Shown here: piece after piece, positions 1 to 64,000 of the stretch
Numbering within the stretch: the stretch's first letter is position 1
Layout of the letters: every line of letters starts with the position of its first letter
NCBI GenBank assembly: GCA_051362555.1
Contig: CM120642.1
Location: forward strand, 2,418,001-2,482,000
DNA length: 64,000 bases
Reading direction: 5' to 3'
From: Lingula anatina
Taxonomy: Eukaryota; Animalia; Brachiopoda
Notes under the pieces: generated by a model
Database searches by the model: none
What the model was told of the DNA's origin: nothing
Seen by the model: the letters and a program-made list of their open reading frames with translations, nothing else
Program-made: the position numbers and the translations under genes

Positions 1-2011
1 GCAGGTAAGGAGGAGGTAGGGAGGAAGTTGGGAGGGGGAAGAGGAGGAGGAGGAGGAGGGTGTCAATAAATTCCTATTTAATATATAAATAGCTTACTCC
101 TCACCCTCAATCCTCATTCTTAAATAGAGTGCTGTCCAGAGTGTGCAAAAGCCTTCTCTAGAAAGGACATCTTGGATAAACACATTATGACTGTACACCA
201 GGCGAAAGTTCAGCTTAATCTCCTGGCAAGTAATGAGTGTGGAACCGAGCCCACAGAAAATAATTTGGTGTTACAGCTGTACGATATGTGGCAACATTTA
301 TACGAAGTCATACTGGTCGAGACAAAGGGTTTTATTATGTTTCACCAAGGCATCCTTCCAATATACAAGATGACGATTTCTTTGTCTGAGCTGTACTGTA
401 TTCATAATAAGTAACTGTGAGAAGCGTAACATCGAAAAAAAGGAGGTTAACAGAGCTTTGTGGAATCTATATGTAACCACAATTTTTGTGGGAAAAGAAG
501 GAATATGTTAAGGTTCACCGAAGGTATGTGATAAACTCACTCATTTACAGGTACATATTGTACTCTTTTCGTTTAACGGAAAGTTATTTAAAACCACCAC
601 TGGTTATTTAAAACCAACGCTCGCGGTCCCGTCATGGGACGCGGCTCCACAGCAGAATAGTCACGTGGGAGCCTCTCCAATAAGGTCACGCGACAAGGTT
701 ATTTTCAGTTGCACCCTGGATTACGCACGCTTGCTCCGCAAGGTGTCGCCTGTGGCGGGGGGGCAACACAGCCCATATGGTTACTGTGGCGAAGGTGACA
801 GGTACTTCCAAAAAACATTTTTTCATAATTGTCATTTTTCCTCATTCTATTCACGAATTTGATATTTACGGCAATGGAAAATCTGGCACCGGCAAAAGTG
901 AATCTACAATGTAGGTGCGTTGACAGGCCACACAGGTGTCCCCAATTAACCGCCGCCAGAGAAGAGACCCCAAGCATTAAACAACACAACCTGTAGGTAT
1001 TGGAAATTTGGTTAAAGCTAAGCAACTGAGGCTTTATTAGATTTGGGCAGAAATCGAGGGGAATGTCCAGTGACATGCCAAACCCCTAAGTTCAAGTCTT
1101 GGCCCTTGACACCAGTAACGCACCCCTTAGTCAAGAATCTGAACAAATCAATGTTGGGCAGGTATGCTCTTATTTTCTACAGGCGTTTTGTGATTTTATC
1201 AACTTGATTGTCAAGTGCCAGACCTTTTGCTCCCAGGTACAAGTAGCAAACTTTATCAGATAACAATCTGACACTAACCATTCTGCACTAACAGCGCTGT
1301 AAACCCAGTTATCAATGGTGTCATCTTTACCTGTATCTTTACCGGTATTATGCCAGTGGTACGTTTGATACATTTGAGTAAGGAAATATGCTTAAATTCA
1401 TTTATAATACATAACAGGTTGATACGTTAGCATCAACCTGTTAATAAAAACTTGGAAACTTTCAATGTTATTACACAATAACAGTATAATGATGGGAGAT
1501 GTTATGATTAAATGCTTAGGAGAATAATAAAAACAGATTATGTGAAATATAAAATGAATTGATTTTATTTGGGTTATTTATTTCAAACCAATTAATTATC
1601 AAACATGAAGCTTATTTTTAGAAACATTTGCAGATATATGAAATATAACCTTGCTGGTACACAGATCTACAGTTCTAAAATGCAAATACCAAGTACATGT
1701 TCCTTTCACACACCACTGATGAGATGTGAATAATCATATGTATATAGCAGTAAAAATATCACAAGAAATGTGTAAGCAAGATATTTCTACAAGTAACCTC
1801 ATTAATCAGTCAGGCAACCTCATAATGCACCCAATAAATGTTGAAATTTGAGCCAGAGAAATTCTACATACAGGCATGACAGATTTACCATATATTGCCA
1901 CCAACCCTTAACTGAATGGGCATAGAAAGAACAAAGTGAGTCTCCCTCCCATTAAAAATGAAAAATAAAAATAAATAAAAAAACAGATACTGTCATTCTT
2001 AATACTGAAAA

Positions 2012-3193
2012 ACAATGGCACCTTGCAGCCTTCACTGCTTCACTATTTGCAAACAATGTTCTAGTCACTGTAACTGTGTACTTTTGATGAAGCATAGATG
2101 CAAGAATAACTCCTTTGAAGTATATTGTGAAGGTCTCTTTTGTCATAAATCAGCCACGTATAACCTGAATGTACATATTGCAATTCACACCGCAGCAGCT
2201 TGTCTTAGTAAGGACTCAACCAGTTGAAAACTTGAGGCACAGCTTCAGGGACAAGATCACACCATCTATCCTTGCTGTGATGATGGATCTCCTAGTACAT
2301 TATCTATGTCTTGTCCTCCTGGTTTCTCTAATACCATTTCCCCTGATCTATGCTCACATCAATCTCTACAGCTTTACCAACTGCTACACAGTTTTTACAT
2401 CTGAAAGTATAAAGCAAAAATTGTAATAAAGCACTATCAATTTACTTGTTAGATATTGATTTGAGGGCAAGAGAAAAAGGCAGAAACCTCATATCATAAT
2501 CAAGATAATTGAAAATCAAATAATGCATAATCAAATAGCTTTAATTTTATATACTACTGATGATTTAATCTTTTAAACTTCAGCATAAATTTCTCTTGTT
2601 AAAGCATAGCCACTTTATCAAAATGTGCTTGAACAAATAATAATAATAATAATGATAATAATAATAAACAACCTGCACACAAGATGGAACATGGAGGTCG
2701 ACTGCCACAAAATAAGGTGATTCGTACTTGGTAGCCTGAGAAATAGTATCAGGTATTAATTTAAGCAGTGAATTGAGTAATAATACCGAAGAGTTAACAA
2801 TGACACAAGAATACGGTGTTATGTAACAAAATCCATGCATTACTTGCTGTGGCAGTGTCCTCCTCAACCTATCGTGCACCGCAGGTTTCAATGTCATCAA
2901 AAAATTTTATTGTTGTTAGTTTGATCTATGTATCTGCTATTCAAATAATATCGTTTGGCAAATAACTAACTGATTTAATTTTGCTTTTGCAACATGAAAT
3001 TATAAATAAATTTGCCGGTTCACGTGTATACAGTACCTTGCTATCAGTGCTGCTCTTTTCTCCCCAACTCGCCACTGACAGGCTAACCACATCGTTTCAA
3101 AACAATGTTGGTATTCTCCTTTACTTTTGGTGTTGGCAGTTTCATCCCGGGGACATCGTTTTCGGTTAAAAACAACGTATCGTTTTCACCCAT
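2012..3193 (-). pseudogene. Degenerate spliced SAP-domain + SWIM-finger gene of the transposon-associated SAP/SWIM/YqaJ type (ISL2EU-like accessory ORF); frameshifted, with stops
   Basis: ATG at 3193 reads MGENDTLFLTENDVPGMKLPTPKVKENTNIVLKR[fs]WLACQWRVGEKRAALIAR (SAP-like). A GT donor (3036) joined to an AG acceptor (2401) continues CKNCVAVGKAVEIDVSIDQGKWY*, then WCDLVPEAVPQVFN and YFKGVILASMLHQKYTVTV...AVKAARCHC (start of the SWIM CxC). Family assignment is from motif memory. Confidence 0.55.
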
Positions 3194-3274
3194 CTATGCA
3201 TTGCTCCTGTACAAAATGGCCGCTTGTTGCCCCCCAAGGGAAAAATCGTAGCACGTGGGTAGTTACGCAAGACC

Positions 3275-3997
3275 TGTGACGTATAACGCGCGCATCGTTA
3301 TTTAAGGCCGTTAGCCGACAAGAGCCACGTGACTCTTTTTAAACTGGCAGTTATAGCTTTGGCAGCTAGCGTGGAAGACGCGTTGAGGGAGCAGGCGCTC
3401 TCCCACATCCTCCGGTGCCTCATATTTATTGCGTATTTATTTCCCACCCACCCTTAAGGTGGTGTAGGTAAACTTCCAGATTTTGCAAGCTCAGCATGGG
3501 AGCTATAGTCGTTTTATCATCAGTAGGTTTTTATACACAGTTATTTTCCATTGTGTCAACCTTTTTTCCTTTAACGAATTGTTATTCTATATATATTCCA
3601 ATCGTATGTAGTTAGTCGTTTATTTATTTTCTTAAATAACCTCTGCAATCCCGAAAGTGTTGTTGGTTTTAAACGTTTATATGATTAGTCAGCATATTAT
3701 CATTCACCTTGCTTCAGTCTTGAATGAACATTTATCATTCTGTGTATAAGTATGCTTGGGGCAAATGCATATCTTAAAGCTGATAAGTAGAAACGCTCAC
3801 TTGTAAACTTTGCATAGTAATAAGTATTTAAATCAGCTGCTGCCACTGTGGCATGCAGATAGATTCCCTGTAGATAATGTGTATAAATGCTGAATGCTGG
3901 GACTTAATAAACACACTTTATATTTAGAATTGATCATGTGAAGTTGTTGTTATATTCCCTCTCCCATGACAAGTGAAATATTAGAATAATCCCTACA
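3275..3997 (+). mobile_element. Candidate solo or 5' LTR of an LTR retrotransposon
   Basis: TG(3275)...CA(3997) boundaries, TATA-like GTATAAAT (~3881) and AATAAA (3906), followed 2 nt later by TGG (PBS position) and a GC-rich leader to ~4200. No second LTR, no tRNA match and no gag/pol recognised. Confidence 0.3.
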
Positions 3998-4227
3998 ATT
4001 GGCCCCATTCAGATCGAGAAGAGCAGAGTGCTAGCTAGGGCGCAACCTAAATATGGCGGACCTACCTGAAAGGTAGACCACTTAATCTTGCAATGGTCTC
4101 TCCGCCTCTCACACGCCTCTCCACGCGTCGTCCCTCGGCCAGTTGAATTGAGCCGAGATTCAATTACTGTGCCCCTACAGGGACTACGCGTGGGCATTCA
4201 AGGCATTTTATTTAAACCTGGGCAGCA

Positions 4228-4262
4228 GGGGCCCGTTTCACGAAGCACACTGTAAAAAACAG
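4228..4262 (+). mobile_element. Adjacent DNA-transposon termini: Harbinger-type GGGGCCCGTTTCACGAAGC followed by an EnSpm/CACTA-type CACTGTAAAAAA
   Basis: The first motif resembles the TIR of the 14006-14887 Harbinger element and is preceded by CAG. The second is a common animal EnSpm terminus. Partner ends were not found. Confidence 0.35.
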
Positions 4263-4841
4263 TGTTTAGCTCCTAAACACATTTCTAGGCGTCTGTTTTG
4301 TCTCATTTTTTCGACGCGTTTAGCCCTATAAGCACGTTTAGCCTCTATGCATGTAACACGCTTTGACGTGTTTGACGCCTAATTTTTAGGTGGTAATGGT
4401 TTTCAACTGATTCAGTCACACAATCACACACACACACACACACACACAGTCACGGTCACCTTTAACTGCTATAGCTATCTCTATCTATAACAGGGTACCG
4501 TGAAATGTCAACATCGCTAACTTCACACCATCACCTTTACAGCTGGACTTATTCATCCTTGTGTTAGTTGACCTTGCGAGGAATATACTGTATTTTTGAA
4601 CAACAAGTTAGGAAAATTCACTAGTTCACTAAGGACACGAAACAACTATCACTTTTACTTTAAAACATTTTTTCATATTTTGATAAAATACGTTTCGGTA
4701 TCGATGTCTTTTTATTTTTTTTCCGGAAGTAATGAACAATATTAATAGAACATCAGGATGATGGTGGGTATTCATTATAATATACTTTATATAAGCTTTC
4801 ATCGCATGCAGGTTATTTTGTTAGCGATAGTCCAAATACTT

Positions 4842-4910
4842 TACAAATCGCACCGCTCTAGTCGCCGACTAAACCCAAGCCCATTTTGGAATTAACCGCT
4901 AAGTAGTGTA
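4842..4910. repeat. 69-bp segment, copy 1 (identical to 7546-7614); looks like a TA-targeting transposon end
   Basis: tacaaatcgcaccgctctag...ccgctaagtagtgta is an exact duplicate; its reverse complement begins TACACTAC. Confidence 0.85.
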
Positions 4911-4984
4911 TCTGTCACATTATAATACATTTGTACCGGTATATATGGGATGAAAAAGTAAAATTTCATTTTGCTTCTTTTTCA

Positions 4985-7350
4985 GAACCATCAATCAGTA
5001 GTATAACTCCTCCCGAAATACAAGGTCCATCTCCAATGAAATTGAGATCAGTCTCAGGGCTTTGCTTATTAAAATTGCCAGTGTTTCCAGCTATCTGCAT
5101 TATTTGTAAAAAAAAGGATAGATACTGCAAGGAACAAAAGAAGAGAAGAAGGGATAGATTATCCATGGCAGAAAGTCTTGATGGTGGTAAGCTTATATTT
5201 ATTTGGTCTCATTTCATGAATTTAGATTATTTTAGTGGAAATGGTTATGATTGGCTGGAATATCATTTTCTTGCATATCTGAATCAAATACTGATTTTGG
5301 TGAGTTCTTTATTGATTGTGGTAGTTACACTGGTTACGAAGTACATCAGATTTTAGAATTTTTTTCAGGTAAATAAAGACTTAAAGAAGTAGTACTCTGT
5401 TTTGCATTCTCTTTAAGGGAAGCAGCAGGGAGAAAAAATGAAAGCATCTTGATGTATATAAGGGATAAAGATTGTGTGGCAATTTAGGTCAGATACCACC
5501 ACTCTTACTATCAAGAATACATCCGTCCTGTAAAGCAGGACACACCACAAGTTGTCATTGCGAATGTATGAATTACTTTTTTCCTGAATTTTTTATTTGT
5601 TTAAACATTGAACATAGTTTCTAACCTGACTATTATCACACAGCTGAATGCAAGTAAACGTTAATCTTTTAATGTATTCTGAAACAAATTCACTGATATA
5701 AAAGTTTGGAGTTCCTTTAAAATCCTATTTGTTTGATTCCATATGAAAAAGAAATGTGCCTTAAGTAAGTTAAAACTTTTAGATATTTCTTTATCTATAT
5801 TTTCAAAGAAAGACAGCCATACACAGTCATACAAGCTCTTTTGCAAAGAAGTTGTGCAAGAAAATGACAAAACTACTACAGCATTTCAAAAAATGTCATG
5901 AAACATGAGTCTGTAGGTGCATCCACCTACAGGTAAGTCAAATATCACCACAATTAATGCTGTGTCTCATTGGCTTCTGATTCATTAGGGTGTTTTAATG
6001 GTTTTACATTAATTTAGGAGGTACTCTATTGGGCTATGTTAGTAAATATCACAAAATATTATTTAAAATAAGTATTCATTTTGTTGTTGGAGTCAACTGA
6101 GCATAAATATCGTAATGAAAATGATTAAAAGTACAGATACAAAGTTGTGATCGTAATGAATACATTGTACCTTTCATAATTGATACAATATACATTTGTT
6201 AAGAGGTTAAACAGTGTAAGTAAGAGAGTTAAAGAGTGCATGTGTTGTTCAATAATAAAAAAAGAATAAGGGAGTATAGTTATCATTCCTTCAGGATGAT
6301 ACAATGAAAAATCTGTATTAATAGAAATGGCGACCTAAGGTCAAGTAACATACCATTGCCTAATAAGAGAATGATTATATTTTGGTAATGACGTAATGAT
6401 GGAAAGTTATGGAAAAAGGGATAATCATAGACATTGTGTAAGAGCTGAGGAATTATTACATTACCAAATAAGGTAATGTAGGAGAAAGACTTTGTGATAC
6501 ATCATGACATTGGAATGATGATCTATAGGATAAAAGCGAATACATTGTAACTGGAAAATAAGAATATACGAATAAATCTTTTAGGCCCCCAAAAGATGTA
6601 TGTTCTTCATTTATAGTACTGGCGAAATTTCGGTACTATATAAATATAGACTTTTAAAATTAGATTTAGGTATTATTCTTTCCATCTTTTTGTTAAGTTC
6701 ATTTCTTTATTTCTTTTGCATTCAGGATCAATCAGTTAAAAGCTCGTCTCAAGACCGATTTTCCTCATCATCAAAGTCTAGTAGTACATGCACTTTGGTA
6801 TATGAAGAGACCCTTGAAGCTGGTAGTATAGCAGAGAGATTACCAAGCTCAAATGAAGGGATGGCATCAACAGAAACTGACACAGCCTCTACTCCAGAAA
6901 GAAGACAACCACATCATTTGAATGGAGAAAAAACTTTTGCAGGCCTAATTGTGAAGAGTTGCTTAAAAGAAAAGCCTGGCATGGAGTGTGAGTAGCCTCT
7001 AACCTCTGAGAGTTTTGATGTTCAAAATGCTGCTGAAGTGGTACCTGTTGAGTTGTTTAATTTGTTAGCTTGGATTGTTGGTGCTCACCCTGAGCTTCAG
7101 AGATAACTTGACACTAACCTCTTCACCTGAAGCTCAGGGTATTGGTGCTACTCATGAAGCCACAATGGAAAGGGTTAATATCTCAGATGACGTGAAGCCC
7201 TAGTTGCTTTCAGTATCTACAGACATTCTATACATCACATCAAGCGGTAGAAAGCAAATACGCAAACAAGTCTTTTGCACTGGGGTTAACTATCCGCCAT
7301 TTAACTGGGTCATCAAAGCTTGTCACTTTGTTGACGAAATTTGGACACTG
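4985..7350 (+). pseudogene. Academ-like DNA transposase relic (intron-containing, with stops and frameshifts)
   Basis: Fragments ICIICKKKDRY...LSMAESLDGG; LREAAGRKNESILMYIRDKDCVAI*VRYHHSYYQEY; VVPVELFNLLAWIVG; DILYITSSGRKQ; FALGLTIRHLTGSSKLVTLLTKFGH*. These motifs are typical of invertebrate Academ-type transposases. Confidence 0.7.
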
Positions 7351-7367
7351 AGATTAATATTTGTAAA

Positions 7368-7422
7368 TAATATGAACAAGTAACACAGAAAGTTATATTT
7401 TACAGGTAAAATAATTAAGTTG

Positions 7423-7479
<57 letters not shown>

Positions 7480-7614
7480 GAACAAGTAACACAAAGTTAT
7501 ATTTTACAGGTAAAATAATTAAGTTGGAATATATATATATATATATACAAATCGCACCGCTCTAGTCGCCGACTAAACCCAAGCCCATTTTGGAATTAAC
7601 CGCTAAGTAGTGTA

Positions 7615-7642
<28 letters not shown>
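7368..7642. repeat. Tandem duplication of a ~60-bp unit + (TA)n, with the second 69-bp copy inserted in the TA microsatellite
   Basis: taatatgaacaagtaacac...ttttacaggtaaaataattaagttggaa(ta)n occurs twice (from ~7368 and ~7473); 7546-7614 is flanked by (TA)n. Confidence 0.85.
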
Positions 7643-7645
<3 letters not shown>

Positions 7646-8479
7646 CAGCCTTGCTGACTGTGAGCTGTTATTTCTTTTAATTTGCTGTTGTTACTAGACA
7701 ATGGTGCACTTAATTACAATAAACAAATCTCTTTTAAATTGAACCTCTGCAATTTAAGATGAACATAAAAACCTTTATTATTCGACCTTGTGCAAGCACT
7801 CAAAATAATATTGGAAATAATTTCTTGAGCACTTGCAAGCTTCATAAACAGACAGCCCGTATGATAGGCTACATAGTTTGCAAAGCTTACACACATATTT
7901 ATAATATATTTATCAATTTGAAATATGAAGCCAACCTGTTTTATGTGATTATATGCACTTTGACAAACCTGATAAATCAACTGCATTCAATGTAACAATA
8001 AAGAACATAAGTGATTGTATGATCACTATATAGGCCTATAGCGTAGTAGTGTGACCTTGTATGATTGCAGTAAAAGTGGTGCCGTGAACGCATGTCATCA
8101 TTTAGCATATTACATAAAAACACCAACATCTGTAACCTTTGTCTCAATATTGAGATCGATTTTAAAAACCTGGGGCGTATTTTTATTGAAACTACGCGTG
8201 GGAATCCTCTATAAAATCTGCAAGCTTCGCGTTGAAATTCATTATTTACATCTATCAGATGTAAGTCAAGTGGTCACGTGACCTCCTTTCCGTTGCTTTG
8301 ATTAGTTTAAAGGGTCGAACGACAAGACCGTTTTTGTTTTGATATTTCGACATAATTATACAATCGCGATTATCTATATGTTGGGACATCTTTCGTTTTC
8401 CGAGTTTATTGTGGACATTCCCTAACTGTTTATTTTCGTGAAAAGTCTCTGGCCCTACGATTATTTTAAGAAAAGAGCT

Positions 8480-8900
8480 TTTCTAAGAGCCTTTCCCCCT
8501 ATCAAGTGGGCGCCTGTTAGTGGGTATGCTGGATCTCCCAGATTTACGGTAGGAACTTGACCCTCAATTGAAACTGTCGGTTTGATTTTAAATACTTTTC
8601 CATCATTGATGTTTGAAAACACTCGTGCAGCATGCACCCTTCCTGTTCAAATCGTAAATTCATATCTGTCATTTGTTAAGCTCCTACTGGCTGGTGGATA
8701 ACTGAATGACATCGCTTTCTGTTAGGGCTTATATCATTTTTGGGTGTACGTCCAGGAGTAAGTATGGGGATGTAGGAACCATCTCTTTCCCCAGCCGCAC
8801 AATGGAACCTATTTCATTTTGTACCATTCCACAACTCTTTGTTCATCGACTTCTTCAGGAAACACTGTGAAATCATCTATCTTCCTGAAACGAAGTCATT
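8480..8900 (-). pseudogene. PIF/Harbinger (HARBI1-like) DDE transposase relic
   Basis: Minus-strand fragments DGSYIPILTP, NRKRCHSVIHQPV, GRVHAARVFSN and VPTVNLGDPAYPLT match Harbinger motifs (DGSHIPI, NRKG.HS..LQAV, G.VHDARVF, LLGDPAYPL). Contains stops and frameshifts. Confidence 0.8.
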
Positions 8901-9741
8901 CATGGTCCGTGCATACTCTGTGTAGGCCTACGAGTGGATAGTCCTATACCGTAGACGTCACTATAACCAAAACAACTCCGCTATCACCCTGTACTCAGCA
9001 TGTACTACGAAGTACCCTTACCGGTATCCTCGTTACCAGGTTGCACACAAATATGTGATCTAAGAGCTACTTTTATTCTACTTCTCTAAATATTCAATAT
9101 TAAGTTTTTTCATATATTTTTTTCACAAATTATTAATTACATGTTGTACGTCACATTTTCCTTTTTTTTGCATCTGATTTTTTAATGCATACCCTTTGTG
9201 AAGGACATGTTCTTATGTAGTGAAACGTGTACTATATATTGATTGATTTTAGTAAAAGGTGTAAGGCAGTAATATTCTTATTTTTATATAAGTGTGGATG
9301 TTTATGCAAATCTTAAGTACGTTAAAAAGTTCTTTAATGTTTATGTACTGACTAAAACTAAATTTGTTTTGTTGAAATTGGTAAGCCCTGGTTTAAGTTC
9401 TTTTGATGTTTATGTGAAGCTAAAAAATGCTCATTTTTGTTGAAACTGTGAAATCTTGGGTAAATTTGACTAGAATGTGCATCTTGTATTATAGCTTAAT
9501 ATTCTACCAATTACAGTAGTAAGTGTCGGTGGGTTAAAAAATTAAGTTCCTTCAAAAAGGAGATATGTGTAGTGAACCACTAATATTATTGATAATCTTC
9601 TAAATTTGCATACATGAGATATGCATATTTCTCTTATTGGTGAAAACTGAAACAAAGAACCTGAATATAACCTAACGGGCAGGTAATTACACTGTATTGA
9701 AATCTGGTTGTCTTATAGCCTAACCACATTTCTTGTCTGAA

Positions 9742-10600
9742 GCGAAACCATTGTCCTGCCACTGCTACATAACCAGTTATTCTCAAGTTATTTTTTACCT
9801 AGTAGGGCCTACTGCTAACTATGAACAGTTACTTTGCTATTTTCAGGAACTCACCAGAACTGTTTACGGTGCTGTTTCTAAAATGTCGCTGACATATTTG
9901 CTAGAGAAATATTTTCATGCCTGTCCAGTTGTCATCGTATAGGTAAACTGCGCAATGAGATTCCACCCCACCCAACTATAAATAAACAGTGGAAATACCC
10001 AGTTTCAATCGCGTGCGCAGAAGTCTTTTGAGCATGTTTTTTTTTTTCGGAATATGCCATTTTGTGACATAGTTGGGTAAGCTAAGTATTGAACAGTAAA
10101 ATTTCCTTGAGTTACAAAGATGAATATTGGAAATTCTCTTGCTCGGGTCCGTACTTAGAGCTGTCATACTTTTAATCTACTGTCACGAAGTTTATTTATT
10201 CCATTGAATATAATTTGAAAATCGATGAAAACTGATTACATAAATATACATCCCACCTGCTTTCCTCAGCTATAACAAAACAAAAAAACATTCATCTTTT
10301 CTTGTCTGGTCGCCATGCAAACTACTCAGACCTGGGTGGAGCGAAATCATTGTCCTGCCACTACTTCATAACCAAGTATTTTAAAGATATTTTCTTATCT
10401 TAAAACTGTTAACAGTTACTTTGCTCCCCTGCTATTTTAGTAACTCACCAAAACTGTTCACCAAAACGGTGATGTTTCTAAATGTTGCTGACATATTTGC
10501 AAGAGATATTTTCGTCCCTGTCCAGTTGTCAACACTGGTGCACAATAAAAATTCCCTTTCAAACCGTCGCTGTATAAATAAACACTGGAAATACCCATTC
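9742..10600. repeat. Diverged local direct duplication (~9742-10000 vs ~10341-10600)
   Basis: gcgaaaccattgtcctgccact...ctgtccagttgtca...tataaataaaca.tggaaataccc is present twice. Confidence 0.75.
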
Positions 10601-11334
10601 TTTGGAGCTTATTTGCCATGCCTTTTGTGACATTGTTAATTCATTTAAACTAACTTATTGTTATTATCATATTTTTGTAGACTAACAAAACACATTTATT
10701 TTCATGCTTAAGCCGTGGAAACGCGTATAATAATGGCTAAACGGAAAAGCTTATGCACGGAAAATAAGAAAATGAAAGAAAGAAAGAAATACACGAAAAT
10801 CAATTAATGGTAAAGAATAAATAATAATGAATGTTTCAACAACCCTAAAACATTTGGTGTTCACTTCGTAGACTTACCTAACCTTATTTTCAGACCAAGA
10901 TTGCGTACAATTCTCAATACTTATTTGTTTGTTCAGTCACCTTGTAAATGCATGCAGCTTGCATAACCTCACACCTATTGTGTGAGTTCTCTTAAACGAG
11001 GTCATACATTTAGTTTGCTTTTGAGAGGCTACCGACAAAAAAGTGAGTCTCGCCAGTTTATTGTATTTTTAATGGTGAAAATTACTAATATGTTGTCTTC
11101 CATAAAACACAGTATTCATAGATTTTATCTGATATCTGAGTGATGGAAATATGCGCTACGTTGACGACTTACTCGAACTGGTATTATACAAGGGCTCATT
11201 TGAAGGATTCCGCGGATGCGAAGCCGACCCCCCCCCCCCTTTCCCTCCTTGGCGTGGGGTTCGGGGCCCCCTTGGTTGCCAGGCTACAGTGTAGCACTTT
11301 TCACGTCATCGCTATAAATAAAGATGGCCGTTGC

Positions 11335-11985
11335 CATTGTTTGAACAATCGCTATATTCCCTTTGCAAACTATCTTTTAGTAGTTTTGTTTAACATTTAT
11401 AAACCCATATATCATACTACATGTTATTTTCTCTGACCAGTTGCCTTCATGGTCTTCACAACGCAGACCAGATTTGCGGATTCTTTTTTTCAATCATGCC
11501 TTCACTGTAACTCAAGTTCTTTAGGTGAATAATAGGCATTGACCTGATGTATGATCTACCTCATTTCAGCACTTTTTACTGCATCAAAGTAGTTCCCTAT
11601 TACTGTTATTATGACAACATCAATGATTTAACGAACTTACTTGAGATCAACCTGAGCGAAATCTTCATAAAATACAGATTTACGACATTTGCAATGTGAA
11701 GCTCCTTTTTTACTCTGTTGCGTATTTATTTATGCGAGCTTAAAATAACGTATGGAAATAACCTGTTTCGGTTAAGTCATCGTTATAAATATACCCTTGG
11801 CATACCCTTGGCATTGTTTGAACAATCACCATGTTCCCTTTGCAAAACATCTTTTAGTGCTTTTATTTAACATTTATAAACCCATATATCATACTACATG
11901 TTATTTTCTCTGACCAGTTACCTTCATGGTCTTCACAACGCGGACCAGATTTGCGGATTATTTTTTAATCATGCCTTCACTGTAA
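11335..11985. repeat. Local direct duplication of ~175 bp (11335-11509 vs 11812-11985)
   Basis: cattgtttgaacaatc...atcatgccttcactgtaa occurs twice with few substitutions. Confidence 0.85.
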
Positions 11986-14005
11986 ATAAAAATTGACTTT
12001 TGTACTTACAAATACAAAATTACTGTAGGTAAGAACTCGCACAAAGTGTTTATGTACAAAGCATGAATGAGTGCGTTGCTTATCGGTTTTTCTACATTGA
12101 CAAAAGGCTTAATATTTTTGTGCTACGAATTTTGAATGACTCATTCACTTATGACTCGCGAACCAAAACTATTAATTTTTATGATGTCATCTATTCTTCG
12201 ATCTATCAATATTCCCTTATTTGGTGTGATGATCTGTGCTCTTACAAAACATCTATTATTGTTTATCTGATTTTTAAATTTCTTACTCAGCACCTGTAGA
12301 CTTATAAATTTTAAAGGATACAAAATATTTTTACAGAGTTTTTTATCCATCTGCTGCCTCTCATTAAAAATAGCGACCATAATCAGTAGTAACCTAGAAA
12401 ATGTATACATTTTCCCGGATAGAAATTTTAATTTCCGTTAAATGTGAATTTTTAATTTGTATATATAAAAGGGTTAATAAATCTTCGTATGAGAGCTATA
12501 TTTCACAATAAAAACATTGTGAACAAGTCATAGAAATATGATATATTCTGTTTTACCACAAAAACGGCAGTTATAGCTATTATTCTGATATCTGAGTTTG
12601 TCATCAGACCATGTGACCTCCACAGATGGCCATACAGGTACTTAATATCTTAAGAGATTATAACAAAAAACGAGCTTTTTAGAAAAAAACAGGGACTAAC
12701 TTTGATTGTAAAAATGGATTCATTAACCATTGGTAAGTATGGAAAAATTGTTGTTTACTCCAGGAAAATGTATTTTTTGGCCAGAAAAAAAGAGTTATTA
12801 TCCCTTTAATGGCTGAATAAAGCCCCATCTTATGTTACCTTAGTTCAAAACTTTTATTAATATAGATTTTCATTTACCTTATCATGGCAGAATGATATGT
12901 CTATTGTTGCTATCTGTTACTTTACATACTGTAAGTTGCACTCTGATTCTCTTACTTGCACTCTTTGATATGAGTTCCAAATATAAAATTCATTTCACCA
13001 AATGAACAAAATAATGTTTGTATCTAAAAGCTTATTGTCACTACGATAGTATGTTTTAACTGCGATCATTATATTTTGATAAACAGACCATGTGTGTATA
13101 ACTAGCGTTGTTAACCTGTAAGGTTGTAACGTTTTGTTTTTGTTTTTTTATAATTGAATATTTAACATTAAAAACTTTTCGACATCACTGTCTAAAATAT
13201 CCTAGGCACCTAGTGTACTCAATTAAGTACATGGGTCGGATATCAGTCGTTTATGAGTCATATAGAATTTCGAAATGAAGTTAATATTTGTGTCAAGCAA
13301 GTTTATGGCGTGAGGTCCAGGCGGCCGTCTAGGCCAATGGGATTTTTGGCTCCCAAAAGTCGGAAATCTTATCTCTGCTTTTTTCTTTCACCAGCATACG
13401 CGTGACACGCATGTGAACAGTGTCTGTTAGCACAGGACAAACATTCCTGTTCTCGCCTAAGGAAATATACGTTCAGTCTATGTACATTGTGATATCGCTT
13501 TGTTTACATAATGTGAAGTACTCAAACCAAACAAACAGACCAAACAAAAGCGACACATGATTTCAGTTTGCACTTCCCAATGAACAATGTATCGAAAAGA
13601 ATGTATCAGCCTGTCACTGGAACAAAGACGGGGTTTACAAAACAAGCCATGAGTGAGTCCATTACCGGTTATCTGCGTATAAGTGGAAAATTTTTTCTAC
13701 TAAAACAAATGAAAAATTACAATGACGTGTGAACACTTTCGAAAACAGCCACTTAAATAGAAAGCGAAAAAAAAAAAAAAAAAAAAAACGGACAGATGGA
13801 AAAACAAAGGGATTCGGCTGTGGGCTTGTAGATACTTAATGAAAGCTCGTGTAAATGTCTAGAATGTCTTTTTCAAATAATAAAATGCTTGCGTCTTCTT
13901 TCGCAGTGTCGCCGGGTTTTAAAAATTGAAAAAAAGTCTGCGCTAGGCCTACGTCTTTTGGCACAGGTCATCATTTTAGTTGTTTGATGTTTGCGTATTA
14001 TCCTG

Positions 14006-14887
14006 GGCCCTGTTTCATCAGGGCTGGATAGTGCTATCCAACGGATAAAAATGGCCGCTATCCTCTGGATAGAGCTATCCAGAGGATAGTACGCTTCATC
14101 AACAGTGATCTAGGGAATAAATTAACTTATTCTGAGGATAAAGTTGTCCGCTCGAAATAGGTGGGATAAATCTGCTATCATGCTGTTAACTCATCAAAAA
14201 TGGCGAACCTGTTTGCTTTGGGAGTAAATCCTTAGAGATGTCACAGGCGTAGAATGATTAGAAAGAGAATTTTGGAAGATGTGTGTATGTATTTGATGTT
14301 TTGAGTTATAGCCTACTGAATGAATTGATTACATAGCAGACTTTATCAAAGTTGACATCGCGCCTGCTACAAACTGAACCCATGCAATCTCCGTGAGAGA
14401 GACCAATTATCTTTTTTTATTTTACTAAAAAAATTACCTTTTAAATCGACGAAAAAATTAGCTATTGACAGAATCTGCCAAACGTGCCAAGTCAGCCATT
14501 TTGTTAGACAGTATGACACGACCTTGCCCTTCAAATGCAAATTGTAAACATTGCATCAGGCACAACTAATGCAATGTTATGTTTTTTTTGTTTTTTTTGC
14601 ACTGACACTAAAATATCCTATAGATATTATTCCCATTATCTTAATGAATGTACCATCTTGAAATATACTTATACTGTTTATTATGGGTAATTTATTTTCC
14701 AAATATGGTATAGGTCACTTTTTTGTTATCATGTCATGCGGGGTATTCAGAGCATAGACCGTGATCACTAGATATCGCCAATGGATTTTTGGATTTTTAG
14801 AATATAGATTTTTCATGTGAACGGTGCCTTATACCATGGATAGTGTTATCCATAGGATAGCCTATTCAGCCTTGATGAAACCGGGTC
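14006..14887 (+). mobile_element. Non-autonomous PIF/Harbinger element (deletion derivative)
   Basis: TIRs ggccctgtttcatcagggctggatag / ctattcagccttgatgaaaccgggtc; CTG TSD at 14003-14005 and 14888-14890; internal decayed transposase N-terminus (MANLFALGVNP*RCHRRRMIRKR; IKVDIAPATN*THAIS). Confidence 0.8.
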
Positions 14888-15622
14888 CTGGTCTTTATTA
14901 AAATCTTAAATTCAGTTATATTCATGTTAAGCTAGAATTTGATGACAGGGAACAATTAAATATTTTTTCAGGAAACGCTGCAAACTCCATTCTCTTCGGA
15001 AGGAATTGGCATAATATTACCAGGCATTGTGAAAAAATATAGTTGAAGTTGAGGATAAAATATGTCAGTGAAATAAACGTGCATGTTGTATTACCTTTTA
15101 TCGGAGTCTTATTTTTGATAGTATTATCTTGCAAGTATTATGCAAAAGAGTTGATATTTTTAAAAGTTTAGTTTTTTTTACTTACTCACCTCAAACTTTC
15201 GTTACTAAATACGAAGATTTTCGCATACTTGCAAGGCATGAATAAAATAAAATTCCACGATTTACTAAAAAATACTACATTTATCCCTATGTCACCAAAG
15301 ATTTAGAAAAAGTAGAATTCACGAAAATATATTTAACTCCATCATACACTTTTCTTCAAATAAACCAAAATAACGAGAATGAGTATTTATGGCACTTTTC
15401 CCGCCAAAATGAAGAGTTATTATCCCTCTTAGGTACATGTTACTATAGGCTTAAGGTGTATGCTAACCTACTCAAAAGTTTTGAGTGGAGCAATGTATAA
15501 CATCACTACATGAACATGTAGCATTGTTTGAGATTGAAAATCATTTATTCATATTTTCCTCATAATTATTTGCCATAATCTTCAGATTTGTTTCTATTTT
15601 TCTCATTGGCATTTCCCCGACT

Positions 15623-18600
15623 CTACAAAGGAATCAGTTTCATCACGGTGGTCCTGATAGGGTCATCCTTGTGCACAGTGCCCCATGTTATGCACTGCCA
15701 TGTTTTCTGGCACATGTCATCATTTCCGTATCGGTTGTTCAGGGCACCGTAGTAGCAACCGTCCCACCACCAGCCGCCGCCGTAGTCGTAAGCGCACTTG
15801 CCACTGTCTCTGTCGTACGTGCCGAATGCTTTACCGTTAAGTTTGCCAAATGACTCCGGGGTGTTGTACATAGAGTCTCCGGCTGTGCCGTTGTAGCCAC
15901 CGATCTGTACACATGAAAGAGAGGAGACAGAAATATTAAACACTTACGAGTGCTTTCTGCAAGAAAGAGGTTGAGAACAGAGTATTCGTTTTCCACTTGA
16001 AAGAGAGAAATTGTCCTAACTGAAGCCAACGGTCCTACCATCAAACAATAATTCTTATAATATATTAAGTGGAATGAAATAGATTTATTTAAGTCGAAAT
16101 GACACGTTGTCTACTATCCTCCCTCCTATTTAAAAACAATTAAAATAAATAAACATGTTGAAATACGATGAAAAATTAGTAATAGCGTTTCTTTGAGACA
16201 TGTCACCTATATTTGCTTTTTACCTTAAGTCGGAAAAGGTTAGAGGCATCTTCCAATTGGAAAGTGCTGTACTCTGCCACGTAAGTTCCCGGATGTGAGA
16301 CGTAATCGAAGTACGTCATTTCAATGCGGAGTTTGTATCTCTTCTGGGAAGTCAGTGCGTACGTTTTGTTGTTGCCCAGCCAAAAGTCACCTCTCTCTCT
16401 CAATCTGCCAAAGCCAAGCGCGTACTCCATCCTGTAAGATATTTTAATTGGTCGGCTGCAAATTTAACAACTGAGAAAAATGTGGCTTTCTAATTGGATT
16501 TAATCATCAGTTAATGGGGGCAGGCTTGCAACGGCAATGTACACAACCATAAAAAATAATAGTAATACTAATAATAACAAAAGCCTATAAAATAATGATA
16601 ATAACGAAATTCGTTGAGAGGACATCCTTCCCATAACCAACATGCTATTGTATTCAACCACGGTAATCATACATGTACTAGTACTAGTACTTCGATTAAA
16701 TCATAATTTTAATAGTTCATTGTGAAATTTATCACTTGCAGTCTCTTTAAGAAAAAAAACTTAATTACACACACAACAATACAATAAACTAATCAGTATA
16801 TAGCCACTGATTCTATACCATGTACGATTGAAGTCGACATATCCGGTCAAGCGCTGCTGTATGACGGTGTAGGGGCCATCGCACAGTGCTAAGAATGGAC
16901 CTCCCGCCCTATCTGGCCATATCTCCACAACACGACTGCCATCTGCCGGATCTTCAGAGCAATCTGTAACCATAAGTAACATTTTTGACATGCTTTCAAA
17001 TTCAATATCAGGCTATTTACAAGGTCATATTTAGAATTTGCAGGACCAATTTACTGATTATGTCTCTAAATTTGCTCTATTTACAAATATTGTGAGGTGA
17101 CTGGAGGGTAAGACAGGGGAAGAAGGCCACACTGTCCGTGCCTTCAAATCCAGGGTGAGAGAAAGCGTATATTGGGAAGTTTTGCAACCGATATAGATAA
17201 CAGAAATAACGATCTGAAAAATAGAATTAACACCCCCCCCCCCCCCCCCCCGGGAAAGCCACACCCCAAATTATTCTAAGATTCCCGAAGGACCTATGCA
17301 GATCTTCTATGGTAAGGTTATCAGTCCGGAAGGTTTCATGTTCCTAACTGTAATGGCATAAGGGTAGATAGCAGGAAAATAATGTAAATTTTAAAATCAA
17401 CCACCCCAGGGACGGCTACACCCAAAACAGACGCGTGTGAAAGTGTGTATAATGATGATATGCAACCCTAAGGCGTGCCAGTATTGAAAACTATTGTGTC
17501 CAAATTAAAAAAAAAAAAAGATTAACTTTCACCTAGTATGTGATGTTAGCTAACACTTAAATAAATAAATAAATAAATAAATACCCGTGTGTATAAAAGT
17601 CCCTTTTGGAAAGTCCCATCTAGTTTAAAATAGGGCAAGGGCGTAACGATATTGCACTTCTTAGTGTAAACAAAAAAATCCCCGGCCATGCAGTTTCTAT
17701 CCATGTATTATTAATGCCAGATAAATATAACCCATTAACCCACTTAATCAGCGGGTCGATTTTCGATCTCATACAAAAATGGGCTCGTTTATGTTGTACT
17801 TTTCGGCGTAAACAAAAAAATCCCCGTCCCGTATATAAAATAATACTTTGCCCGTGTAATGTAATACTTTTGATTATATGAGGGAATAAAATTACCTAAC
17901 TATTAATACCAGGTAAATACATGCAAGTAAGCTGCTAGTCACGTCTTCTTGGAAGTGTTGATATAACCCGCTTAATTCTGCTGGTCAGGTATATTGTGTA
18001 TATGTCTCTTCTAGAAGGTTACATTATAACTCACAACAAAGCAGCAGTGTTATGGTTGTACGTCTTGGCGTAAAAAAAATCTTCAGCCCTGCATAAAGTC
18101 AGGGTTGCTCATGGACAGAGATAGATTTGCGACATTGTGGTGGCCACTGGAAATGCCCACAATAAAAAGTTGGTCGAACATATCTACGTAAGGTATATTA
18201 AAGCATGTAGAATTATTTTCAAAACGCCATCTTCCTCCCTGAACCTTGGTCCCTTTACGTATAAAAAACTGCAAGCTATTTACACATGTCGCGTTTGCCA
18301 CTTCTAGACAGTAAGACAAACTAGGGTATAGTTATGCAGAATATCGAAACTAAGGTGAAAATTCAACGTATTGCCAGATGAAAATATTCTGGTATCTCTA
18401 AACTGGCTTTTATTAAACCTCATATCTTCGGTTTTTCGAATATGTGTTAACAATACTCCACGACCAAATTCTATCGTTACACTGCATTAGTTACAAAGAT
18501 TACAAGTGCATATACGTACAGGGTAATTCCAGCATAAATCCCCATGCTTTTCATAAACTAACCCGCACACCTGTGCGATCTAGCTAAATATATCTATTCT

Positions 18601-21057
18601 TGGAAGGGTCCGTATTGTTAGCTTTTGCCGGTCCTGATTCAGATCGGTCCTGATCGATAACGTTAGGCCATAAAAAAAAAGCATTTTGTTTCTCACCATG
18701 AAAAAATAAATTGAAATTGGTGGAGTGGTGTGTTAAGTTTAAACATTCAGTCAGGATCCCCGTCAAACAGTTTATAGAGTGTGAATGTTCTGCATAATGA
18801 TTATTTATTTTTGGAATTTTCCTAGAAGAAAATCGTTTAAGAGTTTAATGACTTTTTGACTCAACGCATAGACATACGTGTAATGACATACAGAAAAGGG
18901 GGTCAGCTCCGGAATTCCCAGGTGATTTTTTTAATAGGCGAAAATCAATGCGCGCGGGATCGTCTTATCGTCACAAAAAATAATAATAATAAAATAAAAA
19001 AAAAGAAAAAAAAGAAAAAGGGTTGAATGAATGGTCCGAGCATTAAATGCCAGAACGCCCCAAGCGTCAGGTGTTCAAGGCGGTTTTTAAATACATAGGC
19101 CCTATTGTAGCTACTGTAAGTTTCATGTTCCTAACTCAAATGGCTGTGTAAGTTTAGTTTACTTTTATTGAGGTTGAGGAGTCGGGTGATCGGCTCATCT
19201 AATGCAATGGACATTCATTTGCATAAATGATAACTTTTCATTCAGGGTGGTACAGCTTGAGTTTGCACTCTATTTCATTCAGCACAGTGTCTCCGTAGGT
19301 GGAGCACATAGTATACTCTTTCTTTTTGATCCGTTATTTTCTACTAGAAATTTATAGTTACAGGAATGGCAGAAATGGTGAGTTTTTTATACTGTTTATT
19401 GATTATTATTGACTATTGGTGATTATTGAAATTTATCGGTTTTTGTGTAAGTAAATTTAAGCACATAAATAATCGGTAGTGAGTGCTTTATTGTAATTAT
19501 CTTTTTCTTTTCTTCTTTTTAGTTTTTAGGTGTCTTGTTAATTCCTATGTGAAATAAAACCAAGATCAAGTAAAAAACTTATGCTTTGCCTTGACTTTAA
19601 CTTATCTGTAAAGCCCCTGCGTGCTATAGGCTGATACAAGGCGGAGATAGCAGAGAATGCGATGTAAAAATTAGAATCGATCCCCTGCCCCCAGGGGCGA
19701 CCACACCCCAAGTCAAGATAAAATTCATAAGAGACTTTGTACATGTAAATCCCTTATGGTAGGTTTATTAATCCCTGGCGTATTAAGATGGATTATGCAT
19801 GTATATAATTGTCCAACCCAGGGGAAAGCTTGACCAGCGTATCTAGCCGAGGCAACCCTGTCCCCATTCCAATTCTACCTCTTTAGTATTTCACACCATT
19901 TCAATGACTCTGAGAAATCCTGGTTGCAAAATGCGTTTTTACTATTTTCTTTAGTTGCAAAATGCGACTCTACTTAATTGCGCCGTATTTTTCAACCGAA
20001 CGCATTTTGCAACACACACACATACACACACACATACACACATACCGGTTGCAAAATGCGTTCGGTTGCAAAATACGGCTGTACAAAGTGAAAAGCCACT
20101 GTCTGTATCATTCTGGATGCAGTGAGATAAAATTAATCTCACGTACTTCAGTGCAATGAATGTAGGGTTTTACTTATTCTAAAATAAGAAGTTAATTTTT
20201 ACTTTTTAACTTGAGTTCTTGTGAATTTTTAAAAGAGATTTTAAATAATTAATCTCACGTACTTCAGTGCAATGAATGAAGGGTTCTACGGTTTAATAAG
20301 AAGTTATTTTTCTACTCTTTTTATCTTGAGTTCTCGTGACTTTTTAAAAAAGATGCATTTGGCAGTGCACGAAAATGGGTGAAAGTGTGCACTTCTACCT
20401 CTTGCACAAACACACACAAGTGAGGATAAGGGCTGCCAAATGTTTAGATAATTTAGATAAGTGTGTTGGACATCTTTTCTTTATCGCCTAGACTCAATAT
20501 TTAGCCCTATTTTAAGTAAGCAGCAAACGAACAATTAATTAGTCTTCCTTTACCTCTGGGATAATAATCGCTTGCTTTCACGCTGCTGACGTAAGCCTTA
20601 TAGCCGGAGTTGCCCGACTCAATGTCGTCTGTTCGGAAATTAAACATCAACTCATCCCCGTCTGTTGCTATCTTCTGCAGACTGGCCTGGTCAGTTGGGA
20701 AAGAGGACAGTCCGAGCTTCTCTAGTTCTATATCACAGACGGCCTTGGACGAGGAAGTAACATTGGGCAACAACCTGTAATGGTGAGGGGAAAAATCAAT
20801 TTGCTATTTCATTTTACAGGATTTTATCAGGAGGTCACTTTTATCCAAACGTTATTATTTATTATTATTTATTACTAAAACCACCATAAAAGATGAGTAA
20901 AAAAATAAATATATGTGTAAAATAATACAATAAAAGCAGTAATTAAAACGATTTTAAGAGCAGTCCCGCCAACATATATTCTTTTGAGAGTCTGTTCTGA
21001 TAGCTGGGGCTGTTTACTAAAAATCTCAGCGTATATAAATGACTGTGTAACATATAA

Positions 21058-21094
<37 letters not shown>

Positions 21095-24000
21095 GGTGCA
21101 CTGCTGAATTGGTCACATACATGTATGAGTGTAGAATATATGTAAGAAAAAAGAACAGAAAACATGGCGTCATTGTGAATGTATTGTCTTTCTACTTTCA
21201 CTGTATATTTTTGTAAAATTATTTCGACAGAAAAAAGTTTTGGCTTTTCTCAGTTTACAACATATCGTACAATGTGTATTGTGTATTGTCAATTCTTTTT
21301 GCACGTAATAGAAGTGAGTTCAAACCGCACAAACATGCTTCTACTTGGACCAGTAAACAGCTTTAAACAACAACATTTTAATGTTAAAACTATAATTGCG
21401 TGCTGAACAAAATAAAAGAATTTTAGCCTACCTGGTGACCGCCAGAGAATCTTGACAAAAAGAGTTTCTGGGCGACTGAAGAGAGAAATCGGTAACATTC
21501 ACCAGCAGGGTGTAGCCACGTGCGGTGTACAGGTGGGTCAGACATGACAGGTTGGGCGGATACGGATACGGATATCTAGGTGACATGACTACCTGTGTGG
21601 TCCCTGGTTTAACTAAGATACTTGCATTGCATCCTGATAAAAATTGAAATTCAGAAAAATATGCTAGTGATGTTTTTTTTTTAAAACATATACATTGTGT
21701 ATGTACCGCCTTACAGATTATTTTCCGTCCTGATCACTTGACGCACCTATTTTGACGTCACAAACACGTGACTGGGAGGTAGTAGGTAGTTTTGATATAA
21801 TAGCAACTTATTTACATTCAAATGCAATTATTTAGGAAACATGTTAATGAGTAATTATAAAAAGGTTGTTCCTATGCTGCACGTACAATAGAGAAATCAT
21901 ACCCACCTTGGAAAGCGGTTCCATTGGTGTATACTACTGGAAACTTGGTGGATTGAAACTCTGTAAAGATTTGAAAAATGTACAACTCTTCAAGCAAGCA
22001 CCAAACTTTTATTTAAGGTCCCGGCACATATTATGGTTGCCGTCTCCTGAAACGGGATATTTGACCAGTAGCATAAGCACTGAATTTTATATGTATTGCA
22101 CATTCAATACATACACCTGTATCTTTATTCATATTACAAGAAGCATATTTACCCTATATGTGAGAGAAAAAGGGAACCAAGATATGTAAAACCGAGAAGC
22201 AAACTGATATAACTTATAACATACGGCAGCAACAATGTCACTGTCAGCCTGTGACGAACACTAAAAACCATCTTTCGTTAATATCAAAAATTACTGAGCC
22301 TGCTTCCAATGCAAGTGAGATTATATGAAGCTTGCTGTAAAGTTCTACTAGAAACGTACAAATATTCTCATATATTGCACAAATATTCTTATCTCATATA
22401 TTCCACGTACGTGATATGTGGTTGTTTAGAAAAAACAGAAGTTATAGAAAATAAACTACCTGAGCAGTCACTGGATTTGCCAGGAGTCAGATTGATGTCA
22501 TCAATGGCGATGTCGCCTCGATATTCTGTTACACCACTCGCTTCGAATATGATCTATAAAAGTAAACAGTAAGTGTAAATTTAATTGTAGGTTAATATCA
22601 GCTGGCAAAATACAACAAGAAATTGGATATTTCTATACTAAATTGCCCAAAAAATATCATGTTTGCCACTGAAAATAACGTTTCATTCGCGCCAACTATT
22701 GTTTTACGCACTTGGCTAAATTTGCGGTAGCTGTTCAATGCACTCCTCAAGTAATAGATGCGTTTGGGTCACTTATACACTTAAGCCGTACTTGCCTAAT
22801 TTTATGCATAAGTTCGTAACATTTTTGTCTTTTTAGTTGAAATTTGAGGACAGTTTGTTGCTGGCACCCTTGGCAGCTACGGGGAATTATACTATGTAAG
22901 CCAATTTTCCCTCACCTCTTTATCGAGGAAAAACAACATGCCATACCACAAGGGGTGCTCTAAGCTTCCACGTTCTTAAGCTAAACACAAAATATCTTTG
23001 TTATATATAAAAAAAATTATTCGAACTGATAACCTGATGGTATCCAGATTTTGGTGGTAGGACAATTTTGGCGGTCTCCCAGACGTCTCCCTGGTCACCG
23101 CTCAGAGACCATACCAATGTCTGGCTGGTCGTCTGCGCGAACGTTTTCAAGTACACCTTCAGGGTTCCAATATCGGCGCCGTTCATGTTGTAGGCAAACT
23201 GAAGCAAGTGGCACCTCTTGGCCAGGGAGAACCTTTGGCTGGTCATGGTGCGGGTGCCATTGCCACCATTAGACGCCTCGATGTACGCGTAGTAACCTAG
23301 AAGTAGTCCCATATGTACAATACTACTTGCACAAGTACCTAATGACAAACACACAAACAGTTGTGCGTCTGAGCTGATTACCATTTAAACCATCAAGACC
23401 ACACTGGGTCCGGTGTATAGACTACTTACCGTTGGATACACTGGGTCCGGTGTATAGACTACTTACCGTTGGATACACTGGGTCCGGTGTATAGACTACT
23501 TACCGTTGGATACACTGGGTCCGGTGTATAGACTACTTACCGTTGGATACACTGGGTCCGGTGTATAGACTACTTACCGTTGGATACACTGGGTCCGGTG
23601 CCACTGCTGGAAGTTTGACCGCGATTTCTTAGCCAAGTCTGTGTTCCGGATAAGGAATACTGACAAAACCCGTTTTCGAAATTGCACTCCAGAGGATCTG
23701 AAATGAATTTTATAACGTATTATCGGTCAATATTGAAACGTTAAGGGAGGACTGCAGCTTGGAAATTTTATCTTAAATGTGACGTAATATTGGGAATTTT
23801 GGGTAAAAAACATCATTTTCGGTTACCTGATTTTATCAGGCACATTCACAACTATAAACATGCTAATGGTATTATAACACTTGAACAAAGTACTACAAAA
23901 GGGGTTCAGGGGTTTTTATTTAAAGACATACTGTTTATTTAATCTATAAAAACGTGATTTTTAGTCCTATTCCACCCTAAAGTTCCTTAAAGCCACACTG

Positions 24001-27000
24001 ATAGCAGACAGAGATCAAGAGCGCAGTACAAACCTTTGCATATGGTGGTATACCCGGTCCAATAGCCTCCGTCAGAACATTCTCTTTGAAGTGAACCAGA
24101 CTTCAGTCCATATCGGCAGCTAAGTTTTACCTTAGCTCCGAAGACATAATTTTCAGCACCCGAAATTTTACCGAATTCTGGAGCTTGTAGCTGCTTACAA
24201 GTGGTAACTGCAAAAGAAATTCAACATGGGTATCAATATTACCAGAAATTAATACTTGTGTGAAGTAAGGGTTAACTAGATTTTGTGATGACATAAAAAT
24301 CTCTTTCGATTATAACAGTAGGCCTACTTGGTATCAAATAAGGAGTTTTTTGTTTTGATGTGAGAAAAATTGTCTCTTTCATAAATGGCACTTTTCTTAC
24401 CATTTCGATTTTCAAAATAGTAGTAGTACTACTATTACTACTACTATTACTACTACTTTCGATTTTCAAAATATTGTCAATACAGCCTGCCCTTTGTGAA
24501 GTGACATTTTGATTTTTGTAGCACCCACCGTTGCTGCATTTACTTAGTAGCCTACCGCCACTGAATTATTAAAAAAGTTTTTACTCTCCACCAGAGACAA
24601 TTATACCTTCACAAGTGGGAGATGCACCGCTCCACACTCCCTCGGCCGTACACATCCGATATATGTCCCCTTTCAACATGTAGCCTCGCTGGCAGCTGTA
24701 GGATACACGGTTAGAATACAGCGAACCACCAGAAACATAGCCATTGGCAGGGGCAGTCAAATTACCGCAGGACTTCGCTGTTTTAAACGGAATAAATAAA
24801 AAACGATATCGTTCATTATTGTTGCAGGAAAACTGAAGGAACGATAACATGCGCCAAAACATTTTTTGCCAGTATTTTTTTTTATATCTCATAGAAACAC
24901 AAATGATACATAGATGCATTAATGATAGTCCCAATTCTTTGGATATAATTTTACACAGATTTAAAAACATAGTAAAGCGGTGTCTTAAGACCCTGAATAT
25001 CTAAGCACAACTGAATGGTTAAATTTATAATAGAGGGTGGCAGTGATGTGGTGAACAACAACAACAACAGAGTAAAATGTTTGGTTTGATATAGAATGTG
25101 TGCCTACTATGCGAATATGCGAATATGAATATGCCTACTATGCATATTCGCAGCTGGCCCATGTGTTGTTTGTACTCCCTTCGCTAATTTAAGAACTGCC
25201 TTTACGCTCTTATCTGAACTAGACACCGGACGATAGCAGCGTCACGTTCGTGCCCTGTCACCTAAGGTGTGCATCAGAACACCTGTTAGAACCCCATAGC
25301 CGCATTAACCCAGAAAAACAGGTCAACACTCACGTGGACAAGTGGGTGTGGGTGAGTTCCATCCCTGCAGAGTACAAACAGCCGTTGCTTTCCCAACCAA
25401 ATCATGCCCTCTTCTACATTGGTAGGTGATCGAATCACCGACATCGAGTCCCTCGATGATTTCTATTGAGCCGTTGATGGGAGGTTTTGGAATTCCACAT
25501 GGTGTCACTGAAAACAGACTCTTTTTTTAATTGAAATTTATAAAGATTATAAAGTTTCTTTGATAAATAAGTATCAACTTCCTTAGTGCATTATAAAGAC
25601 ACAATTCCCTGTAGAAAATAATAATTCAGAAGATCCATATTTCATTTTTTTTAAAACCCAACGTGAGACCACTTTGCACAATATCCACTGGCCGTGTCCA
25701 ACACATAATGCAGGTCATGTAGCACTCACTGTTATACATGAGAGTGAAGCCACGGTCCGTGTTTGACATGTCGCTCTTCCAGTACACATCCACAATACTG
25801 GAGTTGGTCTTAACTGGTTCGGGTGGAATGTCTCCACTAGCAGTAACAAGCAGATTTCTGCGGTTATACCCCTATAATGGTGATCATTTACATGAGAGTG
25901 TTTCAGTATATTTGATATTGAAGTGGCATGTGTTAACTAAATCATGAACACTTAAATAAGAGAATGGGATGTATTATTAAGGCAAATGAATCGATGGAAC
26001 TGGGGCATTACAGCATTTTTTTTTCACTTATAGTCAATATGATAACCATTGGTTTAACATTCATAGAAATAAATATAGTCACTTTTCTTGGGAAAATGAC
26101 ATTTTAACGTGGCAAAGCAAGTGCTGCTGCGCTATTTAATTTTGATATACACAGTACAAAATACACAATTATGGGCCTATAATGAGCAACAGAAAATACA
26201 TGTCACAGAAAATACACAAGTCAATGTTACCGCATACAATTCCAACACGTCATAGTCGTACTCGGTTTGAAGCACGGGAAATGATATCCTGACCGACCGT
26301 CCAGTTGGGACAACGATTGACCACCGACAATTCTGGCTGACAGGATAGTTTTCAGGGTAATTTGGACTGTAGATGACGCCACTGGTGCTGTTTAACAGAC
26401 GGTAACTTGGGCAGTCAGCTGCAATAAAAGTGATATTTTGAAAGCGGTTAATTTTTTCTTTCGCTTGTTGTCATTATTTTTTGTAGTTGCATAGTAACTA
26501 ACATAAGTAAGTGGATCCTGTAATGAAAGTGTGAACAGTATAAATAGTAAGGATCACAAATGGAACTGATTCATTTTAGCCATATGATAAATTCAATGCC
26601 AAGATAAACATCACATGCATCCTGAATCAAAGCTGAATTATTGAAAAACTGTCGTATACCAATGTACGACCACAATGAAACTATGAGAATGGTGCGTTTG
26701 TAGAAAGGAAACCCTCGGTGCATAATCTGTATTTGAATACTGTCCTTCCTTCCTTCCTTACCTTGGCACCTTGGCGTCTCAGTGATGGGCCAGGTGCCGT
26801 TTTCATCACACCTGTATGTCACGTTTCTGGTCCCGTTATTCATGTACAGACCCTCTGGGCACGTGTAGGTGACGTTGCTGTCAAAGGGTACCTTGTTGTA
26901 CACCATGGTGACCTGGTCTGTGCCCGCAGGGGGTTCGCTACAAAATTCTGAAATAAAAGGGAAAAAATGAAATTGTGGCAAAACTGTACCTTTTGTGATA

Positions 27001-29093
27001 CCTTGCTTCTTTACCTCCACCTTACTAACGAGTTTTTTGTTTGTTTTTATCAGGGTTTGTCTGGTTGGTAGTGGGAAAATATCTCATAAAATTCTTCACA
27101 AACTTTGTTGAATTCGCATGATTGACAGTTATCTAGGAGACAAAGGAGTGATTGCATTTTCCGAAGCTGGGTGTCATAATATTCAACAAAATTCATTGCA
27201 CTAAACTTAAGCGGAAGTCTGTTCTGGGAGTGACATCTGGTGTACAGTCTGAAATTACCTTGTTTTCAACAGAATGTATGTGCTTTGTCCCCAGATACAT
27301 CTCAGTAAGCAGTAAATGGTCATCCTTACGGGGGGTCTGCTTTATTGCTTAGTCCGAAACTTCAAGGCATACGCGATAATATGTCTGATAATGGAATGAT
27401 ACCGATGAACAGCAATATACGTACCGACACAATCGCCCAGGCCTCTCAAGGAAATCTTGTCTACAGCGAGGTCACTATAGTAATCCGACCCACGGATGCC
27501 TTCAAAGACGATCTAAAATATTGCAATAGTTCTTTCATTTCCATTGGCTTCACATGTTCTGAAGCGACAGATGGAATACATTGCTGGAAATTAAACCGTA
27601 ACTGCACTACTATCCTGATTTGAACAATGAATAGTAGCCTACCAATTCAAATAACTTTTAGCGTATAATAATAATAATAATAATAATAAAAGCCAAAAAG
27701 GGTGACTCATGTCCAATTCCAAGCGTTTATTTTTATTTTTTAACTTTTGAAAGCCTTTTATTTTGGCAACGCGGTTGTAAGTTGACACCTAACCAGATAA
27801 TGCGGTAATTATTTCAAAAATGAATAAACATCGAAAACATGCCATGAATTTGAAGAAAAGAATCCTTTATCTGTTAATCTCGAATTTGAATGATTACACC
27901 AAGTATGAATTGATACCGGTACCTTAAATTTGCTCAGCTCTTTAGGTAGGTCCACCTGTGCCAAGAGCCACACACTTCCCAAGTTTCCTGACCGAGTGAA
28001 GAGCAGAGTGTTTTTATTGGTAGCCACGTCCCTCGCGTAAACATTAAAGGTACCCATGGTTCTGCCGTACATGTTGTAGTAGAAGGTCAATTTGGTCGGG
28101 CACATTCCAGTTTTAACAAACTGTTTACTGACCAGCTTAAATCGATCCCCGGTCCGACGGGGACTGGACGTCTCAGTATACATATAATACCTGCCTGGAT
28201 AAGTAAATAAACATTATTTTGGTGGGTATTCCAATTTTGGATTTTCTGCAGTCTTGAGTTTTTAGAGTCTCCATTTTTTTCCTTTTTTGAATACACCTTC
28301 GATTATTACTGATTATATGCGATATGAACATTATACCGCCTTATATTAATTAATCTAGTATTATGCCATCATGCATTTTTTTGTCTAATAGTTATATTAC
28401 AATGTTGTTGAAACATTTAAAGGGTGTCGGTACAGGACAAACAAGTTTGCCCCTTTACCCTCCTCGACAACATGTATCCTCCCCCTGATTATATGCTTTG
28501 GTCAACTCTACATATACCGTACCGTATACCATACAAAAAGACTACACATTTGTGGCTTTCCAAAATGGAAAAAGGATAAAATACTATATATCTCTCAGAT
28601 TTGATTTTGTGTCAAATTTTTTATATTTTAGGGAACATATTTGCTAACAAAGGATAAAGATGAACATATCTGGTTACTTTTATGACGATATATGTAATAT
28701 CTACAATTACAATGAACTCATGCGAATGCACTTACCATCGTAGGCTCCGCTGGGTCCCGTGCCACTGCTGCCAGTGGCTCCAGTAAGTCTTGTCCAGCCA
28801 TACCCTTCACTGGTAAATGAACATAAGTTACTCTCGAAACTGCATTCCCACGCTGTAATGAAGAACTTAGTCTAAATATTGAAGGAGTGTCTTGAAACTT
28901 AATCATTTCGTTCTCTTTTTTTATTTCAGATTTGCAGATGAATAATCATTCTCAACTGGAAACTATGCAAAAGTTTCATTTATCAAAAACGTTAATGTCC
29001 TGACTCGTCTAAGTGTTTAGTAAACTTACAGCTCTGTGCATGCAAAGTCTGCACGCCCACCAGGAGGAGACACAGAAACAGATATCCCTGCAT
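15623..29093 (-). CDS. Secreted mosaic protein: signal peptide-MAM-Sushi-CUB-Sushi-Sushi-Sushi-MAM-CUB-fibrinogen C-terminal (FReD) domain, 18 exons, ~1036 aa
   Basis: Phase-compatible GT-AG exons: 29093-29030 (MQGYLFLCLLLVGVQTLHAQS), 28852-28736, 28194-27923, 27512-27425 (MAM1), 26947-26762 (Sushi), 26418-26231, 25871-25730 (CUB1), 25507-25334, 24777-24607, 24207-24034 (Sushi x3), 23697-23578, 23296-23034, 22553-22460 (MAM2), 21633-21432, 20774-20554 (CUB2), 16963-16819, 16431-16224, 15904-15623 (FReD: YPRDCSE, TWMEYALGFG, DFWLGN, GGWWWDGC). Total 3111 nt, a multiple of 3. Confidence 0.88.
17230..19790. mobile_element. Decayed Helentron/HINE-like internal sequence in the CUB-FReD intron
   Basis: Recurrent motifs gccacacccc, tttcatgttcctaact (17334, 19121) and tatggta resemble the internal region of the 55300-58668 element. 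Ends not defined. Confidence 0.3.
19982..20079. repeat. 32-bp inverted repeat (31/32 match) around a (CA)n spacer
   Basis: gccgtatttttcaaccgaacgcattttgcaac (19982-20013) / gttgcaaaatgcgttcggttgcaaaatacggc (20048-20079). Confidence 0.9.
23401..23600 (-). repeat. 37-bp x5.4 tandem array amplifying the 5' splice donor of the first MAM2 exon
   Basis: Unit acactgggtccggtgtatagactacttaccgttggat, identical copies; the minus strand gives ...TCCAACG|gtaagtag five times. Confidence 0.95.
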
Positions 29094-29128
29094 CTTCAGC
29101 TTATGATCTCTTGTCTGGTGTCTAGTCA

Positions 29129-29138
29129 TATTTATATG
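29129..29138 (-). promoter_or_regulatory. Candidate TATA box of the MAM/CUB/FReD gene
   Basis: CATATAAATA on the minus strand ~40 nt upstream of the ATG at 29093. Confidence 0.4.
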
Positions 29139-29210
29139 AGTACATGAAGATCTACACGACCGCGTCAAACACCGTTGTAACTGAAAGCGTTATCACACTC
29201 AGTTAACTAA

Positions 29211-31220
29211 AGGCCGGGTCACACTGCGCTTGCGACCTTTTTGCAACCTTTTTGCAACCACAAAATCTGGCGGTCGCTTGCGATCACTTTGCAAGCTAAT
29301 TAAGAAGCTGTGGCCAATTTTGATCGGCAAGCAGTCGCAAACCGGTTGCAACAAGGTTGCAGTATGGTATCTGCAACCTCTTATAGACCATCTTCAAGTT
29401 ATAGGTTACCAGGCGCACACTCTTTGCCGAGCGATACACAACCTGTCTGCAACCACTTGGTGACCGAAAACCGGTTGCAGGACTGTAGCAATCGCTTGTC
29501 AACTGGTAGCAGCAAAGTCGCACAGGATATATATGTTGCCAACTTGTGACAGTAGCTGCTTTCCCATAAATTCCCCTCTCAAAAAACAAAAAATTTCTAG
29601 TAAAACGACTCCTTTTCAAAAAGACGGGACTGCTATAATCATTGACTTTGTTTACCAAAGAAGTAAAACGAGTAAAAGACCTCGAAAATACTGGGTGAAC
29701 CCGTGGATTGCAAGACGCCCCTTGTAAGGCGATTACAAACATTTGATGAAAGAACTTCGACTTGAAAATCAGGAAGTTTTCATTTCCTTCCTAAAAATAG
29801 AACCAACAATGTTTTGTGAACTTTTGAAAAGACTACACCCTCACCTAACGAAACCAGTGCTGCAATAAAAACATAAACTTGCATACATTTTAATCCTTGT
29901 TAATCTCATAATACTCTTTAATATATTCTTGTTCAAATACTTGGTCTCTTTGAGGTCGCAAGGCCTGTGCAGTTACGGTATCACTGAACAAAAAACCTCG
30001 GTGCAGCACCGATAACCTCCTGGCGACCGACAAACCTACTTGTGGTATCCAGCCGCTTGCTATCAGGTCGCCGACTGCTTTGCAACCGCTTTGCAACCCA
30101 ATGTGTGGTTTTCCCTTTGTCTTTTTAACCCTAGGCGTTTGCCACTTACAATACAACGTAACTAAATCGTGACAAGTCATGCGCATCGTGTACTTTTTAC
30201 ACTCTCATCCTTGTAGTGAGGATACCAAGCACTGGGAAGATGTTAAATTGTTTGTGTTAAAACTATTTTTAAGTCTATTGGACACACTTTACGATTTGTT
30301 CAATTATTTGTGGATAATTTTGATTGTTGACATTATGATATTAAATAGCAGCTATACCTTGCTGATTAAATTGCTTTTATTTTCCGTTTTCTCTGCATTC
30401 GTGTATTTGTTTCATTGTTTACTCTGATAATATAGCTTTGCAAATTTTAAATAACATACAACGATATATAATTGAGGTTTTCGGCATTTTACCTATGATT
30501 TTCGCAAAATGATAAAATAAATAAACGTAGCGTCAAAAAATCTTACATTGCTTTTATCATCACATTTTTTTTTTTTTTTTTGGTTTCGTAAGTGTGAAAT
30601 GCCTGGTATATGAAAGCCTTGGCAATTGGTATAAAATATTGCCAACAAATGCAATTTACGTTTTCTTTTTCTAAAATATTACAATTTACGACCTTGATAT
30701 TTAGAAGGCTTACATAACAAATTATGAAAAAGTCTTTGCCCAAATAGACCACCATCCTACGCCTATTTTATTGCAGTCGCTTGCAACCTTCCTGCAACAT
30801 ATCTTCGAACGCCTGCGATCGGTAAAAAACCTGTTAGCGACCAAGATACTAAAGACCGTCAATCGACCATGCAGTTACAACTGCAACCTTCTAGCGACCT
30901 GCTGCCGACTACTTGCGACTGGTAAAAAACTTGTAAGCGACCAGTCGACTAAATACGGTCAATCGACCATGCAGTTGCAAATGGTATGCTACTGGTTATA
31001 GCAACCTACCGACAACCAAGAAGAGACCGATAGGCAACCTTTAGGAAACCGATAATTTTCATCTTTAGTCGCACTGGTTGTCGGTGCACAAAAAATGGCC
31101 TTCATGTGTCAACGATCGCAGGCGACCTGTTAGCAACCTTATGCGACCACTTTAAAACCTATGGCAACCTCTTTGCGACTGAGGTTGCCAAAAGGTTGCA
31201 AGCGCAGTGTGACCCAGGCT
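29211..31220 (+). mobile_element. Non-autonomous PIF/Harbinger element (2.0 kb) with a transposase remnant
   Basis: ~38-bp TIRs aggccgggtcacactgcgcttgcgacc... / ...ggttgcaagcgcagtgtgacccaggct; TAA TSD (29208-29210, 31221-31223); subterminal gcaacc/gcgacc repeats; 29667-29855 encodes KRPRKYWVNPWIARRPL*GDYKHLMKELRLENQEVFISFLKIEPTMFCELLKRL (Harbinger nuclease N-terminus). Confidence 0.9.
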
Positions 31221-31575
31221 TAAGATGAAGTGCGCGTGCACGCACGCTGTGTCATCCTAAGGCCAATCGAACAACATTCTCGTCTTGTGCTTGGGTACGC
31301 TGACGAATAATGCCTTGTTTCTGCAGGTAGTTTAAAAGCAAATTAGACTAAACGGTGTTGGATGCGGTACATGATAGAGACTAATCTTCTTAGTCCGGTT
31401 GTCTTATTTCAGTAACACACATGCTCAAAGTCCCACACAAAGAAAACACGAATTCGATTGCACAAGGTCCATGAAATATTACCGGAAATTGATTTTTTTT
31501 TAGTTTAACAAGATGGATTTTGTAAACTCTATTAACATGTCCCCCTTGTTTCATTTTAAACACACACACACACAC

Positions 31576-31622
<47 letters not shown>

Positions 31623-32086
31623 TACACACACGGGTAGACAATCGATAAATATTTTAAACAAAATAAAATAGATAAATATAAAAAATATTAAATTTGCTAA
31701 AAAAATTAATGACTTTGAAACGATCGGATATACACCCTGGAGACTTTAAACTTTATCCCTAATCACGTTTTTCACATTTGATTTTGCTTAACAAAATGAT
31801 TATAAGGTTTTTGCGCATATGAACAGTTCTTGGTGTCAGATACATGCATTCGACCTTGACCTTGATTTGAAGCACCGTCCTCGTGCACTATGAGCAAGTG
31901 TGCGCGTGCTGCTGGTCTGTCTACGTCACATTACGTCAGTTAAGCCAATTTTAAAGGAGAGGAGATGCACAGATAGTGAAGACAAACAAATTTCTACCAT
32001 CTGCGGCTTTCACACTGTATTTGCATCAACGTGCCTCGGCTCAGGTCAACGTGACATAATACCAGAGGAGACAACTAGGAGAAAAT

Positions 32087-32136
32087 AATCGGCAAAATGG
32101 TCCACTCTGTCGACCATTTTGCCGATTCTTGACTAG
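32087..32136 (+). other. Perfect 16-bp hairpin followed by CTAG (Helitron-like 3' end)
   Basis: aatcggcaaaatggtc-cactctgtc-gaccattttgccgatt, then CTAG at 32133-32136. Confidence 0.45.
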
Positions 32137-32147
32137 ACTTTGGCTTC

Positions 32148-32413
32148 TTTATTACCTTTGCAAGGAGCTTTCGTTTCTTGTTCCATTTGTTAGTTTGTCA
32201 GTCAGTTATTGTTATGCTATATGCAGAAAGTTGTGGACAAATTTTAATGAAATCTTCAGGACTGGTCACAGGGCCAATGGAGCAAGGAAAAAACACGTTA
32301 TTGCATGCTGTGGCGTGACCTCTTGCATCACACGCGAACGCGTTCTGCGTCCTGGCTACGGAAAGTGAAATTTTGTTGGATCATTCGCAAAATTGTATGG
32401 AAAATTTAATTGC

Positions 32414-32462
<49 letters not shown>

Positions 32463-32570
32463 GGCCCTAAACATAGTTGTTGTAGTTTTTTTCCCTATAG
32501 TAATATTTTTCTCGAGAGTATTTCCGGGCACATTGGCGGAGATCTACGCTGGTTGAGCGCCTCTACTTGT
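32148..32570 (+). mobile_element. Short Helentron-associated element (HINE/DINE-1-like), degenerate
   Basis: 5' tttattacctttgcaaggag...tttgttagtttgtcagtcag and 3' cattggcggagatctacgctggttgagcgcctctacttgt (subTIR + hairpin + CTAG-like end); internal (AAT)n. Confidence 0.55.
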
Positions 32571-32859
32571 ATAAATATGATATGATATCGCACTGCATGC
32601 GACATACAAGAGCTAATTGTATCGAGGCCCAGCCACTCTTGTGGGCGGCATATCATGTTGTCACTAGTATATGTACTTAAATTTTGCCGGAATTGTATAC
32701 AATTCAATGTATGGGCCAGGTTCTTCATCTTTTACCACAGCTTCTGTCAATGCAATTCTTAAATCATTGTGTGGCTATGGATAAATACTAGAGAAACCCG
32801 TCTTGACATATTTTTTAAAAAATAAAATCAATATGTGGCTTTTAATATTTTGTTGCTAT

Positions 32860-33450
32860 GTTGGCGGTGGTCAACGGGAACCTTAGCATAGACCATTGCA
32901 TCCAAGTACTGGAAAGGGAACTTAAGGAATTCTGTCGAAAATATCTTTGGAGACCATAATCGTCCATTTATGTTTCAGCATGATAATGCTACTCCACGTA
33001 CAGCCAACGCAACAGTAGGCTGGTAATATGCGGACCAGATCCAGAACCCCCCCCCCCCCTCCAACGGCCATGCCAATCCCTAGATGAGAATCGCTGTAAA
33101 AATGTGAAGGATAACCTCGGAAATCAATAATTGAGGGATAACTCTGCAAACAAAATTGATCGCATACTATCTTTGCACCGTATGTGGAACGCCATCACTG
33201 CGCAAACATTACAGAAATTCCTAACTCCACGCACTAACACGAGTGGTGCGTCCTCTAATATACTGTACAAAATATTAAAATGTGGTTTTGCTTTTACTAT
33301 GGTTATAGTTTATTCATTGGTTGTACAATCAGTAATATTTTGTGAAATAAATCCCTTTAGAAGTTGAATAAATAACAGTGGTTCATGACATGATTTTCTG
33401 TATTATTTTACGCATTGCGTTAGGGCTGACACTTCCTTGGAAGGGTAGTA
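32860..33450 (+). pseudogene. Tc1/mariner transposase relic with 3' terminus
   Basis: VVNGNLS...SVENIFGDHNRPFMFQHDNATPRTANATVGW...PCQSLDENRCKNV...WNAITAQTLQK resembles the DDE motifs FQ.DNAP.H and WP.QSPDLNPIEN; ends ...gaagggtagTATA. Confidence 0.7.
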
Positions 33451-33503
33451 TAAATGTATATAAGAATCGACTGGTAGCCAAATAAAGGTTGACATGGGAT
33501 CTG

Positions 33504-33579
33504 ACTAATACGAGACCAATTCTTGCCTTTCATTTAGGAAGAACTAATACGAGACCAATTCTTGCCTTTCATTTAGGAA
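33504..33579 (+). repeat. Exact 37-bp duplication (39-bp period) resembling a branch point-polypyrimidine-AG acceptor
   Basis: actaatacgagaccaattcttgcctttcatttaggaa occurs twice. Confidence 0.85.
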
Positions 33580-34990
33580 AAACTTCATAGAACCAACCAT
33601 ACGTATGTTGGCAGCATACAGCTTTACTTATATTTTGTACATGTAATTCTCACACATCAAATGAAGTGCTGTATTGCTCCACTAATATTTCTGTAATTCT
33701 TACAATTTTTTCTATGGTATATCTTTACATTTGTGCTTAAATTGCGATCAACAATTCACGGCTTAATTATGCTTTTGTCAGAGAAGCAACCAGATAATGT
33801 TAAACGCTGTCACAATCTAAAAAAAGAAGTTCGGGTTTCTTTAGTTTCTTTTGCTTTCTGCCACACATCAAATATCTATGCACGAGCTAAGCACGAGCGC
33901 ATCATATCTGTACTTACTTACAGAGATGCTTGTTTCTGAAGCAAGGTGTTCTGTCCTTTTACTTTTTATTTTCCTTTTCCTCTTTTCTCTTTATCAATCA
34001 CCTGCGTCGGAACCCTTTAACGGTCGAATTGTTTTAAAATTGAACATTACCTTGATTTTAAAAACGCAGTAGCTGTTATGAAGTGCCGTGCTGCAGGAGT
34101 GCAACAACTTAGTGAAGCGTTGAAAAAGCTAGGACTGTCGGGGACCCTTTTTCTTGCGGGTAGGACTATTATTTGCTAAAATGTAAAACTAAGCTTTCTT
34201 TTTATATTCTTTACCTGCTGCAGCTTTTATCTTTGAAATGAAAGCTCTTACCAAAAGTTGAAGGCATGGGATTGCTGAACAGTCTCCGCAAGGTTTCAAA
34301 TAAGTAGCACAACAGCAGGAAATTATTTGTTGGACTTTCAACAATTTGAGAAAGGCGTAAATGATCACTAAGATTTTGAGTCAAGGCTCAAGTGAGGCTA
34401 TAGATTTGTTAATGATCTTTCTTTTTTAAGCTGCAGCAAGCACTATACTGTTCTACCATTCACAAAGATAATGAATACATGTCTACGTGTGCACATTGGC
34501 AATAGGCTCCATAACCATCGATTTTTTTCAATTTCTAAGAAAATCGCTTAAATCGTAAAGTTTTGAATTTCTTCATTTTACATGTTACATAAATGACCGA
34601 ACAGAAAGGTGCGTGACCTCACTATATTCATCATTTTGCCCAATGCAGTGTATATAACTGTACTCGATAGATATGCACGTATATTTTGTTTTGTCGCCAC
34701 GTCGGCTTACAAGCTTAAGGTTCGATCCTAATATAAAGAGCCTGCGGTGGAAATGGCCTTCGGTTAAATCTACGATAAAAAGACCTGCTTAGCTGTGCAA
34801 CAGGTAAAAATGAACAAAGAAACCGCTGCGTCACATGCAGATGGCAAAGGTGTGAGATTACATTGGTTATTGGCATGAGAACCTGCCGGCAATGACGTCC
34901 ACACAACCAACGTATTTTCTGAGGTTTTGATTGACAATCACATTTCACAAGCGTCAGTCGAAGAACTAAGTCACGACATTGCATACAGCA

Positions 34991-36127
34991 ATGTCCCTGC
35001 ACACTGGCGCAAATTGTTCCATATTTGCAGGCAACATGACGGATCTTTGTGATGATTTTGAAGTTTATAACTATACGAAATGGGCCAGAATCACGGTCAC
35101 GGTGCTTTCGACGATTGCCATCGTACTGGGTACCTTTGGAAACGCCAGTGTGATCATCATAACTATCTCCACCCCCATCCTGCGGACCTGGGACAATTCC
35201 TTCCACATCAATCTGGCGATCGTTGATCTACTTATCTGCATCACGGTGGCGCCATTCACGATCTTTTCGGTGTGGTCGTGGGGAGAGCACTTCCCATCTA
35301 AATGCACCATTGCCCGCGGGATCATCTTCGGACCTGCCATTAACATGACCATTCTGGCAACCATCAGCGTTCTACGTTCGTATAAAATTCGTCACCCAAC
35401 GCACGACGTCAGCAAGGCATTGATGAAAGCAGGCATAGTCCTGCCTTGGATGATCGGATTTTGCTTGTCAATGGTTGACATACTGAGGAAAAAGGAGTAC
35501 CCTTTTCAGGTGGAATGTCATAGTGAAGGAAGAGGTGAAGTTACCGTTTCTGCTCTGATTCCTTTGGCTATCATTTGTGGCACGGTGATGCTCGTCAGTT
35601 ATATATCTGCGTTTAAGAAAATTTTACATCAACGTCAAGCAATAAAACCTTATGCCACGGGCCATATAGTAAGTACTATATCCAATACCAGATTGGAAGA
35701 ATCTCAGTTTAATGGTTCCACGTTTGATGCCACGCGTGAAGGCAGAAGTAGACATTTTGCAGAGACTTTGGCATGCGAATACTCAGATGTGTTCGAAATC
35801 AAAAATGGAACCGATCACCATTATATTAAATTGGTTCAAAAAGACCAACATGTTATTGTCACGAGTCTTATAGTTATCGCCGTGTATGTTCTTACCGTTT
35901 TACCAACAATCATAATGAACAGAGTATTTGTATTGGTTCAGCATTCCGTTCACGCTTACGGTATGGCGCAGGTCACTGCTTCGTTCGTTATCATTAATAG
36001 TTTTGCCAACCCCTTCATCTATACACTGCGAACCGATGTGGTACGAAAGAGATTTTGTGACTGGATGACGTCAATAAGGAAAAAGATCCGACCCCCTGAA
36101 AACAAGATAGAGGACAATTATATTTGA
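34991..36127 (+). CDS. Intronless orphan class A (rhodopsin-like) GPCR, ~378 aa
   Basis: Seven hydrophobic segments; N-terminal N-glycosylation sequons (NCS, NMT, NYT); TM1 GN, TM2 NLAIVD, TM3 Cys, DRY replaced by LRS, TM4 W, TM7 NSFANPFIY. First ATG at 34991 (the ORF track starts at a TTG, 34979). Confidence 0.9.
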   Translation: MSLHTGANCSIFAGNMTDLCDDFEVYNYTKWARITVTVLSTIAIVLGTFGNASVIIITISTPILRTWDNSFHINLAIVDLLICITVAPFTIFSVWSWGEHFPSKCTIARGIIFGPAINMTILATISVLRSYKIRHPTHDVSKALMKAGIVLPWMIGFCLSMVDILRKKEYPFQVECHSEGRGEVTVSALIPLAIICGTVMLVSYISAFKKILHQRQAIKPYATGHIVSTISNTRLEESQFNGSTFDATREGRSRHFAETLACEYSDVFEIKNGTDHHYIKLVQKDQHVIVTSLIVIAVYVLTVLPTIIMNRVFVLVQHSVHAYGMAQVTASFVIINSFANPFIYTLRTDVVRKRFCDWMTSIRKKIRPPENKIEDNYI

Positions 36128-39100
36128 TATTTCAGTTGGAAGTACGATTGGCCATTGTGTTTGTAAAGCATCGGTGTAAAATAATTGTTGATACAAAGCA
36201 AGTTTAGGGTTGTTGTTGTCATATAACTCTTATTTCACGGACCTTAGGTTTTGCACTGCATGCTCTTTGTCATAATTGCATTCGACAAGTTAAAAACTCT
36301 CAAATTAAAGGCAAAGAAGAGTGTTAATATATGTCATTTTTTTCTATATAAAACAGTATGAATGTGCTGTTGTTATGTACAAATACTTTCATTGGAAATA
36401 AATGTAAGATAAATACAAGTTGTTAACTTGGGCTATAACACTGTGAATAAAATTGATGGCTGTTGACAAAAATATGCGTTCGATGCGTTTGTCATTTACC
36501 TGATTCAAGACAGTTTTATTTGTTTTCGTAAAAACGAAACTTTGAAGCTATTGTATTGTGACAAATTCTCAAATCATAATTGTGGAGAAAATGTCCTGCA
36601 TATATGGATAAATATTGATTTTAGTTTCACTGGTGCCAAAATAAAAGTTGTCATGGATTATGATAAATAAGAGACATATTCACTGAAATATTTTCCTCTT
36701 ATTTAGGGAAACTCTTATTGAACCAAGCTTTTGTTGGATTGAGAAAAACTAGTATAAAGTTCCTTTGGACGTCGCCTTGTACCACATTTTTTAGTTTTAC
36801 ATGGGATTGATAGCAAAAACAAATCATTTCGAGATTCTTTTTTCTAGGTGAAATCTAGGTGCTCCACGATATTGTCTCTAAAACCCCCTTTACACTGGAC
36901 GGTGTCTTTCCTGCATCCTTTGTGCCACCATGTAGCTGGATTCGCTGTGCTCGTAGAAAGGAGGAACAAGCATTGCTTTGGTTGCAGAATGAATGAATGA
37001 TCAATGATCGGCAAGTTGTCGGCACGTAAAGTATTCTTGTTTTTCACTCTCAAACAGTACTATGAAATGCAGAAAGGACGCCTTTCAAAGAGAGGTTAAC
37101 ATGCAATAGCTCTTAATCTGTGGCATTGGCATGAAGTTTGCAATGCTTTGCTTTTAAGCTACATGTACAGTGTAATATAAACGCTTTGATAATCGAGCCG
37201 TTAAGACATTATATATTTTTAAAATAAAAAATCAGTATAATGTAGGTCCAGGGGAACAAATCTAGCGCATAAATAATACATATTTCTATTTAAAAAAAAC
37301 AATATGAGGAAGATGTTCATAACCACTGGACTAAAAAATCAAAATAAACTTAACGTTTCACTTTGGCCATCGGAAAAGAATCAACAAGAATATCCAAAGC
37401 TCATTGATTGAGGACAACCGTACACGTAGAAATTCTTAATTAGCACGACGGTATTATTTGACAGTAACACATGCGGCTAATCTCTCGAGGCTGAGTTCAC
37501 TGACCGGGCTATCGCATGTAAGCTGCTTATCTTAAACTTCACCTGGGCCATGGTGCGAATATGTCATCTGAGAATAGTCGACATTTTGAAATTAAATCTG
37601 TAACTGCCAGAAAGGTATAATGATTTATTGATCATTTTCAAACAGCTTGAGAACTTGTTCCATGGATTTTTGGAAATTGTTTTGTCTGTGGTATATATTA
37701 ACAAATGCCACTTTCATTTGCCGCGTTTCCCAGACCTTCTGTAAACCTCAGTCGTGGAAAAACAAGACCACCAAATGCTGAGATCATGCATAGAGACAAG
37801 TGCAAGATTCTATAAATGTAAGCTTCGGGGAAATTTATCAGAAAACGCGTTTGGAAACAGTTCTTTGAAATTTGAACAAACAAGTATCATGAAGTTGACC
37901 GTTAGAATTAAGGAACGTGTATCGAAAGTGTCAACGACATGCCCATTAAACATGCAGAGTTTGGTGACCGGTTAGCCGCAGGCAACTTCTGCATATTGCG
38001 TTGGTGGATAAGATTGTGTCAATTGTATAATAAAAATCCACTTTTCACATCCCCAAAGGACACTATGATAAGTGTGAGCATGGGAATATATACGATATAT
38101 TATCGTGGTGTGAGGGATCGCTGCAAATAATCCCTCTTGGATTACGTAACAGGCTGACTGATAGACAGGTGTGATTATTACAGGGACGACAACGACGAGT
38201 TGGAACGTTCAAGCGTTTATTTGCCGACTTAGTTTTCGTACAAAACCCAACAGTCCCTACATTCTCTTATCTCCGTACCAATCACGCATTTGTTCGTTTT
38301 CGTTACATTGCCTTTTGAGTGATTTCCAGAATTTTCCAGTCTGATTTGTGATTCCACCATTCTATATTTCTAAGAATTTTGTTTTCAGTTAAAAACCTAA
38401 AATATTTTTACATCACATTAAATTTGGATGGTATCCATAACTTGGTAGAAGAAGAAACGTGGTAGAAATTGCAAATTGATTGTGAAATTAACCAATCAAA
38501 TAAAACTACATGCGACTTTGATATTTTTCATTTCTTTCCCTACTTCCTCCCATTTCTTCACTTGTTGACTCATCAGGAAATTGAACTTTCACTCAATAGC
38601 TCGATAAGTTTTTACTTATTTGATTCTACTTCACTTATCGCTTGCAATTAATGAAAGTGTAAGCCATCAACTTAAAAACACTATGATGAATCCAATCCGT
38701 CAGTGACGCACCAGCAGCCATCTCATACCAGTGTAAGGTACAATCACACAGGACCGCTGAATCACGCACTTTAGCCTTTCAATCAAGACACGGAATCCCG
38801 AGAAGTGTTTATCAAATATGTCGCGATTAACTTGATGAACGAGGATGTGATTTCCAAAAAGAAAACCGAAAAAGTCCAATATAACATGCTTCTGATTTCA
38901 AATGGAGAAATTCATTACTTTACAAAAGGAATGGTCTGTTGATCTTATTCAGTTGCTGTTGTACAACACGGCAACATTAAAGAATGCTCACGGCTAGAAA
39001 AAGGTAAAGATTTATATTTTCACCGCGTACAATTAAATAGTTTTATCATTATCTTAACACCTACACGTAATTAGTAAGAATGAGTTTTCCGAAAGTCTCC

Positions 39101-39254
39101 CAACAAAATGAGCCCCACCCCGCCAGAGCTACCGTTTTCTGATTGCTATTTAATACCGTGTACATACAGCATTTTTAACATACAGCAGAATAAACAAATA
39201 AAAGAAATCTTTGTCACAAGCAAGATAAACCAATGGAATTTGATATAAAAAATC

Positions 39255-39260
39255 TTTATT
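39255..39260 (-). terminator. Candidate polyadenylation signal of WDR19
   Basis: AATAAA on the minus strand ~0.9 kb downstream of the stop codon at 40149. Confidence 0.4.
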
Positions 39261-40148
39261 TTACATCCTGTACACACAGATATGAACAAAATGCAATCCA
39301 TAAAAACAACTTATACAGGAAAAATGATATGTCTGAATTTTAGCATGCTTGTTTCAATCTTTCAGTTCTTTTACTTGTGGACAAGTAGGTTGTTTCTAGA
39401 GGCATTCGATTCCTGTGGTAAGATGTTCGTGATAATTCCACGTTGGTTTAATTAGTGTATATACACGTAGTTCATTAGTTTTATCGCACCACACAGGTTT
39501 CATTACCACATATTTCTCCTTTGCCTACTGATTGCGGATTACAGGTAGACGGTCGTTCACCTTTACGTCTGGTGAAATAGATCTTTGCCTTGGTCAGATG
39601 AAGAGGCTATATCAAAGCAGAAAGCTTTCAACAATCACCACACATGCTTCTGCCATAACTCTCGGTCTTTTTACAGTAAAGATGGTGCACAATCACGTCT
39701 TAACATTCACAAAAAATATCCAACTAGAGACTTCCAATACATATAATGTACATAGTTTCAAATTAAAAACAACATTAGTATTAATTGAAATGGACGGATT
39801 TCTTTATTTGATAATGCATCGAACATCTTTGCAAATAAAAAAAAACATGTAGCTCGTTTCTCAGAATATCCTCCTCACAGCAAAATTCACAACTTTATGA
39901 TATCATATAAAGCTTTTCACCCGCTGGTCACCTGCTAAAAAGCTTTCAACGCCTAGCCTTCTAAATACAATAATACCTGATGCAAAACAGGGTTATGTAA
40001 AAAGTTAATTTTAATAGGAGAGAAGAGACATATGGTATCCTTTCTTCTACCATAATCTATGATCCACTCCTTTTGTCTCATGACTTTGCAACCTTTTTTT
40101 TTCAAATCTCTGATATTGTGTTCAAAAAGAAGTGCTCTTTTGGCGCCA

Positions 40149-41358
40149 TCAGTCTTCTCCCTCGTCAGGATTCATGTATTTGTTCAGGTCCATGACATCT
40201 TTCAGTTCCTCGCTCTTCACCATCTCTGAACACATGGGGCAGTTCTCTTCTGTCTCCAGTACACTAAAATAAACATGTGGAAATTATTTGGTAGATAGAC
40301 AAATTCATAGTTCAGCTATTATTTAAGAGCCAAGTAATAAGCACTCCCCTCAACGTGGCCAGTAAACAGGATTATTGGTGATCTGTCCAAACAATGGAAT
40401 TCAGAAAGTGAACTGGTGAAAGGGGTTGTCCTGTACTACTAATGCACGGCTCATATTTGATGTATTTCTTTTCAAAACAGCCTATGTGGTAGAGAAAATC
40501 AACAAATTAAAAAATAGCACTTTCACTCCAAAAAACGCTGATGTGGCATCTTCAGCAATATGACTAACTTTTTCTGAAGACAAATAATGAAAATTACATG
40601 GAATTATTAAAACGACCAGTTTGATATAGTCATTTTCAACCAGATTCTGGCTAACAGGGCATATAAACGTAATAACCACTGAATTGTAGGCACACATGCC
40701 AGAAGGTACACAGACAAAAGGAAAGACAGACAGACACTTAGACAGACAGTGAACATACCTAAGAAACTCATCCTTGAGAGCAGGGAAATCACACCTGGGG
40801 CATGCTGTCACATTGTCCTTCGTCATGTGGCGTCCCTGCAAATATTCACGATAATTAGGCCATTTAGCTTTGAATGTACAACTTTTATCTTATTATCATC
40901 TAGATATAGAACCATCCCAACTATTGTTGCTTTGCCAGAAGTTTTTCCATTTTATCTGATGATTTTGAAGGTAGGTTCTATCAAGTTGAAAAAAAAAAAC
41001 TGACTGAATGAAAAGGTAAGTCAACTCACAGTAATGATACAGTATGGAATGTTATTCTTGCAGTTGGGGCAGACCAGCTCTGTCTCTGCCTGGGCGTACC
41101 CACACTGGGGACAGGGGGTCGTGGGCTCGTCTTCCTCTGTTTTATCAGGTTTTCTGTAAAACATAATGTGATCAGTTTCTTTTAGCTGCCTATATAAAAC
41201 ACAAATTTAGGATATCATATATCATAACAAAGCAGCTTACATGCCATAAGATGATGGTTTCACAAAGCCCTTCCTAAATTATACAGGGTGCAGCAAGGTG
41301 CTTAATTTTTTTTTTTTTAAACCCATGTGAAACAGTCCGGTCATCTGACAGGGTTGAA

Positions 41359-41393
<35 letters not shown>

Positions 41394-42945
41394 ACATTTG
41401 AGATCACTCAAGGAAATATATTTATTACAAGATTAATAAAAAAGTTATATGTGTCTTTGAATGCATGTACTTTTTTCATACTTTGAACCTCTGATATTAT
41501 ATATAAGATTCATTCCACTTTTCTTCTTGCATTTGACAAAACATCCTGCTCAGTGTTTATTTTAACTCAAATCCACAAAATGATACCACCTGCATTAGGA
41601 CTGAGAGAAATTCACACTTTCCGAGGCATCAATTTTCCTGTTTCCCGTTTTTCACACTCTGAGACATCAATTTTCACTTTCTGTTTTTCACACTTTCGAA
41701 GACACTTTCAATTTTGACTTCCCGTTTCCTGTTTTTCACTCAGCTCCTTAAAACACTATCTCTTGAATCTTGTGCACCACTTACCTCACTATCTGTTCTA
41801 TTTTCTTCTTGTATTTCACATCTATCTGGTTTCTGTACTCTGGTCTCATCAGCATGGCTGCATAGCTGAAGCAGGAATTCTTCAGTCCTGCCTTGTGGCA
41901 CTCTATCACAGTGGACGTGAGAATCTGGACAATATCTGAAAATACAGAACTCAATTCATTTACAACTGAGAACTTGAACTTTCAGATATTCATATCTTTG
42001 AATTCTACACTGGTCAATGATACAATCTTAACCAATATTAACAATTATTAAATGACTTTTATCTAAAAATATATGTTATTACTTAAACCAAACTGCTACT
42101 TTTAAATGGGAATAAGAAACCCCAAGTTGTCATCAGTCAAATTTTTAAGCAATTTAAAGATGCATTCAAGGTCAAATTTTGCCACAAACTAATTCATTTC
42201 AATTACTCCAATTAACTGAAGAAATACTGTCAACTGAAATCGGCCATAATTAATATTAAAGTTAAGACTTCTACTTACGAGAGGGAAATTTGCTGATGTT
42301 ATTGGCCACACGTATCAACATCCTGGCCCCTTTGAGATGGTCCCCTCTCTTAACATGAACCTGAGGCCAGACACAGTAACATGTTTAATAAAAGGTCCCT
42401 TAGTTAAGACATATATACATTATATATTATATAAAGTGTAGCCTAAGATGACACAGGAATCACTCATTACATGACCACACAAACTCTACAGACATCATTC
42501 TAGGCTGGTCAAGTGGCAACACATTCACACCTACATCTAACTCTGCAATAATATTTTTCATAACGTTCATAATTTCAATCAATTCAGTCTTCAATATGTT
42601 AACAAGCTTCCCAGAGCTGATATATTATGCTTCTGTTTATTAATTATTCAAAATAAAATATAAAAAATTTCAGCAAGTACAAATAATTTCAGCAAATACA
42701 TTATTAGAGCAAAAATTAAATGTAGATAATTTACTGCCCAGGAAACCTATCCAGTGTAAACTATGTGCCCTGTCACTGTTCATTCAGGTATGTTGAGGTC
42801 AAGTTCTTACCTTTGCCAGTATATAACTGTGAAGAATCATTAAGTTATGAGCCATTTCTGATGGGATCTTGATTTTCTGCTGCTTCAGTTCCTGGTACAT
42901 GCTGAACAGAACATCATGGGCATCTCGGTAGTTTCCTGACAAAAA

Positions 42946-42992
<47 letters not shown>

Positions 42993-45900
42993 AGTCCAGT
43001 TAAAGAAAACAGGCAAAATGTAGTGCTGTTACATCTTTGCCATTCCCAGTACTATATCATGACACCACTTGACAACATCTCTTTCTGCTTATTAAGCTCA
43101 TATCTGCAGGCAATGTGAAAACTTGATTCAGTCTAAGTCATATCTCTTGAGATTAGAAAGTGACCTAAATAACCAAATGCTAGGGTGTGACTGGCCAGGA
43201 AAAAAAAGGAAATAGAATTAGAAACAGGAAAGTACAATGAACCATATTTGTAATGCCACTGACAGCTGATGCATGCATGGGTTCTTACCAGCATTCTGCT
43301 CCTCCCTGGCTATGATAATGGCTGTTCTGGCAGCCTCCCTGAACTGTTTCAGTGCCATATACAGGCGGAACAGGTACTTGCTGGCCTGGAATGGGACAAA
43401 TAGGAATGCATGAGATATAACTGGCATTGATATTAATAATATTAAATACTCTCTGTGTTGAAATAATGTTTTCAATCATGCTGTTAGACTTCTTCAGAAA
43501 AGAAATCGTGTCTTGCAAAATATCATAATTATCATAAGAAGACAGTGAAGTCATGTCAAAAAACATTATATCTTAGTTTAAAGTAATGTAATATGAATTG
43601 TAAGACAGTCAATGAAAGTCTGCCTCACCTTTAAGTTGCTTTTATGTAGTAATTTTGAAGAAACACCCAAGAACATTAAGGACATTTAGTGAAAAAACCA
43701 ATCTAGATAGACAGTCATTTACCTTGGGCACACCATCTGTTTCTCCCAGTAGATAATCAAACAGCTGATGGGTGAGAGCGTCATCATTGGCCTGCCCCAC
43801 TGTCTCTATGGCCATCCCTATTGCCTTACTATCATCACTGTTAGAACAGCGCAGGAAATGTTTGAGAGCCTAGAAGACAAAGAAGATAAGGAAATCATTT
43901 ATAAACATTATTATTACACTTAAGTGGTGTCCTGCAGAACAACTAAGTACATGCATTGCGTTAAAAAACTAAGAAATTTAATCCCATTTTTTTTTTGACC
44001 TACTTAAAAGTAATCTTTCCTTTCTACTTAAAAGATACATTGATTTCGCACAAGAAATAAAAATGAGTTGTGTGTATTTATGACCTTAGTGCGTGCGTGT
44101 GTGCGTGCATGTGTGTGAGAGACAAAAAGCAAGCATGTATTTGAGCAGGAACAGTGTCTACCAAATTCTTACCCTTCCATATTGGGCACACAAGAAGAAA
44201 AACTTCCCAGCCAGGAAGTGGTTCTTTTCATTCTCAAAGTACAGGGCAATACTCTGGTAGTCCTCTGCAGTGGCATCAGAGCCTGGAATATACATATTCT
44301 AAATTACTTTGTCACATATTTAGGTTTCTTAAACCTTCTGTTCATTTTTTAAACATTTTTTACTTAAACAACCCGTTCAAAAATAAATAAATAAATGGAA
44401 TATGAAATAATTCATAAACTTAAGCTACCTTAAACTAAGTACACCTACAACCAGCAATTGCATCCTTACTCTTCCATTTCACCACATCTCTTTTAAGGTG
44501 TAAATATCATCCAACAGAAAAGGAAACCTTGAATACCTATAATCTCTGCATACACTTCCATCTGATCATGTTGCTGTGCCAGCTGGAAGGCCTCATCATT
44601 GCACTTGGACATCACTAGGAACTGGATGGCAGACGCATAATCATTCAGCTTCAAGAAAAACCTGGATAGAACAAGAACCTGCTGTGTAATAAATGTAACA
44701 CAAGTGCTATATTTCAAAATAACATTTAAAAATTACAATGAAATAAGATATTCTAATAATCAATGATTACAATAAGTAAAAACCTCATATGTCAAAGCAA
44801 ACATATTGTTAGGATGCTGTAGCTAGTGGTATCCCAGTGACTTACTTAGCCACCATCTTGGCTCCCTCCACTGACTGTGTTTCCCTTACTATCCTCACTG
44901 CATCTTCTGGGTTCTGGAGGTGATCCAAGTTGATCCTAAAAATAATAACATCACACAGAGTAGAATTACATATCTCTATTATTACAGTCTGTGTCAAAAT
45001 ATTTCTTAGCCCGCAGGTCCTTTGAGTATAAAATTCTAAGAAGAAATAAGGTCCACTAGCTGGACAAATTCTTATACAAAATAGTTACACATTTTTCTTC
45101 TCAGCTTTAACTTGACTTGCATTTGGTGTGGGGACAAAAGTTGACACTAAGGACTGATATTAACAGGTAGCATGGTAGCAATAAACACTGAAAACTGGCA
45201 GAGAAAATATAAGACAACCCATGTATTGCTTTCAACTTGATGTGCAATATATTAATCAATAACTGGTCTTTATTGTAATGTTGTAAGATGACAAAAAGTA
45301 CAAGTAGTGTGCATCTCAGGTTATCTCACACTAACAACTCAGGTGATAATTACAAAACAATTGCTTCAGAACAGTGGAGTACACCTTAGTTTTTATTACT
45401 CAGGGTTAAGGTGTTTAATACTAAAACCTCTTATCCTGGAACAAGTGTCATGGACATTGCAATTCACACCTGATATTTTGGGACCTGCTCAGTCACGGAG
45501 CATTCTAAGGGACTACACCAATAAGACAGATAATTAATTTTTAGTTGAACAAGTAAAGGCGATAGAGCCAGTTCTGGGATAACATCCTATATACACATCC
45601 GCAATCAATAATTCATTATCACTTGAGTTGTAAACTTGACTGAAACAGTTCTAGGCTGCACATCCTTTATATCTTAACCTTGACATCCTTGAAGTTATTC
45701 AATCCAGAGTATCATCAAGTACGTGTAACAGCAATAATTTAGTTTGCTATCTACCTGATGACACTGTCCCAGTCCTTGGCATTCTCATACGCCTGTGCTG
45801 CCTCCTTGTAGCGGCCATCTGCCTCCTTAGCCTTGGCATACTGGGCATGGATCTTAGGGGAGGTCACCTGGGGGAGCAGCTCACCAACCTTGGCCCTGGG

Positions 45901-48900
45901 GAGAACACAGTTCCACACATTTATCTGCCAGTTTTGCTACTTGTTTATTGTACTTCAGACCATTAAGTATAACACAGTTACTTTCCTATATCAGCCAGTG
46001 TTAGATACTAGTTTATTCAACTTGCAACCATTAAGTATAATATGTAAAAGAGAAAAGAATTAAAGTAAATATTATATTTACAACAGTAATTATTATAAAC
46101 TGACATGAATCACATGCTTCCCTTTACCTCATCACATGTCCGATATAACCTGCTAGTTTACACTGACAGTAAGTTATTATCAGGATTTATTAGTAATAAT
46201 GATAATAAAAAAATTGAAGAAGAAGAAGAAAGAGAACCACAATATGGTTAGTCATACTTCATATAGTATTTACTTTCTTTTTCGTGACAGTAATTCTATA
46301 GGTATTATGATAATAATAAACATCTTACCAGTTTTTGGACCTAATGTAGACAGCCGCAGCCTTGTCATAGTAACCACCTTTCTCATACAGCATAGCAGCC
46401 TCAGACCATTGCTATAATGATAATTTTAAATAAATATATAAATAAACAAAATAATAAAAATGAACAAAAATGAAAATTGATATTTTTTATATATCAAAAA
46501 AATGCTGCTTTGAAAAACGTATTGCAACTACCTGTGGTTTGACAAGGACAAGAAGTTTTAACGTACTCGTAAACATAATAAATTTTAAATTTTCTTTAAA
46601 TTACCAAGCCATATTATCCCTTTTCCACCATATGTATGAACTTGTAATTTGCAAGTCATGCCACTGTAACAACTGAGCAACTGGTTTAATATAATATGTT
46701 AACTATTTAAATGCTGAATTCTCATAGAATACATAGTGATTAAAAAAGTAAAATATTGGGCTAATTCCCATACCTTCATGTTTTCCAATATCTGTGCACA
46801 ATCCTTCTTCAGTGCTCTTCCTGGCATCTGTACAGCCATACCTACACCCCTGGAAATATATAGGAGAATATGATAATACAGACATAGTGCATATGTACAG
46901 CCATACCTACACCCCTGGAAATATATATATAGGAGAACATGACAATACAGACATAGTGCATATGTACAGCCATACCTACACCCCTGGAAATATATATAGG
47001 AGAACATGACAATACAGACATAGTGCATATGTACAGCCATACCTACACCCCTGGAAATATATATATAGGAGAACATGACAATACAGACAGTGCATATGTA
47101 CAGCCATACCTACACCTCTGGAAATATATATAGGAGAACATGACAATACAGACATAGTGCATATGTACAGCCATACCTACACCCCTGGAAATATATATAG
47201 GAGAAAATGACAATACAGACATAGTGCATATGTACAGCCATACCTACACCCCTGGAAAAGTATAGGAAAATATGACAATATAGACCTAGTGCATCTGTAC
47301 AGCCATACCTACACCCCTGGAAAAGTATAGGAGAATATGACAATATAGACCTAGTGCATCTGTACAGCCATACCTACACCCCTGGAAAAGTATAGGAAAA
47401 TATGACAATATAGACATACCTCCTGATATCCCCAAGTCTGATGGACATCCTAGCCACCCCGGCAGCACAGTTCTCGTCATGTTCCCTGTACGCCTCCTCC
47501 TTGGTGATCCCCTTCTCATAGTGCATCAAGGAGTTGGTGTAATCCCCAGTGAACTCCAGCTGCTGGGCATACTCCTTGGAGATGAACGGGATCTGGTCGG
47601 GGGCCAGCGCCTTGGCCAACTGCAGTGCAGAGTCCCAGTGCAGCAGGTCCCGCCGCATCTGGAAATTGAGGAGATTTATTCATTAAGGTGAATTGAAGAA
47701 AAAAATACTGCAGCAATGTTAAGTTGAAGATTTTCACTTCCCAGGTTTGACAAATAAATTGAATAAAATATACCAAAGAGTGTGATGTTAAGTGAACACC
47801 CAGATCTAAAATTTAGTGATTAATTCATAAATCTGTTTCAACATATCACTTAAAATAATAATGATAATAATAATTTTTAAAAATAATGATGATAATAAAA
47901 TAAATAATAATCATTAGTTACCTCTAGAGCAGCTTGAGGATTACTGGAGGCCAGAAACAGATCCTGAGCCCTGTTAAAGTCCTCAGTAAACATAGCTATG
48001 TAGCCAGCCAGCAGATTTCTGTCCTCAGAGTCCTTGATAGCCTGCAGTGACATCACCATCCCCACATCTCCTATCTGTCTGTACACACGCATGGCTGCAA
48101 GGGACAAGATTTAATCAGAATGTCATAGACATGTTTTGTTCTACCAAGGTGGCAAGGCAATTTCTTTAGCTCCTATTTGTATGCACACGGCTAGAAATGA
48201 AAGAAAGAACTTTGCTGGTTTCAGTGAAAATAATGGTTGAAATAGTTTAATATTGGTAGCATCATTTCTTAAACAACTGTTAGTGTGAACAAATACCCTT
48301 TGGTTTAGATAACTGTCTAAAATTCAGCAACATCATTTTAATGTTTTTTTTTACCAAAGTCTATCTCCAGATTATAGAGGGCAGCTCTGCCCAGGTCCAG
48401 CCAAGACTCTCTGGAGTCCAGGTGAGCACTGAGGGCCCAGGCGTCCTTGTATCTCCTCAGTTTTATACACTGGTCTAGAGCTGTCTTCACCTAGAACACA
48501 CACAGGAAATGATAGCAGTGCCAGGTTCACATACTAGTGAATACTATAACCTTTGTGTAAGTGCACACACACACACCAAAGGACACCAGTAAGTTACCAC
48601 AGAAGATGCTGCAGTGTTACGCCACTCTTTTACCAACAGTTATGTGAATACGTTTAGAATTTCATTCAGACTAGTTTGACTGAGGGCAAGATGAATAAGT
48701 CACCATCACTGTTTGTGACTTGATTCTATATCTAATGGCATTACATCACATTTTTGTTATCATTATTTATTTTTAATATGTATGATTGAAGAATATCTTT
48801 CCTCTCCTTTCGACAAAATTAGTTAGTACATATTCATACAGGCAATGTGTTGCCACAATTTCATCAATTTAGTAAACTGTAATAAGATCTTATATTTTAT

Positions 48901-51900
48901 ACAAAAATAACTTTCATTTCACTGATTAAAGTCTTCTGTGCATTAAAACATTTCAAGTAAGTAAAAGCCTGTGGTAGAAAAATATCATATGCAGATACAG
49001 ATAATGTTATTAATACTAGTGGGAATGCAAGTAATAATTTCACTTACATCAGCAGGAGGCATCTCCTGTAGGTTTCTGCCATCAAAGCTGTGAGTGTCTA
49101 GGACCAAGTTAGAGGTCTTCCCACTCTGTGTCTGCAGGGTGACCTCTCCATTGTATAACAACATAGGCACCTGGCCATAGGGCAGCTTAGTGACCCCTAC
49201 CAACTCACATACTGACTCTGCAATAGGATATAATATCACATTAGGGCAGCTTAGTGACCCCTACCAACTCACATACTGACTCTGTAATAGGATATAATAT
49301 CACATTAGGGCAGCTAAGTGACCCCCACCAACTCACACACTGACTCTGTAATAGGATATAATATCATATTAGGGCAGCTTAGTGACCCCCACCAACTCAC
49401 ACACTGACTCTGTAATAGGATATAATATCATATTAGGGCAGCTTAGTGACCCCCACCAACTCACACACCGACTCTACAATAGCACAACTCACTATATATT
49501 TATCTCATTTTAGTTAGTGAATTTAAAGTTTATATAATTGTACAATCCAACTTTTTAGTTGCAATGAACATTATAAAAATATTATTTTCTGTTAGTTTCA
49601 AATAAAAATTGGTGTTAAAGACCAGCCTGTTGAAACCTTACATACACACTATATATAGTCACAGGTACCACATATTTAGTTTGGTAAAAAATACCCAATG
49701 TTTTCATCACAGTGTCATATGAAAAAAATAAAAAAAAAAAAACTCAAAATAACCTATAAAAAAGTGACTTTGACTTTTTGAAATAATATAAAGAGCAAAA
49801 AATTTAAACTTCATATACATTTTACATTTGTGCAAAATAAAATGCATCATCCACCTTACCATTGACTGTTTCTCTGCAGTAAACATTTGTGTACAATTTC
49901 TCCTCATCAAAGGCCACAAAAATTCCCTACAACAAAAATAAAAGATTTGCACAGATCATCAAGCACACTTTGTGAAAGGAAATGTTTTTTAAAGTTGTAA
50001 AATATTTTATGGAAAGCTGTTACATATGGCATCAGGACACTATAAAATGGATCCCTCCTCTTCCTGCGATGAATTTATAATGATCATTTTAAAAATGAAC
50101 AATGTGCTGAGAATTTCAAAAATATGATAAGAAGATATTATATTACAGTGAAATTTTTGATTTCATTGGACATTTCAATACATCATAAATCTATGCACTT
50201 TAAATGATAAAATAAAAATGATTAAATATCTGCAGTTAATATATCTAAAATACCTTGTCACTTAACCAATTTTCCCACAGGATGCCTTTGGTTGTTGGTG
50301 AGAAATCTGGTATTTCTACCACCTGGTCATTTACCTAGAATAACAAAACCATTGTATGAAAAATTAATCCTAAGATCAAGTAAACAGTTCAATAAACACT
50401 TTCTATACTGTAAACTGAAGTGCCATTCCGGACAAACTATTGCATTTGTTTTTTCTAGACTAAGTTGCCACCTCTTTTCATTTCAATCTCAATAATTCAT
50501 TCTTTTATTTTAAGCAAAACTTGTAGGAAGCCAACATGCTGGACATCAAAACTGCATCATCTCTTCTTGTTTTTCATAAAACCTTGTAGACATATAATCA
50601 CATAGATAGGGGCCATTAGCTAGTAAACAGATAAGATAAACTGCTCCCCACCATGCAACTTTCACAGTTCAGTGGGACATTATCATCAATTTCCGGATAC
50701 AACTTACAGGGTTGTAAACAAAGCCATCACTCTTATCATCAATGAAGATGATTCTAGTTCCAGTGGGATCCACAAATATCTTCCTGATTCCCACCATGTG
50801 TCTGTACTCATTCACATACTGCCAGTCCTCAATGAAGAAGTAGTGGAGGCCCCCTGACTGAAATAACAGAAGACTCTAAGCTGGTATTTTATGGACATTT
50901 AATACCGTATTTGAGCTTTACCCTACAGATTGTGATTATAAATATCGACACATTATTTTTATACTCTGTTTAACAATTGGTACTTTTAAATTTGGCACAA
51001 CATTATCTCCCAAAGTTCATTTTAAATATAGTAAGTGGAGAAAACACTTGCAAGTGATTTGCCTAAGAGGCAGTTAAAATCTGGCTCTAACTGGCTAAAA
51101 GGGCTGTTACTCTCCTGGTTTCTTAACTTTGAGAGACAGTCAAATGAAAGCATTCAAGTCTTTTCTATTTTCTATGTTATTCTTTGAAGAATTAGTGGAG
51201 CCCACCGAGTACTTATTTAAAATTGATATCTTAGCAACTGAATCATAAAATAACTAAATCTACATCTTGACAACAAAACGACCACTTGCTGTACAAAAGC
51301 AGATGTCAATATGACTTGTGACAAAGTGATACACATACTCAAGCAAACTGACCATTGTAAATTGACCACTTATGTAAAAAGAAGAGTTAATACAAGTGCC
51401 TGATAAAGAAAAAACATGTCTCTGCACTGCATGTAATAGTGACTAGCCCCATCTTTAACATACATTTAAAAATAGGATTGATAAAAAGCCACTGTGACCG
51501 TGTGATTTTATCTGAAGACTACTTGATGTGACAAAAGATGCCAAGAAAATTATGAAAATTAACAGAAAAGAACAAGACAGAAAAGCAATAAACCTTTTCC
51601 AGATTATACTTTACACAAAAATTAATATAAAAATAATTACCTCTCCCTTATTTTTCTGAGGAGGAGTAGGAAAAGACTTAAATATGTGGCATGGAAAGCA
51701 TGTTACATCCCAATTAAAAATTCTTTGTAAATACCCCATATGGTTTTTGAACTCGAAATTCATCAGATGAACTACTGGTATTCTTTTCATCTAAAATTAC
51801 AACTTTCTTTTTGTTAATCAAATTAAAAATTTTAAGGGCCTACTTACATCTGTCCCAAATATGAGGAATTCTGGGGTGAGGCAGTGACAGGTGATCTTGG

Positions 51901-52092
51901 TGTCAGCCTGGTCCTTGTCTGGGAAGAGGCGGGTCTCCCTGTCATCAGATGCACCCTGGTCACCCTCAATCTGGAACACAATCACAGGAATCTCAACTAA
52001 CACAATCAAAGCAAGGGCAGCTCAAATAATGTCTCTACTCATTCAAGTTTTATTTTTGTTTTGTATTCACAGCAGAAGTTGTAGTTTAAATA

Positions 52093-52183
<91 letters not shown>

Positions 52184-55100
52184 AATGAGCTCGTATTATA
52201 ACATTTCAAATTGGTTACAAAAAATCATACTGGCTTATTCATCAACAAGGCATAAATTTGCAGAATAAATGCCCCTAATTTTACAACTTAGTCTCTGTCT
52301 CCATAAAAGATAATTTCTTACCATGTGTAACTGCACTTTTCCCTCAAACCTGACAGCAGCATAGTCTGCATTCATCTTCAGAGACTGCACAGTGCCCAGG
52401 TATTCTCTGTCCTTTAACTTCTCAGGGGGAGCCCCAACTGGTAGAAGACAAACATATAAAGACATACTTTATAAATAAATAAAATAATATTAAAATGTCT
52501 AAAACAAGAATAAATGTATGTCCTAGTAATTTGTGAATAACAACAAAATATTCAATTTGTTCAACATGTCCAGGTTATCAAGTAGTATCTTAGTCTATCT
52601 AAATTATCATTATTATTGCTGTTGAATGTTTTTACCTTCACAATCCAAGACATAAAACCATGCCCTGTTAATACCTTCACAATCCAAGGCATAAAACCAT
52701 GCCCTGTTATTACCTTCACAATCCAAGACATAAAACCATGCCCTGTTATTACCTTCACAATCCAAGACATAAAACCATGCCCTGTTATTACCTTCACAAT
52801 CCAAGACATAAAACCATGCCCTGTTATTACCTTCACAATCCAAGGCATAAAACCATGCCCTGTTATTACCTTCACAATCCAAGGCATAAAACCATGCCCT
52901 GGTATTACCTTCACAATCCAAGACATAAAACCATGCCCTGTTATTACCTTCACAATCCAAGACATAAAACCATGCCCTGTTATTACCTTCACAATCCAAG
53001 GCATAAAACCATGCCCTGTTATTACCTTCACAATCCAAGGCATAAAACCATGCCCTGTTATTACCTTCACAATCCAAAGCATAAAACCATGCCCTGTTAT
53101 TACCTTCACAATCCAAGGCATAAAACCATGCCCTGTTATTACCTTCACAATCCACGGCATAAAACCATGCCCTGTTATTACCTTCACAATCCACGGCATA
53201 AAACCATGCCCTGTTATTACCTTCACAATCCACGGCATAAAACCATGCCCTGTTATTACCTTCACAATCCACGGCATAAAACCATGCCCTGTTATTACCT
53301 TCACAATCCAAGGCATAAAACCATGCCTTGTTATTACCTTCACAATCCAAGGCATAAAACCATGCCCTGTTATTACCTTCACAATCCAAGACATAAAACC
53401 ATGCCCTGTTATTACCTTCACAATCCAAGACATAAAACCATGCCCTGTTATTACCTTCACAATCCAAGGCATAAAACCATGCCCTGTTATTACCTTCGCA
53501 ATCCAAGGCATAAAACCATGCCCTGTTATTCATGCCCACAGCCAGGTGATAGGGTCCTAGGCCAATGAAGGCTGGCTCCACATCAGCTGCCAGCACTATA
53601 GGGGCATCCTGGAGGACAGAGAAGGTATAGCAATAAGTTTCCAAATAAAAATTTTAACTCAGTAATCCATGAAAGAAAATGGAACAAAAAGCTACTTGCT
53701 GACTCCACAATAAAATATGCACATGCTCAAGAATTCAACTTACATCAAAAAAATAAAATCAAACTCACTGCATCACTTCAGAATCTAGATATGCCTTAAA
53801 GTCAGCATAAACAACATTAAACACAATATCTCTCATTTTTCAACACAACGAAAATGGCTTGTTTAAATCGCGACCCAACAAACTTTCAACTTATGCATAA
53901 CATCAACTAATATCAGGCACATTTTCAAAAATGGTCAGTAACTTCGGCGAGAGATTCATCTGATTAAGTTACACATTCACACACCCACACGTATAAGTGC
54001 TTATCTATACAAATCTGTAAAATATTACTCACCCCGGACACATTATCCTGTACTGTCACCTCCAGCAGAGAAGTCAGGTAAGCCAGCCTGGTGTTATATG
54101 TATCAAACACCATGGGCAGCTTGGTCAGGTAAACATGGAGACTGCCCGCCTTGGTGGACACGGCCAGGAGCTGACCATCATCTGTCCAGTTAATTTGGCC
54201 CAGTTGACGCTCATCGTCCAGGTTCAGAATAGCATAGGTTTCCTTCAGGTCCGATAGTTCATGGATCTTCACACTGAAGATACACACATGGGCATGTATT
54301 ATATATAATGGCAATTATACGAATTTTATCTTTTTGTAGAAAAGAAGCAGAAAATATATGTTCTTGGATTCAACTGATGGAGCTTTGAGTTCAATTGTTA
54401 AAAGATTAAAAAATACTTGTAATCTGCTTTGAGAATCAGGTACAAAATATTTAAAACTAATAAGAGAGACACTCCAAATAAACAAGATAAGACATTATTG
54501 AACATTTTTGCCAAGAGGAAAAAAATCAACATCCTCATCTACTCACATGTTGTCTCCACAAGAAGCAGCTTTGTTCAGGGACAGTGTGATGGCTATGGAG
54601 GTTAGGTTGTCTTTGTGGTTACGAGCCTGGAACAGCTCCTGGTAGAAATATTAATTAATGAATTTTACAATAGTTTAGTTCACGTTTAATAAATGAATAT
54701 TTTAAAAAGTTCTTCAAATTTGTTGTCAAAGAAAAGAATTCAATGTGATTACTGCAGTGTAATTATTAACTTCAACATGTTTTTATGGCAAAATTACATA
54801 TAAAGTTATCATCAAAATATTTAGACTAAATACAGCTAACAGATTCATTATTTATGACCATGGGGACAGTATAAATTCAGTCAAACATTAAACCCAGTGA
54901 TTGTTCTAAGTATACAGTTAAAAAAATACCAATGAACAAGAAAACTGCATTACCACCTGCTAGCATAGGATGTGAAAAATGATATTTACCAAAATTCTGT
55001 CTCTGCGTAACAAAGTGTTAACTGAAATAAGCTCTACCTACCTGTCCAATCTCCTTCATATGTGTGGAGATAACTACAAAGAAACCCTGTGAGAAACCAA

Positions 55101-58100
55101 TCATGATGTAGCCATCACCATACCTGAAAGAGTTTTGAAGTCATCTTAAAACACATCAGATAGGTCAACTGAATACCATGAATCCTAATAAAAAAGTTTG
55201 ATAAAGGGCAACACTATGTGATGTCAGGACTTCCATTTTTAATGCAACAAAAGCATTTCAACATATTAAATATCAATAGTGATGCAATACAACCTTGAAC
55301 TAGAGGATCAGAGAGGCGATACCGCCTCCGAATATTGTACCACCAGCTGGAGCAAGCGCATTCGTATAGAACCCCACATACACAAAATAAGGGACACAGC
55401 CACCAGTTTTGTGCTTGACAAGCTGTAAATATGCAATCAACAAGAATTTTTAAACTATTGCAAAAAATATATATGGTACAATCAAATTTAAGTTCTTCGT
55501 AAGGTAGGTCAAGGGTCAATTTCAAGGTCACAGTAAATTGCCAGTATATGACTTCCTATTCAAGTTCAAGAGTAACTATGGACCTATCTCTGTCAAGTTT
55601 GAAGTTAAAAGAGAAAGAAATTAGCAGAGTTCAGTTCATGATAAAAAGTAGGTCAAAGGTCAATTTCAAGGTCACATTTAGATTGCCAGTATATGACTTT
55701 CTATTCAAGTTCAATAGTAACTATGGACCTATCTCTGCCAGTTTTGGAGATAAAAGGGAAGCAAAATTTGCAAAGTTCAGTTTATGGTGAAAAGTAGGAC
55801 AAAGGTCAATTTTTATGTCACATTTATAATGCCAGTATATGACTTCTATTCAAGTTCAATAGTAACTACGGACCTATCTCAGCCAGTTTTGGAGATAAAA
55901 GGAAAGCAAAATTTGCAAAATTCAGTTTATGGTGTAAAGTAGGTCAAAGGTCAATTTTAAGGTCACATTTAGATTGCCAGTATATGACTTCCTTTTCAAG
56001 TTCAATAGTAACTATGGACCTATCTCTGCCAGTTTTGGAGATAAAAGGAAAGCAAAATTTGCAAAGTTCAGTTCATGGTGAAAAGTAGGTCAAAGGTCAA
56101 TTTCAAGGTCACATTTAGATTGCCAGTATATGACTTCCTATTCAAGTTCAATAGTAACTATGGACCTATCTCAGCCAGTTTTGGAGATAAAAGGGAAGCA
56201 AAATTTGCAAAATTCAGTTCATGGTGAAAAGTAGGTCAAAGGTCAATTTCAAGGTCACATTTAGATTGCCAGTATATGACTTCCTATTCAAGTTCAATAG
56301 TAACTATGGACCTATCTCTGCCAGTTTTGGAGATAAAAGGGAAGCAAAATTTGCAAAGTTCAGTTTATGGTGAAAAGTAGGTCAAAGGTCAATTTTGAGG
56401 TCACATTTAGATTGCCAGTATATGACTTCCTATTCAAGTTCAATAGTAACTATGGACCTATCTCAGCCAGTTTTGGAGATAAAAGGAAAGCAAAATTTGC
56501 AAAATTCAGTTCATGGTGTAAAGTAGGTCAAAGGTCAATTTTAAGGTCACATTTAGATTGCCAGTATATGACTTCCTATTCAAGTTCAATAGTAACTACG
56601 GACCTATCTCAGCCAGTTTTGGAGATAAAAGGAAAGCAAAATTTGCAAAATTCAGTTCATGGTGTAAAGTAGGTCAAAGGTCAATTTTAAGGTCACATTT
56701 AGATTGCCAGTATATGACTTCCTATTCAAGTTCAATAGTAACTATGGACCTATCTCTGCCAGTTTTGGAGATAAAAGGGAAGCAAATTTTGCAAAGTTCA
56801 GTTCATGGTGAAAAGTAGGTCAAAGGTCAATTTCAAGGTCACATTTAGATTGCCAGTATATGACTTCCTATTCAAGTTCAATAGTAACTATGGACCTATC
56901 TCTGCCAGTTTTGGAGATAAAAGGGAAGCAAAATTTGCAAAGTTCAGTTTATGGTGAAAAGTAGGTCAAAGGTCAATTTTGAGGTCACATTTAGATTGCC
57001 AGTATATGACTTCCTATTCAAGTTCAATAGTAACTACGGACCTATCTCAGCCAGTTTTGGAGATAAAAGGAAAGCAAAATTTGCAAAATTCAGTTCATGG
57101 TGTAAAGTAGGTCAAAGGTCAATTTTAAGGTCACATTTAGATTGCCAGTATATGACTTCCTATTCAAGTTCAATAGTAACTACAGACCTATCTCAGCCAG
57201 TTTTGGAGATAAAAGGAAAGCAAAATTTGCAAAATTCAGTTCATGGTGTAAAGTAGGTCAAAGGTCAATTTTAAGGTCACATTTAGATTGCCAGTATATG
57301 ACTTCCTATTCAAGTTCAATAGTAACTATGGACCTATCTCTGCCAGTTTTGGAGATAAAAGGGAAGAAAAATTTGCAAAGTTCAGTTCATGGTGAAAAGT
57401 AGGTCAAAGGTCACTTTCAAGGTCATAGTAAGATTGCCAGTATCTGACTTCCTATTCAACTTCAATAGTAACTATGGACCTATCTCTGCCAGTTTTGGAG
57501 ATAAAAGGGAAGAAAAATTTGCAAAGTTCAGTTCATGGTGAAAAGTAGGTCAAAGGTCACTTTCAAGGTCATAGTAAGATTGCCAGTATATGACTTCCTA
57601 TTCAACTTCAATAGTAACTATGGACCTATCTCTGCCAGTTTTGGAGATATAAGGGACTAAATGTTATAATTTTGGAGTTACCATAATGTGCCTTAAATTT
57701 CGTACAGAAAAAATTAATTAAAATAAAGAAAATGTCATTTTGGTCAAATTTCTTGAAAAAGGAGGTGCTCTGAAGTTTCAGAAGTTCAAATTTGATGAAA
57801 TAATGTCATTTTTGAACACAAGTTGTCTGCTTTGCCAAGCCTTATGTTTTATTTTTCCAGAGTTCAAAATTTATTATCCATTACCGTACTGCACATTTTG
57901 CTTTTACCACCAATATGTACTTTTTGATACAGCGTAACTCGAAAACCGTATGGAATACAAAAAAACCGAGACCACCTCCAGTGTTGGGCTTTACATGCTC
58001 TACAAAATGCAAAAAAGAATGGGTCTCTAGCATTAACGGTTCCCGAATTAGAGACAGTTTTCAGTTTCGGTATCTTATGGCCGCTACTCCCGTGAAAATG

Positions 58101-61100
58101 CACCGATTGACCCCAAATTCATGGAGATGAAAGATGACCTGAAGGGTAACACCTTCCAATAATATTATTGGTTAAGTCTGTGTGGTGTCTGAATAACAGG
58201 GCAAAAAAAATTTTTTTCGTAAAAAATTTCATTTTTTTGAAAATTTTGGCCCATTTGACCTTGAAGTAAAGGTCAAAGGTCAAATCCAAGGGTATATTTG
58301 AAATCTACACATATGACTTTTGGAAAGCCGTCTATAGAAATTTTTCCCATAACTCCTTCCGTAGGGTAGATAATTAGCATTTAATTTTGCCATTTTTAGA
58401 CAAGGGTGCATTGCAATGAGTGCCACACCCAGACCCCAATACCGACAAAGCCCAAATTTTACGTGGAACGAGTTGAGATTATAGGTGACCTAAATCCATG
58501 AGGTGGGTACGGGGGCCCTTACCGTCTAGGAGGAGAAGCGGTAACGGTAGCCGTCCGGCGGAGCCGGCGGAGCCAACGGAGCCGGCGGAGCCGGCGGAGC
58601 CGGCGGAACGATCCGGACGGGACCGAAACCATGTGTACCGCCAGCGCTAACGCTGGTGGTACAATAATATTCCAATACATCTGTTCTAACAATTTTATTC
58701 AAGAGGGATATGCTTATATGTCACTTTCAATTCTTATACATCCTCACCATTTATAGGCCACAATGCTTCCATATCTCTGCTGAAATGCCAGCTCTATGGG
58801 ATTCTCTGGATCATTGATGTTGTATAAATACAAAGTCTTCCTGCCAATTACTATGCTAACCTGTAATATAATAACCCAAATTATGAAAGCTGAATTAGCC
58901 CCACCCCATTCCTTCTCCCATCAAGCTCTTTTATTATGATGGGAATCATACCAGACAGCCTAAATCATGGCTCTTGACACCATGTGATGTCGTAAGTGAC
59001 TATAAAACATGCATGATTCTGAGCAGTGGGTGGCTTTCACTTTTTTGTAAATTTTTTGCTTCACTATTTAGCACATAGTATATGGTACATATCTGACTGT
59101 TGAGGTAATGAGTTATATGAATGTCCTGTCACCCTTTCCTTGCTTAAAATTGCTTGTACTTTTGGATGTAATGATCAAGAAACTTTTCAGCACTTTCAGC
59201 TTACATTATTGCTCCAATTGCTCTCCAGGGACAAGTTCGGAAATATTAGTGATAGAAACCTACCGTGTTATCCCCCATCTGACTCCTTTCATCCCCCTTC
59301 ATCTCAGAGAACTGGATGTCACTGGGCTCAGCACGGAGGTTGGTCTGGCGTATGGTGTCCCCCTCAGCGTTACTGATGGTCAACGTGTTGTCCTGGCTGC
59401 CCAGGGCCAGCAGGTTCTGACTACTCCAGGCCCCACACGTGATCTTCTTAGTGTGCTTGCCCAGGATGGGGATTTTTCTGAAACCATATAAAGATATCAG
59501 CTACGTTTGCCAAGATGTGTCAGATTAACTCAGGGATGAGACTTCCACTTAGTGAAAAGGTCAGAAAATATGGCGTGGGGTCCAGGCCAATGATATTTTT
59601 GGCTCCCCAAGAGTCGTAAATCTGCTTATAGTCAGAAAAATCTTATCCCTGTTAACTATCAGTATTAAACTTTCAAATGAATGATATTTTTCACTAAAAC
59701 AAAAGTCCCAGTGTACTTGATGCTGTTGTTTAAGGATTACCGTATATCTTGAGATTTTGCAGCTTATTGTGATGCCTCACCTTGATGTCTGATGATTGTA
59801 TATCATCAAGTTTCCTTTGGCCGTTCCTATGGACAGCTGTTGACCTGTCTTTGACCACAGCAGGAAGGTTAGACTGTCCCTAGAAAAGTATAAGACATTT
59901 CCTGTCTTTTAAGTCATTTCAATTATAAAGAACATTAAAATGCCATTCCACTTTCTATAAACATATACATAACTAATAATAACATTCTGGACACCAATAC
60001 TTTCAACAAATCACAATTTAATTATCTTTAAATTATATGCAAAGCAGTAACAGCCAGTAACTTGAATGATTAATCAAATAACATTTAAGTTTTCAAAATA
60101 ATGTATCATATTTTAATTATCAGTTTTTCCTGTATTTTAGACTGTAAAGTCTATTGAACATATTTTGAATATAGACTCTAAATATTAATAATAAGAAGAA
60201 GAGGAAGAAGAAGAAGAGGAAATAAATATAACTAGATGGTTGCCTATAAACCCACCTGAGTCCACTATCCAGCTGTGACAGTCTCGCTGAATTGGCGTTC
60301 CACAGGAACACAACACCCGTCTTGTCATTAATGATAGCAAGGACGTCACCATCCACATCCCAGCCAAACCCAGTACACAAACTTCAATGAAATAGAAAAG
60401 GCAAGAATGTCAGTGATCTTATGTGAATCTGAGCTTAATGAAGAAATGCATCTAGAACTTCATACAGGCAGAGATTTTTAATGTGAAAAAAATTTTTTTC
60501 TTACATTTTTAGAAATATAAAATATAAATGTGGCTATTATTTTTCATCATTATCCCTCTAACAACTCTCTCTCCCTTTAAAAATTACTTTTAAATTGACT
60601 AATTACCCAGGGAGGTTTATTTCTTCTCTAAGTTCTCCATGACGGTCAAAGATCCTCACATTGTGATCAAATCTGAAATAATCATTTGACAATTTATAAA
60701 AGCAAGAATCAATCATACAGACAAAAGCTGAAATGGCAGATTTAGTGGCTTAATTAAATGGCTTAATTATGTATGGAACCATTCATTCAATAACTTCCTA
60801 ATATTTTTTTCTATTTTACAAATAAATAAATAAATATGCTTTACTAGATGGAATATCTAGTTAATGAATCTTCTTTTATACTGTATTGCTTTCTAGAATA
60901 TAATACAGAATTATATTATAACAAGCAAGATTTGCCATGCAAGCCATATTTTACTCTAGAACTATTTTAATTACCCTGTAGTGGCCAAATAATTCCCCAA
61001 AGACCTCTGCCATTGGTAAAATATCCCCCCTGGTCCATGAGTCTTCTCATTCAGGGTAAATACTCGCTGAAATTAAAATTGAAGAATATAAAATGGACAA

Positions 61101-61782
61101 AACAAATGCAGATCGCCTCCTGAACTTGTACAAGTCAGTCGTTAATTTTCAATTTTTATTTTCATTCACTTAATGGAGTGGGTTTAGTCATCTAAATGTC
61201 TCTTTCATTCAAATAAATTAATTTTGCAATTTTACTTGCCTGAAATGACTTCAGCTCTTGTTAACTTAAATGGATTTGAAGTTTCCAGTAAAACAGCAAA
61301 AAAGTGAATTCCCAAAGTAATATGAAAAGCAGAGACATTTATCAAAGTCGCCACAAAAATGAATAAAAAATAAAATGAAAAAAATTAACAAAGACTTATG
61401 ATCATAAGTTGGAAAGGAGCACATTGCACTTGTTAAACTGCAGCATACTGCATAAAGATTACAATTACGTCCTCTGTGTGTGTGTGTGTGGGTGGGGGGG
61501 GGGGGGGGGACTATTTTCAACTTTTTTCTGCCGTGCGGACCTGTCACCACTTGTGTTCACTTGTATAAATAGGCCTTAGTTTGTGACTTATTTAAGTGAG
61601 TGCTTAAAACTTAATTCACTTTTTAATTATCAGATTGGAAACCCTAAGTTATCGCATTTGCCATTTGATTTGGCTTTGGGTTTGAAGGGCCGGTCACATT
61701 ACTTGACCTGCAAATGCATAAATAAAAACCTTAACGTTGCTACACTTTCTGCATAATAGCACTTCAGTTCACTTACCTTCAT
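40149..61782 (-). CDS. WDR19: WD repeat-containing protein 19 / intraflagellar transport 144 (IFT-A core), ~34 coding exons
   Basis: Exon 1 ATG AAG|gt (61782-61777). Exons encode [21 protein letters not shown]...[31 protein letters not shown]...[62 protein letters not shown]...AIIIAREEQ and GRHMTKD...CPRCDFPA, colinear with vertebrate WDR19; stop TGA at 40149-40151. Confidence 0.97.
46823..47419 (-). repeat. 65-69-bp x9 tandem array making up an entire WDR19 intron (46850-47419); 9 acceptor copies
   Basis: Minus-strand unit: (t)atgtctgtattgtcatgttctcctatatatatttccag|GGGTGTAGGTATGGCTGTACA(T/G)ATGCAC. Acceptor AGs at ~46850, 46915, 46984, 47051, 47118, 47185, 47252, 47317, 47382. Confidence 0.95.
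49178..49481 (-). repeat. 64-bp x~4.7 tandem array amplifying a WDR19 3' splice acceptor (5 acceptors)
   Basis: Unit atatgattatatatcctattacag|AGTCAGTGTGTGAGTTGGTGGGGGTCACTAAGCTGCCCTA; AGs at ~49218, 49282, 49346, 49410, 49474. Confidence 0.95.
52095..52182. repeat. (GT)n microsatellite
   Basis: Uninterrupted GT run. Other microsatellites: (TA)n ~7410, (CA)n ~31560, (AAT)n ~32414, (TAAA)n ~41358 and ~42945. Confidence 0.95.
52634..53530 (-). repeat. 39-bp x23 tandem array amplifying a WDR19 exon end plus GT donor, in frame and stop-free
   Basis: Unit AATAACAGGGCATGGTTTTATGCCTTGGATTGTGAAG|GT ([13 protein letters not shown]); 897 bp = 23 x 39; ORF 52613-53644 is open throughout. Confidence 0.97.
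55300..58668 (-). mobile_element. Helentron-associated non-autonomous element (HINE / DINE-1 / pearl-like) carrying a satellite array, in a WDR19 intron
   Basis: Subterminal inverted repeats tattgtaccaccagc (55333-55347) / gctggtggtacaata (58652-58666); hairpin 58634-58663 at the 5' end; (ccggcggag)n microsatellite 58555-58607; 3' hairpin gaggcgataccgcctc (55313-55328); terminal CTAG (55300-55303) next to TT on the minus strand. Confidence 0.85.
55503..57655. repeat. 146-bp satellite, ~14.7 monomers, inside the HINE
   Basis: gtaggtcaaaggtcaattt...cagttcatggtgaaaa recurs every ~146 bp (55648, 55794, 55939, 56085 ... 57545). Confidence 0.97.
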
Positions 61783-61840
61783 ATTCAAATGGTTAACTAA
61801 ATGAAATCTCTCGGTTCTTGTCTTAAAATGTCAAAGCATT

Positions 61841-61854
61841 ATTCTCCCAGCAAC
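61841..61854 (-). promoter_or_regulatory. Candidate RFX X-box upstream of WDR19
   Basis: GTTGCTGGGAGAAT on the minus strand ~60 nt upstream of the ATG; IFT genes are canonical RFX targets. Confidence 0.45.
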
Positions 61855-64000
61855 CAAAACAATTTACGAAGAGGAATTTTTCGCGCATACTCAGTCCAAT
61901 ATTTCCCACAAACCATTGCAGTAATTGCTATTTACCGAACAATAGCCTCGTTATGATTCAAATTATTAATGACGTAAAGTAGAGCGAAGAAGAGACTACA
62001 ACCTGCACATATTAGGAGCAAGGGGATAACTGGGGGGGGAGGGGGGGGAGATTATAGGAGAAGGGTGTTCAAGTACTAAAAGTCAGTTAGGTAAAAATAC
62101 GTAGCTGATGGGTAATATTATAAAAAGAAAAAAGTGCACTCACTTATGTTTGCTTATAGAAATTAAGGCTGAAACTTTGATAAGATCTTTGTAGATTAGT
62201 GAGCCAGCAGATGTCAAGTCATGTTCACATTTTAGTGCTCAATAAACATTATTATTATTATTATTATTGTTATGTTCTTCATGTGCCATTTTGAGGAGCT
62301 TGGAACACAAAGCAATTTTCATTGGCCCCTGCTCTTGTTCTGCAAATGACATCTTCCAAAGAAAAGTGAGCTTAATATTCATGGATCAAAACTAAGTACA
62401 ATATGTCGATTATGTATGTTTCAAAGGAACTAAATCAAACTCAGTTTTGTTAAATAAGATATATATTACAATTCAACTTTGTATTACTGCACTACAATAT
62501 CATTATAATATATTGTACTAGTATCACAGCCTCACAGCTCTGTACATAGGGTTAAAAGATAAGTATTTTCTGCAATAATTACACTTTTGAATGTCTAAAA
62601 TTTTAGAGCATATTAGTTAATAGTACATCATACATGCTAGGTTTATTTAATTATTGATATTACAGGGAGCCACAATCAATTCTAGCCTCACAACAAACTA
62701 TGATTTAACTATCTAAAAATATTAATTTACTCAACATTCACTCATTGCAGTACAGTCTTTGGTGTCTTACTTTCATTCGTCAAATATTGTATAAATTTTC
62801 ATTGTGGATTCAAACAATGTGAGAATTTTTATCTTTTTTCAGCAGTACACATTTTCTAAAGTGTAAACTTTATCATCTTTGGTGCAATTTTCACAATAAC
62901 ATGGTTAATCATTTTAAATCAAAAATATTTCAAGCAGTTCATAATCTATGTTCCTCCTGTAAAGTCATAACAGGTTTTCAAACACATGTTAGCCAACTCT
63001 GGTAATTGAGCTCTCATAAATTCTTAAAGACAATATGAAGGTAAATTATGAAAGCATACAAATATTACCAATCAAGATATCAAGATACCAATTTCACCAA
63101 GGCCAACGTAACTCAATTTGTACTGTATTTTTACATTAGTAAAGAAAATACTCAATACATAACAGTCACGTTGGCAGATTACTATAAAGTATCAAATTTT
63201 CTTCTTATCTTGACAGTGAAAATGGTTATTTGCAAGCAATGTATCCTTGGAAAAAATCAGAGGAAAAAAAATGACTTTTTACACTTAAAAAAATTAGATT
63301 ACACGCCTTGTACCACTCTGCTGCATAACAAGGTGATGCAATCTATTTGAATTAGTTACAAAAATATAAAACATTGACAATATCTGTTGTGCTGATGACA
63401 GTATGTACATGCACTCCCACTGGTGAATCTCTTCAATTATGTTTCACTTCCTTTTATTACAAAAATCACAGACTGGAAGAAAAGACGTAGATTGAGAGCG
63501 TCAAGATGTACTTATGAAGCAACCCCCCCCCCCCCCCCCCCCGCAAAAAAAAAAAGTCAAACAAGTGAAGGTTCATCCTATTTGCATTCACTTAATTATG
63601 CATACTTACAGAATAAAGCAAATATTATATAAAACAGACTAAATTTGAATTGACCATTTGGAATTCAAATCATCTTTCATAAATAGAGATGAATAAAGCA
63701 TCAATTAACAAGTTAACCATGTCACAAATCATATGCATCACAAAGGGACTTAAATGAAAATGAGCATTTTAAAACACACAAATTACTATGATTAATGTTA
63801 GCTCAAACTGCCATGAATGATATGTACAAATGAAAACATGTGTCCAGCACACGCATTGGTCTAAAATCAACGGTTGTCATGGCTGCGGTGCTACGTGACC
63901 AATGAGGTAAATGTTATCATACAAATGACCTGCAAAGTCGTCGTTGATGTGAACAGCACGTCTTGTGTTCCGTATGAATTCGCGCTTTGACATTTTGTTC

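What the first reader, a model, noticed from the sequence alone, without database searches (positions are those of the whole stretch)
23401..53530. Recurrent splice-junction-anchored tandem amplification: four unrelated minisatellites each multiply a real splice site
Seen: four arrays with unrelated units (37 bp x5.4, 65-69 bp x9, 64 bp x~5, 39 bp x23) in two genes. Each unit spans an exon/intron boundary. Donor arrays grow from the exon end into the intron and acceptor arrays grow upstream of the exon start, and the exon-proximal copy always gives the normal protein. The only other multi-copy 30-70-bp array I saw (41610-41740) is old and not at a junction. Established: tandem duplication of splice-site-containing sequence is the Rogers model of intron gain/expansion. 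Inference: either a junction-biased mutational process (R-loop or splicing-coupled repair, or rolling-circle re-integration of tiny circles), or selection keeping only exon-touching expansions that can be spliced out. Either way the spliceosome must choose among 5-23 near-identical sites. The count is small, so enrichment needs a genome-wide test.
Basis: partly seen in the sequence, partly recalled or inferred. Interest (0 to 1): 0.85.

Follow-up and report, generated by a model that had tools for sequence, protein, structure and literature searches.

The report
Brachiopod splice-site "mirage" minisatellites
In two genes of the lamp shell Lingula, short pieces spanning an exon edge and its splice signal are copied head-to-tail 5-23 times into the intron; this repeat type is already known from lancelets, chickens and a human gene, and here it is likely a tolerated scar of DNA repair, because RNA checked at two of the four arrays splices almost only at the real site.

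Summary
Observation confirmed. Four unrelated arrays (37, 65-69, 64, 39 bp) copy an exon edge plus splice site, in a MAM-domain gene and in WDR19/IFT144 of Lingula anatina. They are 'mirage' minisatellites, described in amphioxus, human F7 and chicken; this scan noted them three times elsewhere in this genome. Arrays B and C occur in two public DNA runs and vary in copy number. Those runs also carry a fifth array, absent from the window, at the other end of intron B. RNA: 22 of 23 junction reads at B and 3 of 3 at C enter the real exon; 4 reads lie inside array B. A and D were not checked in reads. Junction placement beats uniform seeding (4 seen, 0.5-1.3 expected, p 0.0005-0.018, post hoc). 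Introns B and A look old, so this is not Rogers intron gain. Extras: D's 22 decoy donors are in frame without stops; intron B keeps only 38 non-repeat bases, and three of four collapsed array introns are unusually short (p 0.01, post hoc). Known kind, new lineage; cause of the junction bias unresolved.

The parts
23401..23600 (-). Array A: 37-bp unit = last 23 nt of a MAM exon + first 14 nt of its intron; 5 identical donors, then a 15-nt partial exon copy. Distal donors give a stop at codon 546 of the model
23578..23697 (-). MAM-domain exon whose 3' end is amplified in array A
15626..28852 (-). MAM/CCP/CUB/fibrinogen-C gene, 18 exons modelled by hand, 5' end not found
46824..47418 (-). Array B: 65-69-bp unit = about 40 nt of intron end + first 26 nt of WDR19 coding exon 21; 9 acceptors; fills almost the whole 570-nt intron. 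7 of 8 decoys give an early stop, one (adds 201 nt) is in frame
   Evidence: RNA and DNA reads
47382..47419 (-). All that remains of WDR19 intron 20 when array B is collapsed: 38 nt (shortest actual intron of the 49 in both models is 184 nt)
47414..47459 (-). Source of a fifth array that is NOT in the window: last 40 nt of exon 20 + 6 nt of intron + 4 filler letters (50-bp unit), a donor array at the other end of intron B, seen in DNA runs X1 (joint depth 129) and X6 (427)
   Evidence: table 5c
49178..49482 (-). Array C: 64-bp unit = 24 nt (7-nt filler + 17 nt intron end) + first 40 nt of exon 17; 5 acceptors; all 4 decoys give early stops; a likely two-copy allele in X6
52627..53530 (-). Array D: 39-bp unit = last 37 nt of exon 11 + GT; 23 donors, all in frame with no stop (13-aa repeat); the original intron start follows the last copy
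40149..61783 (-). WDR19/IFT144 gene, 34 coding exons (numbered from the first coding exon)
41519..41538 (-). Weak, possibly old copy of the end of exon 31 in its own intron (18 of 20 letters, score 30), beyond the degenerate 38-bp array
51185..51206 (-). Weak, possibly old copy of the start of exon 14 in the upstream intron (19 of 22 letters, score 29)

Best explanation
These are 'mirage' minisatellites: locally born, copy-number-variable tandem repeats of an exon edge with its splice site, which likely arise by out-of-register DNA repair and are likely tolerated because splicing takes the copy next to the exon. Step 1 (inferred): a repair or recombination intermediate re-anneals 37-69 bp out of register across an exon edge and leaves two copies, with short homology (D) or a few filler letters (C, fifth array) at the joint. 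Step 2 (variant blocks and allele differences shown; process inferred): slippage or unequal exchange changes copy number stepwise. Step 3 (shown at B and C; inferred at A and D): exon definition and first-site scanning, as worked out for human F7 IVS7, pick the exon-proximal site, so the protein is normal, with a small leak of array-containing RNA at B. Step 4 (inferred, about 0.35-0.4 on its own): the bias to junctions most likely comes from the border between conserved exon and highly polymorphic intron, where inter-allele repair starts in the exon and fails in the intron, helped by the exon anchoring the array against deletion.
For: Units span true splice sites; proximal copies rebuild P0001 exactly. 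Same anatomy as amphioxus mirages (10-160 bp units, both boundary types, length-variable, normal mRNA; passages), F7 IVS7 (abstract and Discussion) and chicken exon stuttering (passages). DNA runs X1 and X6 hold B and C joints with different copy numbers (depth on the B unit about 500-860 in X1 against 57-99 for single-copy sequence; about 110 in X6 against 49-77) and a fifth array at the B donor. RNA: 16 (X12) + 7 (X15) reads join exon 20 to the acceptor, and 15 + 7 continue into true exon 21; 3 of 3 X12 junction reads at C join exon 16, and 0 of 7 reads carry the distal-copy letter. Variant blocks in D (copies 7-10; 19-21) and B (1-3 vs 4-8). Other alleles diverge within 4-17 nt of splice sites at three edges, and C's inner units carry the intron end of one allele type while its far end carries another. 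Microhomology and templated filler are hallmarks of polymerase-theta tandem duplications in C. elegans (PMC8654963 passages).
Against: A and D have no read evidence; P0001 supports D's proximal donor only as an annotation. The genotype of the RNA samples is unknown: array B is seen in X12 but not in X15, and array C in neither RNA run, so clean splicing there may reflect shorter alleles. 4 X12 reads (3 starts, same strand as the exon reads) lie inside array B while the other introns of the stretch have no depth, so tolerance is not complete. Only about 6 in 100 of each RNA run was read. Filler letters are weak evidence: a 6-mer has a nearby copy by chance 9% of the time. C's mixed ends could also come from age rather than recombination between alleles. 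Enrichment is post hoc, and the fifth array fell in an exon-dense 1.9 kb where a 50-bp unit spans a junction about one time in four by my rough estimate.
Confidence: 0.7

Rival explanations
1. No special origin: Lingula makes small tandem duplications everywhere; exon-internal ones are purged, and this window shows a chance or selected cluster on junctions.
For: Window chosen post hoc; n is small; the loosest null gives p = 0.018; three non-junction arrays exist; in chicken, intron-only stuttering accompanies exon stuttering.
Against: The null already removes exon-internal seeds and still expects only 0.5-1.3; a fifth array in other haplotypes is again on a junction; unchecked notes report the same excess in two other windows of this genome.
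Confidence: 0.25
2. Length filler or ratchet: arrays are kept because they keep otherwise too-short introns spliceable. Once an array exists the unique interior can be lost, after which the array cannot collapse.
For: Collapsed array introns rank 1, 2, 5 and 30 of 49 by length (38, 133, 198, 386 nt; rank-sum p = 0.010). Intron B is an old position yet keeps 38 unique nt. X6 has few acceptor copies but many donor copies at the same intron, and no allele with a long unique interior appeared in X1 or X6.
Against: Post hoc, n = 4; 133 and 198 nt are normal intron sizes in animals (general knowledge); short remainders could equally result from deletions during array turnover; no genome-wide intron size distribution was available; contigs drop rare alleles.
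Confidence: 0.15
3. Transcription- or splicing-coupled mutagenesis (R-loops, hairpins) or rolling-circle re-integration makes the arrays.
For: A is 100% uniform with a non-integer copy number; the sense strand of WDR19 is G-skewed.
Against: Array edges do not differ from 93 other edges in DNA hairpin energy, GC or G-skew (p 0.21-0.48; low power); B, C and D show ordered variant blocks, and X6 shows a likely two-copy stage of C.
Confidence: 0.12
4. Regulated splice ladder: the in-frame donors of D (or the one in-frame acceptor of B) give WDR19 isoforms with variable inserts.
For: All 22 D decoys keep the frame without stops and score like the real donor (21 at 8.1, one at 6.2); two echinoderm and one sea-urchin homologue have short inserts at this loop.
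Against: P0001 has one copy; none of the listed homologue segments shows this repeat; 39 bp is a multiple of three by a one-in-three chance; F7 uses only the first donor even where later ones are in frame.
Confidence: 0.05

Closest known systems
Amphioxus 'mirage' minisatellites (Adh3, troponin C, globins BflGb6/BflGb9, PGBD5). Seen: passages of PMC3087553 and PMC3902484; the original Adh3 paper (PMC117041) was not held
   Same: Locus-specific units spanning donor or acceptor boundaries, similar unit sizes, allele length differences, normal splicing, several arrays in one gene.
   Different: Brachiopod, not cephalochordate; somatic instability not tested; here two different arrays occupy opposite ends of one intron in different haplotypes, and one intron is almost all array.
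Human F7 IVS7 37-bp VNTR (PMC1557585; abstract and Discussion read)
   Same: First unit spans the exon/intron border, 5-9 identical donors, only the most upstream is used; direct model for A and D.
   Different: Single human locus, donor side only; D here has 23 donors all in frame; B and C are acceptor arrays.
Chicken dot-chromosome 'exon stuttering' (bioRxiv 10.1101/2025.09.16.676548; passages)
   Same: Exon-edge copies in the adjacent intron (over 90% start at the border, 1-44 copies), length-polymorphic, confirmed by long reads; repair or gene-conversion origin proposed.
   Different: GC-rich microchromosomes with massive intron-only stuttering; this window is about 37% GC with few intron-only arrays.
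Rogers (1989) tandem-duplication model of intron gain (seen only as cited in PMC3087553)
   Same: Tandem duplication of splice-signal-bearing sequence.
   Different: No new intron is made here; the arrays decorate existing introns.

Membership tests
Mirage minisatellites | Repeat unit spans a real exon-intron boundary | tested here: met
   (4 of 4 arrays)
Mirage minisatellites | Head-to-tail minisatellite-size units of local origin, unrelated between loci | tested here: met
Mirage minisatellites | Copy-number polymorphism between alleles | tested here: met
   B, C and the non-reference donor array in X1 and X6; A and D not examined
Mirage minisatellites | Normal splicing kept, decoy sites largely silent | tested here: met
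   B 22 of 23, C 3 of 3 junction reads; 4 array-internal reads at B; RNA genotypes unknown; A and D not examined
Mirage minisatellites | Somatic instability (reported for Adh3) | not testable with these tools
   needs small-pool PCR or long reads of one animal
Rogers-type intron gain | A new intron position created by the duplication | tested here: not met
   B position shared with 3 homologous fragments; A position shared with the paralogous MAM domain; C and D positions not tested directly
Chicken exon stuttering | Exon-edge copies in the adjacent intron | tested here: met
   4 of 98 edges strong, 2 weak
Chicken exon stuttering | GC-rich, repeat-saturated chromosome context | tested here: not met
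   window GC 32-42%; introns 34% GC
Rolling-circle amplification | Uniform copies laid down in one event | tested here: inconclusive
   fits A only; B, C, D carry ordered variants

The most novel reading that the evidence does not exclude
Mirage arrays are not just tolerated but locked in as intron-length filler: WDR19 intron 20, an old intron, has lost all but 38 unique bases and is kept spliceable by an acceptor array on some haplotypes and an independently born donor array on others. Splice-site minisatellites would then be a ratchet that replaces intron interiors with exon-derived repeats, fed by a mutational bias at exon edges in highly polymorphic genomes.
Probability: 0.15. Interest if true: 0.65.

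Novelty: new member of a known kind. Interest (0 to 1): 0.32.

Why it matters
The class is known but little studied, and the papers I read leave its origin open. A brachiopod case shows it is not an amphioxus or bird oddity. The arrays are natural tests of splice-site choice: 23 in-frame donors with no nonsense-decay safety net (D), and 9 acceptors of which three score above the real one (B). Two independent arrays on one intron make the question 'mutation bias or selection on intron length' directly testable with population long reads. Practically, such arrays can mislead gene prediction and read mapping.

Tried and rejected
No whole genome was held, so the genome-wide test could not be run. 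The run search listed no RNA holder; raw RNA runs of the same species label were laid instead. A planned survey of non-reference arrays across the 3' part of WDR19 returned no data, so the allele survey covers only 47355-49245, and A and D have no read evidence. Hairpin energy, GC and G-skew of 5 array edges vs 93 others: no difference. The old 41623-41727 array as a decayed copy of the exon-31 end: alignment score 22, below the 28 reached among 4,328 non-adjacent control pairs; not supported. The 146-bp array was set apart as likely transposon-borne but kept in two of the four nulls. Templated filler as proof of polymerase theta: too weak. A homologue search for the MAM exon gave 2 distant hits and no Lingula protein, so that gene model is by hand. 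Papers: 'mirage + minisatellite + amphioxus' 2 hits; 'mirages + exon-intron + tandem repeats + splice' 1; 'Lingula anatina + minisatellite' 0; broader searches (listings only) showed no brachiopod report. The library lacks most subscription papers, and bioRxiv supplements were not open. The 2002 Adh3 paper was not held.
Full report
Observation. All sit in minus-strand genes. One exon of the larger gene is 100% identical to Lingula anatina WDR19 (P0001), and a spliced model with the exon-proximal copies reproduces P0001 with 0 mismatches in 1347 aa. The other gene is a MAM/CCP/CUB/fibrinogen-C protein modelled by hand as 18 exons with an open frame of 1031 codons (Pfam on 3 exons). Array A repeats 5 donors, B 9 acceptors, C 5 acceptors, D 23 donors. 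Three further arrays with period of 30 or more are not on junctions: 39 bp x2.1 outside both genes, an old 38 bp x2.7, and 146 bp x14.8 inside an element with 15-nt inverted repeats. The growth direction and the intact proximal copy are what any junction-spanning duplication must look like.

More than chance? Of 98 exon edges in the two models, 4 have a fresh copy in the adjacent intron (scores 46-80) and 2 more a weak one (29-30; the maximum among 4,328 non-adjacent pairs with introns under 1,100 nt was 28). With seeds placed uniformly, wholly exonic seeds removed, 0.48 to 1.29 junction arrays are expected against 4 seen: p = 0.0005 (window, without the transposon array), 0.002 (window, all 7), 0.003 (gene bodies, 5 arrays), 0.018 (gene bodies, 6 arrays). 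These are post hoc. The genome-wide test could not be run.

Real and polymorphic. I laid two RNA runs and two DNA runs on 47355-49245, which holds one unit of B and one of C. DNA contigs of X1 and X6 (two studies; X1 may be the assembly's own sample) show unit-to-unit joints for both arrays. Depth on the B unit is about 500-860 in X1 (single-copy 57-99) and about 110 in X6 (single-copy 49-77), so copy number differs; these contig depths are rough. X6 has a contig that reads as a two-copy allele of C. Both runs also show a joint from 47459 back to 47414 with 4 letters between: a 50-bp donor array (40 nt of exon 20 + 6 nt of intron) at the other end of intron B, absent from the window, at depth 129 in X1 and 427 in X6. 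All three kinds of go-back joint in DNA were on splice sites; the other three DNA joints belong to a divergent intron allele. The stretch is exon-dense, so the fifth array is modest independent support.

Splicing. About 6 in 100 of each RNA run was read. At B, 16 + 7 reads join exon 20 to an acceptor, and 15 + 7 of them run on into true exon 21. At C, 3 of 3 junction reads (X12) join exon 16, and 0 of 7 reads carry the letter of the distal copies. Against full silence: 4 X12 reads (3 starts), on the same strand as the exon reads, lie inside array B, while the other introns of the stretch have no depth; if that animal's array is as long as the window's, this is roughly 3% of exon depth (my estimate), from intron retention or distal acceptors, which the data do not separate. 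RNA genotypes are unknown. In silico, distal sites at A and C and 7 of 8 at B give early stops, but all 22 at D are in frame and stop-free. A and D have no read data (one search returned none).

What it is. This anatomy has a name. Amphioxus 'mirages' are minisatellites spanning exon-intron boundaries in Adh3, troponin C, globins and PGBD5, variable in length and without aberrant mRNA (passages). Human F7 IVS7 has 5-9 identical donors, of which only the most upstream is used through oriented scanning (abstract and Discussion). Chicken dot-chromosome genes show 'exon stuttering' in 236 introns, mechanism open (passages). I found no brachiopod report in the library, but this scan's own unchecked notes describe the same thing in three other places of this genome and in other animals. 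Rogers-type intron gain does not apply: three short homologues lose similarity at exactly B's codon, which I read as genomic read-through at a shared intron, and the paralogous MAM domain has A's intron.

How it likely arises. D has short homology at its joint; C and the fifth array have 7 and 4 filler letters that resemble nearby sequence, as in polymerase-theta duplications (passages of PMC8654963), though a 6-mer matches nearby by chance 9% of the time. Ordered variant blocks and a likely two-copy stage favour stepwise slippage or unequal exchange over one rolling-circle event. Array edges show no hairpin, GC or skew signature. Exons are 50% GC and conserved, introns 34% GC, and other alleles diverge within 4-17 nt of splice sites at three edges; C's inner units carry one allele type's intron end and its far end another's. 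I therefore favour out-of-register repair between alleles at the exon edge as the source of the bias, at about 0.35-0.4; this is inference.

What is left over. Collapsed, the array introns are 38, 133, 198 and 386 nt, ranks 1, 2, 5 and 30 of 49 after removing repeats from all introns (p = 0.010, post hoc). Intron B keeps only 38 unique bases, and the two DNA runs pad it to different extents from its two ends. That allows a bolder reading, arrays locked in as length filler, which I put at 0.15.

Verdict. Real feature, known kind, new lineage. Interest 0.32.

Noticed in passing
window 55333-58666: Likely non-autonomous transposon in WDR19 intron 7: 15-nt perfect inverted repeats enclosing a 146-bp x14.8 satellite and a 9-bp GC-rich repeat.
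   Followed up: partly
window 35036-36124 (+): Single-exon rhodopsin-family GPCR, 363 aa (Pfam 7tm_1).
   Followed up: partly
window 29212-31223: Element with long inverted ends by eye, upstream of the modelled MAM-gene exons; looks like a decayed DNA transposon.
   Followed up: no
window 23385-23415 (-): The 15-nt partial copy ending array A continues with letters that loosely resemble the exon end of the paralogous MAM domain, one base short; it may be an older, decayed copy of the exon end.
   Followed up: partly
window 48491-49047: A strongly divergent, shorter allele of WDR19 intron 17 is present in both X1 and X6, diverging 8 nt from the acceptor.
   Followed up: no
window 52437 / 53494: Lingula WDR19 has about 3 extra residues at the exon 11/12 join compared with most homologues; three echinoderm homologues have 11-13-residue inserts at the same loop.
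   Followed up: no
window 7364-7616: A block around an (AT)n tract is duplicated in tandem, and a 60-bp piece at 4843-4910 recurs at about 7545-7612, suggesting rearranged transposon ends (seen by eye).
   Followed up: no

What the first reader, a model, noticed from the sequence alone, without database searches (positions are those of the whole stretch)
52634..53530. 23 in-frame alternative donors in WDR19: potential length dial of [13 protein letters not shown] repeats
Seen: the unit is 37 exonic nt plus GT, exactly 13 codons with no stop, so almost every copy regenerates GAAG|GTAATA. The distal copy has GAAG|gtaaaa followed by unique intron, so it is probably the ancestral donor. All donors join the 52437 exon in the same phase. 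The proximal donor (exon end 53494) gives normal WDR19; the distal one (52636) adds 22 x 13 = 286 aa inside the WD40 region. NMD cannot remove mis-chosen products. Each unit also has AG|GT, formally a ratchet-like site though without a polypyrimidine tract. Inference: either a strong first-donor rule operates, or a ladder of isoforms of an essential ciliary protein is made.
Basis: partly seen in the sequence, partly recalled or inferred. Interest (0 to 1): 0.8.

Follow-up and report, generated by a model that had tools for sequence, protein, structure and literature searches.

The report
Silent repeated splice donors, brachiopod WDR19
In a lamp shell's cilium-transport gene WDR19, the end of one exon and its splice signal are repeated 23 times in frame, but almost all informative RNA reads carry a single copy, so this is likely an ordinary, tolerated example of a known repeat type ("mirage") rather than a protein-length dial.

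Summary
A 39-bp unit (37 exon bases plus GT) stands 23 times at 53530-52634 in intron 11 of a WDR19/IFT144 gene identical to the NCBI Lingula anatina protein; all 23 donors are in frame and stop-free. The length dial is not supported. In RNA reads from 8 of 9 listed runs, 38 of 41 listed loose-end reads go unique exon, one unit, next exon. No read lay on the last copy. Three reads (run X3) were placed at donor 2, but fit two places and by depth arithmetic probably cover one unit. Copy variants look neutral (5 replacement:2 silent, against 1:34 in real exons). Three more splice-site arrays in the window have out-of-frame periods, so one in-frame case is what chance gives. This is an exon-intron boundary minisatellite like human F7, CBS, IFI6 and lancelet "mirages"; the scan already reported such arrays elsewhere in this genome and others. 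Caveat: the RNA comes from other animals, not shown to carry the array, and no DNA reads were laid. Low interest; useful as an NMD-independent test of first-donor choice.

The parts
52634..53530 (-). Minisatellite, 23 x 39 bp; unit = last 37 nt of exon 11 + GT; copy 1 is the real exon end, copies 2-23 are intronic
53494..53608 (-). WDR19 coding exon 11 (115 nt, aa 378-416), in the second beta-propeller (PF15911, aa 360-637)
   Evidence: RNA joint 53607-54032
53488..53496 (-). Donor used in RNA (exon end 53494, AAG|GTAATA, 7.67 bits); positions +3 to +6 are supplied by the next repeat copy
52636..53455 (-). 22 spare in-frame donors, one every 39 nt (53455 ... 52636); no unambiguous use seen
52438..52633 (-). 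Unique remainder of intron 11 (whole intron 53493-52438, 1056 nt, phase 1); begins with a 6-of-7 match to the unit's first bases, a likely seed for the first duplication
   Evidence: flanks; seed role inferred
52322..52437 (-). WDR19 coding exon 12 (116 nt), the single acceptor that all donors would join
40149..61782 (-). WDR19/IFT144 gene, 34 coding exons, 1347 aa, 0 mismatches to P0001 (NCBI name: WD repeat-containing protein 19 [Lingula anatina])

Best explanation
The array is a run of 23 copies of an exon end plus its GT, and the sampled mRNA carries one copy, so the 22 spare donors are likely silent passengers removed with the intron. Shown: the anatomy, the single-unit mRNA, and neutral-looking variation among copies. 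Inferred origin: slippage or repair between two 7-base look-alikes 39 nt apart (one in the exon, one just inside the intron) duplicated the exon end, and unequal exchange or slippage then amplified it. Inferred selection of the donor: the spliceosome commits to the first adequate donor after the exon's acceptor (exon definition or 5'-to-3' scanning, as shown for human F7 IVS7), so the gene is unharmed and the array is tolerated. The period of 39 is likely chance.
For: (4 runs): 49 listed reads join exon 12 to one unit. All 29 listed loose ends beyond the unit are unique exon 11 (agreement 1.0). Depth is 0 on copy 23 (52640-52657), 0 at 52712-52715, and 0 in both intron stretches; 4 (X5) + 5 (X8) reads leave at 53494 into exon 12, none fitting two places. 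The NCBI model P0001 has one unit. Among 105 homologues with the motif, 90 have spacing 22 and none has a repeated unit. Copy variants are 5 replacement:2 silent (neutral expectation 97:20), against 1:34 for RNA SNPs in real exons, Fisher P=1.4e-4. First and last donors score alike (7.67 vs 7.30 bits) and 21 donors are identical, so position rather than strength must decide. The window's three other splice-site arrays have periods 37, 64 and 65; 11 of 12 spare acceptors tested and all four spare donors of the 37-mer lead to stops. Precedent: F7, LMNB2 and PDGF use only the first donor (PMC1557585); lancelet mirages do not disturb splicing (PMC3087553).
Against: Three X3 reads leave at 53455 (donor 2) into exon 12. 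They are flagged as fitting two places, and depth decomposes exactly as 3x37 + 2x18 = 147 bases, but read-level alignments were not seen. The RNA animals differ from the window at 35 listed exonic sites, and nothing shows that they carry the array. The 95% upper bound on longer forms is 7.6% (0 of 38), or 17.8% if the three reads are real.
Confidence: 0.82

Rival explanations
1. Leaky first-donor rule (IFI6/CBS type): donor 1 dominates, but donor 2 (perhaps 3) is also used at a low rate. The product escapes NMD and adds 13 aa, an extra hydrophobic beta-strand in propeller 2. It would be noise rather than regulation.
For: Three X3 reads at donor 2. IFI6 and CBS use two further pseudo-sites (PMC1557585 passage; PMC4526556 passage). 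Three echinoderm WDR19s carry 12-14 extra residues at this turn, so a short insertion there is tolerated.
Against: 0 such reads among 29 informative ones, which includes X1 and X2 from the same study as X3. Depth arithmetic fits exactly one unit per X3 read; a sum of 111 arises in 1.9% of random length triples. The RNA animals probably carry T where copy 1 has C (inferred from the 'cleanest' columns and the missing row at 52679), which makes short single-unit reads fit copy 2 better.
Confidence: 0.12
2. Regulated isoform ladder: cells choose among many donors to make IFT144 with 1-23 repeats.
For: All 23 donors are in frame and open; no variant makes a stop.
Against: No read on distal copies or spanning two units. 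Variants are unconstrained, and only 7 of 117 possible single changes give a stop, so their absence means little. In the model of homologue P0027 the unit equals turn + one whole propeller strand (E406-413) + turn, so many copies would add unpaired aromatic strands to an essential scaffold. No homologue among 105 has repeats.
Confidence: 0.03
3. The array is an assembly artefact (over-expanded), or so private to the sequenced animal that there is no splicing question in the population.
For: No DNA run was laid; no RNA read shows the array; no whole genome was available.
Against: Block-structured variants among copies, no N in the window, three further arrays of the same design in the window, and no intronic reads in the unique intron either, so the lack of array reads is expected.
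Confidence: 0.03

Closest known systems
Human F7 intron 7 37-bp VNTR (PMC1557585: abstract, passages and section 11 read)
   Same: First unit spans the exon-intron boundary; identical donors are reiterated; only the most upstream is used, even where later ones keep the frame.
   Different: The F7 unit is 4 exon + 33 intron bases in 5-9 copies; here it is 37 exon + 2 intron bases in 23 copies, and every donor is in frame.
Lancelet 'mirage' minisatellites: Adh3, globins BflGb6 and BflGb9 (PMC3087553: passages of abstract and section 16 read)
   Same: Tandem copies of exon-intron boundaries, on donor or acceptor side, in a marine invertebrate; several per genome; regular splicing not disturbed.
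   Different: Brachiopod, not cephalochordate. Length polymorphism and somatic instability, reported for mirages, were not tested here.
Human IFI6 (6-16) intron 2 and CBS intron 13 minisatellites (seen only as passages in PMC1557585 and PMC4526556; the original IFI6 paper PMC306954 was not held)
   Same: About 15-25 reiterated donors; for IFI6 the extra donors give protein isoforms, so a short donor ladder is already known.
   Different: There two further donors are used; here such use is not shown (three ambiguous reads).

Membership tests
Exon-intron boundary minisatellite ('mirage'; F7/CBS/IFI6 type) | Tandem array whose outer unit spans a real exon-intron boundary | tested here: met
   RNA joints
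Exon-intron boundary minisatellite ('mirage'; F7/CBS/IFI6 type) | Splice signal reiterated in the intronic copies | tested here: met
   23 AG|GT donors, 21 with identical 9-mer
Exon-intron boundary minisatellite ('mirage'; F7/CBS/IFI6 type) | Mature mRNA mainly uses the outermost site | tested here: met
   38 of 41 listed loose-end reads single-unit; RNA from other animals, whose array status is unknown
Exon-intron boundary minisatellite ('mirage'; F7/CBS/IFI6 type) | Copy-number polymorphism or instability between alleles | not tested
   the single run search was asked for RNA and listed no DNA run; no genome held
IFI6/CBS-type leaky donor ladder | Second or third donor used in mRNA | tested here: inconclusive
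   3 X3 reads at 53455, flagged as fitting two places; 0 of 29
Coding VNTR / functional protein repeat | Copies translated and under purifying selection | tested here: not met
   no read on copy 23 or across two units; 5 replacement:2 silent, against 1:34 in exons
Recursive (ratchet) splice sites | Strong acceptor abutting a donor inside a very long intron (definition recalled) | tested here: not met
   pyrimidine fraction 0.56 (5 of 33 true acceptors as low or lower), GAAG end shared by only 1 of 33, intron 1056 nt; intermediates not testable, as no intronic reads were laid
WDR19/IFT144 | Two WDR19 beta-propellers, TPR region, zinc-finger tail; best hits to IFT144 | tested here: met
   PF23389, PF15911, PF24762, PF23146 on P0001; PDB 8fgw/8bbf E 3.5e-11; window model = P0001

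The most novel reading that the evidence does not exclude
In animals that carry the array, donor 2 or later is used in a stage- or tissue-dependent way, giving NMD-proof IFT144 isoforms with extra propeller strands in 13-residue steps at a turn where echinoderms also insert 12-14 residues. The three X3 reads would be its first trace, and a mirage repeat would be caught becoming protein.
Probability: 0.07. Interest if true: 0.55.

Novelty: new member of a known kind. Interest (0 to 1): 0.16.

Why it matters
As it stands it is one more exon-edge minisatellite, a type described in humans and lancelets and already noted many times by this scan in this genome. Its modest value: all 23 donors keep the frame, so the absence of longer mRNAs cannot be blamed on nonsense-mediated decay. 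If the RNA animals carry the array, it is a clean natural case of first-donor choice among 21 identical sites in a lophotrochozoan. It also warns annotators that such arrays look like in-frame coding repeats.

Tried and rejected
(1) Whole genome: none held, so no genome-wide count of my own. (2) Run search: no RNA holder listed by index; nine raw-read runs came by species label only, and no DNA run was listed. (3) I planned to use the C unique to copy 1 (53498) as a donor tag. It was dropped: no row appears at the matching place, and the 'cleanest' columns suggest the RNA animals have T in the real exon (inference). I relied on loose ends instead. (5) Ratchet splicing, a coding VNTR and donor-strength ranking were each rejected. 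(6) The idea that the 65-bp array created a new intron 20 was rejected: ORFs from three other organisms' contigs (P0002, P0010, P0061) run into unrelated sequence right after the same residues, implying an intron there too. (7) No extended isoform was folded; the fold is of homologue P0027 with a 38-sequence alignment. (8) Literature: five searches. None of the 10 papers listed of 80 contains 'Lingula', which is not proof of absence from print. PMC306954 was not held. No supplements were opened.

Full report
Observation. The minus strand at 53530-52634 holds 23 head-to-tail copies of a 39-bp unit (TRF period 39, 23.2 copies, 97% matches). The unit is the last 37 bases of an exon plus GT, 13 codons with no stop. 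Each copy ends in a GAAG|GT donor; 21 share the same 9-mer, copy 22 differs at +4, and copy 23 continues into 196 bases of unique intron.

Gene. The exon matches human WDR19 residues 380-413 (PDB 8fgw, E 3.5e-11). A second exon retrieved P0001, named WD repeat-containing protein 19 [Lingula anatina] by NCBI. A 34-exon GT-AG model of the window translates to P0001 with 0 mismatches over 1347 aa, so the window is brachiopod DNA. The array lies in intron 11 (1056 nt, phase 1) and P0001 carries one unit. The site is in the second beta-propeller (PF15911). In an AlphaFold model of homologue P0027 (mean pLDDT 88.5) the unit corresponds to a turn, one whole strand (406-413) and a turn. Among 105 of 120 homologues that have the motif, the distance to the next conserved motif is 22 in 90, 23 in 9, 24 in one, 25 in P0001 and 34-36 in three echinoderms, with one not measurable; none has a repeated unit. 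All 23 donors give open frames of 1347 to 1633 aa, so NMD could not hide longer forms.

RNA test. Nine raw-read RNA runs were listed by species label; eight were laid, 6-30% of each read. One search used copies 22-23, the unique intron and exon 12 (X1, X2, X4, X7). 49 listed reads (34, 9, 1, 5) join exon 12 to exactly one unit. The 29 listed loose ends beyond the unit (17, 6, 6) are all unique exon 11 at agreement 1.0. Depth is zero on copy 23, zero on the four bases that a two-unit read would enter, and zero in the introns. One search used exons 8-11 and copies 1-2 (X3, X5, X8, X9). 4 reads in X5 and 5 in X8 leave at 53494 into exon 12; X9 did not cover the exon. Against my reading, 3 reads in X3 leave at 53455, the second donor. 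The tool flags exactly three X3 reads as fitting two places. The depth of that bin (2.37 x 62 = 147 bases) equals 3 x 37 + 2 x 18, that is three reads of one unit each plus two at donor 1; X5 shows the same 18-base rule (72 = 4 x 18). A sum of 111 occurs in 1.9% of random length triples. The real exon in these animals probably has T where the window's copy 1 has C (inferred from the tables), which would pull short single-unit reads onto copy 2. I therefore read them as probably donor 1 but cannot exclude donor 2. Tally: 38 of 41 listed loose-end reads unambiguous; 95% upper bound on longer forms 7.6%, or 17.8% if the three are real (mates are not independent, so these bounds are optimistic). 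Main caveat: the RNA animals differ from the window at 35 listed exonic sites, and no read shows that they carry the array.

Selection and chance. The seven variant sites among copies are 5 replacement and 2 silent, close to the neutral 97:20. The 35 RNA SNPs in real exons are 1 and 34 (Fisher P 1.4e-4). So the copies are not constrained as protein. Donor scores from the gene's other 32 donors are 7.67 bits for the repeated site and 7.30 for the last, both mid-range, so position must decide. Of seven arrays with period 37 or more in the window, four contain a coding splice site (periods 37, 39, 64, 65). Random placement of one unit gives four or more with P 0.002 in the window and 0.012 within gene bodies. 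That test is post hoc, 36 of its 102 sites were placed by hand, and a gene at 3-7 kb was left out. Only one of the four periods is a multiple of three, as chance predicts. In the others, 11 of 12 spare acceptors and all four spare donors lead to stops.

Mechanism. Shown: anatomy, single-unit mRNA, neutral drift. Inferred: a first duplication seeded by a 6-of-7 match between the unit's start and the intron's bases +3 to +9 (flanks), amplification by slippage or unequal exchange (block-wise variants), and tolerance because the spliceosome takes the first donor after the exon's acceptor. The same logic explains why the two acceptor-side arrays in this gene leave the last copy as the real one in model P0001. 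The working donor is itself a hybrid: its +3 to +6 bases come from the next copy, while the last copy keeps the old intron context.

Known relatives. PMC1557585 (abstract, passages and section 11 read) describes the F7 37-bp VNTR, where only the most upstream of identical donors is used, even though two later ones keep the frame. It lists IFI6 (25 pseudo-sites, two used), CBS (two used), LMNB2 and PDGF (none used). PMC4526556 (two passages) confirms three IFI6 mRNAs. [quoted passage not shown] The scan's own unreviewed notes report many such arrays in this genome and in-frame examples in other animals. I took the name 'mirage' from them and checked it in the paper; I do not count them as evidence.

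Verdict. A real feature and a new member of a known kind; dial not supported. Best explanation 0.82, low-level leak 0.12, regulated ladder 0.03, artefact 0.03. Interest 0.16.

Noticed in passing
window 46824-47418 (-), WDR19 intron 20: A 65-bp array spans the acceptor (intron end + 26 exon bases) and makes up essentially the whole 570-nt intron. Without the copies about 40 nt would remain, far below the gene's shortest intron (184 nt), so the array may now be needed as intron filler. One of 8 spare acceptors (47050) is in frame and open (1414 aa); the intron position seems shared with other animals.
   Followed up: partly
window 49178-49482 (-), WDR19 intron 16: A 64-bp x 4.8 array spans the acceptor of exon 17; all four spare acceptors lead to stops. 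Not tested with RNA.
   Followed up: partly
window 23401-23600 (-): A 37-bp x 5.4 array of identical copies spans a donor (23578) of a multi-exon gene at about 15.6-29.1 kb (looks like an extracellular multidomain protein by eye, not tested); read-through meets a stop at once.
   Followed up: partly
window 33504-33584 (+): A two-copy 39-bp repeat containing a pyrimidine run and AG, upstream of a GPCR-like ORF near 35.0-36.1 kb (by eye); possibly an acceptor-side duplication in a 5' UTR.
   Followed up: no
P0020, P0069, P0105 and P0001, at the exon 11/12 junction: Three echinoderm WDR19s carry 12-14 extra residues at this turn, possibly a microexon; the Lingula protein has 3 extra residues there relative to most homologues.
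   Followed up: no
window 54032-55123, RNA runs X8 and X9: These libraries differ from the window at many silent sites (20-22 listed places each, up to about 5% in places), more than X3 or X5. X1 and X3 show three or more haplotypes, so they are probably pooled animals.
   Followed up: no
window 55504-57656 (-), WDR19 intron 7: A 146-bp x 14.8 purely intronic satellite next to a repeat-like element; it contains no exon edge.
   Followed up: no
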